Part shown: in pieces, positions 1 through 53,064 of the stretch | How the letters are laid out: each line of letters starts with the position of its first letter | Numbering within the stretch: position 1 is the first letter of the stretch | IMG/VR virus record: IMGVR_UViG_3300025098_000064 | Location: 1-53,064 of that record | Source: a virus | Lineage: Duplodnaviria; Caudoviricetes | DNA: 53,064 bases | Strand: one strand, 5' to 3' | The notes under the pieces: generated by a model | The model's database searches: none | Told to the model about the DNA's origin: nothing | The model's input: the letters and a program-made list of their open reading frames with translations, nothing else | Made by a program: the position numbers and the translations under genes

Positions 1-11
1 CAGAAGACGCG

Positions 12-3000
12 ATGCCTGGAAAAGGGTTACCAAAGATTCCTGAGTATGAAAGTCAAGTAGTTCAAACAGTACGAGAACTGTCGTCTATTGTTATGCCTAA
101 CGTGAGCATCATCGGTAGTGGTACAGCTGCTCTTACAAAAGCTTCCAAGGGAAGCAAATTCCTAAGTGATCCATTGGTAAGGAAAATAGGACAAACAGCC
201 TTTGCAGCCGGTACAGGAGCGTTTGTGGACTACGTTACAGAGTTCAATCAGACTGATGACAATGCTGCAGGGGCGTTAAAGAAATCGTTTCCTAATTGGA
301 CTGGATGGATACCAGACAACATTGCAACTTTAGATAGCGATTCACCGGATGTGAAACGCAATAAGAACGTCAATGAAGGCGTTTATCTGGGTATTGGCTC
401 AGACCTTGTTTTAGGACTGGGTAAGCTTGCTAAAGGCATTAAAGGTATTACTGACAGCCTTTGGGTTGGTGAGTCTGAAAAAGGAATGAAATTCCTAAAG
501 AAGAATGCTGTCAAAGAAGGCTCAACAGCTGCAGAAGTTGTTGAAGCCTCAGCAGCTGGCAGACAGATTGAACTAGATGAACTAGGTGGCTATAACTTTG
601 ACAAGTCTCAGAGCCTTGATCAACCTGTATATGGTGTTCATGATTTATATGGTTACCAAGAACAGGGCATTCGTTCACTTGACAATCTTGGAGTAGTTGG
701 TGCTTCAGTAGACGTGGTAAGGATTAGCAAAAACTATGACTCCGTTTATGGGAGGGTAGGAAGTGTATTTTCTGAAAGCGCTCTAAAGTATGGTCTAGAA
801 ACAAGTGAGCAGCAAAACATCCTTATTAATGGACTGGCTTCACAGCTTCGTGATGCTGACCAGTATGGATATAAAACTGCTTCAGGTAATTACATTCCTC
901 ATTCTGAAATTGTAGAGCAGGGAGAAAATCTGGCATCTGAGTTTTACAACATGGATGTTAGACAGATCAAACAGTTTCTTGAAAATAAAAACCTTACAGG
1001 AATTGATCCAGATACAGATATACCAGTCCTTAAAAGCGAAGCTTATGTAGGGGCAATGAAGGCAATCAAGATGTATATGGATGACTTCATGAATATGGAT
1101 GTTGTCAAAGCACAAGCCTATACAGCTACTTCATTAGCAGGACAAGTATCTGACACCGCACAAGGTATGCGTCTGACAGAAGGAACGCCTTCAATCATCA
1201 GAGCACAAGAGCAAATCTTGGATAGGGTTGAATTCTTGATGACTCAGAAGGGTATGACTTCTTATACCCGAGGTAGAGCGCTGAACATGCTGAACTTCTG
1301 GAACCGTATGTCTAAAAAAGGTTCTGATGCGTTCAACATGGCAGAAGCAAAACGTATGAAAAATCTCATCAAGAATGAGAACAATGAAACGTTAGCTGCA
1401 CTTGAAATGATCAAGCAAGATAGTGCAGAGACAATGGCAGTAATTAGAGAGATTAGTGCTGAAAGGCCAGAGATGCTTGCTCCTTTGATGTTTGCTTATG
1501 AGATGACTGACGGCAACGTCAAGACAATGCACCATCTAAATAGGTGGTTGCAGAACTCAACTGGTGTTTTAAATAAAGCATTCATTGATTTAGAACCTGA
1601 AATCCCATCATTGGTGTTGAAAGGTTTCTGGTCTAACTTGTATAATTCAACTCTAGGAGCATTTGCTACTCCTACCAAAGCAGGAATTTCTAATGCTTAT
1701 TTATTGTCTGAAAGGCCAATTAGAGCATTTGCAGGAGCATTACACCAAACGGCGACAACAGGTGATACAACACTGTTGAGACGTGGCTGGTATCAATACA
1801 CATCGATGATTGAAACCTTACAAAGCTCACATCAATACAGCAAGCAAGTATTCAAAAGGTCTGCTTTAGATCCTTATGTGACTGAAGTTCGTGATGACAT
1901 GGGCTTTAGAAATGAACAGGCACTAGAACTTGTAAACATGTATGCAGATGCTGCGGCAGAACGTGGTGAATTTGGCCCACAAGTAATGGCTCAAATAATC
2001 AATGATCAGGCAGCTTTAGCTAATCATCCTTGGACACGTTTTGGAACCAGAGCAATGCAAGCAGAAGATGGTTTTACACAAGCCATGATTGCTGTAGCAG
2101 AAGCAAAGGGAAGAGCATTTGACAGAGTAACTGAAGGTGGCACTAAAGCTTTTGACGCTGAAAAAGCAGAAGCGCTTTATAAGGAAGTGTATGACGGTAT
2201 GTTTGATGAAACAGGGTTAATCACTGACAAAGCAGTACGACATGCAGCTGGTGAAATTGCTATGAACCTGGACAGCAAAGGTAATACTTCATTGTCAGGT
2301 TTAATTAGCCATATGCCAATGGTTAAACCATTTATGTTGTTCACTAAAACACCAATCAATGAATTGGTACTAAGTGCTAGTTACACTCCTGTTAATCCAG
2401 TACAAGCTTTTTACAAAGACTTCGGTGAGTTCGGCAGAAAGTTTGAAGACACACCAACTGAAAAGTTAAAAGAGATATTTACTCGTAGAGGCATCACCGT
2501 TGATGAATTTTCAGCTAAGAATAAGTACGACGAACTTAGAGCTGACGTTATTGGCCGAAGAGCAATGGGAAGCATTGCAGTTACAAGTACTGTCGGTCTA
2601 TTTATGACTGACAGGATTACTGGTGACGGACTACATAACAGGCAAAAGCAAAAAGGTCGTACAGATTACGACTGGAAGCCAAGGTCAATCAAACTTCCAG
2701 GTGGTTATTGGGTCAGCTACGACAACTTAGGCGCTATATCAAATTGGCTTGCGTTGACTGTGAACATCATGGACAACTTCGACAGCCTAGAACCTAATGA
2801 TATGAGCGCTATGCTGAATAAGATGTCATTTATTTTAGGTGCTTCAGTAACTAAGAAATCACACCTAGCAGGTTTAGAAGGATTGTTTGACACCTTAAGT
2901 GGTGACTCAAGTGCAATGGCTAAACATGCAGCTAGCTTTCTAAGCGCAGGAACAATTACTGGTTCTAGTCAGCTTGCTGAAATCTCTAGATTAATGGAAC

Positions 3001-3611
3001 CTGGCAAGAAAGAAGTTGAGATGCAGCTTGATCAACTAATTACAAACCGACTTCCATTCTTAAAAGATACCTTGCCAGACAAGTATGACTGGATTGATGG
3101 CGGTGAAGTTGGAGTACCAGATAACTTCCTTGCAAGACTTGTAAACACCTACCTGCCTTGGAAAATTAACGGAAAAATTAGTCCCGAAAAGCAATTCTTA
3201 ATTGACATTGAGTATGACGCAGTACCTACACTACAAACAAATGGTGCCGGTGTTGAGTATACACCCGAACAAAGGTCAGATATTACTAACCGAATGGGTA
3301 AAGACAAGCTATTCCAGGCTGCTATACGACGTGTAATGGCGCGGGTAGATGCTAAGAAATTTAGAAGCGACTATAAAAAAGCTGTAGATGATGGCTTAAG
3401 TCCAGATTTAACAACCTTTAATGGCGTTCATAAAGAACTAGATTTGGAATTAGGGTTAGCTATGGATAGTGCTGCAGCGGCTTCACCGTATGCAACTGAA
3501 GTACAACGTAAACAGATGGTACAAGACACTGTTGAATTGTATCTACAACGTGGGGACCATAAGGGAGCAAAAGAGTTTATGAACTACATGGAATCAAAGT
3601 TTTCTATCTAA
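12..3611 (+). CDS. Internal virion (ejectosome) protein, T7 gp16-like, phage A; probably 5'-truncated by the window edge
   Basis: 1199-aa ORF directly upstream of the tail fibre. It occupies the same slot as 43407..47537 and shares weak motifs with it (PFMLFTKTP vs LPFFRTG; WVSYDNL vs WVSFAPL). Confidence 0.75.
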   Translation: MPGKGLPKIPEYESQVVQTVRELSSIVMPNVSIIGSGTAALTKASKGSKFLSDPLVRKIGQTAFAAGTGAFVDYVTEFNQTDDNAAGALKKSFPNWTGWIPDNIATLDSDSPDVKRNKNVNEGVYLGIGSDLVLGLGKLAKGIKGITDSLWVGESEKGMKFLKKNAVKEGSTAAEVVEASAAGRQIELDELGGYNFDKSQSLDQPVYGVHDLYGYQEQGIRSLDNLGVVGASVDVVRISKNYDSVYGRVGSVFSESALKYGLETSEQQNILINGLASQLRDADQYGYKTASGNYIPHSEIVEQGENLASEFYNMDVRQIKQFLENKNLTGIDPDTDIPVLKSEAYVGAMKAIKMYMDDFMNMDVVKAQAYTATSLAGQVSDTAQGMRLTEGTPSIIRAQEQILDRVEFLMTQKGMTSYTRGRALNMLNFWNRMSKKGSDAFNMAEAKRMKNLIKNENNETLAALEMIKQDSAETMAVIREISAERPEMLAPLMFAYEMTDGNVKTMHHLNRWLQNSTGVLNKAFIDLEPEIPSLVLKGFWSNLYNSTLGAFATPTKAGISNAYLLSERPIRAFAGALHQTATTGDTTLLRRGWYQYTSMIETLQSSHQYSKQVFKRSALDPYVTEVRDDMGFRNEQALELVNMYADAAAERGEFGPQVMAQIINDQAALANHPWTRFGTRAMQAEDGFTQAMIAVAEAKGRAFDRVTEGGTKAFDAEKAEALYKEVYDGMFDETGLITDKAVRHAAGEIAMNLDSKGNTSLSGLISHMPMVKPFMLFTKTPINELVLSASYTPVNPVQAFYKDFGEFGRKFEDTPTEKLKEIFTRRGITVDEFSAKNKYDELRADVIGRRAMGSIAVTSTVGLFMTDRITGDGLHNRQKQKGRTDYDWKPRSIKLPGGYWVSYDNLGAISNWLALTVNIMDNFDSLEPNDMSAMLNKMSFILGASVTKKSHLAGLEGLFDTLSGDSSAMAKHAASFLSAGTITGSSQLAEISRLMEPGKKEVEMQLDQLITNRLPFLKDTLPDKYDWIDGGEVGVPDNFLARLVNTYLPWKINGKISPEKQFLIDIEYDAVPTLQTNGAGVEYTPEQRSDITNRMGKDKLFQAAIRRVMARVDAKKFRSDYKKAVDDGLSPDLTTFNGVHKELDLELGLAMDSAAAASPYATEVQRKQMVQDTVELYLQRGDHKGAKEFMNYMESKFSI

Positions 3612-3619
3612 AAGGATAA

Positions 3620-5221
3620 ATGGCAACTACACAAACTACATATACAGGTAATGGTTCTACAACGAACTATGCTTTTACATTTGAATATATTAGCCAGGCA
3701 GACATCAAAGCCTCCCTTGATGGTACTGTAACAACAGCATTTACGTTAGCAAACGCAACGACAGTTGCCTTTAATACTGCACCAGCTTCTGGTGTCAACA
3801 TCATTATCTTCCGAGATACTGCTAATGACACTAGGGCAGCAACATTCTTTGCTGGATCAGCTATTAAAGCAGAAGATCTGAATGCAAACTTTGATCAGAT
3901 TACATACGTTGCACAGGAGACTGAAAACAACTCAATGAATTCATTGGGTGCAACGATGTCTGGTCAGCTCAATATGGGCAACCAAAAAATTGTAAGTCTA
4001 GGAGCGCCTACAGCTGCTACTGACGCTAGTACTCGGGGGTATGTAGATGGTCTAATCACTACCCACCAAGCACAGGTAGATGCAGCGGCAGCATCTCAAG
4101 CGGCAGCGGCGGCTTCTGAGACAGCAGCGGCTACCTCCGAGACAAACGCAGCATCAAGCGCTGCTACATCCACAACACAAGCTACTAACTCAGCAAATAG
4201 CGCTACTGCAAGCGCTAACTCAGCTACAGCTTCGGCTAACAGTGCTACAGCTTCAGCAACTAGCGCAACAGCGTCAGCAGGTTCTGCGAGTACTGCCGCT
4301 ACACAAGCGACTAACTCAGCTAACAGCGCAAGTACCTCTAGTACACAAGCCACTAACTCGTCTAATAGTGCATCAGCTAGCGCCACAAGTGCTAGTCAAG
4401 CCGCCACATCTGAAGCAAACGCAGCCACTAGCGCCACTAATTCGTCAAACAGTGCAACGTCAGCTGCTACTTCGGCAGCTTCTGCACTTGCAGCATTCGA
4501 TAACTTTGACGATACCTATCTAGGAGCTAAGGCTTCTGATCCCACTGTTGATAATGATGGAGATGCGTTGACTGCAGGTGACCTGTACTTCAACACCACT
4601 ACCGAGGTGATGAAGCTGTACACAGGATCTGCATGGGTAATTGCCTATGTGCCTGGTGATGCAGCAAACATTTCATTTACAGCAGCAGGAAACATAGCAG
4701 GAACAAATGTACAAACTGCAATCCAAGAGTTAGATACAGAAAAGGTTCCACGTACAGCAGCAACTGGTTCTGCCGAACTTCCTACTGGTACTACTGCTCA
4801 ACGTGATGCATCCGCTTCTGCCGGTTTAATTCGTTTTAACAGTACCCTTACACAGTTTGAAGGTTATAACGGTACTGCGTGGGGAGCTATTGGTGGCGGT
4901 GGTTTCGATGTACTGTCTGCACCCCCTACATCTCCTGCTCCACAAGGTGGTGATGTTTATTGGGATGATGATGAAGCCATTCCTTATATTTATTATGATC
5001 AAGGTGGTGGTGTAGCCAATTGGATCCCACTTGTCCCACAGCAGAATCCAAAAACTGCAGAAGGTGGAGGTAGTGATGAAATCTTCCACGAAAATGATCA
5101 GGCAGTAACTACTAGCTACACTATTGCTACTGGTAGAAATGCATTAAGTGCTGGTCCTATTACTATTAACACCGGAGCAACAGTAACTGTTAGTGCCGGA
5201 TCTACTTGGGTGATTGTTTAA
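3620..5221 (+). CDS. Tail fibre protein, T7 gp17-like, phage A
   Basis: N-terminal YTGNGSTTNYAFTFEY...AEDLNANFDQ resembles the T7 gp17 attachment domain. It is followed by a Ser/Ala/Thr heptad shaft, a DNDGDAL motif and the C-terminus SAGPITI...WVIV. Confidence 0.88.
   Translation: MATTQTTYTGNGSTTNYAFTFEYISQADIKASLDGTVTTAFTLANATTVAFNTAPASGVNIIIFRDTANDTRAATFFAGSAIKAEDLNANFDQITYVAQETENNSMNSLGATMSGQLNMGNQKIVSLGAPTAATDASTRGYVDGLITTHQAQVDAAAASQAAAAASETAAATSETNAASSAATSTTQATNSANSATASANSATASANSATASATSATASAGSASTAATQATNSANSASTSSTQATNSSNSASASATSASQAATSEANAATSATNSSNSATSAATSAASALAAFDNFDDTYLGAKASDPTVDNDGDALTAGDLYFNTTTEVMKLYTGSAWVIAYVPGDAANISFTAAGNIAGTNVQTAIQELDTEKVPRTAATGSAELPTGTTAQRDASASAGLIRFNSTLTQFEGYNGTAWGAIGGGGFDVLSAPPTSPAPQGGDVYWDDDEAIPYIYYDQGGGVANWIPLVPQQNPKTAEGGGSDEIFHENDQAVTTSYTIATGRNALSAGPITINTGATVTVSAGSTWVIV
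4080..4490 (+). repeat. Ser/Ala/Thr-rich heptad repeats (SATASAN-type) in the tail fibre shaft
   Basis: Degenerate 21-nt/7-aa periodicity is visible in the translation. The counterpart is at about 48014..48424. Confidence 0.8.
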
Positions 5222-5223
5222 CT

Positions 5224-5943
5224 ATGGCTATTACATTTCCCGCCAGTCCTGCAAATGGTGCAACGTATACTAATCCTACGACTGGCGTTCAATATATTTA
5301 TAACACAGCAGATGGTGTTTGGAAGACTTATGTCTGGCCTACTAACACCAATTATCTGCAGCTCACTGGTGGTACGTTAACTGGTGACTTAGCACTAGGT
5401 ACTAATGATCTAAGTGCTCAAGATATTACAGCCACTGGTGGTCTAACTATTGGAAATGGGTTAACTGTTTCTGACGGTAACATCGTTATGGCAGCTGGGC
5501 ACGGCATTGACTTCAGTGCTGACGCTAACGCTGCTGGAATGACAAATGAGTTGCTGGATGATTATGAAGAAGGTACTTGGACTCCAGTCATAAATGCAGG
5601 TACATTTTCTGCTAGCAATAATTATTATATAAAAATTGGGAACATTGTTCATTTGTCAACGCTGCTACATTCATTTTCAAATATAACTAACACCAGTCAG
5701 ATCACTGTTAGTGGCATTCCTTTTCTCAAAAAAAGTGATACTCAAGGTATTTCTTCAGTGTTTTTTAGATATATCGATAACGGGTCTAACACTTACTTAA
5801 CCGCATTTATGGGTGCAGATGGGGTTAAATTTTACGGTATGAATCCAGGTAATGGTACTAACTATGCCGAAGTTGATTACCAACATTTAACTTCCACTGC
5901 CAATTCTCAAATGCGGTTTCTTATGACTTACGTAACTGACTAG
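5224..5943 (+). CDS. Accessory tail fibre/adhesin-like protein (phage A only)
   Basis: ATG at 5224 (MAITFPASPANGATYT). It contains LTGGTLTGDL and GIDFSA...LLDDYEEGTWTP...YIKIGNIV motifs typical of marine phage tail-fibre modules. Confidence 0.7.
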   Translation: MAITFPASPANGATYTNPTTGVQYIYNTADGVWKTYVWPTNTNYLQLTGGTLTGDLALGTNDLSAQDITATGGLTIGNGLTVSDGNIVMAAGHGIDFSADANAAGMTNELLDDYEEGTWTPVINAGTFSASNNYYIKIGNIVHLSTLLHSFSNITNTSQITVSGIPFLKKSDTQGISSVFFRYIDNGSNTYLTAFMGADGVKFYGMNPGNGTNYAEVDYQHLTSTANSQMRFLMTYVTD

Positions 5944-5992
5944 AAACCCCCCCCCCATATAAACCTATCACTGCCAGTCGGCAGTCCTTAAA

Positions 5993-6249
5993 ATGGCATT
6001 TACAGAACACACAGAATACAAGGAAGAGATCCTTCCAAATCAAGTTATCCAAGTGCGTCGTGCTGACGTAATTAAAAAGACGGTGTTGAAGTAGGTCGTA
6101 CCTATCACCGCAACGTTGTTGTCCCTGGACAAGACGTAAGCGATCAACCAGCTGAAGTACAAGCTATTGCAGCTGCACTATGGACAGAAGAAGTTGTCTC
6201 TGCTTATCAAGCACAAGTAGCAGCTAGTGCATTACCTGAGGGTGAATAA
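5993..6249 (+). pseudogene. Small tail-fibre-associated protein split by a 1-nt frameshift at about 6074-6079
   Basis: MAFTEHTEYKEEILPNQVIQVRRADVIKK continues in the -1 frame as DGVEVGRTYHRNVVVPGQDVSDQPAEVQAIAAALWTEEVVSAYQ...GE*. The stop overlaps the next ATG at 6249. Confidence 0.7.
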
Positions 6250-6980
6250 TGCCTATTCGTATTGACGGAACTAATACCGCCGCTAATCCAGGTATTACGG
6301 GAGCAGACGCCGACACAGGTCTGCAATTTGGAACAGATGAAGTCAAGATTCTTACTGGTGGGACGGAACGGGTAACGGTCGATAGCGCGGGAAGAGTAGG
6401 CGTAGGTTCAGCTCCTATAGAAACGTTTCACATTAAAGGAGGTACAGTCACAAAATTAAATCTTGAGTCAAACAGTTCTACTGGTACAAGTGGGATTCAA
6501 TTTGGCGACCCAGAAGACATAAATGCAGGTCGTATTCAATATGAACACAATGATAATAGTCTTAACATTTACGTTAATGGGCTGCAAAAGCTAAGGATAA
6601 ATGAACATGGGCGTTTAAGCGGTGACGCTCTTGCTGTTTCACATGTTATTGCTCTGATTTATGCAAGATTAATATCACACGGAGGTTGCAGTAGTGGCGG
6701 ACCAAGCGGTACTTTCACCACTTTCGACAGTAGCCAGATTTCTTTTAAAACAGTTTCACGTACTACAACATCAGCTCCAACCAACTACACCTTCTTTGGA
6801 GATAACAGTGGTCATGCTTTTTTCTTATACGTTGGTTGTAACGATAGGCCAGCTATTGGCGTTACTGATGCAAGTGTCGCTGAGGGCTCTACATACCGCT
6901 CGTGGCTTTGTATCCACAAAGATTTTGTAGGAGCATTACTGGGACTTCCTACTAACACAACAAGAACTAATTTACCATGA
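6249..6980 (+). CDS. Accessory tail fibre protein (slot 1, phage A)
   Basis: Its N-terminus is homologous to that of 49002..50477. The ERVTVDSAGRVGVG...P...FHIKG repeat is typical of fibre shafts. Confidence 0.7.
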   Translation: MPIRIDGTNTAANPGITGADADTGLQFGTDEVKILTGGTERVTVDSAGRVGVGSAPIETFHIKGGTVTKLNLESNSSTGTSGIQFGDPEDINAGRIQYEHNDNSLNIYVNGLQKLRINEHGRLSGDALAVSHVIALIYARLISHGGCSSGGPSGTFTTFDSSQISFKTVSRTTTSAPTNYTFFGDNSGHAFFLYVGCNDRPAIGVTDASVAEGSTYRSWLCIHKDFVGALLGLPTNTTRTNLP

Positions 6981-7168
6981 CTCTATCTTATAAATTTATT
7001 GATTGCACAAATCAACTAGCTGAAGCCGAAGATAGCAACGGCAATAAATGGATGTTTTTGGCTGACGACACCACCAATCCAGCTCAACAAGTTTGGGCAA
7101 ACACTTACCCCCTGCCTGAAATTACTATATGTAATGACCCGGTTCCTGCTGATTCTGAGGATGAATAA
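6977..7168 (+). CDS. Small hypothetical protein, possible fibre chaperone
   Basis: 63-aa ORF translationally coupled at both ends (ATGA and TAATG overlaps). Confidence 0.6.
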   Translation: MTLSYKFIDCTNQLAEAEDSNGNKWMFLADDTTNPAQQVWANTYPLPEITICNDPVPADSEDE

Positions 7169-7794
7169 TGCCTATTAAATTAAACGGGGCAACGTCTGGT
7201 TCGGTTGAACTGGGTGTGCCCGACGCCGTAACTGGTGGTGATGTAACACTTACTTTGCCACCTAATGATGGCAGTGCTGGGCAATTTCTAAACACCAATG
7301 GTTCTGGTGCTTTAAGTTTTGCAACCATTGCACCATTTTCTGAGGTAGATAATTGGCGTCTTACTGCTGATAAGCAAGGATCAGACACTGACGTCACTGC
7401 TAATTTTGAAAGAGTTGATGCCGCCACCTCTGCCTACATTGGATCAGGCATGAGCGTATCTTCTGGGATTTGGACATTTCCTCAAACTGGTATTTACTTT
7501 ATACTTTACACCGCGTCGTTTGTTCACGACGGCAATGATAATTCTGGGCTACAACTACTATCGACTACTAACGGTGGTAATACTTTTGATATACTTTGCC
7601 AAGCCATTGACGGCAACACTGCTGGAGAAGACAGAACTGGAAGTGCGACCGCTTTTGCTATTGTTGACGTAACAGATACGTCCAACGTAAAGGTAAAATT
7701 TAAATGTGATTCTTTTGCTGCTACCAGTAGGCTATTAGGTAATTCTAACCAAAGTGAAACCCATTTTTTGTTCGTTCGTATTGGAGATACTTAA
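7168..7794 (+). CDS. Accessory tail fibre protein (slot 2, phage A)
   Basis: The first 18 aa (MPIKLNGATSGSVELGVP) are identical to 50480..51118. TLPPNDGSAGQFLNTNGSGALSF linker followed by a beta-rich C-terminal domain. Confidence 0.7.
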   Translation: MPIKLNGATSGSVELGVPDAVTGGDVTLTLPPNDGSAGQFLNTNGSGALSFATIAPFSEVDNWRLTADKQGSDTDVTANFERVDAATSAYIGSGMSVSSGIWTFPQTGIYFILYTASFVHDGNDNSGLQLLSTTNGGNTFDILCQAIDGNTAGEDRTGSATAFAIVDVTDTSNVKVKFKCDSFAATSRLLGNSNQSETHFLFVRIGDT

Positions 7795-8964
7795 ATGAGT
7801 ACAATTAAAGTAAACAATATCGACCCACCTAATGTAGGTGAGGGCGTCAGTATTGACGGCTTGCAGATGCCAACTGCTGGGGCGCTAAGTAACAGGAATT
7901 TGATCCAAAATGGCGCTATGACAGTGGCGCAGAGAGGTATCTCATACACTGGTTCAGACGCCTATGCCGGGCCAGATAGGTACGTCGGTTTTATCAATGC
8001 AACCAGTTATCAATGTGAAAGGTCACAGCAGATTGATGCGCCTGCCGATTCTGGGTTGCAGTACTCTTACCAGCTAAAGACAACTACAGCGAGGACCGGT
8101 ACGGCTGCTGACGAATATCTAGGCTTTGGCCAGTTTATTGAGTTTCAAAATATTCACAACGCTGTGTGGGGAGGCAACACCCATGTCACGGCATCTTTTT
8201 GGGTTAAATCTTCAATTGCCGGAACTTTTACTCTTAACTTAAACCCTTGCAATACTAACAGTGGTCTTAATAACGATCGTGTTATGTATCACGCAACTTA
8301 CACTATCAATACTGTAAATACGTGGGAGTATAAAGTAATTACTGTACCTCTATCTGGCTTGTCTTCTTATTCGATTTTAAGCACGGCTGGCACAGCACAA
8401 ATTGGACGTGGATTAGAAGTTACTTGGATGCTAGGTGTAAGCTCTGGAGGAAGTAGATCAACCGCTACTCTTGGTTGGAATACAACAGAAGCAAGAAATG
8501 CTACCAGTAGTTTTTCTTCTGATACAGGGTTTCTCTCTACAGTCGGAGCCACGTTCCAACTGACCGGCGTCCAAGTAGAGGTCGGTTCCAAGGCCACCCC
8601 GTTTGAACACGAAAGCTATGGTCAGACCTTGGCTAAGTGTCAGAGGTATCGATATCAAATAGACTTAGGAGATGAAAGTGCGCCACAACACTATCTAATG
8701 TCGCGGTTTGAGGCATCAGCGGGTCCTGCATATGCTTTTGTGCCATTCCCGGCTGAAATGCGGATAGCACCTAATTTTACATATACAGGAGGAACGGCTT
8801 CTTCTTCTGGTTATGCAGGGAATCCATCAATGAATAGATCAACACCATCAGGAGCTAACCTTATATCATCACGAAATATAAGTGCAAACTTTACAGTATA
8901 TTTAAGACCGACTGCGCTCCCTAGTAGTGGTATTCTTATTCTAAATTTTGATGCTGAACTATGA
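7795..8964 (+). CDS. Accessory tail fibre protein with putative carbohydrate-binding domain (slot 3, phage A/B junction)
   Basis: NRNLIQNGAMTVAQRG and TGVQVEVGSKATPFEH...LAKCQRY motifs. Both termini are shared with 51486..52598. Confidence 0.75.
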   Translation: MSTIKVNNIDPPNVGEGVSIDGLQMPTAGALSNRNLIQNGAMTVAQRGISYTGSDAYAGPDRYVGFINATSYQCERSQQIDAPADSGLQYSYQLKTTTARTGTAADEYLGFGQFIEFQNIHNAVWGGNTHVTASFWVKSSIAGTFTLNLNPCNTNSGLNNDRVMYHATYTINTVNTWEYKVITVPLSGLSSYSILSTAGTAQIGRGLEVTWMLGVSSGGSRSTATLGWNTTEARNATSSFSSDTGFLSTVGATFQLTGVQVEVGSKATPFEHESYGQTLAKCQRYRYQIDLGDESAPQHYLMSRFEASAGPAYAFVPFPAEMRIAPNFTYTGGTASSSGYAGNPSMNRSTPSGANLISSRNISANFTVYLRPTALPSSGILILNFDAEL

Positions 8965-9012
8965 ACTACAAACTAATGTACCACGAGCCAGATTTTCCTG
9001 GTAACTGTGTTG
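8629..9012. repeat. 384-bp perfect direct repeat, copy 1 (copy 2 at 52263..52646)
   Basis: Base-by-base comparison found no mismatch. It is flanked by near-identical sequence with scattered substitutions (about 8565-8628 and 9013-9131). Confidence 0.95.
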
Positions 9013-9134
9013 CCATTAAACTTGAAGACGGTGTAAATCCTTTATACATAGTAAAAGGAGAATCTAATAGCGAATATCAAAAATATCTCGACTGGCTAGC
9101 CGAAGGCAACGAACCACTACCCGCTGATGAATGA
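8961..9134 (+). CDS. Small tail-fibre-associated protein (57 aa, not in the ORF track)
   Basis: MNYKLMYHEPDFPGNC...EYQKYLDWLAEGNEPLPADE*. ATGA overlaps at both ends; paralog at 52595..52771. Confidence 0.75.
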   Translation: MNYKLMYHEPDFPGNCVAIKLEDGVNPLYIVKGESNSEYQKYLDWLAEGNEPLPADE

Positions 9135-9685
9135 CATTTTTAGTTGATGCAGCAAAATATTATAATTCTGAACCCCACCAGATTGCTGCCTGGGAAGATC
9201 TAGAAGTTAAGTTGCCTAAATACTTATTAGAAGAGTTTCAGGCAGCCTATAGAGCCAAGCAGCCTTCCCCAGTTAGTCCTACTGTCACTAACAGTTGGGA
9301 AGGTATCTATACAGCGGCAGCAATGGCAGGGTCTAAATTCCCTGCTGTTACAGCTGCCCAGTGGGCGCTTGAAAGTGCATACGGTAAGTATGTTTCTGGT
9401 AAAAATAACTTCTTCGGAATTAAGGGTCCAGGTACATCCAAAACTACATGGGAGGACTATGGCAATGGTCCTGTCACTATCGTCGCTCAGTTCAGGGACT
9501 TTTCAACACCTGAAGAGTGTGTGCAATATTTAGTTGACAGATGGTATCGAGACTATAAGGGTTATCGCGGTGTCAATCGTGCTAACTCCAACGCTGAATG
9601 TGCTCGCCTACTAAAAGTAGAAGGCTACGCAACTGATCCAGCATATACACAAAAACTAATTAACATTATTAGCCAAAACCTATGA
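9131..9685 (+). CDS. Endolysin, GH73 glucosaminidase-like
   Basis: AQWALESAYG, NNFFGIKG, FRDFST and GYATDPAY motifs of the FlgJ/GH73 family. Confidence 0.85.
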   Translation: MTFLVDAAKYYNSEPHQIAAWEDLEVKLPKYLLEEFQAAYRAKQPSPVSPTVTNSWEGIYTAAAMAGSKFPAVTAAQWALESAYGKYVSGKNNFFGIKGPGTSKTTWEDYGNGPVTIVAQFRDFSTPEECVQYLVDRWYRDYKGYRGVNRANSNAECARLLKVEGYATDPAYTQKLINIISQNL

Positions 9686-9918
9686 TTGAAATTCTTGGCA
9701 TTAAACTTAGCTTAGAGACAATTGGTTTCCTAGTTGCATTCTTGGCCTCCGAAGTAATCGGTTCATCCAGTCTGCAGCAAAACTCAATTGCTCAGCTAGC
9801 TAAGTCTCTCATCGATACACTTAAGCCTTCCCGTAAGGAAGATGAAAAGGTAGCGGAAGTTCGTAAAGCCACAGAGCTTCTAGCTGAAACCCTTCGCCGC
9901 CTTGATGATCGTGGCTAA
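9682..9918 (+). CDS. Putative holin-like membrane protein
   Basis: 78 aa with a hydrophobic N-terminal segment and charged C-terminus, coupled to the endolysin. Confidence 0.5.
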   Translation: MIEILGIKLSLETIGFLVAFLASEVIGSSSLQQNSIAQLAKSLIDTLKPSRKEDEKVAEVRKATELLAETLRRLDDRG

Positions 9919-10141
9919 ACGTGCGGGTGAAGAACTATTCGATGAACTTCACTCTTTACTTACCACTGAGCTGGTAGGTCGTATTAAATCAGGAGAGGCT
10001 ACGACGGCTGATCTACGAGCTGCTATTGACTGGCTAGCAAAGAATGACATCACTGGTGTCCCTCTTAGCGGTAGTCCCCTGGCATCGCTTATGGGATCAA
10101 TCCCGGAGCTCACTTTTGACGACGTTCAAGGCTATATCTAA
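9902..10141 (+). CDS. Terminase small subunit (T7 gp18-like); probable start GTG 9911
   Basis: FDELHSLLT..L..RIKSGEATTADLRAAIDWLAKNDITG pattern of cyanopodovirus DNA maturase A, upstream of the large subunit. Confidence 0.75.
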   Translation: MMIVAKRAGEELFDELHSLLTTELVGRIKSGEATTADLRAAIDWLAKNDITGVPLSGSPLASLMGSIPELTFDDVQGYI

Positions 10142-10389
10142 TGGCAGCAGCCAAAAGAAATCCAAAAATCAGCGAAGCAACTAGACGTGCTCGCCGTAAA
10201 TACAACGCAACACCTAAGGCTAAACAACGTCGAGCTGAACTAAATAAGATCAATCGACAGAAAGGTACTTACGGTAATGGTGATGGCTTAGATAACAGCC
10301 ATAAAGCCAACGGTAAGACCGTCAAAGAAAAAGCTTCTTCTAACCGCCGCCGTAACGGCAACAACGGTTCATCCAAATATAAACGTTAG
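10141..10389 (+). CDS. Basic hypothetical protein, possibly degenerate HNH-like
   Basis: 82 aa, Arg/Lys-rich, with GDGLDNSH...SSNRRRNG. Confidence 0.55.
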   Translation: MAAAKRNPKISEATRRARRKYNATPKAKQRRAELNKINRQKGTYGNGDGLDNSHKANGKTVKEKASSNRRRNGNNGSSKYKR

Positions 10390-10405
10390 GAATCTCAATG
10401 AGTCA

Positions 10406-10672
10406 ATGGATACTCCCCGAAGCCTCATGCATAATCTTCTCTGCTTTCGTTCTAGTGATGCGAAACGTATGTTTAGAGAAAGCATTAAGGATAGGGATGG
10501 ACATAAATGTGTTTACTGTGGCTGCTCTGAAAACCTAACCATTGACCATGTTCGCCCAAAGTCAAAGGGTGGTACGGATACAGCCGACAACTGTGTAACA
10601 GCTTGTCGCCCCTGCAATCAAGCTAAGGGGTCCATGCATGTAGACGTCTTTATGCAAACTCAATCGGCTTAA
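10406..10672 (+). CDS. HNH endonuclease
   Basis: CVYCG...LTIDHVRPKSKGG...NCVTACRPCNQAKG is a canonical zinc-binding HNH signature. Confidence 0.9.
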   Translation: MDTPRSLMHNLLCFRSSDAKRMFRESIKDRDGHKCVYCGCSENLTIDHVRPKSKGGTDTADNCVTACRPCNQAKGSMHVDVFMQTQSA

Positions 10673-10681
10673 TTTAATGTA

Positions 10682-10891
10682 ATGATAGAAGCTGCTGTAA
10701 CTATTGCTATTGCTGCTGCTACGGGATTAGGAGTTATGTCTGCCAAACTCAATGACCGTATTAACGCAATAGAACTTAGGGTCGCTGAGAAGTATATCCC
10801 TAGAGAAGAAGTGTCTTTAATACTGACACGATTCGAGGACCATATGGTTCGCATTGAATCCAAACTTGATAATCTTATTTCTAAAGAATAA
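10682..10891 (+). CDS. Hypothetical protein with N-terminal hydrophobic helix and coiled coil
   Basis: 69-aa ORF tightly packed in the operon. Confidence 0.6.
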   Translation: MIEAAVTIAIAAATGLGVMSAKLNDRINAIELRVAEKYIPREEVSLILTRFEDHMVRIESKLDNLISKE

Positions 10892-10893
10892 CT

Positions 10894-11121
10894 ATGACTG
10901 CACAAACATTCACTGCCGTTGTTCGGCCAGCTACTACCTTTTCCACTGAGAAAAAGAAGGGTGGCAACTATGTTCTTACCTCCACCGCAGTAACAGCTCT
11001 GGCTGCTCTTACTACAGCTAATACCATCTCTGATGTATTGGATGTTCTCAGTACTGTTACTGAAGACAGCCATGTTGTTGGGTCTGCACAAATCGGTAAA
11101 GCTACTTCGAGTCTTAACTGA
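10894..11121 (+). CDS. Hypothetical protein (possibly virion-associated)
   Basis: 75-aa Thr/Ala-rich ORF with 2-nt and 1-nt gaps to its neighbours. Confidence 0.6.
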   Translation: MTAQTFTAVVRPATTFSTEKKKGGNYVLTSTAVTALAALTTANTISDVLDVLSTVTEDSHVVGSAQIGKATSSLN

Positions 11122-11122
11122 T

Positions 11123-11200
11123 ATGCCATACGGAAAAGGTACATACGGTTCCAAGGTGGGCCGTCCCCCAAAAAAGAAAAAAGGTAAGAAAAAGAAATGA
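11123..11200 (+). CDS. Lys-rich micro-protein (25 aa)
   Basis: MPYGKGTYGSKVGRPPKKKKGKKKK*. It fills the gap exactly and overlaps the next ORF by ATGA. Confidence 0.65.
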   Translation: MPYGKGTYGSKVGRPPKKKKGKKKK

Positions 11201-11322
11201 GCCTTTACGCCAATATTAATAAGCGCAAGAAGGCTGGTACTTCTCGCTCTAAAAAGAAATCTACTGTATCGGCTAAGTCCTACGCAGCAATGAAGAAGGG
11301 TTTTCCTAAAAAGAAAAAATGA
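11197..11322 (+). CDS. Lys-rich micro-protein (41 aa)
   Basis: MSLYANINKRKKAGTSRSKKKSTVSAKSYAAMKKGFPKKKK*, with ATGA overlaps at both ends. Confidence 0.7.
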   Translation: MSLYANINKRKKAGTSRSKKKSTVSAKSYAAMKKGFPKKKK

Positions 11323-11588
11323 TCCAATTCCGCCTTAATAATTTTAAGGCAATAGCTAAGTGGCTGGATAAGAAATTACCCGGCCCCTTTTCTTTCTTTC
11401 TTAAAGGGTGGCTGTATGGACTAGAGAGTCAATACATCGCCGCTAAGGCGTCTGCGGCTGTTGAGAAGGGGATTGCACCTATTGCTCCTTCTGACCCTGT
11501 TGTAGAGCCTCCTAGCTATCGCTCAGAGCCTTCTGAAGTTGAAGGTCTAAATATAATTAGTCTATCGAATGGATTTTCAAAGAAATAG
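11319..11588 (+). CDS. Hypothetical protein
   Basis: 89-aa ORF overlapping both neighbours. Confidence 0.55.
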   Translation: MIQFRLNNFKAIAKWLDKKLPGPFSFFLKGWLYGLESQYIAAKASAAVEKGIAPIAPSDPVVEPPSYRSEPSEVEGLNIISLSNGFSKK

Positions 11589-12228
11589 TAATACTGACTA
11601 TATGTTTTCAGTATTGACCTCTCCTAAGATTACACAGATGAGTCGAGGTCGTATTCCTCAGATGACTCCACAGCAAGCAGCAGGTTTGCTTGGTTCTTGG
11701 ATTGTTGAGACGGGTGACCCGACTCTCCAAAATCTAGATGTTGTTGAAAAAAATGCTAGAGCTGGTAGAGGGTTATCTCAGTACACAGGAGTAAGGCGTG
11801 GCCCTTACGATCGTGCTCGCTCTGCAGCTCTATCTTCCGGTTTAGACCCCAACCAGGCTTCTTGGCAGATGCAATATTTTGCTGATGAATATTCAGGTAA
11901 ATATGACCAGCAAGGCAAGTCTCTCATCGGTTGGACAAAATCTCTTGATCAATTACCACCTAATCTATCTTCTGCGGACTATGCAGAACTAATCACTGGG
12001 TCTGCCGCAAAAGGTCAGGGTTACTTCCGCCCAGGTGTGCCTCACACAGATCGACGCAGAAAGGCGGCAGATCAGGTGTTTCAAGCCTATTCACAACCTG
12101 CTCCTCCCCTAACTATTCCTAAGGCAAAACTCAAACCTATAGAAAAGAAGAAAAAACCTAATGGTGTTATGGGTGTGTTGTCTGATGTTGTGGAAGGTTT
12201 GGGAATCCCACTACCGCGTATGCAATGA
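11569..12228 (+). CDS. Phage tail lysozyme-like muramidase
   Basis: QAAGLLGSWIVETG...GRGLSQYTGVRR resembles the AAGIxGNxxxES...GxGxxQWT pattern of phi29 gp13-like tail lysozymes. Confidence 0.6.
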   Translation: MDFQRNSNTDYMFSVLTSPKITQMSRGRIPQMTPQQAAGLLGSWIVETGDPTLQNLDVVEKNARAGRGLSQYTGVRRGPYDRARSAALSSGLDPNQASWQMQYFADEYSGKYDQQGKSLIGWTKSLDQLPPNLSSADYAELITGSAAKGQGYFRPGVPHTDRRRKAADQVFQAYSQPAPPLTIPKAKLKPIEKKKKPNGVMGVLSDVVEGLGIPLPRMQ

Positions 12229-12231
12229 TTT

Positions 12232-13956
12232 ATGAATTTAACCGAACTTGAGCATAAGATAAGAGTTGACTTTAGAGCTTTCCTTACACTTGTCTGGCAA
12301 GAGTTAGATCTACCTAGACCTACAAGAGCACAGCTGTCTATTGCTGATTATCTACAGAATGGACCTAAGCGTCTGCAGATTAGTGCCTTTCGTGGTGTTG
12401 GTAAAAGTTGGATCACGGCTGCCTTTGTCCTTTGGACGTTATTTAATGACCCTGATAAAAAGATCATGGTTGTTTCTGCTTCTAAGGAACGAGCAGATAA
12501 CTTCGCTATCTTCTGTCAAAAGCTCATTATTGAGATTGAATGGCTTAACCACTTAGGCCCTAAAGATTCAGATCAACGCTGGTCTCGTATCTCTTTTGAT
12601 GTTGGTCCTGCTAAACCTCATCAGGCCCCTAGTTGTAAATCAGTAGGCATTACGGGCTCAATGACTGGAAGCCGTGCGGATCTTCTCATCTTCGATGATG
12701 TCGAAAATGTTGGCAATTCCAGCACAGATATGCAACGCCAGAAGCTTCTACAACTTGTTACTGAAGCTGAATCAATCCTTACCCCTGATGACAACTCTAG
12801 AATTTTTTTCCTTGGGACACCACAATCAGTCTTCACGATCTACCGCAAACTCGCTGAGCGGTCCTATAGACCGTTTATCTGGCCAGCCCGTTATCCCAAG
12901 AACGATAGTGGATACGAGGGTCTCCTTGCACCACAACTGGTTGCTGACCTTGAGCAAGGAGTGGAGAGAGGGACACCCACCGACACCAGATTTAGTGACC
13001 TAGATCTGCTGGAGCGTGAGTCCGCTATGGGCCGCTCCAACTTTCAACTTCAGTTCATGCTTGATACAAGTATGTCTGATGCTGAGAAGTTCCCCCTTAA
13101 GTTTGCTGATCTAATCGTTACCCCTTTAGGGATGGAATGTGCTGAGCGTTATGCCTGGTCTTCTGATCCTCGATATATGATCAAAAACCTAAACCCCGTA
13201 GGACTGCCCGGAGATCGTTTCTACGGGCCGATGTTCATTGATGAGGGTATGTGTGATTACTCCGAGACAATCCTCTCTGTAGACCCTTCTGGCCGGGGTG
13301 CTGATGAGACCTGTTGTGTTGTTCTATCTCAAGCAAATGGTTATGTCTTTGTTCGTGATATTAAAGCTTTCCGTGATGGCTATTCTGATGACACACTCTC
13401 AGCTATTGTTCGGTTAGGTAAACGGTACAAAGCTTCTCGTCTCCTCGTAGAATCGAACTTCGGGGACGGGATGATATGTGAACTCTTTAACAGACACATA
13501 CAACAACAAGGTGCTGCCTTCTCAACAGAAGAAGTTAGAGCCACAGTCAGAAAAGAAGAACGTATCATCGACACCCTTGAACCAGTCATGAACCAGCACA
13601 AGCTGATCATTGATCCGAAGGTCTGGGAATATGACTACAGTTCTAATCCTGATGCTCCACCTGAAAAGCGTCTCGAATATATGCTCGGATATCAGATGTC
13701 TAGAATGTTTCGAGGTCGTGGTGCTGTTCGGCATGATGACCGAATTGATGCATTGTCCCAAGGTGTTCAGTGGTTTATTGATGCCCTCGCTCAATCAGCA
13801 CACAAACAACAAGCCTTCCGTAAGAACGAAGAGTGGAAGGCAATGATGGATGCCCTCGAAAATCACCCTCAGTTAGCTACAGATCTCTTGGCTACTGGTG
13901 GTTCCTTTCAAAACCTTAAAACCTCTGGTAGCACTAAGGTTTGGGACTGGGTGTAG
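12232..13956 (+). CDS. Terminase large subunit (T7 gp19-like)
   Basis: Walker A AFRGVGKSW, Walker B GSRADLLIFDDVE, LGTPQ, and nuclease motifs VDPSGRGADE and HDDRIDAL. Confidence 0.96.
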   Translation: MNLTELEHKIRVDFRAFLTLVWQELDLPRPTRAQLSIADYLQNGPKRLQISAFRGVGKSWITAAFVLWTLFNDPDKKIMVVSASKERADNFAIFCQKLIIEIEWLNHLGPKDSDQRWSRISFDVGPAKPHQAPSCKSVGITGSMTGSRADLLIFDDVENVGNSSTDMQRQKLLQLVTEAESILTPDDNSRIFFLGTPQSVFTIYRKLAERSYRPFIWPARYPKNDSGYEGLLAPQLVADLEQGVERGTPTDTRFSDLDLLERESAMGRSNFQLQFMLDTSMSDAEKFPLKFADLIVTPLGMECAERYAWSSDPRYMIKNLNPVGLPGDRFYGPMFIDEGMCDYSETILSVDPSGRGADETCCVVLSQANGYVFVRDIKAFRDGYSDDTLSAIVRLGKRYKASRLLVESNFGDGMICELFNRHIQQQGAAFSTEEVRATVRKEERIIDTLEPVMNQHKLIIDPKVWEYDYSSNPDAPPEKRLEYMLGYQMSRMFRGRGAVRHDDRIDALSQGVQWFIDALAQSAHKQQAFRKNEEWKAMMDALENHPQLATDLLATGGSFQNLKTSGSTKVWDWV

Positions 13957-14012
13957 TTTGGTGGCCCACCTAAGCAGAGAGAGTGGTGTCTTTCTGTGTG
14001 GATATGCGGTTT

Positions 14013-14040
14013 AGAGACCCTGGTAATCCGGGTCTCTTTT
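14013..14040 (+). terminator. Intrinsic terminator after the terminase
   Basis: AGAGACCC(T)GG-TAAT-CCGGGTCTCT hairpin followed by a short T run. Confidence 0.6.
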
Positions 14041-14276
14041 CCTTAAACACAATATAACCAACAATTAAATCAAGACTAACACGGTGAAAATCCGCTTCCT
14101 TTTTGGCAACTTTGGGGGAAGGCACATCGTTAGAATCACTGTACATAAAACACACACAACCCAAAGCATTTGCAATTGCTTACAACTCTTTGGGTTGGTA
14201 AGATTATTGTTTTTATTCTTTTAGTTAAAACTATAAACATAAAACATAAAAAACATTAAAGTTTTACTCCTAAAGC

Positions 14277-14927
14277 ATGTCTACCACTAACAACACTACT
14301 CTTATATCAATTACTCCTAAAGCAGAAGAACTTATCTCTTACTGTGCCAGAGTATCTAACCCTGCAAATCAGGATAATCCTGAATGTGAGAAGTTGATTA
14401 AGTATCTTATTAAACATAATCATTGGTCTCCCTTTGAGTTAGCTCATATGGTGATTGAGATTAATACTACTAGAGCTATTGCTGCTCAGATTCTTAGACA
14501 TAGATCTTTTAGCTTTCAAGAGTTCTCTCAGAGGTATGCTTCTGTTAATGAACTTCAATCTCCTGCTATTCCTGATCTTAGGAGACAAGACCTAAAGAAT
14601 AGACAAAACTCTATTGATGATCTTAATCCTTGGGATAAACAATCTCTTCAGATGGAGATTAGAGATCATTTCTATGAATCAACAAAACTCTATAACCGTC
14701 TCCTGTCTAAAGGTGTGGCTAAAGAGTCAGCAAGGTCTGTGTTGCCTTTGAACACCCCTACTCGGTTGTATATGGCTGGGTCTATTAGATCCTGGATTCA
14801 TTACATCCAGCTTAGGTCTGCTAACGGTACTCAGCTTGAGCATCAACAGATTGCTGAGGGTTGTCGTGATGTGTTTAAGGAGTGTCTTCCTAATATTTAT
14901 ATGGCTGTATTTAATGGCGACGAATAA
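14277..14927 (+). CDS. thyX: FAD-dependent thymidylate synthase
   Basis: ThyX signature RHRSFSFQEFSQRY, plus HWSPFE and KESARSVLP. Confidence 0.95.
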   Translation: MSTTNNTTLISITPKAEELISYCARVSNPANQDNPECEKLIKYLIKHNHWSPFELAHMVIEINTTRAIAAQILRHRSFSFQEFSQRYASVNELQSPAIPDLRRQDLKNRQNSIDDLNPWDKQSLQMEIRDHFYESTKLYNRLLSKGVAKESARSVLPLNTPTRLYMAGSIRSWIHYIQLRSANGTQLEHQQIAEGCRDVFKECLPNIYMAVFNGDE

Positions 14928-15084
14928 ACAGCTTCAGGACGCTCTAGACGCGGCTCTGAAGGCTAAGAACCCTGTTCTGGTACGATCTATCAGGGCAGCT
15001 ATGGAGGGACGTGTTGTGAACCCTTTTGAGGGTATGTCTATCCATCCTGAGGTAGACCACCTCTGGAACTTCCCTTCAGAGTAA
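14914..15084 (+). CDS. Hypothetical protein (56 aa)
   Basis: ATG 14914 (MATNKQLQDALDAAL...) overlaps the end of thyX; it is the last late gene before the long non-coding gap. Confidence 0.5.
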   Translation: MATNKQLQDALDAALKAKNPVLVRSIRAAMEGRVVNPFEGMSIHPEVDHLWNFPSE

Positions 15085-15525
15085 AATGACATAATTTTCT
15101 GAAGTCTATAACCTGGTGGGTTGTTTACATTTTCCCCCCGTATGTACCCCGTTTTCCACAGGCAAAAGTGGGGCAGATTAGCGTTTTTATCTCTCATTTA
15201 GTGGGCATGATTTGCCCTCCTAAATATTATTTAAGGGGCCTGACTTGCATTTTTATTTCTCAATCAGCGCTCCTGATTGCGTTTGCTTGTAATAAATAGC
15301 TGAGATCCACTGGTATGACTGCGTTCTCGTTAGTCTGGATATCCAGTGAGTTCTAATTCATGCCGCATGATTGCCACTAAGTAACATCAACCTAAATAAT
15401 AATTTATATCTACTGATTTTCTTTGATGTTTACTTTGTTTTTTATTTATGTGTCATCATCTGTTGACTTGTTATTTGTAATCATATCAACACAATTAATC
15501 AGTAGTTCTTATCACTAACAGAAAC
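15085..15525. other. Probable genome terminus / collapsed terminal repeat region of phage B
   Basis: About 440 bp, AT-rich and non-coding, between the last late gene and the first early gene. This is where T7-like genome ends map. Inferred from position only. Confidence 0.55.
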
Positions 15526-15780
15526 ATGCCTAACATTAATCAACTGTACCAAGAGAACATAGAAAGATCAGTAGCCGAACTATATGATCACATGAACAAC
15601 AATCTCCTAGGCTGGTTATCCGATGACGGAAAATATGCAGACACTGAGGATTTAACACCAGAACAGATAGATTCAATTAGTGCGGTTCAGTCAATCGAAG
15701 AGGAATGGGTTCTCAATGCTGAGCTGCGCGAAGAGGTTTCTATGCTCCGCTTTGCTGATGACGATGACGACGACAGCTGA
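15526..15780 (+). CDS. Acidic early hypothetical protein
   Basis: 84 aa, Asp/Glu-rich, ending FADDDDDDS; first ORF of the early region. Confidence 0.65.
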   Translation: MPNINQLYQENIERSVAELYDHMNNNLLGWLSDDGKYADTEDLTPEQIDSISAVQSIEEEWVLNAELREEVSMLRFADDDDDDS

Positions 15781-15903
15781 ATTGTTAAGAAATATCAATT
15801 CTTAGCTCGACTCACTTCCACTAGCAGAGACGAGGCTGCATACTGTGTGCAAGCGAGAGGAACGGAGAAGGCGAAAGCCTGCGCCTCTACTGCTTTAAAC
15901 AAT

Positions 15904-15916
15904 TCCACTAAGACAG
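15904..15916 (+). promoter_or_regulatory. TCCACT-N4-CAG motif (first of at least 8 full copies; others at 16161, 16568, 16961, 17844, 18063, 22159, 27420; variant at 25022)
   Basis: Co-oriented 13-mers, each 2-28 nt upstream of a start codon. Confidence 0.7.
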
Positions 15917-15944
15917 CTAACTTCAAAACAAGGTCTCTCATCCC

Positions 15945-16145
15945 ATGACAACATCACGCCTAGTAGCAGTCACAACCGCTCCAGTCGGTCTAATCCTGAT
16001 CATGCTGGCCATTGTCTCAATCATCGCCACACCACCTGCTACAGAGGCAGCACGGCGCGGCATGGGTCAGTTCATGCAAGCTTCACTCGCTCTTGTTTGT
16101 GTCGGCGCTACTGCTGCTGCTATTGACCACGAGCGAGCCCACTAG
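15945..16145 (+). CDS. Early membrane hypothetical protein
   Basis: 66 aa with two hydrophobic segments, preceded by the motif at 15904. Confidence 0.55.
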   Translation: MTTSRLVAVTTAPVGLILIMLAIVSIIATPPATEAARRGMGQFMQASLALVCVGATAAAIDHERAH

Positions 16146-16181
16146 TATTGTTTTCTCAACTCCACTAACACAGGCAACGCC

Positions 16182-16424
16182 ATGTCCTTCAAAAACAACA
16201 CAGGCCACCAACTCACCAACACCATGGAGCAGACCATGGTCAGGTATGCAAACAAGCTGGAAGAGGCAACGGGCTTTTCCATTCAGCTTGATTTCAATTC
16301 AGAAGATGACGACTATGAGATCTCTTTAGTTGATCCATGCGGCGACCTTGAAGGCGAACCATGGACTGCATGGACTGATTTCGTTCACGACACAGAGTCA
16401 CAGATCACGCTCGCCCTTATCTAG
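16182..16424 (+). CDS. Early hypothetical protein
   Basis: 80-aa acidic ORF preceded by the motif at 16161. Confidence 0.65.
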   Translation: MSFKNNTGHQLTNTMEQTMVRYANKLEEATGFSIQLDFNSEDDDYEISLVDPCGDLEGEPWTAWTDFVHDTESQITLALI

Positions 16425-16426
16425 TA

Positions 16427-16552
16427 ATGACAATTCAAGAGATGGACCGCATGAACGATCTTCTACAGGATCAAATTCTCGCCGCGTATGAACGGCAACA
16501 AGAACGTGACTATGACGCCATGGTCAACGAAGAGGCACCACAAGACGATTAG
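16427..16552 (+). CDS. Early acidic micro-protein (41 aa)
   Basis: MTIQEMDRMNDLLQDQILAAYERQQERDYDAMVNEEAPQDD* fills the gap between 16424 and the next motif. Confidence 0.55.
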   Translation: MTIQEMDRMNDLLQDQILAAYERQQERDYDAMVNEEAPQDD

Positions 16553-16604
16553 TCGTCTCTCATCAGCTCCACTACCGCAGACCACACCCACCACCAACAA
16601 ACTC

Positions 16605-16952
16605 ATGAGAAAAATTGAAGCACAAATGAACGCCGCTGTTCGCAGTCGTCGGGATTGGCATTCAGGCAACACCAGCGTTGACAACACAGATCATGGTGTC
16701 GTGATCAGGCTGCATGGTCATAAGATCTGCGTCCTTAATGATCACAACGAATCAGGCAGAACACAGCTCGCCATCACTGACGCAGGGTGGCAAACCACCA
16801 CCACAAAGTCACGCATCAATGCGCTTCTCGCTGAGTTTACAAAAGGAGCTCGTGTCTATCAATCAAAGTTTGAATGGTACTTGAGTGAATCAGCCGATAA
16901 GCCTGTTGTGTCAATGGAAAGTGGGGAAGCCTACCTAGTAGAAGGCTATTGA
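16605..16952 (+). CDS. Conserved cyanophage-type hypothetical protein
   Basis: Start reassigned to ATG 16605 (MRKIEAQMNAAV...LHGHKI...GWQTTTTKSRINALL), a pattern I recall from cyanophage hypothetical proteins; preceded by the motif at 16568. Confidence 0.7.
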   Translation: MRKIEAQMNAAVRSRRDWHSGNTSVDNTDHGVVIRLHGHKICVLNDHNESGRTQLAITDAGWQTTTTKSRINALLAEFTKGARVYQSKFEWYLSESADKPVVSMESGEAYLVEGY

Positions 16953-16975
16953 TCATCACCTCCACTCACGCAGCC

Positions 16976-17194
16976 ATGAAAGTTTTTCCTATGACTATCT
17001 CTGACGCATCACCACGCCTGAAGTTTCTTATTAAACAACTAGAAGCAAAAGCGGGCGTTACTTCATATGATTTTATCCTTGAAAATCCTGACTTGTTTAA
17101 TCGATCAATGATCAAAGAAGCGGACATGCTCGATGATATGTGGACAAACGAGATACGCAATGCTTTCGATAATCGCGCTGCTGAATCATCCTAA
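16976..17194 (+). CDS. Early hypothetical protein
   Basis: ATG 16976 (or 16991) immediately after the motif at 16961. Confidence 0.55.
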   Translation: MKVFPMTISDASPRLKFLIKQLEAKAGVTSYDFILENPDLFNRSMIKEADMLDDMWTNEIRNAFDNRAAESS

Positions 17195-17248
17195 CCCGTG
17201 CATTCTAGTAAGCATTAGTAACTCATCCCCACTAAATAATACATAGCG

Positions 17249-17278
17249 ACCCTGCGATTTTTCGCGGGGTTTTTATTT
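17249..17278 (+). terminator. Intrinsic terminator of the early transcript
   Basis: ACCCTGCGA-TTTT-TCGCGGGGT stem followed by TTTTATTT. Confidence 0.6.
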
Positions 17279-17863
17279 GAAAAGAATAGGCAGGGGTGAC
17301 CCGACACACATTCATCTCTCATCAAAAGAGCGCTACCAGCCCCTGCAAAAGCAAATAAGCCAGCCTTGTGTGTCTTGATACCTGGACAATCATTGACGGC
17401 CACTTGCACGCCCACAGATGAGCGTTAATATGATCATATCGAGAGGCACCGGGACAGCAAACCCACCGCCAACGAAAGCCCGAAGAGCAGGGGGGCAATA
17501 GGGTTCCACCCGCAATTCTTTTCATTAGTTGTGCAAAGCTTCTCGATTTCTTTTTTTCATTTGTTTCTCCTACGTGAGCTTAAACATGAACAACGTTCCA
17601 GCAGTTCACTTTCTCCACGAAACAATTCATCAATCACCAGCCCCTGCAATTGGTTCACGGTGTAACAGACCACAAGCACTACGTGCCAATAAGGTATTTA
17701 GCGCTACAGTAATTTCAGGCGGTAAGAAGTACGGGAAGCAAGTAAGTCCCATTATTCATAATCCGCATATAAAACATGCTGGTGTTGGTATCATTTGGAA
17801 CCAGTTTTAGGCATTATGACTTATAGTGATAAGCATTGTCATCTCCACTAACACAGCTCAGTG

Positions 17864-18037
17864 ATGATCAGCTACCTGTGCAGATACAAAGACCACCAGG
17901 GGAAAGAGCACAGGGCTGTTTTCATTTGTAGGGATGCATTTCATGCACGACTTACTTTTGAGGAAATGGTCGGTTCGGATTCAGCTCACCTAATTGGCAT
18001 TCTTCCTGTCCGAGACAGTAAGGACATGTGGGAATAG
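17864..18037 (+). CDS. Early hypothetical protein (57 aa)
   Basis: MISYLCRYKDHQGKEHRAVFICRDAFHARLTFEEMVG...DMWE*, starting 7 nt after the motif at 17844. Confidence 0.55.
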   Translation: MISYLCRYKDHQGKEHRAVFICRDAFHARLTFEEMVGSDSAHLIGILPVRDSKDMWE

Positions 18038-18093
18038 GCCCACTTTTTAATCTCTCATCAGTTCCACTAACACAGACCAGCCCCTGCTTTTAC

Positions 18094-20451
18094 ATGACTT
18101 CTGATTTCGATCTCATCTCCCGCCAGCTTCGGAGAGAAATTGAACAAGGCGACATTGCTCAATCAAGGCTAAAAACCAAGACCAGAGCAGCTGAAGACAA
18201 AAGCTATGCGTCTTCTACTGTTTACGGTCAACAAATGGTCAAGTCAGCTTTTTCGCTAATCGCGAAGCAACTGGCTATCAATTTAAAGACTCTTGGTCGT
18301 GGTCAAGGTGCCGTTGATGGTGCCACTGTTTTCAAGCACCTGAAGGATGCAGATCTTGAAGTAACCGGTGCCCTTACAGCCAAAGTGCTACTAGATGTGC
18401 TCGGTAAAAAAGATCACCAAGTACCTTCTCAACTACAGATCACGGTTCCAATTGGGTCAGCAATTGAGACTGAGCAGAAACTTTGTTGGTATCTAAGCCA
18501 AGACAAAGATCTTTTCAAGAGAACAGAGCAAAGCTTTCACGGCAGCACAGGCACCCGTCAAAAGGCCACTGTCTTTCGTTTGAAATTCAACGAGGCCGGA
18601 CTTGTTTGGAAACCTTGGGGTTCAACTGTTCAGCACAAGGTCGGTTCATGGGCACTACGAGCCCTGATCGAATCAACTGGATGGGTCTATACAGATTTGA
18701 TCTGGACCAGCCCCCGCAAATCCAAAACAGTAATCCGATTCACTCAAGAATTTCTGGGTTTAAGGGACTCAATTATGGAACGGGCTTTAAGCCTCTCCTA
18801 TTGTTTGTATCCCATGCTTTGCGCTCCAGCACTGTGGACAAATGAGCAACGTGGGGGGTACTTGACCGAAGAGATCAGGGGCACATCACCCATGATTCGC
18901 AAGGCAAGTTTTGATGGCCCACCTAAGCAGGGAAACGTGCCGATTGATTTTCTAAACAATATCAACGCACAAAAACTGCGCATCAATCATCAGGTTCTTG
19001 ATGTTGCCGAATGGTGCTATGAGAACCGTCGACAAGTGGACAAGTTCAGAATCTCTGATGCTTTACCACTGCTCGATCCGTTCCTTGGTGACCCAATAAC
19101 TGAGCCGCAACGCTTCAAAGATTGGAAGCGTGAACAGCGCAAGATCAACGACTTCAATGCTCAGCTCTTTCAGTACAACTGGAGAGTCACCGAGACATTG
19201 TTTGTTGCTCGGATGTACAAGAATGAACCTTCATTCAGAATCCCTTGGAGCTTTTGCTACAGGGGAAGAATCTATCCGCTATGTACAGGGCTCAATCCAC
19301 AAGGTACAGACTTTGACAAAAGCCTGTTTTACTTTGCAGATGAAGGTCCAGTTAATGAGTATTGGATAGCCTGGAGCGTAGCAACCTGCTTCGGGCACGA
19401 TAAATTGAGTCATGATGATCGTGTGAATTGGACTAGAGAAAACAAATCTCTCATCAGTCGAATCGCTGATGATCCAATTTCTAATATCTCAGAATGGGAA
19501 AAGGCAGACGAGCCCTGGTGTTTCCTCGCCTCGGTATTTGAATATGCTGCTTGTTGTATCAACTTCACCAAGACCACATCTGGACTTGGAATTGGATTAG
19601 ATGCAACCCTATCTGGGCTTCAACATCTCAGTTCACTTACCAAAGACAAGGTAGCTGGTGCCCAATGCAATCTGATTTCTAATGGTGAGAACAGGCCAAA
19701 CGATGGTTACAAAACCGTCGCTGAAGCCTCTTTGAAATACATTAAAGATCCAGAAATACATCCTTACATCACACGTTCTGTTACCAAAAGATGCGTGATG
19801 ACGAAGGTTTACGGGTGTTCCAGAGACTCAGCTCGTACCTACATCAGACAAGCACTTAAGAAATCTGGGTTTGATATTTCAATACCTGGACGTTTAGGTG
19901 AAATTGTTGATGCTATCTACAAGCACGCAATGCCTGAAGTCTTTGAAGGTCCAGTGAAGGTAATGGATTGGCTCCAAGAGTCTGCTACTACCTTGCTAAA
20001 AGAGCGAGGACAAGAAACTATTGAATGGGTCACACCTTCAGGGTTTCGTGTTGTTCAAGACATTCGTCACCCCAAAACCAAAAGAATCAAGACTCAGTTA
20101 ATGGGTCAGGTTCAAAAGTTTATGGTCGGTGACGGTTACGGCGGTGTTGATTACAAGGGTCATAAAGCTGCGATTGCACCTAATTTTGTGCATTCACTAG
20201 ATTCTGCTCTGATCCAGCTGACCTTTGCCTATTGGGATCGTCCTTTCTCCGTAATCCATGATTGCGTTTTAGTTCGCTCCTGTGACACAGCTGAGATGAT
20301 GTCCGACATCAGAATGCATCATGCTGAGATCTATAAAGGAGATCCTTTGTATGATTTTGCAGATCAACTAGGACTTGAACGTCCTGAGCATTTGATGAAG
20401 AACACCTTAAATATCGACGATGTTAACAATTCACCTTATTTTTTTTGCTGA
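18094..20451 (+). CDS. Single-subunit DNA-directed RNA polymerase (T7 gp1-like)
   Basis: YRGRIY, motif A LDATLSGLQHLS, motif B RSVTKRCVMTKVYG, APNFVHSLDS and motif C VIHDC. Start reassigned to ATG 18094. Confidence 0.96.
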   Translation: MTSDFDLISRQLRREIEQGDIAQSRLKTKTRAAEDKSYASSTVYGQQMVKSAFSLIAKQLAINLKTLGRGQGAVDGATVFKHLKDADLEVTGALTAKVLLDVLGKKDHQVPSQLQITVPIGSAIETEQKLCWYLSQDKDLFKRTEQSFHGSTGTRQKATVFRLKFNEAGLVWKPWGSTVQHKVGSWALRALIESTGWVYTDLIWTSPRKSKTVIRFTQEFLGLRDSIMERALSLSYCLYPMLCAPALWTNEQRGGYLTEEIRGTSPMIRKASFDGPPKQGNVPIDFLNNINAQKLRINHQVLDVAEWCYENRRQVDKFRISDALPLLDPFLGDPITEPQRFKDWKREQRKINDFNAQLFQYNWRVTETLFVARMYKNEPSFRIPWSFCYRGRIYPLCTGLNPQGTDFDKSLFYFADEGPVNEYWIAWSVATCFGHDKLSHDDRVNWTRENKSLISRIADDPISNISEWEKADEPWCFLASVFEYAACCINFTKTTSGLGIGLDATLSGLQHLSSLTKDKVAGAQCNLISNGENRPNDGYKTVAEASLKYIKDPEIHPYITRSVTKRCVMTKVYGCSRDSARTYIRQALKKSGFDISIPGRLGEIVDAIYKHAMPEVFEGPVKVMDWLQESATTLLKERGQETIEWVTPSGFRVVQDIRHPKTKRIKTQLMGQVQKFMVGDGYGGVDYKGHKAAIAPNFVHSLDSALIQLTFAYWDRPFSVIHDCVLVRSCDTAEMMSDIRMHHAEIYKGDPLYDFADQLGLERPEHLMKNTLNIDDVNNSPYFFC

Positions 20452-20600
20452 TGTCTGGTATCCCACCGAACACTAGAACTGATGACCGTATCATTTATTA
20501 CGTGATGCATGAGCAGTACCAAAGAGCTGAAATCCTTGTTGCCATTGCGGAACAGCTGGAAGAAGCCTTTTTTGCTGCACCTTTGCTGACTGCGGAATGA
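20451..20600 (+). CDS. Small hypothetical protein (49 aa)
   Basis: TGATG overlap with the RNAP stop; MSGIPPNTRTDDRIIYYVMHEQYQRAEIL... Confidence 0.5.
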   Translation: MSGIPPNTRTDDRIIYYVMHEQYQRAEILVAIAEQLEEAFFAAPLLTAE

Positions 20601-20708
20601 TGCTCCCTAAAGTGCGGGATATGCGTTTATGCATTTTTTGCCTTGTTTGAGATCAGTTGTGGTAGTGAAATCGAATTAAAATGGGCTTGGACCCATTAGA
20701 GAGGTGTT

Positions 20709-21125
20709 ATGCCCTCCCCAAAGCCACAGCTCACGTCAGATGATTGTTTCCGCGCTTACCTGCTAATCGAGCTGCTTCGTTCCACTGGTGAACGTGAGTT
20801 TCCGCTGCAACTAGCCTCAACACTTTTTTATGTGATGTCCCACGACGGCTGTCGTATGGGTGATCTAGCCACGGCTACTGGTCTCTCATCGTCTTCAGTC
20901 ACACGGAACGTCCAATGGCTAGGAGAGCAGCACAGGCTTGAAGATCGGGAAGGGCTGAAGCTGATCCGGCGTGAGCAAGATCCAGAAGATTACAAAAGGT
21001 TTCGATTGTTTCTTACTCCAAAAGGGAAGCAATGGGTAAACCTGATCGGCAACATTAAATCCATGTCCTTCAAAGAGGTTGAAAGTCATGACCAAGACCA
21101 GTGGGAAAGTCAAGACTTGGGGTGA
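20709..21125 (+). CDS. MarR-family winged-helix transcriptional regulator
   Basis: GCRMGDLATATGLSSSSVTRNVQWL helix-turn-helix and DPEDYKRFRLFLTPKGK wing; GAGGTG ribosome-binding site. Confidence 0.85.
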   Translation: MPSPKPQLTSDDCFRAYLLIELLRSTGEREFPLQLASTLFYVMSHDGCRMGDLATATGLSSSSVTRNVQWLGEQHRLEDREGLKLIRREQDPEDYKRFRLFLTPKGKQWVNLIGNIKSMSFKEVESHDQDQWESQDLG

Positions 21126-21954
21126 GGCCCTTGACTTCACTTTTCAAAACCGTTGGAAACGCACCAGATCAGCAAAAACTGCGCTTATCAATGCCGGTCA
21201 TGTGACCGAATTTGGTGGCCGCTCATTTCCACTAAGGCGAATGAGTAGTCTTGCGTGGTGGATAGAGCTCAGGTCTGAACTTGAAGAGCAGGGCAAATCA
21301 AACGCCACTGTGAATCGGATCAGGTCAGCAGCTTCCACCGTCCTGAAGTACACCCACACCGCTGGGTTGCACGACGTGAAGTGCCCGAAGTTTGAAAGAG
21401 CTAAGGAGTCCGAATGTCGGCAGACCTACTTCACAAAGGACGACACCCAGAACATGGCTGCAATCGCCCGTGACCTATGGGGCGACCGTTGGGGCAACAA
21501 CCTGGCAGACATCATGCTGGTGGCCTTCTATGGCGGATTCAGGCAAGCAGAACTGCTTAACCTTCGTCCAGCGGATTACGACCAGGCGCTTGATCACTTA
21601 GTGATTGGCGGAAAACCCTGGAACATGACGAAATCCGGCAAGGTCCGCAAGATTGCCGTCAACCCCGCAATACAACCGATCATTCTCGACCGCTTGCAGA
21701 ACAATCGTCTTTTCGGAGAGGATTGGCGCAACAAAGATCAGCTCTATGGAGCGTTTAAAAAGGTACGAAATCGGGCTGGGTTTACTGAGGACTATGTATT
21801 TCACAGTCTTCGGCACGGATTCGGCACTGCGTTAGGTGCAGTGGCACACCCACGCATTGTTCAAGAGGCCCTCGGTCACACGACCATTGAGATGGCTCTC
21901 AAATACTGCAAAGCCAGTGACACGGCCACTAGATCTGCCCTTATGGCAATCTAA
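21088..21954 (+). CDS. int: Tyrosine integrase
   Basis: Catalytic set R (GGFRQAELL), K (TKSGK), HSLRH, LGH and Y (ALKYC); followed by a tRNA-like att core. Confidence 0.93.
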   Translation: MTKTSGKVKTWGEALDFTFQNRWKRTRSAKTALINAGHVTEFGGRSFPLRRMSSLAWWIELRSELEEQGKSNATVNRIRSAASTVLKYTHTAGLHDVKCPKFERAKESECRQTYFTKDDTQNMAAIARDLWGDRWGNNLADIMLVAFYGGFRQAELLNLRPADYDQALDHLVIGGKPWNMTKSGKVRKIAVNPAIQPIILDRLQNNRLFGEDWRNKDQLYGAFKKVRNRAGFTEDYVFHSLRHGFGTALGAVAHPRIVQEALGHTTIEMALKYCKASDTATRSALMAI

Positions 21955-22036
21955 AGCGACTAGCACACCCCTCAAACACCCTGTTTTTGGTCGGTGTACT
22001 ACTCAAACGACGGATCCTCAATTGCTGAGATCCCAG

Positions 22037-22077
22037 GCCCATCTGGCGGAATTGGTAGACGCGCTGGTTTTAGGTAC
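22037..22077 (+). mobile_element. Putative attP core: 5' half of tRNA-Leu(TAG)
   Basis: GCCCATCTGGCGGAATTGGTAGACGCGCTGGTTTTAGGTAC has the acceptor 5' strand, D-arm and anticodon loop (TAG). There is no T-arm or 3' half. It lies 82 nt after int. Confidence 0.85.
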
Positions 22078-22117
22078 TGCTGAAATCGTGTCCCACTTAC
22101 GCAACTGAAGAGCACCT

Positions 22118-22141
22118 GGGGGAGTCACATCCCCCTTTTTT
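22118..22141 (+). terminator. Intrinsic terminator downstream of int/attP
   Basis: GGGGGA-GTCACA-TCCCCC followed by TTTTTT. Confidence 0.85.
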
Positions 22142-22191
22142 ATTGGTCTCTCATCAGTTCCACTTAGACAGATAACTAACACGCATAACTA

Positions 22192-22347
22192 ATGAGCCTT
22201 TTTCATTACTCCGAGATGACATATGACGAGCTCACAAGTGCTGTGACCCTCGAAAAAGCTTGCCAATTAAGTCAAGCAGAGATCGATGAATTAACTGATG
22301 AGGAGTTCACTGAATTTCTTGCATGTTGTTCCATCTATGAAGACTAA
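22192..22347 (+). CDS. Small acidic protein (51 aa)
   Basis: MSLFHYSEMTYDELTSAVTLEKACQLSQAEIDELTDEEFTEFLACCSIYED*, following the motif at 22159. Confidence 0.55.
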   Translation: MSLFHYSEMTYDELTSAVTLEKACQLSQAEIDELTDEEFTEFLACCSIYED

Positions 22348-22391
22348 ATATCCAATCAACATATCTAACCAACTCACCCACAATTTCACCC

Positions 22392-22964
22392 ATGGCTAAC
22401 CGCTACCAGTTTAAAACCACCCTTACTGGCTTTATCAATGTCTTTGAGGATTCAGGTCAATTCAACAATCGAGGGTTCAAATACACCCTTCCCAAAGACA
22501 TCATTGCTGAGATGGAAGAAGAGCGAGAAGGTATTCTCGACTGGTGTAAAACCAAGGCTAAAGGTAAAGTTCTCGTCGATTTTGCCCCTTGGGAGCGTTC
22601 CGAAGAAGGACTTGTTTCGTACAGCTATAGCAATGAAAGCCGCAATCCTGAGCCTGTGTTTGTTGATTCCACGGGATCTCCTATTGAAAAGTCTGTATTA
22701 CGTGACCTAAGAAAAGGCACGGAAGTAAACATGATCGTGAGCCATAAACCATCGATGCCTCCTGGCAAGATCGGCTCAAAGCTAGTTGTTCATGGGATCC
22801 AAATCGTCAAGCTTGCCACCGGAAATGGCGCATTAGACAGTGGCTCACTCTCAGAGGATGAAGTGACAGCGATGTTTGGCAAAGTCGATGGCTTTACCCA
22901 AGACGAACCAGCTGTTCGTGAGCTGGTTGCTAGTGCTGCTTCAGAGGATAGCTACGACTTCTGA
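22392..22964 (+). CDS. Single-stranded DNA-binding protein (T7 gp2.5-like)
   Basis: First gene of the replication block; acidic C-terminus ending in Phe (SEDSYDF). Confidence 0.8.
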   Translation: MANRYQFKTTLTGFINVFEDSGQFNNRGFKYTLPKDIIAEMEEEREGILDWCKTKAKGKVLVDFAPWERSEEGLVSYSYSNESRNPEPVFVDSTGSPIEKSVLRDLRKGTEVNMIVSHKPSMPPGKIGSKLVVHGIQIVKLATGNGALDSGSLSEDEVTAMFGKVDGFTQDEPAVRELVASAASEDSYDF

Positions 22965-23314
22965 TGAATTACCGCTCCGGCCTAGAGGAGCGCTTTGCAA
23001 ACTTACTTGATAAAAAAGCTATTCCTTACCTTTACGAAGTAGATCGCATTAAGTACACCATTCAATCTAAATATACCCCTGACTTTTCATTAAAGAATGG
23101 GGTAATCATAGAGACGAAAGGGTTCTTCAAAGGTAGCGATCGAAGCAAGCATCTTGCAGTAAAGGCTCAGAATCCTGAGCTTGATATTAGATTTGTTTTT
23201 CAGCGCAATAATACATTATCTCGGAAAAGTTCCACAACATATGGAGATTGGTGCGATAAGCACGGTTTCCAGTGGTGCATCTTTCCCAATATTCCACCCA
23301 CTTGGTTTCTATGA
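22964..23314 (+). CDS. Endonuclease I / Holliday junction resolvase (T7 gp3-like)
   Basis: YRSGLEE, YTPDF, IIETKG and LDIRFVF...TTYGDWCDKHGF. Confidence 0.93.
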   Translation: MNYRSGLEERFANLLDKKAIPYLYEVDRIKYTIQSKYTPDFSLKNGVIIETKGFFKGSDRSKHLAVKAQNPELDIRFVFQRNNTLSRKSSTTYGDWCDKHGFQWCIFPNIPPTWFL

Positions 23315-23451
23315 ACGATGGACTAGTAATGCTCCGCCTTGATGCTTTCATCGCGGAGCTTGAGGTAGAAGGTTTTCCGATTGATTACATCATGGATGAA
23401 CTTTATGAGTATTTAGAAATCTACGATGAACTCCAACTACCCGCAAAATGA
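23311..23451 (+). CDS. Small acidic protein (46 aa)
   Basis: MNDGLVMLRLDAFIAELEVEGFPIDYIMDELYEYLEIYDELQLPAK*; ATGA overlap with the endonuclease. Confidence 0.55.
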   Translation: MNDGLVMLRLDAFIAELEVEGFPIDYIMDELYEYLEIYDELQLPAK

Positions 23452-25051
23452 ATGTATTCGACATGAATCTTGCCCGGTGTGTCCGAGTAGTGATGCCTTC
23501 GCTGTCTATTCTGATAATGGTGGCTACTGCTTCTCATGCGGATACTATCGGCGAGGTGACAGCGATGACAGTTTGCACAGTCAATTACACCACCAACAAA
23601 GTCATCAAATGCAGGCAACCGAAAGTTTTTCCTATCAAGGGGACTATGCGGGAATCAGAACCAGGAAACTCACAGAAGAAACCTGCCGGAAATTCAACGT
23701 CAAGGTTTCATCTGGACCTGTAGTCAGATTTCCTTACTATTCTGGTGGTCAGGTCGTTGCTTATAAAGAGCGCGATCAACAAAAGAACTTCACCTGGAAA
23801 GGTAAGAACGTAGACCAGCAGCTATTTGGTCAGCAGTTATTTGGTAGTGGCAAAACTATTGTCATTACTGAGGGCGAATTTGATTGTCTTTCAGTTTGGC
23901 AGGCCAGAAATAATTGGCCAGTGGTGAGCATCCCAAATGGTGCTCAGTCAGCCAAAAAAAGTTTGCAAGCCCAGCTGAAATTCCTTCTCGGATTTTCTGA
24001 AATTGTTCTCATGTTTGATGGGGACTCAGCAGGCCAACAGGCTATGGAGGAGTGCGTTGCGCTCTTTCCCTCTGATCAAGTTTTCATCGCAACTATTGCT
24101 GGTTATAAAGATGCCTCCGAGGCTCTTATGGCTGGTGATGGTGAGGCAATTCGCCAAGCTTATTACAACAAACGCTCCTATGTCCCGCAAGCAATCATCG
24201 ACGGTCGAGACCTTTTCGATCTCGTGTCTACGCCCCTCCATGGCCGCGATGCTGATTACCCTTACCCTTCTCTCAATACCATTACAGGTGGCCTTAGGCG
24301 TGGGGAGTTGGTTACCTACACAGCGGGAAGTGGGACGGGAAAAAGTACCGTATGTGGTGAAATCGCAGTCTCTTTGATTAATCAAAATCAAAAGGTTGGA
24401 TTTATCGCCTTAGAGGAAAGCGTTCAGCGCAGTGGCCTAAGACTCATGACTGTGGCTGCAAACAAACCATTACACCTTGACAATCAAATCGATGAACAGC
24501 ATTTCCGTAAAGCCTTCGATAGTACTCTCGGCTCTGGTCGGGTATTCATGCGGGATGGCTTCGGTAGTGTTGATCCTGACGCTCTGTTAAATGACATCCG
24601 CTTCCTTGTTAAGACAAACGGGGTTGAATGGGTCATTCTTGATCACCTCAGCATTTTGCTGTCAGGTAATGATTCACATGACGAGCGTAAAATGATCGAC
24701 ATTGTAATGACAAAGCTGAGATCATTTGTTCAGGAATGTAATATTGGGATGATATTAGTCTCTCATCTCAAACGTATCCAAGGTGACAAAGGTCATGAAG
24801 ACGGTGCGCGTGTATCTATGTCACAACTTCGCGGATCTGGATCAATAGCTCAACTAAGCGATCTTGTTATCGCCTTGGAACGGGACATAAGTAAGGGCGA
24901 CAATCGCTCAAAACTTGTCACCTTGAAAAACAGGTTTAATGGCCAGACAGGCCCGAGTGGAGACCTTGCTTATGACAAGGAGACAGGACGCCTCACAACC
25001 GCTTTATTCGACCCAATCGATTCCACTACCACAACCGACTATGAATTTTAG
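23426..25051 (+). CDS. Primase-helicase (T7 gp4-like)
   Basis: Zinc finger CPVC...CFSC, TOPRIM ITEGEFD/FDGD, Walker A AGSGTGKST, ILDHLS, LRGSGSIAQLSD and KNRFNG. Confidence 0.96.
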   Translation: MNSNYPQNECIRHESCPVCPSSDAFAVYSDNGGYCFSCGYYRRGDSDDSLHSQLHHQQSHQMQATESFSYQGDYAGIRTRKLTEETCRKFNVKVSSGPVVRFPYYSGGQVVAYKERDQQKNFTWKGKNVDQQLFGQQLFGSGKTIVITEGEFDCLSVWQARNNWPVVSIPNGAQSAKKSLQAQLKFLLGFSEIVLMFDGDSAGQQAMEECVALFPSDQVFIATIAGYKDASEALMAGDGEAIRQAYYNKRSYVPQAIIDGRDLFDLVSTPLHGRDADYPYPSLNTITGGLRRGELVTYTAGSGTGKSTVCGEIAVSLINQNQKVGFIALEESVQRSGLRLMTVAANKPLHLDNQIDEQHFRKAFDSTLGSGRVFMRDGFGSVDPDALLNDIRFLVKTNGVEWVILDHLSILLSGNDSHDERKMIDIVMTKLRSFVQECNIGMILVSHLKRIQGDKGHEDGARVSMSQLRGSGSIAQLSDLVIALERDISKGDNRSKLVTLKNRFNGQTGPSGDLAYDKETGRLTTALFDPIDSTTTTDYEF

Positions 25052-25331
25052 AGCCGTTCTTTTCACCAAACAGGATTGCCTGCCCTGCATCACTACTAAA
25101 GATGCACTCAATAAAGTTTTGAAGCTCAACCCAGCTTGTGGTAACTACATTGCCACGTTGGAAAAAGAAAACCACTCTGCTCTTGTTGCAGCTTATGGGC
25201 TTGAGATGTATCCAACTCTCCTTGTTGTTGATGACAACGGGGAAGAGGTAGGCCGTTTTACTGGCGGCAAAAAAGTCCGCGAGTACCTCCCAGGAATCTT
25301 ATCCACCCTGCGAATACTGGAATGCGCTTAG
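25041..25331 (+). CDS. Thioredoxin/glutaredoxin-like protein
   Basis: LFTKQDCLPC (CxxC) and YGLEMYPTLLVVD...GRFTG (cis-Pro loop). Start reassigned to ATG 25041. Confidence 0.85.
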   Translation: MNFRAVLFTKQDCLPCITTKDALNKVLKLNPACGNYIATLEKENHSALVAAYGLEMYPTLLVVDDNGEEVGRFTGGKKVREYLPGILSTLRILECA

Positions 25332-27088
25332 TAGCAGACATCGAGACCAATGGACTGCTCAGGCAAACCAATCCTGTCATTCATTGTTTGGTAACACAGG
25401 ACATCGATACCGGGGAAGTGATCCGGTATGACGATTCAGGTTCTTACCCCCCTATTAAACAAGGGCTAACCAATCTCATGGTGGCTGATGAAATATGGGG
25501 GCATAACTGGATTGGATTTGACCAGTCCTTTATCCGTGAGATCTATCCGTTCTACGAGCCCAAGGGCAAGACCTATGACACGCTCATTCTGTCTCGTTTG
25601 TTTTTCACTGATCTTCTTGATCGGGATTTTAGGCGCAAACCTGCCTTGATGCCTGCAAACCTGTATGGGCGTCATAGTTTAGAGAGCTGGGGGCATCGTC
25701 TATCTTGTCATAAATCTGAGTATGGCAAAACTCTAGAGAATGACTGGTCTATCTACACACCAGAGATGCTGGAATACTGCGTCCGAGACGTAGAAGTCAG
25801 CGTCAAGGTTGTAGAGATGTTCCTTCCCAAGATGGAACAGTACAAAGACTGCATCGCAACGGAGCACAAGGTTGCTGAGATTATGTCTTGGCAAGAATCT
25901 ATGGGTTGGCCATTTGATGTAGCTGCTGCTCATCAACTCGAAGGAAAGCTACGAACTGAACTCGACTCACTCTCAGACGAGATGAGATCAACATTCCTCT
26001 TTGTAAATGGTGGAGTGTTTACGCCTAAGCGCAATAACTCAACACAGGGTTATGTCGAAGGGGCGGCAATGTGCAAACTCAAAGAGTTCAGTCCTACAAG
26101 CCGTGACCATGTGGCGTGGGCTTTCGAGACCTTCCGAGGATGGACGCCTAAAGAACGTACAGATTCAGGTCGAGCCAAGATTGATGACAAGGTACTTAAA
26201 GAGATCGGTACGCCTGAAGCTCTTAAGTTTTCTCGCATCTTGGAACTACAGAAACACCTTGGACAACTGTCTGAAGGTAAGAACGCATGGCTCAAATTAG
26301 AAAACAATGGTCGATTACATCATTCCTGCATTCTTAATACTAATACGGGGCGAATGGCCCATATCCGTATTAATGCTGCCCAAGTCCCTAGTGCTCCTGA
26401 ATATCGATCCTTATTCGGTCCAGGTGAGGGAAGAGTTCAGGTCGCTGCTGACGCCTCTGGTTTGGAATTACGTTGTCTTGGTAGTTATCTTGCTGTCTTT
26501 GATGATTTTAAATTCTCGAAGGAAGTAGTCGAAGGTGACATTCATACAGCTCTGGCCAAGATCTATAAGACCACAAGATCGCTGGGCAAAAATGTAACTT
26601 ATGCGACGATCTATGGCGGGGGCAACATGAAGTTAGGTCTGACGGCTGGTGCTTCAAAAGAGAATGCAGCCAAGAGGGGTAAAGAGATTCGGAACAGTAT
26701 CTTGAAAAACCTTGATGGCTTTGCTGATCTCTCATCAGCTATAGCCGAGCGAGCCAAATCTGGTGTGCTCAAAGGTTTAGACGGAAGACCTATCCGTTTA
26801 CAAGGTAAGGCTCACGCTTCACTGAACTATTTACTTCAGAGTGCGGGCGCAATTATATGTAAATTGTGGCTTATTCGTACCCACGAGCTACTACAAGAGG
26901 CCGGGGTTGATTATTACCCATTGGGCTTCATTCATGATGAACAACAGCTCTCCGTCGCTCCTGGTGACGCTGAGAAGGCTGCATTTTGTCTAGTCGCGGC
27001 CATGAAGGACGTGCAACACCAACTAAACTTTAAATGTGAATTAGATGCAGAGTCTGTTATCGGCAACAATTGGGCGGAATGTCATTAG
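25322..27088 (+). CDS. Family A DNA polymerase (T7 gp5-like)
   Basis: Exonuclease motif DIETNG, motif A DASGLELRCL, motif B KNVTYATIYG and motif C IHDE. Confidence 0.96.
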   Translation: MRLVADIETNGLLRQTNPVIHCLVTQDIDTGEVIRYDDSGSYPPIKQGLTNLMVADEIWGHNWIGFDQSFIREIYPFYEPKGKTYDTLILSRLFFTDLLDRDFRRKPALMPANLYGRHSLESWGHRLSCHKSEYGKTLENDWSIYTPEMLEYCVRDVEVSVKVVEMFLPKMEQYKDCIATEHKVAEIMSWQESMGWPFDVAAAHQLEGKLRTELDSLSDEMRSTFLFVNGGVFTPKRNNSTQGYVEGAAMCKLKEFSPTSRDHVAWAFETFRGWTPKERTDSGRAKIDDKVLKEIGTPEALKFSRILELQKHLGQLSEGKNAWLKLENNGRLHHSCILNTNTGRMAHIRINAAQVPSAPEYRSLFGPGEGRVQVAADASGLELRCLGSYLAVFDDFKFSKEVVEGDIHTALAKIYKTTRSLGKNVTYATIYGGGNMKLGLTAGASKENAAKRGKEIRNSILKNLDGFADLSSAIAERAKSGVLKGLDGRPIRLQGKAHASLNYLLQSAGAIICKLWLIRTHELLQEAGVDYYPLGFIHDEQQLSVAPGDAEKAAFCLVAAMKDVQHQLNFKCELDAESVIGNNWAECH

Positions 27089-27440
27089 CACTAAGCGTCT
27101 GGGTGATCTGGCTGAACAATGGGTATGTCTCTTAGCTGCCTGGAAAGGGGCTGAGGTCTTCCCAAACATTAACTCGACAGGGGCAACTGATCTACTGATG
27201 ATCATTGATGGTCGAACTATCCAGATCGACGTTAAATGTGATCAGATTCGTCATTCAACTGGTAGGTGGGTCAATACCCATAGCGGTTGTGTTTCTGCAC
27301 CTGTCTATCCCGTAGCTGTTACCCCTGGTGGTGACATTTGCTCTTGGACTGTCCGCTGGATCCAGGGCCGTGAACCTTCGGGCTTGTCCGATTTCTGGTC
27401 TAAAGATTACAGCCTCACTTCCACTACCACAGCCGAATGA
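27045..27440 (+). CDS. Putative PD-(D/E)XK endonuclease
   Basis: GDLAE...TDLLMIIDGRTIQIDVK matches the E...D...(D/E)xK catalytic layout. The exact start is uncertain. Confidence 0.55.
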   Translation: MQSLLSATIGRNVISTKRLGDLAEQWVCLLAAWKGAEVFPNINSTGATDLLMIIDGRTIQIDVKCDQIRHSTGRWVNTHSGCVSAPVYPVAVTPGGDICSWTVRWIQGREPSGLSDFWSKDYSLTSTTTAE

Positions 27441-28162
27441 AAACAACGATTCTTCTTGATGCAGACTTCTTCTTCTATCGCGCCGCCTCTTCATCAGAAG
27501 ATGAACTTGACTTCTCCCATGATGTCACTGTTGTTGTCGGGTCTTTCTCCAAGGGAAAAAGCATTATTAATCGCGAGATTGAAAATCTCCTAACTCGCTT
27601 TGATACCGACAAGATTATTTTATTTTTCACAGCACCAGACAATTTCCGTAAGGATGTTGATCCTGAGTACAAAGGCAATCGGACTAAGCGAAAGCCTTGT
27701 GGATATAAAAAATTAGTTAATTGGGGCAAGGAAACTTGGCCCTCACAAACCTATCCCCGATTAGAAGCAGATGATGTTCTTGGCATTGTCGCCACGAATG
27801 GTTCAATTGACGACTTTGTTCTGGTCTCGCCAGATAAAGACATGCAGCAAATTCCTTGTCGACTTTATGATCTCAAAACCGAATACACACAGACTCCAGA
27901 AGCAGCTGAATACAAACTCTGGGAGCAGACGCTCACCGGGGATGCTACTGACGGCTACAAAGGTTGCATCGGCGTGGGGCCGAAACGTGCTGCGCAGATC
28001 CTCAAGAAAGCAAAAGGTAAGTACTGGGAAGTAGTTGTTGAAGCATTTAAGGAAGCAGGTCAAACAGAGGCAGACGCTCTCCGTAACTTGCAACTAGCTC
28101 GAATACTTCAAGCACAGGACTACGACACCAAAACACAAACACCAATTCTATTCACACCATGA
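27437..28162 (+). CDS. 5'-3' exonuclease (T7 gp6-like)
   Basis: LLDADF, NFRK...YKGNR, LEADDVLG, SPDKD and GDATDGYKGCIGVG. Confidence 0.93.
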   Translation: MKTTILLDADFFFYRAASSSEDELDFSHDVTVVVGSFSKGKSIINREIENLLTRFDTDKIILFFTAPDNFRKDVDPEYKGNRTKRKPCGYKKLVNWGKETWPSQTYPRLEADDVLGIVATNGSIDDFVLVSPDKDMQQIPCRLYDLKTEYTQTPEAAEYKLWEQTLTGDATDGYKGCIGVGPKRAAQILKKAKGKYWEVVVEAFKEAGQTEADALRNLQLARILQAQDYDTKTQTPILFTP

Positions 28163-28434
28163 ACAAAGGTCCTTCCTATTACCAGCGTGGAAACACAGAA
28201 GTCTGGGATTTTATCCGTGAACAGGAGCTGAACTATCACCTGGGATGTGCTGTCAAGTACATCGCTCGTGCAGGGCATAAGGAATCCAAAATTCAAGATC
28301 TCACCAAAGCTATCCACTACTTACAAAATGAACTGGAAAACACAATTGATGCGTCAAGCTCAAGAATTTCGTACGACGTTCAAAATAAAGAATACTACAT
28401 CGGCAAGGACGATTCAGAAATGTTTGATCGATGA
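28159..28434 (+). CDS. DUF3310 / T7 gp1.7-like protein
   Basis: PSYYQRGNTEVWDFI...GCAVKYIARAGHK...QDLTKAIHYL. Confidence 0.8.
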   Translation: MNKGPSYYQRGNTEVWDFIREQELNYHLGCAVKYIARAGHKESKIQDLTKAIHYLQNELENTIDASSSRISYDVQNKEYYIGKDDSEMFDR

Positions 28435-28687
28435 AGAGTGGTCTGAGTTTCATGAGGCTTATCACTTTAAATCTAAAGAATGTCAAGCTAAAGAGTTAGG
28501 TGATGTTGTCTTTACTTGTTATCAATATGCTTGTAATGAAGGTTGGGATCTTGATGAGATTATGGATCGTATTTATAAATCAAATATGTCCAAGCTCGAT
28601 GAGAACGGTGAGCCAATCTTTCGTGCAGACGGCAAAGTTCTTAAGTCACAGTTTTATTCCGAACCTATTTTAATTGATTTACTATGA
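28328..28687 (+). CDS. MazG-like nucleoside triphosphate pyrophosphohydrolase
   Basis: LIDEEWSEF...KELGDVV...SNMSKLDENGEPIFRADGKVLK. Start reassigned to ATG 28328. Confidence 0.8.
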   Translation: MNWKTQLMRQAQEFRTTFKIKNTTSARTIQKCLIDEEWSEFHEAYHFKSKECQAKELGDVVFTCYQYACNEGWDLDEIMDRIYKSNMSKLDENGEPIFRADGKVLKSQFYSEPILIDLL

Positions 28688-30057
28688 AAAAAGACTACAT
28701 CGCTCGCACAGGTCGAGTGCGTTCATGGATGGACAATCCAGATTCAAAATTACCGGTGAGCTGCACGGTTTACATCTGCGAAGACGCAATGGAGGGAAGA
28801 AATGGAATTGAGAGCAGCTGGCGCTACGTTAGCCATGCCTTACGGAATGCGGCAGGAGTCGCTGTCCATTTATCTAAACTCCGTCCAAGGGGTACAGAGA
28901 ATGGAAAGGGTCTCGTCTCTTCAGGCCCAGTGTCGTTTGCAAGGATTTACTCTGGACTTAACGAAACTCTAAGAAGGGGTGGGCACTACAAAAATGGTGC
29001 TTGTGTTTGCGTACTAGATCTCAATCATGATGATGTAGAAGAGTTTATTGATGCAACTCGGGCTGAGCTCCCTTGGATCAAAAAGTGTCTGCAAGTTACG
29101 CCTGAATGGTGGGAACAAACATCAGTAAATTTGAAGGAAAAAATTCTTCAGGCACTTAAGGCTGGAGATGTCTGGCTAACTAAAGTTAAGTACGACCAGA
29201 AAGGTAATCGTGTTTTTTCTAATGTTTGCCAGGAGATCTTCTTGCCTCACAGAGGTAGTTGTTTGCTTACCCATGTAAATCTTGGGGCCTGTGATATCGA
29301 TGACTTATATGATGCCTTTTATGAAGGGATGCTTGAACTGTGTAACTTGCATCCTACTACCGGTGTCGGTGAGACAGGGGAGTATCTCGATCCATCAGAA
29401 GATAAACAGGTCGGTCTGGGGATGCTTGGACTTGCCAATTTCCTTTCCATTCATGGAGTAAGTTATGCCGCTTTTGGTGAAGCACTCACACTCGTTGACG
29501 ATGAATCAGCTGCCTGGACTCCAGCGCTTTGTATTGCTCGTAGTCTGCGGAGTGCTATTAACAATGCAGCTAATGTTGCTCGTGCTCATGGCATGGACAG
29601 AGCATTTACAATCGCGCCTACAGCATCATGTTCATACCAATACGTTGACCTTAAAGGAAATACAACAGCACCTGAGATCGCCCCACCCATCAGCAGAAAT
29701 GTAGATCGCGACTCAGGCACCTTCGGTGTCCAGAGCTTCTCATATGGGGATTGCGAAATCGCCAGTGAAGTCGGGTGGGAAAATTACAAGGCAGTTGCAA
29801 ACGGCATCTGCCAATTACTTGAAAATACAGGAATGTTCCATGGCTATTCATATAACCATTGGAGCGATTTCGTCACCTACGACGAGGAATTTATTCAGGA
29901 CTGGTTTAACAGTCCGCAGACATCACTCTATTACGCACTACAAGTCAGCCCAGATACATTGAGGAAAGACGACGTGAGTTCGATTATGGATGAGGACTAC
30001 GCAAATATCTTTGATTTTTCTGATGACAACGACTTCTGCTCCAGCTGCGCTGAGTAG
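28684..30057 (+). CDS. Ribonucleotide reductase alpha subunit (compact cyanopodovirus type)
   Basis: PVSC, NVCQE (NxCxE), TIAPTASCS, SLYY tyrosine pair and C-terminal CSSCAE. Confidence 0.92.
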   Translation: MKKDYIARTGRVRSWMDNPDSKLPVSCTVYICEDAMEGRNGIESSWRYVSHALRNAAGVAVHLSKLRPRGTENGKGLVSSGPVSFARIYSGLNETLRRGGHYKNGACVCVLDLNHDDVEEFIDATRAELPWIKKCLQVTPEWWEQTSVNLKEKILQALKAGDVWLTKVKYDQKGNRVFSNVCQEIFLPHRGSCLLTHVNLGACDIDDLYDAFYEGMLELCNLHPTTGVGETGEYLDPSEDKQVGLGMLGLANFLSIHGVSYAAFGEALTLVDDESAAWTPALCIARSLRSAINNAANVARAHGMDRAFTIAPTASCSYQYVDLKGNTTAPEIAPPISRNVDRDSGTFGVQSFSYGDCEIASEVGWENYKAVANGICQLLENTGMFHGYSYNHWSDFVTYDEEFIQDWFNSPQTSLYYALQVSPDTLRKDDVSSIMDEDYANIFDFSDDNDFCSSCAE

Positions 30058-30769
30058 CTATACAAAAATCCTAAACCGTAAACGCTCTTGGACTCCTGTT
30101 CAGGGAGAGAAGGGGGTACTTGTAGAGGGCTCAGAGGCCACTCTAAAAAGATGTCTAGCCCTACGCACATTAGAGCTTCCCGTTAAGGAGATGCTCTCCC
30201 AAGGCTTAGAGAAAGACCTGCCAAATGACCCCGGAGTTATCCCTGCACTTCAATCAAACATGTTGGATGAAGACAAGCATGATCTTGGTTTGTCGTTTGT
30301 CGTTCGTGCTCATGGTGTGGATGCATCCGCAGAGCGAGAAGCCCAGGCAATTCGTAAGGCTTGGCTTGCTGCACCCGAGCACCCAATCCTTAAAACAGCG
30401 ATCCTAGAAAGGTCAGTTTTCTTTGTACTTCTACCGTTCTTTAGATTTAACGGAGACATGATGATTAGAAGTCTTGCTAGCGATATTAGCCGAGACGAAC
30501 AAACCCATGTTGCTCTCCATGGAATGGTTGCACACGATCTTGGTCTCTCATCAACTGAAGGGCTAAACAAACTACGAAAGGCAACAGTCTTGTGGGCAAT
30601 GGATCTACTAGGTACAAACGAAAACAAGTATCTTGACAAAGACTTTTGGCTTAAGCAGTCAGATAGTCTTTACTCAAGAGGGAAGGCAGAAGGCTTGGCT
30701 GACACACAGCGATCCAGAATGCCAGCGTTTTTTGAGACCTCGAATATTAATTTACCGCAGTATGGATGA
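30023..30769 (+). CDS. Ribonucleotide reductase beta subunit (ferritin-like di-metal protein)
   Basis: Ligand pattern E(LELP)...DEDKH...E(LERSVFF)...DEQTH; overlaps the alpha subunit gene. Confidence 0.8.
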   Translation: MTTTSAPAALSSYTKILNRKRSWTPVQGEKGVLVEGSEATLKRCLALRTLELPVKEMLSQGLEKDLPNDPGVIPALQSNMLDEDKHDLGLSFVVRAHGVDASAEREAQAIRKAWLAAPEHPILKTAILERSVFFVLLPFFRFNGDMMIRSLASDISRDEQTHVALHGMVAHDLGLSSTEGLNKLRKATVLWAMDLLGTNENKYLDKDFWLKQSDSLYSRGKAEGLADTQRSRMPAFFETSNINLPQYG

Positions 30770-30914
30770 CACCAGTACTAAGGCTCTCTTGAGAGTCTTG
30801 GAGGAAGCATTTCCAGCAACAAATCCAATACCAACAAATACTTACGAATACATTATGTATCGCGCCGGTCAACGGGCGGTCATTGATTACATCTATCAAC
30901 TAATTGAGGAATAG
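30762..30914 (+). CDS. Small conserved T7-like protein (50 aa)
   Basis: LEEAFP...IMYRAGQRAVIDYI, a pattern commonly seen just upstream of portal genes. Confidence 0.6.
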   Translation: MDDTSTKALLRVLEEAFPATNPIPTNTYEYIMYRAGQRAVIDYIYQLIEE

Positions 30915-30917
30915 CTT

Positions 30918-31388
30918 ATGTGTGGCGGCGGCGGCGGCGGCGGCGGTGAGTCCAAAAGGGACAAACAAGAACGCAAGGAACGTGAAAGAGAGATGGATAT
31001 GCGGTATAGACGAGACCGCCAAAAAGCGGCTGAAGACCAAGCAAGAATGGAGCAACAGCAGAGAGACTTTGCTACTGAGCAAGCACGTATTGCAGCAATA
31101 CCTCCAGTCCAAGCTCGTCAAAATATGTTTTACAGTGTGCCTGAGCCCGGTGCTCCTGGTGATGCTGTAGCACCAATGAATCCTGGAACGGGTGTCAATG
31201 AGACATTTGATTTGTCAGTTGCACCTCCTACGTTGGTTAATAACAATGTAAAGCCTACGATTAAGACCAATGCAGTTGCCAGTAAGAAAAAGGCATCTAA
31301 AGGTTCTAAATTGACAATTGACAAAAATAGTTCTATCGGCTCTGGCAAAGGTAAGAGTTCTTCAACAGGCTTAAATATCCCTACTTAA
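30918..31388 (+). CDS. Virion assembly/ejection protein (T7 gp6.7/7.3 position)
   Basis: MCGGGG start, basic C-terminus ending GLNIPT, 1 nt before the portal. Contains (GGC)7 at 30924-30944. Confidence 0.55.
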   Translation: MCGGGGGGGGESKRDKQERKEREREMDMRYRRDRQKAAEDQARMEQQQRDFATEQARIAAIPPVQARQNMFYSVPEPGAPGDAVAPMNPGTGVNETFDLSVAPPTLVNNNVKPTIKTNAVASKKKASKGSKLTIDKNSSIGSGKGKSSSTGLNIPT

Positions 31389-31389
31389 T

Positions 31390-33030
31390 ATGAAATCATC
31401 CGCACAAGCACGGTATCAGTTTGGTGTAGCGGAGAGAGAAGACTTTTTGGAGATGGGTCGTCGTTGTGCGGCACTCACTCTTCCTTACCTCCTTACCCCA
31501 GATGGTCATGGGAATGGTGAGCCACTCCCTACGCCTTGGCAATCGCAAGGCAGCAAAGGGGTCAACGTCTTAGCTTCAAAAATGATGTTGAGTCTTTTCC
31601 CTATAAATACAAGCTTTTTTAAGCTACAAATTAACGATGCTGAACTTCAAAATATGCCCGATATAGGGCCTGAAGTTCGTTCTGAAATCGACCTCTCTTT
31701 AAACAAGATGGAGAGGGTTGTAATGCAACATATCAATGAAACAAGTGATCGCTCACTTCTTCATGTTGCTATGAAACATCTTGTTGTTACTGGTAACTGC
31801 TTACTATTTCAAGGTAAAGATGCACTACGTGTTTTTCCTCTTGATCGTTATGTTGTATGCCGTGATGGTAACGGCAAGGTTACAGAGATAGTTACAAGAG
31901 AGCTAGTAGACCGACAAGAGCTCGGTCCAGAGTTTCAGGCAACAACGGCTGACATGAGTGGCTCTGATTCCAATAGCCCTGGCGAGGACGGTCCAAAGCT
32001 AGGAGTAGCAACTGGAGCATACGGAAGCAAGAACGCTGAAGTGTTTACCCTTGTTAGGTATGTTGGTAATCAAGTTAAATGGCATCAGGAATGTGATGGC
32101 AAGATTATTAAAGGCAGTGAATCTAGTTCACCTTTAAAGCACACTCCCTGGACCCCACTTAGATTCAATGTCGCGGACAATGAGTCATACGGTCGTGGTC
32201 GTGTTGAGGAGTTTTTTGGAGATCTTGCTGCTCTTAATGAACTGATGAAGGCGATGGTAGAAGGTTCAGCAGCGTGTGCCAAGATTATTTTCTTGGTGTC
32301 ACCTTCTGCTACTACCAAACCTCAATCATTAGCAAGAGCAAGTTCTGGGGCTATCATCCAGGGCCGTCCAGAGGACGTTGGCGTTGTATCAGTGGGTAAA
32401 TCTGCAGATTTCCAAACTGTTCAACAGATGATTGTATTGCTTACTCAGCGCTTGTCTGATGCTTTCTTGATTCTGTCTGTTAGACAGTCTGAGCGCACAA
32501 CTGCCAGCGAAGTCATGGCCGTTCAACAGGAGCTAAATGAGCAACTCGGGGGAATTTTCGGAAATCTAACTCAAGAATTGTTGAGACCTTATTTGTCTCG
32601 TAAGCTTTATATCATGAGTAAGGCCAAGCAACTACCTTCATTGCCCAAAGACTTGGTTATGCCGACTGTTGTCGCTGGTCTTAATGGTGTTGGTCGGGGT
32701 CAAGATAAACAATCCCTTATGGAATTTGTTCAAACCCTTGGTCAAAGCATGGGTCCACAGGCTCTCCAAACCTACATTCAGCCATCAGAATTTATTTCAC
32801 GTCTTGCTGCTGCAAGTGGAATCGACGTAGTTGGTCTGGTGAAAACACAGGCAGAGCTACAAAGCGAGCAGCAAGCTCAGCAACAGCAGGCGACACAAGA
32901 ATCAATCATGGGACAGATGGGGCAACTAGCCAAGTCACCTATGGCAGAACAACTGATGGGACAACAAGGACCAAATGGAACAGAAGAAGAAGAGAGCACG
33001 GAGCCCCAAAGGCCAATTCAAGGGGAATAA
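31390..33030 (+). CDS. Portal / head-tail connector (T7 gp8-like)
   Basis: LTLPYL, WQSQGSKGVNVLASKMMLSLFP, ESYGRG and RQSERTTASEV. Confidence 0.95.
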   Translation: MKSSAQARYQFGVAEREDFLEMGRRCAALTLPYLLTPDGHGNGEPLPTPWQSQGSKGVNVLASKMMLSLFPINTSFFKLQINDAELQNMPDIGPEVRSEIDLSLNKMERVVMQHINETSDRSLLHVAMKHLVVTGNCLLFQGKDALRVFPLDRYVVCRDGNGKVTEIVTRELVDRQELGPEFQATTADMSGSDSNSPGEDGPKLGVATGAYGSKNAEVFTLVRYVGNQVKWHQECDGKIIKGSESSSPLKHTPWTPLRFNVADNESYGRGRVEEFFGDLAALNELMKAMVEGSAACAKIIFLVSPSATTKPQSLARASSGAIIQGRPEDVGVVSVGKSADFQTVQQMIVLLTQRLSDAFLILSVRQSERTTASEVMAVQQELNEQLGGIFGNLTQELLRPYLSRKLYIMSKAKQLPSLPKDLVMPTVVAGLNGVGRGQDKQSLMEFVQTLGQSMGPQALQTYIQPSEFISRLAAASGIDVVGLVKTQAELQSEQQAQQQQATQESIMGQMGQLAKSPMAEQLMGQQGPNGTEEEESTEPQRPIQGE

Positions 33031-33205
33031 CCCCGACAATCCCGAGCTCAATGATGCTTGGGAGCCAGAGCCTATTAAACCTTTAGCTCCTAAAGTTAAA
33101 TACACCATTAAGCCCTCTGTTAGAGGGTCAGCTACGGCTGGTAAATACACAATGAATAAAAAGATCCGTCCGACCTTCGGCGGGTTAAACACCACGTCTA
33201 ACTAA
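32975..33205 (+). CDS. Basic hypothetical protein
   Basis: 76 aa (KRARSPKGQFKGNNP); its stop abuts the scaffold ATG. Confidence 0.55.
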   Translation: MEQKKKRARSPKGQFKGNNPDNPELNDAWEPEPIKPLAPKVKYTIKPSVRGSATAGKYTMNKKIRPTFGGLNTTSN

Positions 33206-34048
33206 ATGCCCACTATCGAATTTGACCCTTCCGAGGGTGTCACATCTGAACAACAAGCATCTGAAGCCAACGCACTAGCGCAAGGTGAAAAGATTGCTGA
33301 AATGAATGAGGCTGATCGTAATAATCGGCTTCAACAGCAGGAAGATTCTCAAGAGCAAACAGCTCTCATCGGTGGCAAGTTCAAGTCACAGGATGATCTT
33401 CTTAAAGCATATAACGAACTTCAAAAGAAATTAGGTACTCCTAATGACGAATCTACAGATGAGCAGGTCGAAGAAGGGCTGCAAACCGAAGGGGAGCAAG
33501 AAGCCGAAGAAGTAAGTGTCGGCGAAGGCGCTGCTTACATGCTTGAGTTGTCCAAGGAATATAGTTCCACGGGTGCTTTGTCTGATGAAGCCATGGAACG
33601 TCTTTCTTCCATGGATCAAAAGGATCTGATCAATTCATATTTTGAATATCAGTCCCATATGAATCAGCAGGCCGGTCAGCAGCAACTTGCTAATGATCAA
33701 GTACGAGACATCCAGAACTCTGTCGGTGGTGCTGAGGCTTATTCACAGCTTATTACTTGGGCATCACAAAACTTGAGCTCAGAAGAGATCAATGATTTTA
33801 ATAGCATTACCAATGACGGTAATGTGGCTGCCGCAAGATTTGCAGTAGAAGCCCTGTCTAGCCGCTATAAGCAGGCTGAGGGCTACGAGGCACCGCTTGT
33901 TACCGGTAAGGCTGCTGGTAGTGGTATTAAGCCCTTCAGGAGTCAAGCAGAGCTCGCTCGTGCGATTGCTGATCCTCTTTATTCACAAGATCCTGCTTAT
34001 CGTATGGATGTTGAAGCACGTCTGGCTAAGTCGAAAGACCTTCTGTAA
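33206..34048 (+). CDS. Capsid scaffolding protein (T7 gp9-like)
   Basis: GKFKSQDDLLKAYNELQKKLG, VGGAEAYSQLITWA and DPLYSQDPAYRMDVEARL. Confidence 0.92.
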   Translation: MPTIEFDPSEGVTSEQQASEANALAQGEKIAEMNEADRNNRLQQQEDSQEQTALIGGKFKSQDDLLKAYNELQKKLGTPNDESTDEQVEEGLQTEGEQEAEEVSVGEGAAYMLELSKEYSSTGALSDEAMERLSSMDQKDLINSYFEYQSHMNQQAGQQQLANDQVRDIQNSVGGAEAYSQLITWASQNLSSEEINDFNSITNDGNVAAARFAVEALSSRYKQAEGYEAPLVTGKAAGSGIKPFRSQAELARAIADPLYSQDPAYRMDVEARLAKSKDLL

Positions 34049-34056
34049 CTCCATAG

Positions 34057-34122
34057 TTCGTTCATCCGAAAGGACGCATCTACTCAGTGCATGGAACGGG
34101 GCCTGAGCCTATGGAGTTTCCA
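34057..34122 (+). ncRNA. Downstream-peptide (glutamine-II) riboswitch
   Basis: CGTTCA-TCC(GAAA)GGA-CGCA...GGAACGGG core. P1 is CGTTC/GAACG, the pseudoknot is CTCAG(34083)/CTGAG(34103), then GGAG RBS and CAATG. Confidence 0.85.
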
Positions 34123-34224
34123 ATGACTGACATTCAAGTCCAGCAAGCGGTTCGCCTTCAGAAGGCTGCCAAAAAACAAACTAAGCTCACCTATCGTGGT
34201 GTCCAGTACTTATTGTCTAAGTAA
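34123..34224 (+). CDS. DUF4278-type small peptide (33 aa)
   Basis: MTDIQVQQAVRLQKAAKKQTKLTYRGVQYLLSK* with the LTYRGV motif, directly under the riboswitch. Confidence 0.82.
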   Translation: MTDIQVQQAVRLQKAAKKQTKLTYRGVQYLLSK

Positions 34225-34461
34225 GCTTAAAAACTTTTCCTTATAAATTCCCAAGGACGGTTATGGAATCTAGGACCGGAAAAGCCTAGATCCCCGGAGA
34301 GAGGGCACCTCAGTGTCGGACCCTCTCTTCATTTGCCATTCGAGCCCGGATAGTCCGAGACAACTCGTTTGGTGCTAGCGCCAAGTTGATGGCCCTAAAT
34401 CAACAAACACATACGCGTAAGTGAGCTTCATATAAACAAACTTTTTTAATTTTATCTAATC

Positions 34462-35463
34462 ATGGCTTTTCCTGATTATCCAATGGCCAGGCCGAACTCG
34501 GTCAATGGCAACCAATCAAATGCGTACGCTGATAAGTACGCAACAGCTTTAACCTTATTCAGTGGAGAGGTGTTCAATGCCTTCAACTCCGCTACAATTT
34601 TCAAAGGACTTGTCCGTAACTATACACTTAGAGGCGGCAAATCAAAACAGTTCTTGATGCAAGGGAAGCTCGGTGCGGGCTATCATACGCCTGGAACACC
34701 GATCGTAGCTGACGCTGCAATCAAGGCAAATGAAAAGACAATCATCATGGATGATTTGTTGATTTCTAGTCAATTTGTCTATGGACTTGATGAGATTTTG
34801 AGCCAGTATTCTCAACGCTCAGAGATTTCCAAGCAAATCGGTGAAGCTCTTGCCCTGCACTACGATGATCGTATCGTGCGTGTGCTTGCTAAGGCAGCTA
34901 CCGAAGCTTCTCCTGTTACAGGTGAGCCTGGTGGATTCCAAGTCAACATTGGCTCTGGTAACACCAACAACGCTCAAGCAATTGTTGACGGATTCTTTGA
35001 AGCCGCTGCAGTGCTCGACGAGCGCTCAGCACCCCAGGAAGGCAGGGCCTGTTGCCTTTCTCCTCGTCAATATTATTCTTTGGTTTCTAGCGTCGATACA
35101 GGAATCCTGAATCGCGAAATTGGAAACTCTCAAGGTGACATGAATAGCGGCAAGGGTCTCTACTCTATTGCTGGTATTCGTATCTATAAGTCCAATGTAT
35201 TGGCAACTCAGTACGGTAAGGACGCAACTGATAATGCTTCTGTCACTGGCGAAAATAACAGCTATGTGATTGATAACAGCAATCTTGCCGGACTGGTGTT
35301 TCATAAAGAAGCTGCTGGAACTGTTGAAGCTGTTGCTCCATCAATCCAGACCACAAGTAATGACTTCAATGTCCAATACCAAGGAGATTTGGTCGTGGGA
35401 CGTTTAGCTCTCGGCTGCGCATCCTTGCGTACTTCAGTAGCTGGATCTTTCCAAGCTGCTTGA
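34462..35463 (+). CDS. Major capsid protein (T7 gp10-like)
   Basis: LTLFSGEVFNAF, GGKSKQF, IMDDLLIS, RSEISKQIGEALA and YQGDLVVG. Confidence 0.96.
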   Translation: MAFPDYPMARPNSVNGNQSNAYADKYATALTLFSGEVFNAFNSATIFKGLVRNYTLRGGKSKQFLMQGKLGAGYHTPGTPIVADAAIKANEKTIIMDDLLISSQFVYGLDEILSQYSQRSEISKQIGEALALHYDDRIVRVLAKAATEASPVTGEPGGFQVNIGSGNTNNAQAIVDGFFEAAAVLDERSAPQEGRACCLSPRQYYSLVSSVDTGILNREIGNSQGDMNSGKGLYSIAGIRIYKSNVLATQYGKDATDNASVTGENNSYVIDNSNLAGLVFHKEAAGTVEAVAPSIQTTSNDFNVQYQGDLVVGRLALGCASLRTSVAGSFQAA

Positions 35464-35478
35464 TACAAATATAATTTT

Positions 35479-35503
35479 CCCCTGGGGCTTCGGCCCCTCG
35501 GGG
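35479..35503 (+). terminator. Hairpin after the capsid gene (T-phi position)
   Basis: GGGGC-TTCG-GCCCC stem with a C(UUCG)G loop, extended by CCCC/GGGG. The T tract is weak. Confidence 0.6.
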
Positions 35504-35525
35504 TTCATCATTCCCTAGAAAATAA

Positions 35526-36128
35526 ATGGCTACTATTAAGGCTACGAGACTAGCCGCAGTTAATCAAATTATCTCTAATGTGGGCCAGAGTCCACTAAAT
35601 AATCTTGACAGTGGTAACCCTCTGGCAGAACTAGCTGAGGGAATCTTGGATGAAATCACTCGTGCTGTACAAGCTGAAGGTTGGTCCTTTAACACTGAAT
35701 ATAATTACCCGGTTACACCTGATGCTCTTACCAAAGAGATTGGTGTTACTTCAAACATGCTTTCAATAGATACTCAACCTCGTGATCGTATTCAAGTGGT
35801 TATCCGTGGTGGTAAATTGTATGACAAAGTAAACCATACTTCAACATTCAAAGACCCTATTAAAGCTGACATTGTTTGGCTCGTCAATTTTGATGACATG
35901 CCAGAAGCTTTTAAAAACTACGTGACCACTAGGGCTGCAAATGTTTTTGCGGGTCGTACTGTTGGCAGTCAGGAAGCTGTGAAATTTGGTGAGCGTGAGG
36001 AGTTAATGGCTCGTGCAAATTGCATTGAGTATGAATCACAACAGGGTGACTACACGATATTCTCTGACCGGTCCAATAATTTTACTTATAACGGCTTCCG
36101 TCCAGTTGATGCACTTGGGAGATATTGA
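35526..36128 (+). CDS. Tail tubular protein A (T7 gp11-like)
   Basis: LAAVNQIISNVGQSP, VQAEGWSFNTE and FDDMPEAFKNY. Confidence 0.92.
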   Translation: MATIKATRLAAVNQIISNVGQSPLNNLDSGNPLAELAEGILDEITRAVQAEGWSFNTEYNYPVTPDALTKEIGVTSNMLSIDTQPRDRIQVVIRGGKLYDKVNHTSTFKDPIKADIVWLVNFDDMPEAFKNYVTTRAANVFAGRTVGSQEAVKFGEREELMARANCIEYESQQGDYTIFSDRSNNFTYNGFRPVDALGRY

Positions 36129-39100
36129 TGGCTTCTATTTCACAGAAAATTCCTAATTTGTTAGGAGGTATTAGTCAGCAGCCTGATCCCGTTAAGCTCG
36201 ATGGTCAGGTCAATGATGCTCGTAACATTACCCTAGATCCAACTTTTGGCTGTAAAAAGAGACCACCTCTCAAGTATGTCGCTGAGCTAGATAACGGCAC
36301 AGCGATCCCTTCCTCAAGTCACTGGTTTCCGATCTTCAGAGACGAAACTGAGCGCTATGTAGCCGCTGCCTACCAAAGCGGGGGTAATGGCGTTCTACGC
36401 GTCTGGAATGCGGACACAGGGGCTGAACAGACCGTTAATAGCTTTGGTGATTCTCTTGAATATATCAAGACCAGTGATCCATTAAATATCCATGAGCTAA
36501 CTATTAATGATTACACCATGATCGCCAACTCTGAAAAGGTGGTCACGATGTCAACTAACTCTGGAGTTGTAGATAATCCTGAAGCTTTAATTGTTATTAA
36601 CGAGGTCGGTTACGATACCACCTATTCTGTTGATTTTATTAAATCATCTAACAATCAAAAAGTAAAAATTTATAAGGCTACTAAGCTCTCTATTAGTCCT
36701 AGCTCTTTTGAGGTCAATAATAATTCTTGTAGCCTAGGTGGTCAAAGTAACTATGTTGAGAATGGAACAGGCACACAGCAAGCTCTTGGATTTAGCATCC
36801 TTGCCAATTGCACTCCTACTCTTGTCACTACTCCGGTTCCAGGAATCCCATATCCAACAGCTGTTGTATTAAAGAGCTCACAAGTTGAGGCAATCCAATT
36901 CGCCAACGTTGCACTTGGTGACCCCAATAATTATGGAGCAGGTAGTTATCTATATCACACTGCTACTGCCTCTACAGCAACAGGAACAATCTCTTTAAAG
37001 ATTGAGTTTCGTGTTAATGGTAATAATAACGGTAATCATAATTATGCTTATTCAAATGTTGCCGTTACCGGCTATACCGACTCAAGCCTGACTGACAACA
37101 AAACTTGGAAGGTTGGTGATACTTTTTCCATTTCTTCGACACATTCGGTTTATCCTATTACAGCAACACTTAGTTTTAAGGTAAACAATACCCAGAAAGG
37201 TCCAGATGGTCAGTCCTATTCTTACAAAAGTGTTTATGCTTCTGAAGTAAAACTCAATTCTGGTGGTACAAACTGGCGGGTTGGTGATACTGTTTCTGTA
37301 TCTCTTCAAGGGAAGCAATATACAATTACTGTTGAGGAAGAATCCTTTAGTTATGGGTTTGTTGCTGAGGCTACGGCCTCCTTTACTACCGTATCTTCTG
37401 GTGTCTTGAATATTGACGATATTGTTTCTGGCATTAAAACAGATATTGATAATATTGGCACGTATGACACAGAAACTGTTGGTAATGTTATACGTGTTAA
37501 ACGTAATGACAACGGAGACTTTAACCTTCAGACAAGTGGAGGAACCACTAATAGAGCACTATATGCCCTAAAAGAGGAAGTTTCTGATATTTCACAGCTA
37601 CCTGCACAATGTATCAATAATGTTGTCCTAAAAATCAGAAACACAGCTGCTGCTACGGCTGATGATTATTTCGTAAAGTTTGAGGCAACCTCAGGTGATA
37701 TTCCTGGTACAGGTACTTGGGTTGAGACTGTTAAGCCAGGCATTCCTACTGATCTAAACATCTCCTCTATGCCCCATGTACTCATTCGTGAGGCTAATGG
37801 TCAGTTCAGTTTTCGCAGTCTTTCAAAGTCTGCTCAGAAAGAAGCTGCGACCTTTTACGGTGAAACTGTAGACGATGATGATTTCCTGTTCTGGTCTGGC
37901 CGTGCTGTAGGGGATGAATCTACTAATCCTGCTCCAACCTTTGTCGACAAGACTGTGGTTGATATGTTCTTCTATCAGAACCGCTTAGGATTTCTATCAG
38001 GAGAGAATGTGATCCTGTCTCAAGCAGGTGACTATTACAATTTCTTCGGCGGATCTGCTATTGCTTTATCTGATGCTGATCCTATTGATCTCACTGCTAC
38101 CTCAACCAAACCTTCAAGGCTAAAGCGTGCTCTTGGCACTTCCAAGGGTTTGTTGATGTTTGCTGAGAATAGCCAATTCTTACTCACAACCATTGACGCA
38201 GCTTTTGGTCCTTCTACTGTCAAACTAACTGAAATTTCTAACTACTCTTATACATCCAAAATTAAGCCTTTGGAGTCTGGAGTGTCAGTTATATTCTCTA
38301 CTGAAGCAGATACTTTCTCTAAGGTATTCGAGATGGCTCTTGAGTCAATCGATAACCGTCCATTGGTTGCAGATAATACAAGAATCATTCCTGAGCTTAT
38401 CCCCCCGAACCTGACTATCGCAGCAACCAGCCCTAACAATAGTTTTCTAGCCTTTGGCAATGGTAATAATGAATTGTATACCTTTTCATTTTTCAATGAA
38501 GGTAATAATCGTAGCATTGCGGGTTGGGCTATTTGGGAGTTTCCAAGTGATATTAAACTATTTGATTTCACGCATGACACTTCTTTTACGGTCATGTATA
38601 ACGCTACTAGCAATTCTCATGTGCTAAGTCGCATGGAGTTCTTGGATGACCCCGAAACTGCTCCTATCAGTGTGTATGGAAGCAAGTTTGTCCCAAGACT
38701 GGATAATTTTATTTATGATACAGAAACAACAATTGTCACTACTGGTAATGTAGATAAAATTACGTTTCCTGCTGGATTCTTTGTAGACAATTCTACTGTT
38801 TATATCATGGATTCCACTCAAGGTGTTTCCATTAGGTTCTTTAAATATACACCTGTTCTTGACACTGATGGCACTTATTATATTGAAGTCCCTTCTGACT
38901 TGCTTGATAGTGGATTTATTATTGGCTTAGCTTATAATATGCTTGTTAAACTACCTTCCTTCTTCCTAAAAGAGGATAAGAAGTCTGATCGTAGAAACAT
39001 CCCGGTTTGTGAAAATGTATTTCTAGATATGCACTTGTCAGGAAGTGTAGATGTTCTTCTTGAGCGTGTGGGTTATGACAATAGGAGTCTAACTATTGCC

Positions 39101-39292
39101 CAGCCTGTAGCAGATGTTTATATCAGTGATTCGCCTGCTATCTCAAATGTATTGACCGATGCAATCCCGGTCTTCTGTCTTGGATCATTGGCTTCACTAA
39201 CTATCTCAGCAGATGGTCCACTTCCTGTAGCTTTATCTAGTTACTCATGGGAAGGACATTATAACAATAGAGGTATTCTTCTCATTGACTAA
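36128..39292 (+). CDS. Tail tubular protein B (T7 gp12-like)
   Basis: ISQKIPNLLGGISQQPD, KKRPP, FFYQNRLGFLSGENVILS and WEGHY. Confidence 0.93.
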   Translation: MASISQKIPNLLGGISQQPDPVKLDGQVNDARNITLDPTFGCKKRPPLKYVAELDNGTAIPSSSHWFPIFRDETERYVAAAYQSGGNGVLRVWNADTGAEQTVNSFGDSLEYIKTSDPLNIHELTINDYTMIANSEKVVTMSTNSGVVDNPEALIVINEVGYDTTYSVDFIKSSNNQKVKIYKATKLSISPSSFEVNNNSCSLGGQSNYVENGTGTQQALGFSILANCTPTLVTTPVPGIPYPTAVVLKSSQVEAIQFANVALGDPNNYGAGSYLYHTATASTATGTISLKIEFRVNGNNNGNHNYAYSNVAVTGYTDSSLTDNKTWKVGDTFSISSTHSVYPITATLSFKVNNTQKGPDGQSYSYKSVYASEVKLNSGGTNWRVGDTVSVSLQGKQYTITVEEESFSYGFVAEATASFTTVSSGVLNIDDIVSGIKTDIDNIGTYDTETVGNVIRVKRNDNGDFNLQTSGGTTNRALYALKEEVSDISQLPAQCINNVVLKIRNTAAATADDYFVKFEATSGDIPGTGTWVETVKPGIPTDLNISSMPHVLIREANGQFSFRSLSKSAQKEAATFYGETVDDDDFLFWSGRAVGDESTNPAPTFVDKTVVDMFFYQNRLGFLSGENVILSQAGDYYNFFGGSAIALSDADPIDLTATSTKPSRLKRALGTSKGLLMFAENSQFLLTTIDAAFGPSTVKLTEISNYSYTSKIKPLESGVSVIFSTEADTFSKVFEMALESIDNRPLVADNTRIIPELIPPNLTIAATSPNNSFLAFGNGNNELYTFSFFNEGNNRSIAGWAIWEFPSDIKLFDFTHDTSFTVMYNATSNSHVLSRMEFLDDPETAPISVYGSKFVPRLDNFIYDTETTIVTTGNVDKITFPAGFFVDNSTVYIMDSTQGVSIRFFKYTPVLDTDGTYYIEVPSDLLDSGFIIGLAYNMLVKLPSFFLKEDKKSDRRNIPVCENVFLDMHLSGSVDVLLERVGYDNRSLTIAQPVADVYISDSPAISNVLTDAIPVFCLGSLASLTISADGPLPVALSSYSWEGHYNNRGILLID

Positions 39293-39755
39293 ATACTACC
39301 GTGCCGCGACTATCAAAGACGGGCTAGAAGTAGTTAACAACATAAGATACGAGGACAGAATGGAAGTCGAAGCAAGTGGGTACAGTCCCATTGACATTCC
39401 ATTCTGGCTTTCTCTCAGCGAACACGCTACTGCAATTTTCAACGATAAAGGTGTGATTGCGGGTGTTGCTGGTGTTGTAAGACTAAGTGACCAAGTAGGT
39501 CTGATCTGGCTGCTATGTACTCCTGCCATTGAGGATGTTCCTATTACATTTTATAGGCAAGCTCAAATCTGGTTAAAGAACATACAAAAGGATTATCAAC
39601 TCCTCTGGAATCATTGTGATGTCAGAAATAAAGCTCATCACCGCCTACTTAAATTCCTTGGCTTTAGTGCCATTAATAAGGTCTATATCCGCAACTACCC
39701 TTTCTATGAAATTGTGAAACTATGTGTACCGGAATCGAAACCGCCGCTGTTGTAA
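39285..39755 (+). CDS. T7 gp13-like protein (DUF2833/acetyltransferase-like)
   Basis: DRMEVEA...IWLLCT...LWNHCDVRN..H.RLLKFLGF, at the gp13 position. Confidence 0.75.
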   Translation: MTKYYRAATIKDGLEVVNNIRYEDRMEVEASGYSPIDIPFWLSLSEHATAIFNDKGVIAGVAGVVRLSDQVGLIWLLCTPAIEDVPITFYRQAQIWLKNIQKDYQLLWNHCDVRNKAHHRLLKFLGFSAINKVYIRNYPFYEIVKLCVPESKPPLL

Positions 39756-40594
39756 GCCTTTCTATAGCTGCTGTTTCAACTGCATCATCTATCGGCTTTG
39801 GGATATATCAACAGCAACAACAACAGGCTGCTGCCCAAGCTCAACGATCACAAGCTGCTGCTCAGATGCGTATGACGCAGATGCAAAATATGCAGCAACA
39901 ACAGAACCAAATTCAACAGCAAACCCTACAACGTAGGCAACTTGCTCAGCAACAGAAAAGTCAACAGGATCAAGCTCGTCTCCAGCTCAATCAGCAGATC
40001 CGCTCTCAACTTCTTGCTAGACAGCAACAACAACAGCAGACCGATTTACAGATCCAGCAAGCTAATGCAAGTATCTTAAATCAATATCAACAGCAACAGC
40101 AGTCTGTACAGCAAGAGCGCGTTCAGATCATGCGTCGTAATGAGATTGATCGTCAGCTATACCAGGGCTCTGTAGAGGAAGCTAGAGAGCAGATTACCCT
40201 AAACAATGAGGGTGCCAATCGCGCTCAACTTGCAGAGCAGGCAAAGCTAAATGAAGTGCGTAAGAAGGCTCTCTTTGAACAACAAAACCTTTTAGCAAAA
40301 TCTATTGGTGCTAAAGGATCAATTCTTGCGCGTGGTCAATCTGGTCAGTCTATTGGTCTACTAACCATGGATGTAGATCGTCAGAAGGGATTCGCTGAAG
40401 CCCAAGAGATGGCCTCTCTTGACAGTGCTAGTGAGCAAGCTCTACTGAATATGGATGCTGCTTATCTCCAAGCGGAATCTCAGAATAATAAAGCTGAAAG
40501 TCAGATCGGCTTTAATCCAACCAACCCTTACCTACCTACCAACCCCAAGGCTCCACAGTTAGTCGGCCTGAATATAGACAACCCTTACGTTTAA
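39722..40594 (+). CDS. Internal virion protein (T7 gp14-like)
   Basis: MC start, hydrophobic N-terminus, Gln-rich coiled coil and GQSGQSIGLL; gp14 position. Confidence 0.75.
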   Translation: MCTGIETAAVVSLSIAAVSTASSIGFGIYQQQQQQAAAQAQRSQAAAQMRMTQMQNMQQQQNQIQQQTLQRRQLAQQQKSQQDQARLQLNQQIRSQLLARQQQQQQTDLQIQQANASILNQYQQQQQSVQQERVQIMRRNEIDRQLYQGSVEEAREQITLNNEGANRAQLAEQAKLNEVRKKALFEQQNLLAKSIGAKGSILARGQSGQSIGLLTMDVDRQKGFAEAQEMASLDSASEQALLNMDAAYLQAESQNNKAESQIGFNPTNPYLPTNPKAPQLVGLNIDNPYV

Positions 40595-40598
40595 CAAT

Positions 40599-43406
40599 AT
40601 GGCGAGACAAGCAGATTTCGGCGGTACTCGCTTTCAAGGGTACGCCCAGTCCAGTAATTCAACAGTCAAAGGTAAATCTAAATCCAAAGCTCTTGAGGGC
40701 CGTAAGAATCAAATCATTCAAGAGGCTGATACTAAGCGTCGGCAACAATTTCGTGAGCAGCAGGCTGCTACATCCTTTTTAAAGGGACAGCAAACAGCTG
40801 CTGAAGCAAATCAAAAGACCGGTCAGTTAGCTGACAGGCAAGCTCTTGATCTCTCACAAAATGCACAAAAAGCATCTTTAAAGCTTGAAGGTGATTTTCA
40901 GGACCGTAGTCTTCGTTTTGAAGAGATGCGGCTTAAGGCTGATCAACTAGACCGTACTATTGACCTTAGTAACCAGAAAGCCAAGCTTACTTACGATGGT
41001 GTACTTGCTCAGGCTGATGCCCGTGAAGCCTCTGCCAATACAAAGCTTTTTGCTGATACTATTGGAAGTCTTCTTAAGTTCAGTGGTAGCGTTGTTCAGT
41101 ACAGTGCTGATAAATATAAACGGCAAGAGAAGGACAAAAATGATAAGACTTTAGTCGAGAATACATTTCCTTTAGAACGTGCTGATTTTGGCGGCAATAA
41201 GGATGCTATTGATTCTGAGAATGATTTTTCGGCTAATGAGCCTTCAGTTATTAGAGCTACAGAAAAGGCTATTACGTCATCTACCAATGACAGGACAGAG
41301 CAAAGTCAACTAAGAGAGGAGCTATATACAAATAGCTATGGCCAGGTCTCTAGAAGTAATGCTGTAGTTGCTGCTACTGATTTTCCTGTCTTCTTTTCTG
41401 CGTTTGTCGGAGATACTCGACGTTCATTCCGTCGTCTTAATGGAGAAAAATTCACTGTTGCCACAGCAAAGCCTGGCGACGTCCAAATTATTGTAGACCA
41501 GGCTAAAAGTGACTTTTACCGTCTCGCCGGTCTCGATGGCATGTCTGTGTCCGACAAGGCTCAGACTATTGTCCCTGTAGTTGTAGAGATCACCCGCTCT
41601 TGGGCACTTCAGGCTAATAAAGCTCTTAACACCGAAGCAGCCGCTGAACTTCTTCTAGCAGCCGAGCATGACACAACTAACATGCTGAATGCTGGGACAA
41701 AATCACCACAAGAAATTTATAACCTATCATCTGCTGCTTATTTCGGTTCAGGTGGTTTTGGAGGTCAAGAAGGTAAAGCTAGAGTTGATTCTACTCAAGA
41801 TATGCTCGACTGGGCAGTCCGTAAAAAGCGCCCTCAATTTATTGAGAAACTTGCTCTGGTTGTTGACCATAAGGGTAGAAAGCTAGGTGACGTTTACGAA
41901 GAGATGTTCGACAATGCTCGTACTGGAGTAATTTCTCGTGAGATCGATGATATCCGAAGAGAATCTAATCTATCTCAAATCAGGGTTCAACAAATTGGAC
42001 GCGACCGTATCTCTGCTCTTGCTCAGGAAGATGTTACGCCTGAAGATGAAGTTCGTATTAATGCGGAAGCTGTTGAGTCTTATAGAGCATTACAAACATC
42101 TGAGGGAGATCTAAAGGCCGCGCAGTTAGAAAGCACACCTAATTATAGTCCATTTACATTCCTTGAGCTTAAAAAAGAGCAGGCTGAAGGTAGAATCTTG
42201 CCGCAATCCTTTTTGCATAATCAGGCTGTTACTGGCCAGATTACAATGGAGCAAGCTACAGAATTAGGATACGATCCTGATGGTGGTGTTAATGGTGAAT
42301 CATTAGACACAGCATCTGCTAAAAGAGCTAGAGAGTTTGAATCGGAAATGGAAGCTCAGGGTAGTGCTGCTTTACTTACTGCTATTGAACTAAAAGGTAA
42401 AAGTAAATTCCTTGAAAGTGAAGCCTCTAAAATCCTAATGCAAGGAAAAGGTCTTGGTGTAAAGAAAGATATTGCGCGTAGGCTTAATCAGCGAGTAACC
42501 AGATTTATCCGAGATAATCCAGGGATTTCTGATTCTAAAATTAGTGAATATATCCAAGAGCAGGGAAAGCTAATTGGCAAAGAGGTGACATTTGAAATGG
42601 GTGTAGCCAAAGATGGGACTGAAAATACATTTAATTACACAATGGGCGGTACAGACATTCGTGAAGTACTTCCAACTCTTACAGATGAAGAAGGCCAGAA
42701 TGTTGTTGATTTTAGAAACTATACAGCCCAGCAAATTGGTACTCGTGCAGAAATAATTGATTTAGATACAGCTTATATTTTGTCTCCTCAGGCCGTCACG
42801 AGGGCTCAGATAGCTTTGTCGCAAGGTCAGGAAGTTGAGTCCGATGTTGTGGCTAAAGCAGCCGCTGTGGGTACTACTGTTGAGGTTCTTGTTGAGTCCC
42901 AGCGTAAAAACTATCAGCTTGAAAAGCCTGAACCAGTTGAAACTTCTGTCCAGACTAACTATACGCCGCAGCCTGGTGACACGGGTAAAACTTTTGGTGA
43001 TGTTAGTCAAGATGCATTTAGACGTGCATTAATAGGAAAGGAGTCATCTTTTGATCCCACGGCTGAAAACGACCGTACAAAAGCCTTCGGTTTAGGTCAG
43101 CTACTTCCAGTAAATATTGGACCTTGGTCTCGTGAAATTCTTGGTTACACAGCTAGTCAACGTGAACTTTCGCGTAACCCTAGCCTTCAAGAACAAATTA
43201 TAAACGGGAAAATAAATCAGTATTTTATGTCGCAGATGCGCCTTGGATATAAAGGAGAAGTCTTAATTCGTCGTGTTGCAGCAATGTGGTATGGCGGTCC
43301 CGGAGCTGTTGAACATTGGAATAATCCTAGATATCACGATAAATTTCCTAATGAACCAAATATGCAGCAGTACACACAAGACCTTTTCGATAGGTATCAA
43401 AACTAA
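40599..43406 (+). CDS. Internal virion protein (T7 gp15-like) with C-terminal lytic transglycosylase-like domain
   Basis: 935 aa at the gp15 position; ALIGKESSFDPTAEN...AFGLGQLLP...AAMWYGGPG resembles the SLT motifs. Confidence 0.8.
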   Translation: MARQADFGGTRFQGYAQSSNSTVKGKSKSKALEGRKNQIIQEADTKRRQQFREQQAATSFLKGQQTAAEANQKTGQLADRQALDLSQNAQKASLKLEGDFQDRSLRFEEMRLKADQLDRTIDLSNQKAKLTYDGVLAQADAREASANTKLFADTIGSLLKFSGSVVQYSADKYKRQEKDKNDKTLVENTFPLERADFGGNKDAIDSENDFSANEPSVIRATEKAITSSTNDRTEQSQLREELYTNSYGQVSRSNAVVAATDFPVFFSAFVGDTRRSFRRLNGEKFTVATAKPGDVQIIVDQAKSDFYRLAGLDGMSVSDKAQTIVPVVVEITRSWALQANKALNTEAAAELLLAAEHDTTNMLNAGTKSPQEIYNLSSAAYFGSGGFGGQEGKARVDSTQDMLDWAVRKKRPQFIEKLALVVDHKGRKLGDVYEEMFDNARTGVISREIDDIRRESNLSQIRVQQIGRDRISALAQEDVTPEDEVRINAEAVESYRALQTSEGDLKAAQLESTPNYSPFTFLELKKEQAEGRILPQSFLHNQAVTGQITMEQATELGYDPDGGVNGESLDTASAKRAREFESEMEAQGSAALLTAIELKGKSKFLESEASKILMQGKGLGVKKDIARRLNQRVTRFIRDNPGISDSKISEYIQEQGKLIGKEVTFEMGVAKDGTENTFNYTMGGTDIREVLPTLTDEEGQNVVDFRNYTAQQIGTRAEIIDLDTAYILSPQAVTRAQIALSQGQEVESDVVAKAAAVGTTVEVLVESQRKNYQLEKPEPVETSVQTNYTPQPGDTGKTFGDVSQDAFRRALIGKESSFDPTAENDRTKAFGLGQLLPVNIGPWSREILGYTASQRELSRNPSLQEQIINGKINQYFMSQMRLGYKGEVLIRRVAAMWYGGPGAVEHWNNPRYHDKFPNEPNMQQYTQDLFDRYQN

Positions 43407-46400
43407 ATGGAAGAACTTAATTTTACAGAAGAAGAAAAGGCTTATTGGGATAAGGTAAATCAGCAAAACCGAGAAAGCTACCTCAGGGATAATCCTGAAG
43501 AAGACCCCGCCCTTCCAGAAATCACATCTGAGTCCTTAACAGATGAGGAATCTGCTGAAATTGATGCAGAGATAGAGCAGGAAGAAGAGGAAGAGTTTGA
43601 AGCAAGGCGTGACCTTAATTGGGTTGATAATGCCATGCTTGGTCTTAGGGATTCTATTGATGACAACTTTCAAGGGAATAGTCAAACTCGCGAAGAGATC
43701 GAAGAAAGGTTTATCGAGAAGCGTGGGGAACGAGAGAAACAGATTCAAAGTAATCCCATCCGCCAAGTTCTTGCTGAAACAACCGGTGCTGTTGAGGGTG
43801 CTTCTGCTCAGACAATTGAAACTCTAGGTGAAACTGTTGAACTTGGAATTGATACTCTACGTGCTGGTATTAAAACAGTTCTTCCTGGCCAAGAAGATCC
43901 CAAGAATATCCCTTGGAACGAAAACTATGAATGGGCTGATTGGGATCTAGGTACTGCCAATGCCAAAACACCTGTCGGTAAGTTTGCAGAACAGATGATT
44001 GCTGTTGTTATCGGCATGAAGGGGCTCAAGGCTGCTGGTGTTGGCGTTGGAGGTGGTAAGACTCTTCAAAGCCGTGTTGCATCGGAAACTTTCCGTGGTG
44101 CTCTTTATGACTTCTTTTCAGAGCCTGGTGAAGGAAACATGAGCAATCTTGTTCAATCAGGTCCCTTTGCTAATAACCTATCCAAAGCTCTTGCACATGA
44201 TGAGTTTGATAATCCTTGGATTCGCAGACTCAAAAATATGATTGAGGGAGGTATTATCGGCACGGCAGTCGATGGCCTTCAAGAGGCATATGGAGCTTTT
44301 CGTGCTGGTAGGAAAGCCAAGCTTGACGCTTTAGCTGAGGGTGAAAGCCGAGCCAGAGCAGCAGAAAAAGCAGTTGAAGCCACTCGTAAATACGCTTATG
44401 GTGAACAACCTGAACTTGACCTTGGTAAGCCTGTAAAAGGTAAAAAGAAGAAGATTTCTTCAAAATCGGCAAGTGGCAATGTCTATGAAACCACTTCTCA
44501 ACCTATTGACTACAAGCCACCTGAGCCTAAACAGGGTGAACTTGATCTTGATATTAGGGTAAATAAGCAAGGTGAACTTGACTTTGGCCCTGATCGCCCT
44601 GATCTCGATCCAGGTAATGCTGCTCGTAAGGCAGAAAACGTACAGAACAGTGGACGCCCTTCTACTGTAAGTACTGATAATCAAGTACGTCAGATTTGGG
44701 AATCTGATCCTAATAGAAAGACCCCATACGATGAACTTACAGACTTACAGAAATCAGACTTAACTAAAGCATATAGAGCAAGCAATATGCTCGTTGAGGG
44801 TAAGCCTGCCCTCTTTGACCCCCAGGATCGCGTACAACAGACCCGAAAGTTCAATATTAATGAGTCTGTATCAAGCTTCTGGGAAGGCCCTCTAGGGTCT
44901 GGGAAGAGCCTTGTGAATGAGGCTGACATAAGTCGACTTAAAGACATAGATCAATTGAAATCATTTATCAAGGAGCAAATCCCTGATATTGACGTTGATT
45001 ATCTAACTGCTCGCTTGCGTCGTCAGCCTGAAGAGCATGTACTAAAAACAATGCAATCACTTGCACAGTTTGCAGATACTCGTAATCCAGCTTTGTTAGA
45101 GCCTCTGCGTTTTAAAAGTACTCTTGATATCAAAGGTGTTGATGCTGGTGGTGCTGTTGTTCTTGACACATTGGTCAATTCAGTATCAGAGCGTATTAGT
45201 TTTCTGGCGGAAGAAGCTTATCAACTAACTCAGTTTGATGTTCCTTTCAAACTACAAGCAAGACAGATTCTTGATCGTGGTGAAGCTTTGCTCACTATGA
45301 AAAAAGAGGCGACAAGGTTTTCTAGTGATAATCTAAAAAACTGGGGTGATGTTCCTCCTGATACTTTACGTGCTTTGGAAGCAGATAATGCAATTATCAG
45401 CAAAGTGTTTAGGGATATGCGTGAAGGATTAGAAGCTACTGACCCACTTGCGATAAAGCGCTTTCAGAAGCAATTTGGTAAGCTATCTATTGCTCTCGCT
45501 CATTCCAAAGGCGATCCTACGGCAATTACCAATGTAATCTATGGGATTGGCAAAGTAGGGTTCAAACGTGTTGAATCCGTTTATATAAATTCTCTTCTTT
45601 CGTCTCCTTTAACACATACACGTAACATAGCTGGTAACACTATCGCTATGGGCGAGCGTACTGCTTCAAGAACTGTTGGCAACCTATTAACTGGTGACTT
45701 TAAGGGCGCAAGACTTGGAGCTGCTTCTTTTGACTCTATTTATACTACTTTTGTTGAATCTCTTGCTGTAGCTAAGTCTTCCTTTAACTCACCTTATGCA
45801 ATAACGACGCCTAAATCAAACCTCACGAACTTTGTACTTGAGGACCGTAAGGCAATTGTTAACATGAGGAGGTCTGCTGGTCCCGCTGGTCGTATTGCTG
45901 GTGACTTAGCTCTTACTGCGTTTGATTTATTCAACAATATCTGGTTTAACTGGCCTGGTAAAGCTTTGCAAGCTGGTGATGATTTTACTAAATCTATGTT
46001 GGCACGTATGGAACTTCGATATGAAGCTGCCGTTGAGGCTGACAGGCTTGCAGGTGAAGGAGCTTCATTTAAGTCGAGGGAAGAGCTCTATCAGACGCTA
46101 TCAACAAGAAAGCTATCTGCTTCTGGTGAGATTCTGGATCATAAACTTGTTAAAATTACCGAAGATGCAGCTTTTCAGCGTGATTTAGAAGGCTGGGCTG
46201 GTTCTATGAGTGCAGGTGTTCAGAAATTACCTGGTGGTCGATTAGTTCTTCCTTTCTTTAGGACTGGTCATAATATATCTCGTTATGCTCTACAACTTTC
46301 ACCACTAGCCAAATTGTCCTCTGAGCATCGCCATGTAATGAAATATGGGACTCCAGATGAACAAGCGATTATGCGTGGTCGTATGGCTCTTGGATCAACC

Positions 46401-47537
46401 ATAACTGGTATGGCAGCCATGTTGACGACTCAAGGTCTAATGACTGGTTATGGTCCAGAGCCTGGGCCTAGGCGAGAACAGTGGTTACAAGATCATGAGC
46501 CTATAAGTGTTTGGGTTGGTCCTTTTGACGAACTTATGAAGTCAAAAGAAGATAGAAATTATAAAAAAGGTAAGTGGGTTTCTTTTGCCCCTTTACCTGG
46601 ATTTGCAATTCTTTTATCTACTACATCTGACTTGGTAACTAATGCCGGTAAGTTAGCTCAAGGTGATTATGAATACTTAGCAGGTGCTCTTCCTTTCTTT
46701 GCTGCTAATGCGATTCTTGAGCAGCCAATGTTTCAAGGTGTTTTAAACATGGCTGAAATATTTGACTTGCGTAATGAGACTCCTGAGGGACTTACTGCCA
46801 AGGTTTATGAAATGGGTAATACGGTTTTAGGTAATTCATCTGCTCGTCGTCACCTTCAAAGCCTTCTCTCATCAAACATGCACGAATACCAAACTTGGTA
46901 TCAAACTGCTTTGAACAAGATGACTGGCGGCTTAGCTGCTCCTGCTATGGAAGCACTTGGTCTTGAGAGTGGAAAAGTACTTAAGCCAGACATTTTAACT
47001 GGCCTTGATATCCCTAATAAGTACAATAATCCTGTTAACAGTCTAAATCCATTTACTGTTATCGGTAAACATGCTAGTCCATTGTTAGATGAGTTTGCAA
47101 GGCTTGAATATCCAATTAATCTTGCCCATCCAAAAAGGATCGGTGGGGTAACTATGGATCCCAGTGAAGAGCGACTTTATCGACTAGCTATGTATGACAA
47201 TGGTAACTTTGCTAAACAACTTACAGACAAGTTGAGAAGTACTGATTTCCAACGTGCCTATAACAGTTGGCGAGACCGTGTAGAAGGTCGAGATGTCTTA
47301 CCGGCAGAACCACGTAAGGAAAGTTCTTGGTATGGAATGCTTGATAAGCTTGTAGCAGCAGCTAATGAACGTGGGCGTAACGCTCTCGTAAAGGGTGATA
47401 ACCCCGTATCTATTAACTGGAAAAATACTTATGCTGAACGTAGTGCAAAGCTAGGTTCAGGCAAAGAAGATCCTGCTAGCTTCGATGTAATTAATAATAT
47501 TAAAGACTACGCCGCGTTTACTCAACCAACCAAGTAA
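43407..47537 (+). CDS. Internal virion protein (T7 gp16-like), phage B
   Basis: 1376 aa between gp15 and the tail fibre; INSLLSSPLTHTRNIAGN and LQAGDDFTK motifs. Confidence 0.8.
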   Translation: MEELNFTEEEKAYWDKVNQQNRESYLRDNPEEDPALPEITSESLTDEESAEIDAEIEQEEEEEFEARRDLNWVDNAMLGLRDSIDDNFQGNSQTREEIEERFIEKRGEREKQIQSNPIRQVLAETTGAVEGASAQTIETLGETVELGIDTLRAGIKTVLPGQEDPKNIPWNENYEWADWDLGTANAKTPVGKFAEQMIAVVIGMKGLKAAGVGVGGGKTLQSRVASETFRGALYDFFSEPGEGNMSNLVQSGPFANNLSKALAHDEFDNPWIRRLKNMIEGGIIGTAVDGLQEAYGAFRAGRKAKLDALAEGESRARAAEKAVEATRKYAYGEQPELDLGKPVKGKKKKISSKSASGNVYETTSQPIDYKPPEPKQGELDLDIRVNKQGELDFGPDRPDLDPGNAARKAENVQNSGRPSTVSTDNQVRQIWESDPNRKTPYDELTDLQKSDLTKAYRASNMLVEGKPALFDPQDRVQQTRKFNINESVSSFWEGPLGSGKSLVNEADISRLKDIDQLKSFIKEQIPDIDVDYLTARLRRQPEEHVLKTMQSLAQFADTRNPALLEPLRFKSTLDIKGVDAGGAVVLDTLVNSVSERISFLAEEAYQLTQFDVPFKLQARQILDRGEALLTMKKEATRFSSDNLKNWGDVPPDTLRALEADNAIISKVFRDMREGLEATDPLAIKRFQKQFGKLSIALAHSKGDPTAITNVIYGIGKVGFKRVESVYINSLLSSPLTHTRNIAGNTIAMGERTASRTVGNLLTGDFKGARLGAASFDSIYTTFVESLAVAKSSFNSPYAITTPKSNLTNFVLEDRKAIVNMRRSAGPAGRIAGDLALTAFDLFNNIWFNWPGKALQAGDDFTKSMLARMELRYEAAVEADRLAGEGASFKSREELYQTLSTRKLSASGEILDHKLVKITEDAAFQRDLEGWAGSMSAGVQKLPGGRLVLPFFRTGHNISRYALQLSPLAKLSSEHRHVMKYGTPDEQAIMRGRMALGSTITGMAAMLTTQGLMTGYGPEPGPRREQWLQDHEPISVWVGPFDELMKSKEDRNYKKGKWVSFAPLPGFAILLSTTSDLVTNAGKLAQGDYEYLAGALPFFAANAILEQPMFQGVLNMAEIFDLRNETPEGLTAKVYEMGNTVLGNSSARRHLQSLLSSNMHEYQTWYQTALNKMTGGLAAPAMEALGLESGKVLKPDILTGLDIPNKYNNPVNSLNPFTVIGKHASPLLDEFARLEYPINLAHPKRIGGVTMDPSEERLYRLAMYDNGNFAKQLTDKLRSTDFQRAYNSWRDRVEGRDVLPAEPRKESSWYGMLDKLVAAANERGRNALVKGDNPVSINWKNTYAERSAKLGSGKEDPASFDVINNIKDYAAFTQPTK

Positions 47538-47553
47538 CTTATTTGTCTAGACT

Positions 47554-48999
47554 ATGGCAACTACATCCAATACTTATACTGGAGATGGGTCAACGACCCT
47601 CTTCAGTTTTACATTCCCCTATATTTCTGAAAGTGATGTCAAGGTACAACTTGACGGAACTGCTACAACACAATTTACTTTTTCCAACGCCACTACTCTA
47701 GCTCTTACTACTGCACCTGCATCGGGTGTAACCATTACTATCTTTAGAGAAACCAATATTGAAGATGTTGCGTCGGCATTTTATGCTGGTTCTTCAATTA
47801 AGGCTAAAGATCTAAACGATAACTTCATTCAGACTCTGTATGTCTCACAGGAAGTTTCTAATGAAGCATTAAGTACCCTAGGAGGTACTCTTATTGGTCA
47901 GCTCGATATGAGCAACCAAAAGATTGTAAGCCTAGGAACGCCTACAGCGGCTACTGACGCTAGTACTCGCGGCTATGTAGACGGCTTAATCACTACACAC
48001 CAAGCTCAAGTAGATGCAGCGGCAGCATCTGCTACAGCATCGGCCTCTTCTGCTTCTAGTTCGGCCACCTCAGCTACTAATTCAGCGACAAGTGCGAGTA
48101 CTTCAAGCACTCAAGCTACAAACTCAGCTAATAGTGCAACAGCTAGCGCTAATAGCGCCACAGCATCGGCCAACAGTGCCACAGCATCGGCGAATAGCGC
48201 TACTACAGCTGCTAATGAAGCGGTTACGGCTACTACACAGGCTACAAACGCTTCAAATAGTGCATCTACAGCTACGACCCAGGCTACAAATGCTTCCACT
48301 AGTGCTTCAGCAGCTGCTACAAGTGCAAGTCAAGCCTCTACATCAGAGACAAACGCAGCCAATAGCGCCACAGACTCGTCAAACAGTGCAACGTCAGCTG
48401 CTACTTCGGCAGCTTCTGCACTTGCAGCATTCGATAACTTTGACGATACCTATCTAGGAGCTAAGGCTGCTGATCCCACTGTTGATAATGATGGAGATGC
48501 GTTGACTGCAGGTGACCTGTACTTCAACACAACTAACGAGGTGATGAAGCTGTACACAGGAACTGCATGGGTAATTGCCTATGTACCTGGAGATGCAGCA
48601 AACATTACATTTACAGCAGCTGGTAACTTAGCCGGAACAAATGTACAGGCAGCTATCCAAGAGTTAGATACAGAAAAGATCCAAAAGACAAGTGCGACGG
48701 GTGCTGCAAAACTACCTAGTGGAACTGCAGCTCAACGTGACAATTCACCTGCTGCTGGTTATATCCGGTTTAACACTGATGTAACCCAATTTGAAGGTTA
48801 TACAGGCACAGCTTGGGCAAGTGTCGGCGGTGGTGCAACAGGTGGCGGAAGTGATACGTGGGCTGTCGAACATGACAACACGATCACGCAATCGTACACA
48901 ATTGGTACTGGTAAGAATGTTATTAGTGCTGGACCGTTGACGGTCAATAGCGGTGCAACTGTCACCGTACCTTCAGGATCTAACTGGGTAATTGTTTAA
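47554..48999 (+). CDS. Tail fibre protein, T7 gp17-like, phage B
   Basis: YTGDGSTTLFSFTFPYI N-terminal domain. Collinear with 3620..5221 except that it lacks a roughly 51-aa insert. Confidence 0.88.
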   Translation: MATTSNTYTGDGSTTLFSFTFPYISESDVKVQLDGTATTQFTFSNATTLALTTAPASGVTITIFRETNIEDVASAFYAGSSIKAKDLNDNFIQTLYVSQEVSNEALSTLGGTLIGQLDMSNQKIVSLGTPTAATDASTRGYVDGLITTHQAQVDAAAASATASASSASSSATSATNSATSASTSSTQATNSANSATASANSATASANSATASANSATTAANEAVTATTQATNASNSASTATTQATNASTSASAAATSASQASTSETNAANSATDSSNSATSAATSAASALAAFDNFDDTYLGAKAADPTVDNDGDALTAGDLYFNTTNEVMKLYTGTAWVIAYVPGDAANITFTAAGNLAGTNVQAAIQELDTEKIQKTSATGAAKLPSGTAAQRDNSPAAGYIRFNTDVTQFEGYTGTAWASVGGGATGGGSDTWAVEHDNTITQSYTIGTGKNVISAGPLTVNSGATVTVPSGSNWVIV

Positions 49000-49001
49000 C
49001 T

Positions 49002-50477
49002 ATGACTATTAAAATTAACGGTACTAATACAACCGCACAACCAAGTATTACAGGAACAGATACTGACACGGGTCTGGTCTACGGAACAGATGAAGTCAGT
49101 ATTGTTACTGGCGGCGTTGAGAAAATAAAAACCACTAACACTGGTTTTGATCTTAACCTTGATGCCAACACTGATTCTCTAACAATTGAAAACACAGCAG
49201 GTGATGGATTATATTTTGCTCCTGGTATGGGTCTTGATGATTGGAGTCGGCAAGTATTTAGAATTGAAAGAAAATCGCTGCAGGCATCACCTGGAGACGT
49301 GAGAGCTGCTGATGTTAATCTTCTTAGTATTGCTGCATCTGGTTCTGTTTATGGTGCTAGAAGTATGCTCGCAGGAGTGTCGCAAACGGATGCAGATCAG
49401 CCAGTTAGCACATACATACCAGATAACAATATTGGCTTTACAGCGTTTCAAGGCACAACTGACCAAACAGGTTATCGTGCAAGAGTCCACTTGAGATGTT
49501 CAACTAGCGATGATGACGATCTTGCTTGTTTTTATTACACAGACTCGAATGATGCTACAACACCTATTGATTATGATGCAGATCAAACATTAAGGATGAC
49601 CGGTTCAGGCAGAATTAATTGTAAAAAAACTTTCTATGCAGGAAGAGTTGAGTCTGACGAAGGTAGTCCTAATAGTGTTTATAATAGTTCTGCTACTGGG
49701 ATATATGCTTACCAGGGTTCTGGTGAAGGCAATATAAGGATGATCGCATATTCAACACCGTCATCAAGTCATAACAGTTTTTATGCAGAGACTGGAACAT
49801 CAACTGCTAATGATGATGTTCAATTTAGAGTAAGAGCAACTGATGGGAAAATATATTCTGATGCTGGCGGCAGTGTTTCATCAGGTGCTGACTATGCCGA
49901 ATCTTTTGAGTGGTTAGACGGTAACCCAGAAAATGAGGATAGAGTTGGATATAGTGTTGTTTTACAAGACGGTAAAATTAGAAAGGCACTAGATACTGAT
50001 GCTACTTCACAAATCATAGGAATTATTTCTGCAGCGCCTGCTGTACTGGGTGATTCTGCTGATTTAAAATGGCAAGGACGTTATCTCAAAGACGATTTTG
50101 GGAGAGAAATAATGCAACATATTGAACTGCTCGTTTGGAATCATGGTGAAAATGAATATCAGCCTGATAAGAATGATCTATTTAGGCTGCAAAGTTGTGA
50201 CAGTTCTTGCGCAGTTTCCGAAATTGAAGAAAAACTTGCTAGTGGTGAAATTAAACAGTGGATGGTAGATCAAGATTTGAGAATTACGTCACAAGTCAGA
50301 ACACCTAATCCAGATTTTGACCCATCTAGTTGTTATGTCCCAAGGTCTGAACGGCCTGAATGGGATCCAGTCGGCTTGATGGGTAAATTATGGATGAGAC
50401 CAAATCAGCCCACTGGCGATCGTTGGTTAAAACTTAGAGATGGAAACAATGGACTTACTTACTGGTTGGTGCGCTAA
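49002..50477 (+). CDS. Tail fibre/spike (slot 1, phage B) with C-terminal Peptidase_G2-like intramolecular chaperone
   Basis: GADYAESFEWLDGNPENEDRVGYSVVL...YVPRSERPEWDPVGLMGKL matches the autocleaved chaperone pattern. Confidence 0.8.
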   Translation: MTIKINGTNTTAQPSITGTDTDTGLVYGTDEVSIVTGGVEKIKTTNTGFDLNLDANTDSLTIENTAGDGLYFAPGMGLDDWSRQVFRIERKSLQASPGDVRAADVNLLSIAASGSVYGARSMLAGVSQTDADQPVSTYIPDNNIGFTAFQGTTDQTGYRARVHLRCSTSDDDDLACFYYTDSNDATTPIDYDADQTLRMTGSGRINCKKTFYAGRVESDEGSPNSVYNSSATGIYAYQGSGEGNIRMIAYSTPSSSHNSFYAETGTSTANDDVQFRVRATDGKIYSDAGGSVSSGADYAESFEWLDGNPENEDRVGYSVVLQDGKIRKALDTDATSQIIGIISAAPAVLGDSADLKWQGRYLKDDFGREIMQHIELLVWNHGENEYQPDKNDLFRLQSCDSSCAVSEIEEKLASGEIKQWMVDQDLRITSQVRTPNPDFDPSSCYVPRSERPEWDPVGLMGKLWMRPNQPTGDRWLKLRDGNNGLTYWLVR

Positions 50478-50479
50478 TT

Positions 50480-51118
50480 ATGCCTATTAAATTAAACGGG
50501 GCAACGTCTGGTTCGGTTGAACTGGGTGTGCCCGCAGCTATTGGATCGGACATCAGTTTTACATTGCCAAGTGCTGATGGAAATGCTGGTCAATTTCTTA
50601 AAACAGACGGTAGTAATCAGCTTACATTTACAAACGAGCTGCCAAATAATTATGCCTTCCTGCGCTACAAAGAAGCTGGTAGTGCCTTATCTAGAAATAT
50701 AGGTACAACAGAAACAACTGACCCCGATATTTCAGTTACTACTACTGGGTATAAGCGTGGAGATATTATTATTGTATACGCTTATGTTCCTGTTGGTATT
50801 GCTTTAGCGTCAACTGATCAACAGAATTATGTGGGATTACACATTAGACCGAGGTTATTTTCTGGCTCTACTGTTTTGCAAGGACAAGATACAAAAGTCT
50901 GGTTGCGAATGGATGGCCGCGCTACTAAAGAGGCAATGCAGTTAGGCTGTTGTTTTGCGTTCCTGCAACCAGATAGTACAACCTTTAATGACGGCGACGA
51001 TATTACTTTTACCTGCACTTATCAACAGTATTCATTAGTAGCTTCGGGTTCTACTGGCGTATGTAATTGGCTCGGCAGGCGTCATTTTCAGCTATTTCAT
51101 TATAGAAAGGAGATCTAA
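50480..51118 (+). CDS. Accessory tail fibre protein (slot 2, phage B)
   Basis: N-terminus shared with 7168..7794; the C-terminal domain is unrelated. Confidence 0.7.
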   Translation: MPIKLNGATSGSVELGVPAAIGSDISFTLPSADGNAGQFLKTDGSNQLTFTNELPNNYAFLRYKEAGSALSRNIGTTETTDPDISVTTTGYKRGDIIIVYAYVPVGIALASTDQQNYVGLHIRPRLFSGSTVLQGQDTKVWLRMDGRATKEAMQLGCCFAFLQPDSTTFNDGDDITFTCTYQQYSLVASGSTGVCNWLGRRHFQLFHYRKEI

Positions 51119-51483
51119 TGTCATACACAATTTCACAGCTAATGCAAGCTGCTCAGCAACTTAATGCCACAGGCACTTTTGGTGTTGATGGGGTTAGTTG
51201 GAACGATATTACAGAAGAGGCGCTGCTAGTAGCATCTTCTGAACAAACTTTTGGTGTAGAGCCTTCTGTGTTTGTTGCACATCTACAAGCCAATGCTGTT
51301 TGGAATGATGTACGAACTACTCGCAACATTCGTCTTCAAGACTGTGATTGGACGGTCGGCAATGATTCCCCCTTGTCTGATACACAAAAAGATGTTTGGC
51401 AAACTTATAGACAAGCACTACGCGATGTGACTACACAAAGCAACCCAACAAACATCACTTGGCCTACTAAACCGGGAGCATAA
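51118..51483 (+). CDS. Tail fibre assembly chaperone
   Basis: WNDVRTTRNIRLQDCDWT...WQTYRQALRDVT...ITWPTKP is the typical tail assembly chaperone signature. Confidence 0.82.
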   Translation: MSYTISQLMQAAQQLNATGTFGVDGVSWNDITEEALLVASSEQTFGVEPSVFVAHLQANAVWNDVRTTRNIRLQDCDWTVGNDSPLSDTQKDVWQTYRQALRDVTTQSNPTNITWPTKPGA

Positions 51484-51485
51484 AT

Positions 51486-52598
51486 ATGAGTACAATTAAA
51501 GTAAATAATATCGACCCACCTAATGTAGGTGAGGGCGTCAGTATTGACGGCTTGCAGATGCCAACTGCTGGGGCGTTAAGTAACAGGAACCTCGTGATTA
51601 ATGGGGATCATAGAGTGCATCAAAGAGGCACTAGCGTAAGCCTGACTGATGGTACTGCAACATTTCTTACCGATAGATTTCAAGCGTATGAAAGTACAGG
51701 CGGCTCGCTTAATATGGCAAATGTAGCTGAAGGCCCAGATAATTTTGTTAACTCTACAAAAATTACTGTTACATCTGCAGACACTAGCTTGTCTACAGGC
51801 CAGCAAACTTGGATCCGGCATCGTGTCGAAGGAAACAATATTGCACATTTAAATTGGGGATCATCAGCAGCGCAAACTGTTACCTTATCTTTTTATGTTC
51901 GTTCAAGTGTTACAGGGTCATTCTCTGTTTCACTTCAAAACTCAGCAGGCAATAGAGTATACCCTGTTTTGTATACAATTTCAGCAGCAAATACCTGGGA
52001 AAGGAAAACTATAACTATTCCTGGAGAAACTTCGGGTACTTGGTATACGGATAACAGAACAGGTATCACAATTTACTGGAGCTTTGGTATGGCTAGTAAT
52101 TTGCAGGGTACTCCAGGTCAATGGAATAGCTCTTCTGCTAGAACTGCAACTGGTGAAACACAGTTGATCGCTACTAATGGTGCAACTTGGCAAATCACTG
52201 GCGTCCAATTAGAGGTCGGTTCCAAGGCCACCCCTTTTGAACACGAAAGCTATGGTCAGACTTTGGCTAAGTGTCAGAGGTATCGATATCAAATAGACTT
52301 AGGAGATGAAAGTGCGCCACAACACTATCTAATGTCGCGGTTTGAGGCATCAGCGGGTCCTGCATATGCTTTTGTGCCATTCCCGGCTGAAATGCGGATA
52401 GCACCTAATTTTACATATACAGGAGGAACGGCTTCTTCTTCTGGTTATGCAGGGAATCCATCAATGAATAGATCAACACCATCAGGAGCTAACCTTATAT
52501 CATCACGAAATATAAGTGCAAACTTTACAGTATATTTAAGACCGACTGCGCTCCCTAGTAGTGGTATTCTTATTCTAAATTTTGATGCTGAACTATGA
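51486..52598 (+). CDS. Accessory tail fibre protein (slot 3, phage B/A junction)
   Basis: The first 36 aa and last about 127 aa are identical to 7795..8964; the middle domain is divergent. Confidence 0.75.
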   Translation: MSTIKVNNIDPPNVGEGVSIDGLQMPTAGALSNRNLVINGDHRVHQRGTSVSLTDGTATFLTDRFQAYESTGGSLNMANVAEGPDNFVNSTKITVTSADTSLSTGQQTWIRHRVEGNNIAHLNWGSSAAQTVTLSFYVRSSVTGSFSVSLQNSAGNRVYPVLYTISAANTWERKTITIPGETSGTWYTDNRTGITIYWSFGMASNLQGTPGQWNSSSARTATGETQLIATNGATWQITGVQLEVGSKATPFEHESYGQTLAKCQRYRYQIDLGDESAPQHYLMSRFEASAGPAYAFVPFPAEMRIAPNFTYTGGTASSSGYAGNPSMNRSTPSGANLISSRNISANFTVYLRPTALPSSGILILNFDAEL

Positions 52599-52646
52599 AC
52601 TACAAACTAATGTACCACGAGCCAGATTTTCCTGGTAACTGTGTTG
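52263..52646. repeat. 384-bp perfect direct repeat, copy 2
   Basis: Identical to 8629..9012. Confidence 0.95.
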
Positions 52647-52771
52647 TTATGAAACTTGAAGATGGTGTAAATCCTTTATACATAGTAAAAGGAGAATCTA
52701 ATACCGACTATCAAGAATATCTCGAATGGCTAGCCGAAGGCAACGAACCACTACCCGCTGATGAACCATGA
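52595..52771 (+). CDS. Small tail-fibre-associated protein (58 aa)
   Basis: Paralog of 8961..9134 (…NTDYQEYLEWLAEGNEPLPADEP*). Confidence 0.75.
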   Translation: MNYKLMYHEPDFPGNCVVMKLEDGVNPLYIVKGESNTDYQEYLEWLAEGNEPLPADEP

Positions 52772-52932
52772 TTACACTTATTAGACCACTACTATTTTCA
52801 TTCTTACAATCTGATCGTGTTAAAGCATTGATTGTAGAAATGCTAGAGAAACTGTGTGAGTCAACCGATAATGATATCGATGACAAAGCAGTTGAATTTA
52901 TCCGTAACGGTTTATTCCCGGTTAAGAAATGA
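52768..52932 (+). CDS. Conserved cyanopodovirus-type small protein (54 aa), phage A
   Basis: MITLIRPLLFSFLQSDRVKALIVEMLEKLCESTDNDIDDKAVEFIRNGLFPVKK*, with ATGA overlaps at both ends. Confidence 0.7.
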   Translation: MITLIRPLLFSFLQSDRVKALIVEMLEKLCESTDNDIDDKAVEFIRNGLFPVKK

Positions 52933-53064
52933 ACCTAGGGGAGCCACCACTGTTCCCCTCTATAACGCTCCCTGAACCGCTTCAATTACCTCCACCAATA
53001 CTAGAGGTGCCACGGGCAGATATACCCTCTTACAAGCCCTTGGTAGTACCTCCTAGCGACCTTA
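52929..53064 (+). CDS. Pro-rich hypothetical protein, 3'-truncated, phage A
   Basis: MNLGEPPLFPSITLPEPLQLPPPILEVPRADIPSYKPLVVPPSDL, open to the window end. Confidence 0.55.
   Translation, partial: MNLGEPPLFPSITLPEPLQLPPPILEVPRADIPSYKPLVVPPSDL

Follow-up and report, generated by a model that had tools for sequence, protein, structure and literature searches.

The IMG/VR record IMGVR_UViG_3300025098_000064, analysed here over its whole length of 53,064 nucleotides (the window), is best explained, with a probability of roughly 85%, as a metagenome-assembly chimera of two real, different T7-like cyanopodoviruses co-occurring in the sampled water. A complete genome of 43,634 bp (phage B) lies between the two copies of a perfect repeat, and 9,430 bp of another phage (phage A; positions 1–8628, the repeat and 52647–53064) lie outside them. 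A preliminary description had preferred an assembler loop through the repeat, and this preference was supported by the distinct lineages of the two phages, the completeness of the inner genome, the independent depths of A and B, and native-type joins found in relatives.

Two phage lineages in one record

Matches to PHROG and Pfam profiles (Table 1) placed one complete T7-like cyanopodovirus gene set between the repeat copies, in agreement with the single non-redundant set proposed in the preliminary description. This set contained one each of the GH73 lysin, small and large terminases, ThyX, RNA polymerase, MarR-like regulator, integrase, SSB, endonuclease, primase/helicase, DNA polymerase, exonuclease, MazG, RNR, portal, scaffold, capsid, tail tubes A and B, internal virion proteins, gp16 and tail cassette. 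The size of phage B falls inside the range of 42.3–47.7 kb given for cyanopodovirus genomes in PMC4646655, and that of the record falls outside it; the record thus joins an inner unit that is a complete genome of normal size to outer flanks from another genome. The TerL of phage B shared 84%, 82% and 61% amino acid identity with those of P60, S-TIP28 and WH11-B, respectively, and its identities to P60 and S-TIP28 were 68% and 70% for DNA polymerase and 75% and 79% for capsid. With its conserved T7-type core order, MPP-A phages as nearest cultured relatives (PMC4646655 places P60 in MPP-A) and no psbA in the gene set, phage B is P60/S-TIP28-like and fits the MPP-A group, where group labels follow Table 1 and the accessory-gene passage of PMC4646655 and assignment is by nearest relatives.

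Outside the repeat copies, the preliminary description had reported a second, very divergent gp16 followed by a second tail cassette, and both were recovered, the latter at 3620–8964. The gp16 of phage A covers positions 141–1360 of the 1375 positions of the phrog_6651 profile. It was 22% identical to the gp16 of phage B over 484 aligned residues, and self-comparison revealed no nucleotide similarity between the two genes. Its identity was 59% to WH11-B, 52% to S-CBP4 and 21%–23% to P60 and S-TIP28, and it was 97% identical at the amino acid level to the gp16 of the IMG/VR contig L038, whose ORF begins 394 nt before window base 1. Both ends of the record lie inside phage A genes. Phage A, which as a 9.4-kb fragment is scorable only on gp16 and the tail fibre N-terminus (52%–59% to S-CBP4 and WH11-B), appears to be WH11-B/S-B28/S-CBP4-like and would fit the MPP-B group, under which S-CBP4 is listed in PMC4646655.

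Table 1. Coordinates of the features of phages A and B and of the segment shared by them in the window.
Feature	Position	Strand	Details
A gp16, 5'-truncated by the contig end (~131 aa missing)	1..3611 (ORF 3–3611)	+	phrog_6651, E 9e-280
A T7-type tail fibre, 533 aa	3620..5221	+	PF03906 N-terminal domain
A further tail ORFs	5206..7794	+	5206–5943, 6249–6980, 6977–7168, 7168–7794; weak PHROG matches, phrog_17970, phrog_18345 (tail fibre)
A last tail gene, 389 aa	7795..8964	+	phrog_4492 tail fibre
Shared segment, copy 1	8557..9131	+	perfect core 8629–9012; 97.6% identity to copy 2
B GH73 endolysin	9131..9685	+	PF01832 (glucosaminidase), E 9e-22; phrog_10051
B terminases, HNH, ThyX and small ORFs	within 9682..14927	+	PHROG; small terminase 9902–10141, HNH 10406–10672, large terminase 12232–13956, ThyX 14277–14927
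B early/replication genes	14928..31388	+	RNA polymerase 18028–20451, MarR-like 20709–21125, integrase 21079–21954, primase/helicase 23426–25051, DNA polymerase 25322–27088
B SSB, endonuclease, exonuclease, MazG, RNR	within 14928..31388	+	
B portal, scaffold, capsid, tail tubes A and B, internal virion proteins	31390..43406	+	profile matches
B gp16, 1376 aa	43407..47537	+	phrog_6651, E 9e-101
B tail cassette	47554..52598	+	tail fibre 47554–48999, Peptidase_G2/IMC protein 49002–50477, ORF 50480–51118, tail assembly chaperone 51118–51483, last tail gene 51486–52598
Shared segment, copy 2	52191..52765	+	perfect core 52263–52646
A right flank	52766..53064	+	54-aa ORF 52768–52932 (MITLIRP...), phrog_2738; 3'-open ORF 52926–53064, phrog_9426

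The shared segment and the mosaic tail cassettes

Self-comparison reproduced letter for letter the 384-bp perfect repeat of the preliminary description, as a maximal exact match at offset 43,634. An exact match of this length within 53 kb is beyond chance. This core has two distinct left flanks and two distinct right flanks, and it sits within a longer stretch of homology (575 bp) whose longest identical runs outside the core were 25, 26, 40 and 39 nt; at k of at least 41, the core is the sole node common to phages A and B. No match to the core was found in other IMG/VR or JGI metagenome contigs. Copy 1 takes in 136 codons at the end of the tail gene and the greater part of a 57-aa ORF (8961–9134). 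The lysin was said to follow copy 1 and the MITLIRP ORF to follow copy 2; this order was correct, but neither gene directly adjoins the repeat, both starting 119 bases past the core. As regards the identity of the two copies, an assembler using one graph node twice would make them identical by construction.

The tail cassettes of phages A and B are syntenic, with conserved gene starts. Nucleotide identity was 75% over 1,285 bp of the tail fibres (3620–4903 in A, 47554–48834 in B), and shorter matches were found at 6249–6361 and 49002–49114 (76%), 7164–7295 and 50476–50604 (79%), and 7795–7898 and 51486–51589 (98%). Two of the A genes within 5206–7794 resembled their B counterparts only over the first ~60–130 nt. 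In the last tail gene, the N-terminal 36 aa and the C-terminal ~140 aa are common to both phages and the middle is divergent, resulting in proteins with 60% overall identity and nearly identical ends (BLASTP). An AlphaFold model of the A protein (mean pLDDT 79) had its best Foldseek matches among CBM11/CBM4/CBM16 beta-sandwiches (E 2e-6), and this predicted CBM-like fold points to a possible role of the exchanged piece in host recognition. The C-terminal domain was most likely exchanged recently by homologous recombination between the A and B lineages. The earlier proposal of a tail segment recently exchanged between the two phages and now common to both stands, with differences at 14 of the 191 flank sites and at none of the 384 core sites.

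Joins, depths and competing explanations

In a de Bruijn graph, the core has two entries (the A tail and the B tail) and two exits (the B lysin and the A small ORFs), and phage B closes on itself at 43,634 bp, forming a loop on the core. The assembler would have emitted the one walk that follows each edge once, through A-left, the core, the whole of B, the core again and A-right. With no other node common to A and B at such k values, the A–repeat–B–repeat–A arrangement corresponds to a simple graph walk. We infer both this assembler behaviour and the absence of molecules with A–B and B–A joins.

Joins of the native types were found in independent contigs. The passage from gp16 A directly into the A tail fibre was spanned by four of them (L003, L038, L039 and L041), and four other IMG/VR contigs (L012, L007, L006 and L011) carried A-type tail pieces upstream of the A right flank, which had 84%–98% nucleotide identity to that of the window, an A–A-type join. 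For the B–B type, L143/L221 were colinear with B at 33640–48803 and then continued into the B lysin region (9059–9785) at 91%, with no A-type gp16 between the B tail fibre and the B lysin region; the independent record that contains L221 and L143 was also colinear with the structural region of B (31390–43406) at 88%–94% nucleotide identity. These A–A and B–B joins were seen in relatives (78%–98% nucleotide identity) bearing another C-terminal domain, none of them with the core.

The same contigs bear on the idea that the window represents one population with two alleles. Under this idea, A would be no more than a B strain with a different gp16-to-tail island, and the assembler would have passed through a circular graph ~1.2 times, picking up one allele per pass. 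PMC4646655 describes cyanopodovirus tail regions as variable and exchange-prone, the two cassettes are syntenic, and in L013 and L142, cassettes with some A-like pieces are joined upstream of a B-type lysin (96%–99% amino acid identity to the B lysin in L013, L142 and L143), indicating that natural B-like genomes can carry distal tail modules of the A-like type. We nevertheless regard this explanation as very unlikely. Apart from the divergence of the two gp16 genes (no nucleotide similarity, 22% of residues), L038, the closest relative of gp16 A, has WH11-B-like rather than B-like genes upstream of gp16: its capsid, tail tube A and tail tube B were 78%, 77% and 60% identical to those of WH11-B and 43%, 40% and 29% identical to those of B, and its 8.7 kb upstream had no nucleotide match to the window. 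Moreover, the first bases of the contig matched nothing in B in the self-comparison, unlike the start expected of a bubble, and the A right flank, which resembled nothing in B, diverges fully from B after 9131; the TerL of its closest carriers shares only 63% amino acid identity with that of B. The depth ratios described below, which vary among runs, also argue against two alleles.

Depths were taken from single Logan contigs lying wholly within one part of the window, among 32 listed pieces of 832, in three runs (X1, X8 and X11) that may come from one campaign and one of which may be the source; each depth is one figure per Logan contig, not a read count, and close strains may be included. 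The depths of gp16 A and of B were 48.7 and 43.1 versus 53.1–55.4 in X1, 501.3 and 417.7 versus 140.3–181.5 in X8, and 114.6 and 91.7 versus 41.4–60.7 in X11. The resulting A:B ratios of ~0.85, ~3.0 and ~2.0, respectively, indicate independent variation. Parts of one molecule would keep a constant depth ratio. The gp16 A contigs of the three runs differed from the window at ~1% of sites, and the B contigs were identical to the window in X1 and X8 and had 4–12 other letters each in X11. None of the 32 listed pieces of 832 bridged the core, the X1 pieces stopping at 8605 and resuming at 9102, and in all three runs, a contig departed at 9131 into letters equal to those of the window from 52766 onward, i.e., the A right flank.

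These depths also bear on whether the junctions could be real, as in a hetero-concatemer or co-integrate produced by one crossover in the 575-bp stretch within a co-infected cell and captured as an intermediate by the metagenome. Several observations would suit such an event. The shared homology is long enough for recombination, T7-like phages replicate via concatemers, and crossovers of this kind do occur in the group, as the mosaic tail cassettes show; furthermore, 11 runs contain both A and B, each with a share of at least 0.78 of the words in a stretch spanning both, and the two have near-equal depths in X1. However, a co-integrate has a fixed 1:1 stoichiometry, and by contig depth, the ratio departed from 1 in two of the three runs, suggesting that most copies in X8 and X11 were separate molecules. 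An intermediate would also be a small minority beside the parental genomes, and an assembler would not favour it; a molecule of > 53 kb carrying both gp16 genes and both tail cassettes, exceeding the genome sizes given in PMC4646655, could not be packaged as a genome. Since the graph walk yields the same structure for free, we consider a captured co-integrate improbable, at about the level of the two-allele explanation. If the junctions were real, the record would be a direct snapshot of inter-clade (MPP-A-like × MPP-B-like) recombination under way in one marine Synechococcus cell.

Phage B encodes a tyrosine integrase (PF00589), which raises the question of site-specific insertion of B into A. 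The junctions lie within the 575-bp stretch of coding homology, 12 kb from the integrase gene, which makes this extremely improbable. The sole attP-like element, a 34–37-nt match to phage tRNA-Leu genes, lies at 22041–22077, away from the junction; the duplicated sequence is the end of a tail gene, not a tRNA-type core; and self-comparison found no core site common to the repeat and the integrase-proximal region.

Use of the record and comparison with known systems

The main value of recognising an assembly chimera here is database hygiene, as a record rated 100% complete in IMG/VR is a composite of two lineages. Used unsplit, it would inflate genome size, make MPP-A-like and MPP-B-like cyanopodoviruses appear to share genes that they do not, and suggest that one phage carries two each of gp16 and the tail cassette. 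For correct use, it should be split into the closed 43,634-bp genome (9013–52646) and the 9,430-bp fragment. The remaining biology is modest, namely, a probably real but ordinary recent swap of a tail-protein C-terminus between co-occurring lineages. The near-identical C-terminal domain of this CBM-like tail protein fits known modular exchange of parts for host recognition and hints at a common host or receptor.

Over-long contigs holding repeated genome copies are among the IMG/VR artefacts described for CheckV (PMC8116208). The present record is likewise longer than the genomes of its group and would have arisen from an assembler walking a cycle more than once, but its extra 9.4 kb belongs to a different lineage and only 384 bp is truly repeated. 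A concatemer or wrap-around of one genome, as in the CheckV type, was rejected on the basis of the mean 21-mer frequency (1.012), the linear ends, and the heterologous second gp16 and cassette. The ends are classed as "linear" in IMG/VR (no end repeat), and the k-mer-frequency and terminal-repeat checks described in PMC8116208 would presumably miss this record.

Among cultured phages, phage B has the gene order of P60 and S-TIP28, including the RNA polymerase–regulator–integrase order annotated in S-TIP28. It differs from both in its gp16, which is only 24%–30% identical (the best cultured match being S-TIP28 at 30%, with no match to WH11-B), and in its tail cassette, which is unrelated past the fibre N-terminus. 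The gp16 of phage A is 58%–59% identical to those of WH11-B and S-B28, with S-CBP4 at the 52% given above, and the capsid and tail-tube type of WH11-B matches the A-like contig L038. In contrast, the A tail cassette differs from that of WH11-B past the fibre N-terminus, and only a 9.4-kb fragment of A is available for comparison. Distantly related phages, e.g., Alteromonas phages (PMC10579305), have been described as swapping tail fibre modules that serve host recognition. The two phages here resemble that system as described, pairing conserved N-terminal anchors with exchanged distal regions and having a near-identical distal module despite their distance, although the exchanged piece is only ~0.6 kb, comprising one C-terminal domain and a small ORF.

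The shared segment and the gene sets on either side of it

The record is classed as linear in IMG/VR, with a CheckV completeness of 100%; all of its genes lie on the + strand, and no tRNA genes were found in the window by ARAGORN. The preliminary description had reported a perfect 384-bp repeat, and the two copies of this core proved to be identical, forming a maximal exact match at an offset of 43,634. The homology extended beyond this 384-bp core. The copies shared 575 bp at 97.6% identity, with mismatches at 6 of 72 bases in the left flank of the core and at 8 of 119 in the right flank, and were unrelated to each other outside 8556 and 9131. At such flank divergence, the chance of 384 consecutive identical bases is ca. 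2e-13; therefore, either the core is younger than the sequence around it or a single graph node was output twice. No exact match to a 41-mer of the core was found in IMG/VR or JGI metagenome contigs, nor to a 23-mer in JGI metagenome contigs, in searches from which records close to the window may have been excluded. The 57-aa ORF following the last tail gene contains, at its 3' end, 38 nt that exactly match an unannotated stretch of the T4-like cyanomyovirus S-T4.

Positions of features in the record
Feature	Coordinates	Strand	Remarks
gp16 A	3-3611	+	ca. 131 N-terminal residues missing
Shared segment, copy 1	8557-9131		
Core, copy 1	8629-9012		
B lysin region	9059-9785	+	
S-T4 match, copy 1	9090-9127		38 nt, exact
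B integrase	21079-21954	+	
Cyanomyovirus match	22041-22077		just downstream of integrase
Protein with Peptidase_G2 intramolecular-chaperone autoproteolytic domain (PF11962)	49002-50477	+	B cassette; absent from A cassette
Tail assembly chaperone (PF16778)	51118-51483	+	B cassette; absent from A cassette
Shared segment, copy 2	52191-52765		
Core, copy 2	52263-52646		
S-T4 match, copy 2	52724-52761		one mismatch to copy 1 (at 9092)
54-aa ORF (phrog_2738)	52768-52932	+	after copy 2
3'-open ORF (phrog_9426)		+	next after 54-aa ORF

PHROG and Pfam scans of the 65 ORFs bore out the earlier statement that the DNA between the copies (phage B) holds a single non-redundant gene set, that of one complete T7-like cyanopodovirus. 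This block comprises the GH73 lysin (PF01832), small terminase, HNH and large terminase; ThyX and then a gene-poor stretch; RNA polymerase, a MarR-like regulator, tyrosine integrase and SSB; endonuclease, primase/helicase, DNA polymerase, exonuclease, MazG and RNR; portal, scaffold, capsid and tail tubes A and B; and internal virion proteins, gp16 and a five-gene tail cassette. Its 43,634-bp period falls inside the range given for cyanopodovirus genomes (42.3-47.7 kb; PMC4646655), and the 53,064-bp record falls outside it. Among the three cultured genomes compared, P60 (TerL 84%, DNA polymerase 68%, capsid 75% identity) and S-TIP28 (82%, 70% and 79%) were closest to phage B, in contrast to WH11-B (61%, 41% and 43%), and the RNA polymerase-regulator-integrase block annotated in S-TIP28 was also present. 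Neither psbA nor hli was found in phage B; psbA is described as absent from MPP-A phages, among which P60 and S-CBP42 are placed (PMC4646655). Just downstream of the integrase, 34-37 nt matched cyanomyovirus DNA at 97-100%, in one record under an annotated tRNA-Leu. ARAGORN predicted no tRNA at this site and Rfam yielded only a chance-level snoRNA match (E 0.46); the site may be an attP-like tRNA fragment. Integrase-mediated insertion as the origin of the nested arrangement is scarcely credible.

The DNA outside the copies (phage A) carries the second, very divergent gp16 previously noted, with 22% identity to gp16 B, 21-23% to P60 and S-TIP28, 58-59% to the Synechococcus phages WH11-B and S-B28, and 52% to S-CBP4, which is assigned to MPP-B (PMC4646655). 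Likewise, different genes do follow copy 2, since neither the 54-aa ORF nor the phrog_9426 ORF had a counterpart in phage B. Given the truncated gp16 at the left end and the 3'-open ORF at the right, both contig ends lie inside phage A genes. The 54-aa ORF is very strongly conserved (217 relatives in IMG/VR) and was 100% identical in a phage whose gp16 shares only 32% with gp16 A; thus, it is no lineage marker. In several contigs (L160, L163, L164, L166 and others), its immediate downstream neighbour is the lysin gene, and we would guess at a lysis-related role. When compared with cultured phages by megablast, neither A nor B had a close relative; the top matches were 74-77% over TerL.

Joins in independent contigs

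Fetched IMG/VR contigs placed the two gene sets in separate lineages. A 14.4-kb contig from a different sample (L038) encodes a gp16 97% identical to gp16 A, and the capsid and tail tubes A and B ahead of it shared 78%, 77% and 60% identity with WH11-B vs 43%, 40% and 29% with phage B. Its 8.7 kb upstream matched no part of the window at the nucleotide level, nor did the first bases of the window match anything within phage B. Given this WH11-B-like context and the unmatched window start, the possibility that A is merely an allele of B was rejected, and a wrap-around of one phage carrying two alleles is very unlikely.

In L003, L038, L039 and L041, gp16 A continues into the A tail fibre (87-92% nucleotide identity), and in L012, L007, L006 and L011, A-type tail pieces (e.g., 4333-5585 at 95% and 6058-6270 at 97%) lead directly to the A right flank (84-98% within 52199-53064). 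A search of IMG/VR with gp16 B found no stand-alone closed B genome and one related record of 18.5 kb. Over B positions 33640-48803 that record, behind L143/L221, was colinear (87-94%); a shorter cassette and then B's lysin region (91%) came next, without an A-type gp16 in between. In L013 and L142, cassettes with some A-like pieces were joined to a B-type lysin (95-96%), which counts against a clean picture of A-A and B-B joins. A further point against it is that the core was absent from every one of these contigs.

The tail cassette as a probable site of exchange

The final tail gene contributes its last 136 codons to the shared segment, which also takes in most of a 57/58-aa ORF. The proteins of this gene (phrog_4492) in A (389 aa) and B (370 aa) have the first 36 residues in common, then diverge, and become near-identical at about residue 250 of A, remaining so up to their C-termini. 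Among 8,000 candidates scored, 2,883 proteins belonged to this family at E <=1e-10, most of them on contigs of a few kb. A 65,093-bp record (L017; IMGVR_UViG_3300025653_000035) encodes a 36% relative and no T7-type large terminase, indicating that the family is also found outside T7-like phages; as a second case of the artefact it was rejected (no TerL match, CheckV completeness 29%). An AlphaFold model (49 aligned sequences, mean pLDDT 79) showed beta-sandwich domains, and the best Foldseek matches in the PDB were CBM11, CBM4, CBM16, CBM22 and TSP4dN, the enzymatically active domain of phage CBA120 tailspike protein 4 (E 2e-6 to 1e-4, target TM 0.5-0.6); the CBM resemblance applies to the protein as a whole rather than to a particular one of its two beta-sandwich domains. 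These matches suggest a putative role in host recognition. The 112-aa C-terminal domain had matches in 4 of the 214 fetched loci searched, three in A-type contexts (L003, L011 and L012, 59-62%) and L008 at 35%; naming a donor was abandoned because these loci were too few and the sampling was biased by the queries used. The remaining pieces common to A and B span the opening 60-130 nt of consecutive cassette genes, the usual arrangement in which anchors are conserved and distal parts exchangeable. Tail fibre and internal core genes of cyanopodoviruses have been described as exchange-prone (PMC4646655).

Of the words sampled from 4001-14000, which spans A and B, 0.78 or more were present in each of eleven marine-metagenome runs from 2017 (nine sample codes, nine study codes); these runs may represent one campaign, and one of them may be the source of the record. 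X1, X8 and X11 were aligned on 1-20000, together with X12 (a 2025 seawater metagenome, share 0.23), as Logan contigs rather than reads; runs X13-X24, with small shares, lay outside the evidence base. Depths, one value per contig, were taken from contigs wholly within gp16 A (differing from the window at ca. 1% of sites) or wholly within B, among 32 of 832 pieces. They were 48.7 and 43.1 for gp16 A and 53.1-55.4 for B in X1 (A:B ca. 0.85), 501.3 and 417.7 vs 140.3-181.5 in X8 (ca. 3.0), and 114.6 and 91.7 vs 41.4-60.7 in X11 (ca. 2.0). The depth comparison proposed in the preliminary description, made here at contig level in three runs, thus separated A from B in X8 and X11 but not in X1. A single molecule should hold this ratio constant, and the varying ratios argue against a captured hetero-concatemer, to which we give little chance.

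In each of X1, X8 and X11, a contig departs from the stretch at 9131 and continues with the sequence that the window shows from 52766 onward, and X1 pieces end at 8605 and resume at 9102. No piece bridging the core was present among the 32 of 832 listed for the four runs. Further loose ends or joints occurred at gene starts (3619, 7165, 7222/7223, 7795, 7898, and 8624 to 9075). Many contigs of the aligned runs diverged exactly where cassette genes start or where their conserved N-termini end; some led into sequence found in neither A nor B, and an alternative allele in place of 8625-9074 had depths of 252 in X8 and 91 in X11. As 7 of 13 branch strings checked had no match in the window, more than two genotypes have these module boundaries in common. 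The tail cassette is a hot spot of mosaicism involving multiple genotypes. In X12, B-like contigs (95-99%) covered 9280-15313 and 17527-20000 and small contigs lay on 4670-8671; bins 668-3335, in gp16 A, were uncovered, a gap not itself evidence. At most, this hints at a B-like phage lacking A's gp16 but carrying A-like distal tail modules.

Probable assembly origin of the nested arrangement

The longest identical runs in the core flanks were 25, 26, 40 and 39 nt; consequently, the core is the sole node common to A and B at k >=41. Such a node would have two edges in and two out, with B looping on it, and a walk through A-left, core, B, core and A-right would use each edge once. Where A and B have near-equal depths, as they do in X1, an assembler would receive no coverage signal against this walk. 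Together with the separate lineages of A and B and the native-type joins in relatives, this supports the preference for an assembly chimera expressed in the preliminary description, and we consider it probable (ca. 0.85) that the nested arrangement is not a real molecule. The real content would then be a closed MPP-A-like genome and a fragment of an MPP-B-like phage. The proposal that these distant phages recently exchanged a tail-protein end stands, with the caveat that identity is also expected from a single graph node output twice; such an exchange would be an ordinary event and part of the real content.

Chimeric contigs are a recognised problem in viromes (PMC3901335; PMC4247695; PMC5610896). 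The CheckV paper describes over-long IMG/VR contigs containing the same genome several times, found by k-mer frequency, as probable assembly artefacts (PMC8116208). The present record appears to be a cousin of these, differing in that its extra DNA is heterologous; because of this, and with a mean 21-mer frequency of 1.012, it would probably escape that k-mer check.

Follow-up and report, generated by a model that had tools for sequence, protein, structure and literature searches.

A short asymmetric motif, TCCACT-N4-CAG, adjoins the starts of nearly every early and DNA-replication gene in IMGVR_UViG_3300025098_000064, an uncultivated marine T7-like phage of the P60/Syn5-like cyanopodoviruses, of which a stretch of 53,064 nt (the window) was analyzed. 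The motif is phage-specific and is separate from the main promoter of the phage polymerase, and its most likely role is to mark additional points at which transcription starts. Gene transcription in T7-like cyanophages is largely obscure. The promoter of the Syn5 polymerase was the only proven one found in the literature, and a large promoter-mining study assigned no promoter to P60, S-CBP42, or SS120-1. We found that a multi-copy element with a CCACT core marks the early and middle cassettes of at least five of the cyanopodoviruses examined, beside a pair of Syn5-type promoters. No paper describing the TCCACT motif functionally was found in the literature.

A scan of both strands of the whole window for the pattern TCCACTNNNNCAG (TCCACT-N4-CAG) returned eight matches on the + strand and none on the - strand. 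Only 0.50 matches were expected; the shuffle maximum was 4, and 0/100 shuffles reached 8. With the ending relaxed to CAR, nine + strand matches and no - strand matches were recorded. All nine sites of the earlier note were recovered with the positions and sequences it had given, and the scan upheld its description of a + strand element just upstream of start codons. A weight matrix trained on these nine sites, which score highly by construction, yielded 10 forward and 0 reverse matches at a cut-off of 13 bits. These were all located within 15817 to 27420, with no copy in the structural and late region, which agrees with the previous remark that none precedes the structural genes. The matrix also revealed a tenth copy at 15817 that had been absent from the earlier list. 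It was noted that 8/10 sites lie entirely within non-coding gaps, which comprise approximately 9% of 15526-31388 by ORF coordinates, while those at 25022 and 27420 overlap the final codons of the preceding ORF. All 10 sites point in the direction of the genes, their conserved positions span about -15 to +4, and a purine occupies the fourth variable position in every one. In nine sites, 2 to 28 nt separate the 13-mer from the following ATG. The three extended copies reported before are real: TCTCTCATC begins at 16556, 18051, and 22147, immediately 5' of TCCACT copies, producing three 25-mers. Direct reading of the 13-mer and its extension at the 10 sites revealed no dyad symmetry.

The array opens on the + strand with TCCACTAGCAGAG (15817..15829; 18.5 bits), a copy in which GAG replaces CAG and which lies in the gap 3' of the ORF at 15526-15780. 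It is followed by TCCACTAAGACAG (15904..15916), 28 nt 5' of the ATG at 15945, and by TCCACTAACACAG (16161..16173), 8 nt 5' of the ATG at 16182. The composite 25-mer at 16556..16580, consisting of TCTCTCATCAGC and then TCCACTACCGCAG, lies 24 nt 5' of the ATG at 16605, the start of a Kyano_Gp96-family ORF. Next come TCCACTCACGCAG (16961..16973), only 2 nt 5' of the ATG at 16976, and a second TCCACTAACACAG (17844..17856), 7 nt 5' of the ATG at 17864. The composite at 18051..18075 precedes by 18 nt the ATG (18094) of the single-subunit RNA polymerase gene (18094..20451, +), and that at 22147..22171 precedes by 20 nt the ATG that opens the replication block (22192). A variant ending in CAA, TCCACTACCACAA (25022..25034), lies within the last codons of the primase/helicase, 6 nt 5' of the ATG (25041) of a thioredoxin-like ORF. 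The last copy, TCCACTACCACAG (27420..27432), is inside the end of the ORF at 27045-27440 and 4 nt 5' of the exonuclease ATG (27437). The assignments previously given to the polymerase, the terminator at 22118-22135, the thioredoxin-like gene, and the exonuclease all hold.

Three of the copies adjoin upstream terminator-like hairpins. The polymerase 25-mer is preceded by a weak hairpin (18028..18043, +; 5 bp) followed by TTTTTAAT, the replication-block 25-mer by a hairpin and T-run (22118..22135, +) 3' of the integrase/att region, and the 25-mer at 16556 by a small hairpin at ~16545. Because these copies stand directly past terminator-like hairpins, transcription must restart at those points, and this was counted in favor of a promoter. 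The early region also contains a strong hairpin of 10 pairs with a T-run after it, again terminator-like (17248..17271, +). Between the polymerase gene and the replication block are genes for a MarR-like regulator (20709..21125, +; phrog_9665, E 9e-33), whose Pfam MarR matches score under their curated cut-offs, and a tyrosine integrase (21079..21954, +). They are followed by a probable attP core (22036..22077, +), whose 42 nt of identity to one Prochlorococcus genome cover the 5' half of a tRNA-Leu and 9 nt upstream of it. Among the small early ORFs searched against Pfam, the MarR-like protein was the sole DNA-binding protein found.

The polymerase of Syn5 uses the promoter ATTGGGCACCCGTAA followed by G, which is experimentally proven and was the only such promoter found for the clade; this enzyme is reported to have only two promoters in the Syn5 genome (PMC3950665). 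Allowing up to 4 mismatches, we found no + strand match to this sequence in the window, P60, S-CBP42, or SS120-1, and its counterparts were located by position only, not by sequence search. In the window the counterpart is TGGCCCACCTAA followed by GCAG, present in exactly two copies. The first (18915..18930, +) lies within the RNA polymerase gene, ~820 nt downstream of its start, at the position of Syn5 promoter 1; the second (13962..13977, +) lies 6 nt past the large terminase stop, at the position of Syn5 promoter 2, and is followed by a conserved transcribed hairpin. A pair conserved in position and variable in sequence was encountered in 8/8 cyanopodoviruses examined (in L014 the place of the second copy was not identified); that of S-CBP42 lies at about 33672 and 26985 of its record. 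The TCCACT copies do not occupy these places, ~0.8 kb into the polymerase gene and after the large terminase, whereas the 18915/13962 pair does. A CCAC and an RCAG start context are common to the motif and this pair. However, the Syn5 promoter has two copies and the motif 10, which lie in intergenic gaps ahead of early and middle genes; the upstream TTGG/TGG part is missing from the motif, which is variable at -3 to -1 and is absent from the Syn5 genome itself. Since the counterpart of the Syn5 promoter differs in sequence, TCCACT-N4-CAG is at most a second promoter class, and the proposal that it is the promoter of this polymerase survives only in that narrower form.

We tentatively favor the reading that the phage's own single-subunit RNA polymerase uses the motif as a promoter of a second and weaker class. 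The motif, its strand bias, position, and conservation were observed; the reader protein and the start point are inferred. TCCACT-N3-R-CAG, with an upstream extension to about TCA-N-Y, would be a cis-acting start signal carried with each early or middle cassette, a "core-only" promoter at which transcription would start at the invariant purine four bases past TCCACT. The full-strength promoters of the polymerase would be the two Syn5-type sites at 18915 and 13962. At the ten TCCACT sites, transcription would resume past terminators, as at 22147 at the head of the replication block, and individual early and middle genes would be boosted, with the site at 18051 providing positive feedback on the polymerase gene. 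If the CCACT-core element is a promoter, it accounts for the expression of the replication genes past the post-integrase terminator and would offer new orthogonal polymerase-promoter pairs.

Likeness to known promoters is part of the case for this second-class promoter. The promoters of T3, SP6, and K11 have the same core as that of T7, and those of the T7 group, conserved sequences of about 17-23 bp, resemble the motif in being asymmetric, ~20 nt long, co-oriented with genes, present in many copies, and built on a CACT-N3-purine core. The T7 promoter itself is TAATACGACTCACTATA followed by G, with the core CACTATA before that G (PMC3950665, PMC10134795). CACT-N3-R is found in 10/10 sites of the window, and the T7 core, with CACT at -7 to -4 and a purine at +1, appears to have the same geometry. 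Aligned on the known start point of Syn5, the motif and the phage's own Syn5-type promoter both read YCCACY-N3-RCAG; the earlier note's denial of a resemblance to the T7 or Syn5 promoter was thereby overturned. T7 class II promoters stand before many middle genes and, like the motif, lie in short gaps or overlap the ends of preceding ORFs. The motif departs from the T7 group in that -3 to -1 are not conserved while +2 to +4 (CAG) are, in that copies also occur upstream of the polymerase gene, and in that its start point is predicted from sequence. LUZ100 is likewise a T7-like phage with MarR and integrase genes, and its phage-specific promoter phi1, directly past a terminator and 5' of the polymerase gene, is a precedent for the layout at 18051; phi1 has been proposed to give positive feedback and to be controlled by MarR (PMC10134795). 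The MarR-integrase pair is 5' of the polymerase gene in LUZ100 and 3' of it in the window, and the LUZ100 start sites were mapped by sequencing, whereas the window motif is known from sequence alone. The KP34 polymerase, as described, provides a precedent for one enzyme using two unrelated promoters.

Several observations count against the second-class promoter. The CCACT core is constant although the polymerases of the motif-bearing phages are only 35-56% identical. No co-variation of promoter and specificity loop was seen: the window, S-CBP42, SS120-1, and P-SSP7 all keep the same core, while their loop segments differ at most positions, and the Syn5-type promoters, like these segments, differ widely between motif-bearing phages. 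There is thus no sign of a reader that varies together with the polymerase. From an alignment to the T7 polymerase and a comparison of the loops, no loop residue was found to track the presence of the motif, and in SS120-1 the two motif classes have almost nothing in common. At five sites, the leader length would fall to 6-12 nt. P60, whose polymerase is the closest to that of the window (59% protein identity, compared with 56% for S-CBP42, 52% for SS120-1, and 49% for Syn5), is without the motif. The report of only two Syn5 promoters also counts against this reading, yet Syn5 does not have the TCCACT motif. S-CBP42 carries a repeat, CACT(A/T)CCACTCAACCAACCG, whose CCACT core lies, as in the window, 5' of the SSB gene, of a small gene after the primase/helicase, and of the exonuclease gene; CCACT is followed by NNRCCA in S-CBP42 and by NNNRCAG in the window. 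This repeat has appeared in print only as an unassigned repeat in a supplement (PMC11880802) and as a predicted promoter. The S-CBP42 polymerase, paired with CACTTCCACTCAACCAACCG in a cell-free screen that is the only related published experiment, was outside the 8/26 active enzymes; the screen had no positive control for this enzyme, and all 16 T7-distant enzymes failed (PMC11475235).

We examined how far the motif extends among relatives and hosts. An unbiased upstream-hexamer test gave first rank to TCCACT, CCCACT, or TCACT in the window, P-SSP7, S-CBP42, and S-CBP2, and a rank close to first in SS120-1. The CCACT/TCACT core was not enriched upstream of genes in P60, Syn5, S-RIP2, or L014, and L014 had no motif within the 22 kb seen. 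SS120-1 possesses the same hairpin-then-motif layout upstream of its SSB gene, and one P-SSP7 copy abuts an ATG. In L331, a relative, the gene flanked by two copies has been exchanged, with homology breakpoints at the copies 16556..16580 (left) and 16961..16973 (right), which is how a "signal plus gene" unit behaves. In the relative L329, the copy at 17844 shows A>G at its purine, and 3/3 changes at this position in relatives are A to G. In close IMG/VR relatives, the changes fall on the degenerate positions of the motif; footprinting with them is precluded because they are ~95% or more similar over 22.1-27.5 kb. A composite 22-mer scan returned 10 loci, of which five (L031, L032, L033, L035, L039) are fragments of close relatives; the others (L030, L034, L036, L037, L038) had a single match each and no motif array, and were treated as unrelated. 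The 112 stretches returned by a viral-contig scan with CTCCACTAACACAG included none related to the window phage. In four candidate host genomes, the 13-mer occurred 2, 2, 7, and 9 times, compared with 2, 3, 15, and 15 for a reversed control, and TCCACT was found upstream of host ORFs in 2/386 upstream windows against 3.5 expected (rank 2537 of 3182); neither represents enrichment. The RNA data comprised four runs with small shares, all as contigs without 5' ends; in the RNA contigs that cross the sites at 25022 and 27420, read-through is indistinguishable from DNA.

It is also conceivable, at a low probability, that the motif acts on RNA, as a processing site that separates cistrons or as an element for translation initiation or control of the early and middle genes. 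All copies lie on the coding strand, with 0-28 nt between motif and start codon (2-8 nt at five window sites), and no Shine-Dalgarno sequence is visible between motif and ATG at any of nine sites. Two copies lie within the 3' ends of upstream ORFs and are thus transcribed in any case; related copies in P-SSP7 and Syn5 lie 5' of, not 3' of, a terminator hairpin, and the core is conserved across phages that have host translation and RNA-decay machinery in common. However, the interval between motif and ATG ranges over 26 nt, unlike that of a ribosome-binding element, no convincing complementarity to the 16S 3' end was seen by eye, and TCCACT is not enriched before host genes. Rfam returned 0 families at E up to 1 in 13900-31500, and no RNA-binding protein or RNase was recognisable among the early genes. 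An unusual element of host RNA polymerase promoters, used by early and middle genes without a phage factor, appears very unlikely. The host polymerase must transcribe the polymerase gene first, terminator-like hairpins (17248, 18028) lie upstream of that gene, and the motif is confined to early and middle genes. Against this, no TAnnnT -10 box or -35 box occurs at a constant spacing, the region contains fewer sigma-70-like matches than its shuffles do (12 vs 26), and the 13-mer shows no host enrichment. A role as a -35 box was ruled out, since five sites have an ATG only 2-8 nt downstream.

The motif may instead be a binding site for the phage MarR-type protein, either stoperator-like and repressing for lysogeny control, or activating by recruitment of host RNA polymerase; we regard this as unlikely. 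The stoperators of mycobacteriophage L5 are 13-bp asymmetric sites in many copies, with one orientation to transcription and in short intergenic gaps. The comparison with them drawn in the earlier note stood for the form of the sites, which in the window are likewise 13-bp, asymmetric, numerous, and co-oriented in short gaps. Unlike L5, the window has no L5-type repressor, its only regulator is MarR-like, and its sites fall within 11.6 kb of early and middle genes. MarR as the binder fared less well. A MarR homologue is present in 4/5 motif-bearing phages (window, SS120-1, S-CBP2, P-SSP7) and missing in 3/4 motif-less phages (P60, Syn5, S-RIP2). However, in S-CBP42, which has 7 motif copies, a search up to E 1 gave no MarR homologue, a MarR-like gene is present in L014 with no motif in the 22 kb seen, and the resulting table (4/1/1/3), drawn from phages related to one another, is not significant (one-sided Fisher test; 0.17). 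The pMarR of P-SSP7 is described as binding the alpha subunit of host RNA polymerase and activating a promoter from an unusual site, with multiple footprints. In the available text, the only cyanophage MarR studied is an activator of a host gene, and MarR dimers bind palindromes (PMC9692554), which the motif is not. It was also noted that 7/10 sites precede the MarR gene and belong to genes expected to be on before MarR is made. TCCACT is missing from the rne start region, described as a known pMarR target region in MED4, in 14/14 Prochlorococcus genomes examined (MED4 not among them). For temperate T7-like phages, a MarR switch at the promoter 5' of the polymerase gene has been proposed, so that the idea of a MarR-based lysogeny circuit in such phages is already published (PMC10134795). 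If the CCACT-core element is a regulator site, it bears on the possible temperate lifestyle of abundant ocean phages. A broader proposition, which we consider quite improbable, is that a control element with a CCACT core is common to both major marine cyanopodovirus clades and that its reader is not the variable polymerase specificity loop. A conserved phage or host factor, with pMarR as the only named candidate, would instead switch the early and middle set on or off through oriented sites ahead of each cassette. If true, a stoperator-like or activator array would be tied to the integrase module and would form a lysis/lysogeny control layer in T7-like cyanophages.

The TCCACT-N4-CAG element found upstream of early and middle genes is a conserved, cassette-associated signal that is separate from the main promoter of the phage polymerase. 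Each site listed in the earlier note was recovered exactly as written, including the CAA variant at 25022. TCCACTNNNNCAG matched the window eight times on the forward strand and never on the reverse strand, compared to an expectation of 0.5, and none of 100 shuffles reached eight. A matrix built from nine sites revealed a tenth copy at 15817, and the scan of both strands with this matrix (at least 13 bits) returned 10 forward and no reverse sites, all within 15817-27420. By a manual count from ORF coordinates, eight of these ten sites lie in non-coding DNA, which represents approximately 9% of 15526-31388, and each of the remaining two runs over the final codons of the ORF that precedes it. 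It was noted that conservation reaches beyond the 13 nt, with TC(A/G) encountered 5-7 bases upstream in eight of the nine matrix sites and a purine as the fourth N in all ten sites. In three cases the element is fused to another motif, TCTCTCATC, and each of these copies lies directly 3' of a hairpin: a clear terminator after the integrase (22118-22135), a weaker hairpin upstream of the polymerase gene (18028-18043), and a small one near 16545. The reported pattern is therefore confirmed and turns out to be wider than first described.

The 53,064-bp IMG/VR record is a T7-like podovirus. Based on PHROG and Pfam scans, its gene order places small early ORFs (15526-18037) before a single-subunit RNA polymerase (18094-20451), a MarR-like gene (20709-21125), and an integrase (21079-21954), followed by a tRNA-Leu-like att core (22036-22077), a replication block (SSB, endonuclease, primase/helicase, a thioredoxin-like ORF, DNA polymerase, exonuclease, and ribonucleotide reductase), and lastly the structural genes. 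The polymerase protein shares 59% identity with that of P60, 56% with S-CBP42, 52% with SS120-1, 49% with Syn5, and 35% with P-SSP7. All 42 nt of the att core recur in Prochlorococcus sp. AG-436-M02, where they span the 5' half of a tRNA-Leu and the 9 nt upstream of it, with 41-nt matches in two more genomes; judged from this match, 22036-22077 is likely attP and also a hint to the host, the att match being the sole basis of the host assignment. Because of the polymerase identities and the Prochlorococcus tRNA-Leu match, the window was assigned to an uncultivated cyanopodovirus from the sea that belongs with P60 and Syn5. An extra variant copy of the element, CCCACTTACGCAA, was noted at 22092-22104, past the att core but ahead of the terminator, and is kept in four relatives. 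At the two record ends, 3620-9131 and 47554-52765 hold diverged copies (72-98% identity) of one tail-fibre module with its order kept, and the record appears to overshoot a genome of approximately 43.6 kb and to join two strain variants. In the 414-nt gap upstream of the major capsid gene, a hairpin (GAGAGAGGG...CCCTCTCTTC, with GCACCTCAG in its loop) was found at 34290-34325, and comparable hairpins in SS120-1 contain GGGCACCTCA elements.

The Syn5 promoter, ATTGGGCACCCGTAA followed by G at +1, is present in two copies per genome (PMC3950665) and was the sole experimentally defined promoter found for this clade in the literature consulted. In the Syn5 record, these copies are located in the polymerase gene (4929) and directly after the large terminase (44797). 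The same two places were searched in other genomes, and each phage was found to possess its own exact repeat (the slash marks the start point): TGGCCCACCTAA/GCAG in the window (18915-18930 and 13962-13977), ATTGGTGACAGTAA/GCAGGG in P60 (2775 and 42005), TACAGGGATGTAA/ACAG in SS120-1 (42768 and 38118, the record being read as its reverse complement), TGGCCCATGTAA/GCAGGGAGA in S-CBP42 (near 33672 and 26985), CATTACCACA/GGGGG in S-CBP2 (7087 and 45291), CCCTACGTATACA/GGGG in P-SSP7 (6856 and 43823 of its record, L180), and CCATGTTTGAA/GGGC in L014, another of the records compared (10811 and 2151). The pair, approximately 0.8 kb into the polymerase gene and after the large terminase, is kept in all eight cyanopodoviruses examined, with the location relative to genes identified for one of the two copies in L014. 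The repeat sequence varies from phage to phage, as do the polymerase specificity-loop segments. Because a phage-specific repeat occupies both proven Syn5 places, the promoter of the window polymerase in the Syn5 sense is not TCCACT-N4-CAG, and the main promoter of this RNAP is to be found in the 18915/13962 pair; the earlier note had named the RNAP promoter as one of two possible roles for the element. A promoter-mining paper lists Syn5-like promoters for Syn5, S-CBP1, S-B28, and P-SSP7 only, leaving P60, S-CBP42, and SS120-1 without an assigned promoter, and the prediction in its supplement for P-SSP7 differs from our positional pair (PMC11880802).

The element had also been described as resembling neither the T7 nor the Syn5 promoter, which did not withstand alignment to the window's own Syn5-type promoter at the Syn5 start point (TGG-CCCACC-TAA-G-CAG versus NNY-TCCACT-NNN-R-CAG for the multi-copy element). 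CCAC and the R, C, A, and G of RCAG are identical and pyrimidines flank CCAC in both, while the geometry of the T7 promoter CACTATA/G, CACT followed by three bases and a purine, is likewise that of the element.

We then assessed the element among other phages through an unbiased hexamer count over the 45 nt that precede each predicted forward-strand ORF. TCCACT ranked first in the window (8 of 64 upstream windows; 1.0 expected) and in P-SSP7 (6 of 60; 0.6 expected), as did CCCACT in S-CBP42 (7 of 71; 0.9 expected) and TCACTT in S-CBP2 (9 of 62; 0.7 expected), and TTCCAC/CACTAA ranked second to fourth in SS120-1 (5 of 57; 0.5 expected). The same test gave no comparable upstream hexamer in P60, Syn5, L014, or S-RIP2. 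Some sites are equivalent in position across phages, namely those upstream of SSB, of the small gene after primase/helicase, and of the exonuclease, and SS120-1 shares with the window a terminator-then-CCACT arrangement before the SSB gene. The S-CBP42 version is in print both as an unassigned repeat (PMC11880802) and as a predicted promoter (PMC11475235). Among close relatives, changes hit degenerate positions, with the purine position moving from A to G in all three of its changes; CAG was replaced by AAG in one copy and by CAA in several. In the metagenome contig L331, from a relative, a 235-residue unrelated ORF (408-1115) replaces the Kyano_Gp96-family gene at window 16605-16952, an early-gene cassette swap with homology breakpoints exactly at the flanking TCCACT copies 16568 and 16961. 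Its behaviour is that of one component in a "signal plus gene" cassette.

The motif is phage-specific rather than a host signal. Across four candidate host genomes, the 13-mer occurred 2, 2, 7, and 9 times compared to 2, 3, 15, and 15 for its reversed control, indicating no enrichment, and TCCACT was encountered in 2 of 386 upstream windows (400 kb from two Prochlorococcus genomes; 3.5 expected; rank 2537 of 3182), a count resting on crude ORF calling and on hosts chosen from the att match alone. Sigma-70-like matches in 13900-31500 were fewer than in shuffles, and a plain host promoter is quite unlikely. Binding by a MarR-type protein, in the stoperator-like manner proposed earlier or as an activator, is doubtful: homologues were found in the window, SS120-1, S-CBP2, P-SSP7, and L014 and none in S-CBP42, P60, Syn5, or S-RIP2, giving a motif/MarR table (4/1/1/3) that is suggestive but not significant (0.17, manual arithmetic) among mutually related phages. 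S-CBP42 has the motif and lacks MarR, the motif contains no palindrome, and most copies lie upstream of the MarR gene. The P-SSP7 pMarR is described as activating a host gene and binding the host RNA polymerase's alpha subunit (PMC9692554), and its target region lacked TCCACT in 14 Prochlorococcus genomes. A role at the RNA level, in processing or translation control, would fit the nearness to start codons and the copies within ORF ends, but it has no positive support and we give it a low probability.

With a chance somewhat short of even, the phage polymerase may read these sites as a second, weaker promoter class. What points this way is where the sites lie and how they are oriented, the restart that they would provide after terminators, a geometry akin to T7, and their resemblance to the promoter that the phage itself has. 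The KP34 polymerase is reported to work with two unrelated promoters. In LUZ100, a phage-specific promoter was mapped directly 3' of a terminator and upstream of the polymerase gene, where positive feedback was proposed (PMC10134795). However, the CCACT core is constant in phages with differing loops and Syn5-type promoters, the two motif classes of SS120-1 have almost nothing in common, leaders would be just 6-12 nt at five sites, and P60, with the nearest polymerase, lacks the motif. The S-CBP42 polymerase, with the predicted promoter CACTTCCACTCAACCAACCG, was also not among the 8 of 26 enzymes reported active in a screen in which all 16 enzymes distant from T7 were inactive, with wrong promoter prediction or wrong annotation named by the authors as possible causes (PMC11475235).

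Other repeated motifs were noted. TCTCTCATC, of the TCCTCTCATC type, was found 13 times on the forward strand (9805, 11920, 15934, 16556, 17315, 18051, 19447, 20882, 22147, 24759, 26728, 30544, and 46865) and never on the reverse strand, compared to 0.59 expected. Approximately half of the copies fall inside ORFs, in differing reading frames, and copies are kept in relatives with varying flanks. Related one-strand motifs include CACCATCA in Syn5 (21:0), P60 (8:1), and S-CBP2 (9:1), ACACACTCATCA in P-SSP7 (5:0), and GTCTCTTGA in SS120-1 (5:0); possibilities for TCTCTCATC include a pause site, nick site, or replication-linked site. CCAGCCCCTGC, at which a regulator of polymerase expression may act, occurs on the forward strand at 17336, 17637, and 18077, three copies in a 750-bp stretch ahead of the polymerase gene and one of them 1 nt downstream of the 18063 motif, with a fourth copy containing one mismatch at 18707 (0.64 expected with one mismatch allowed).
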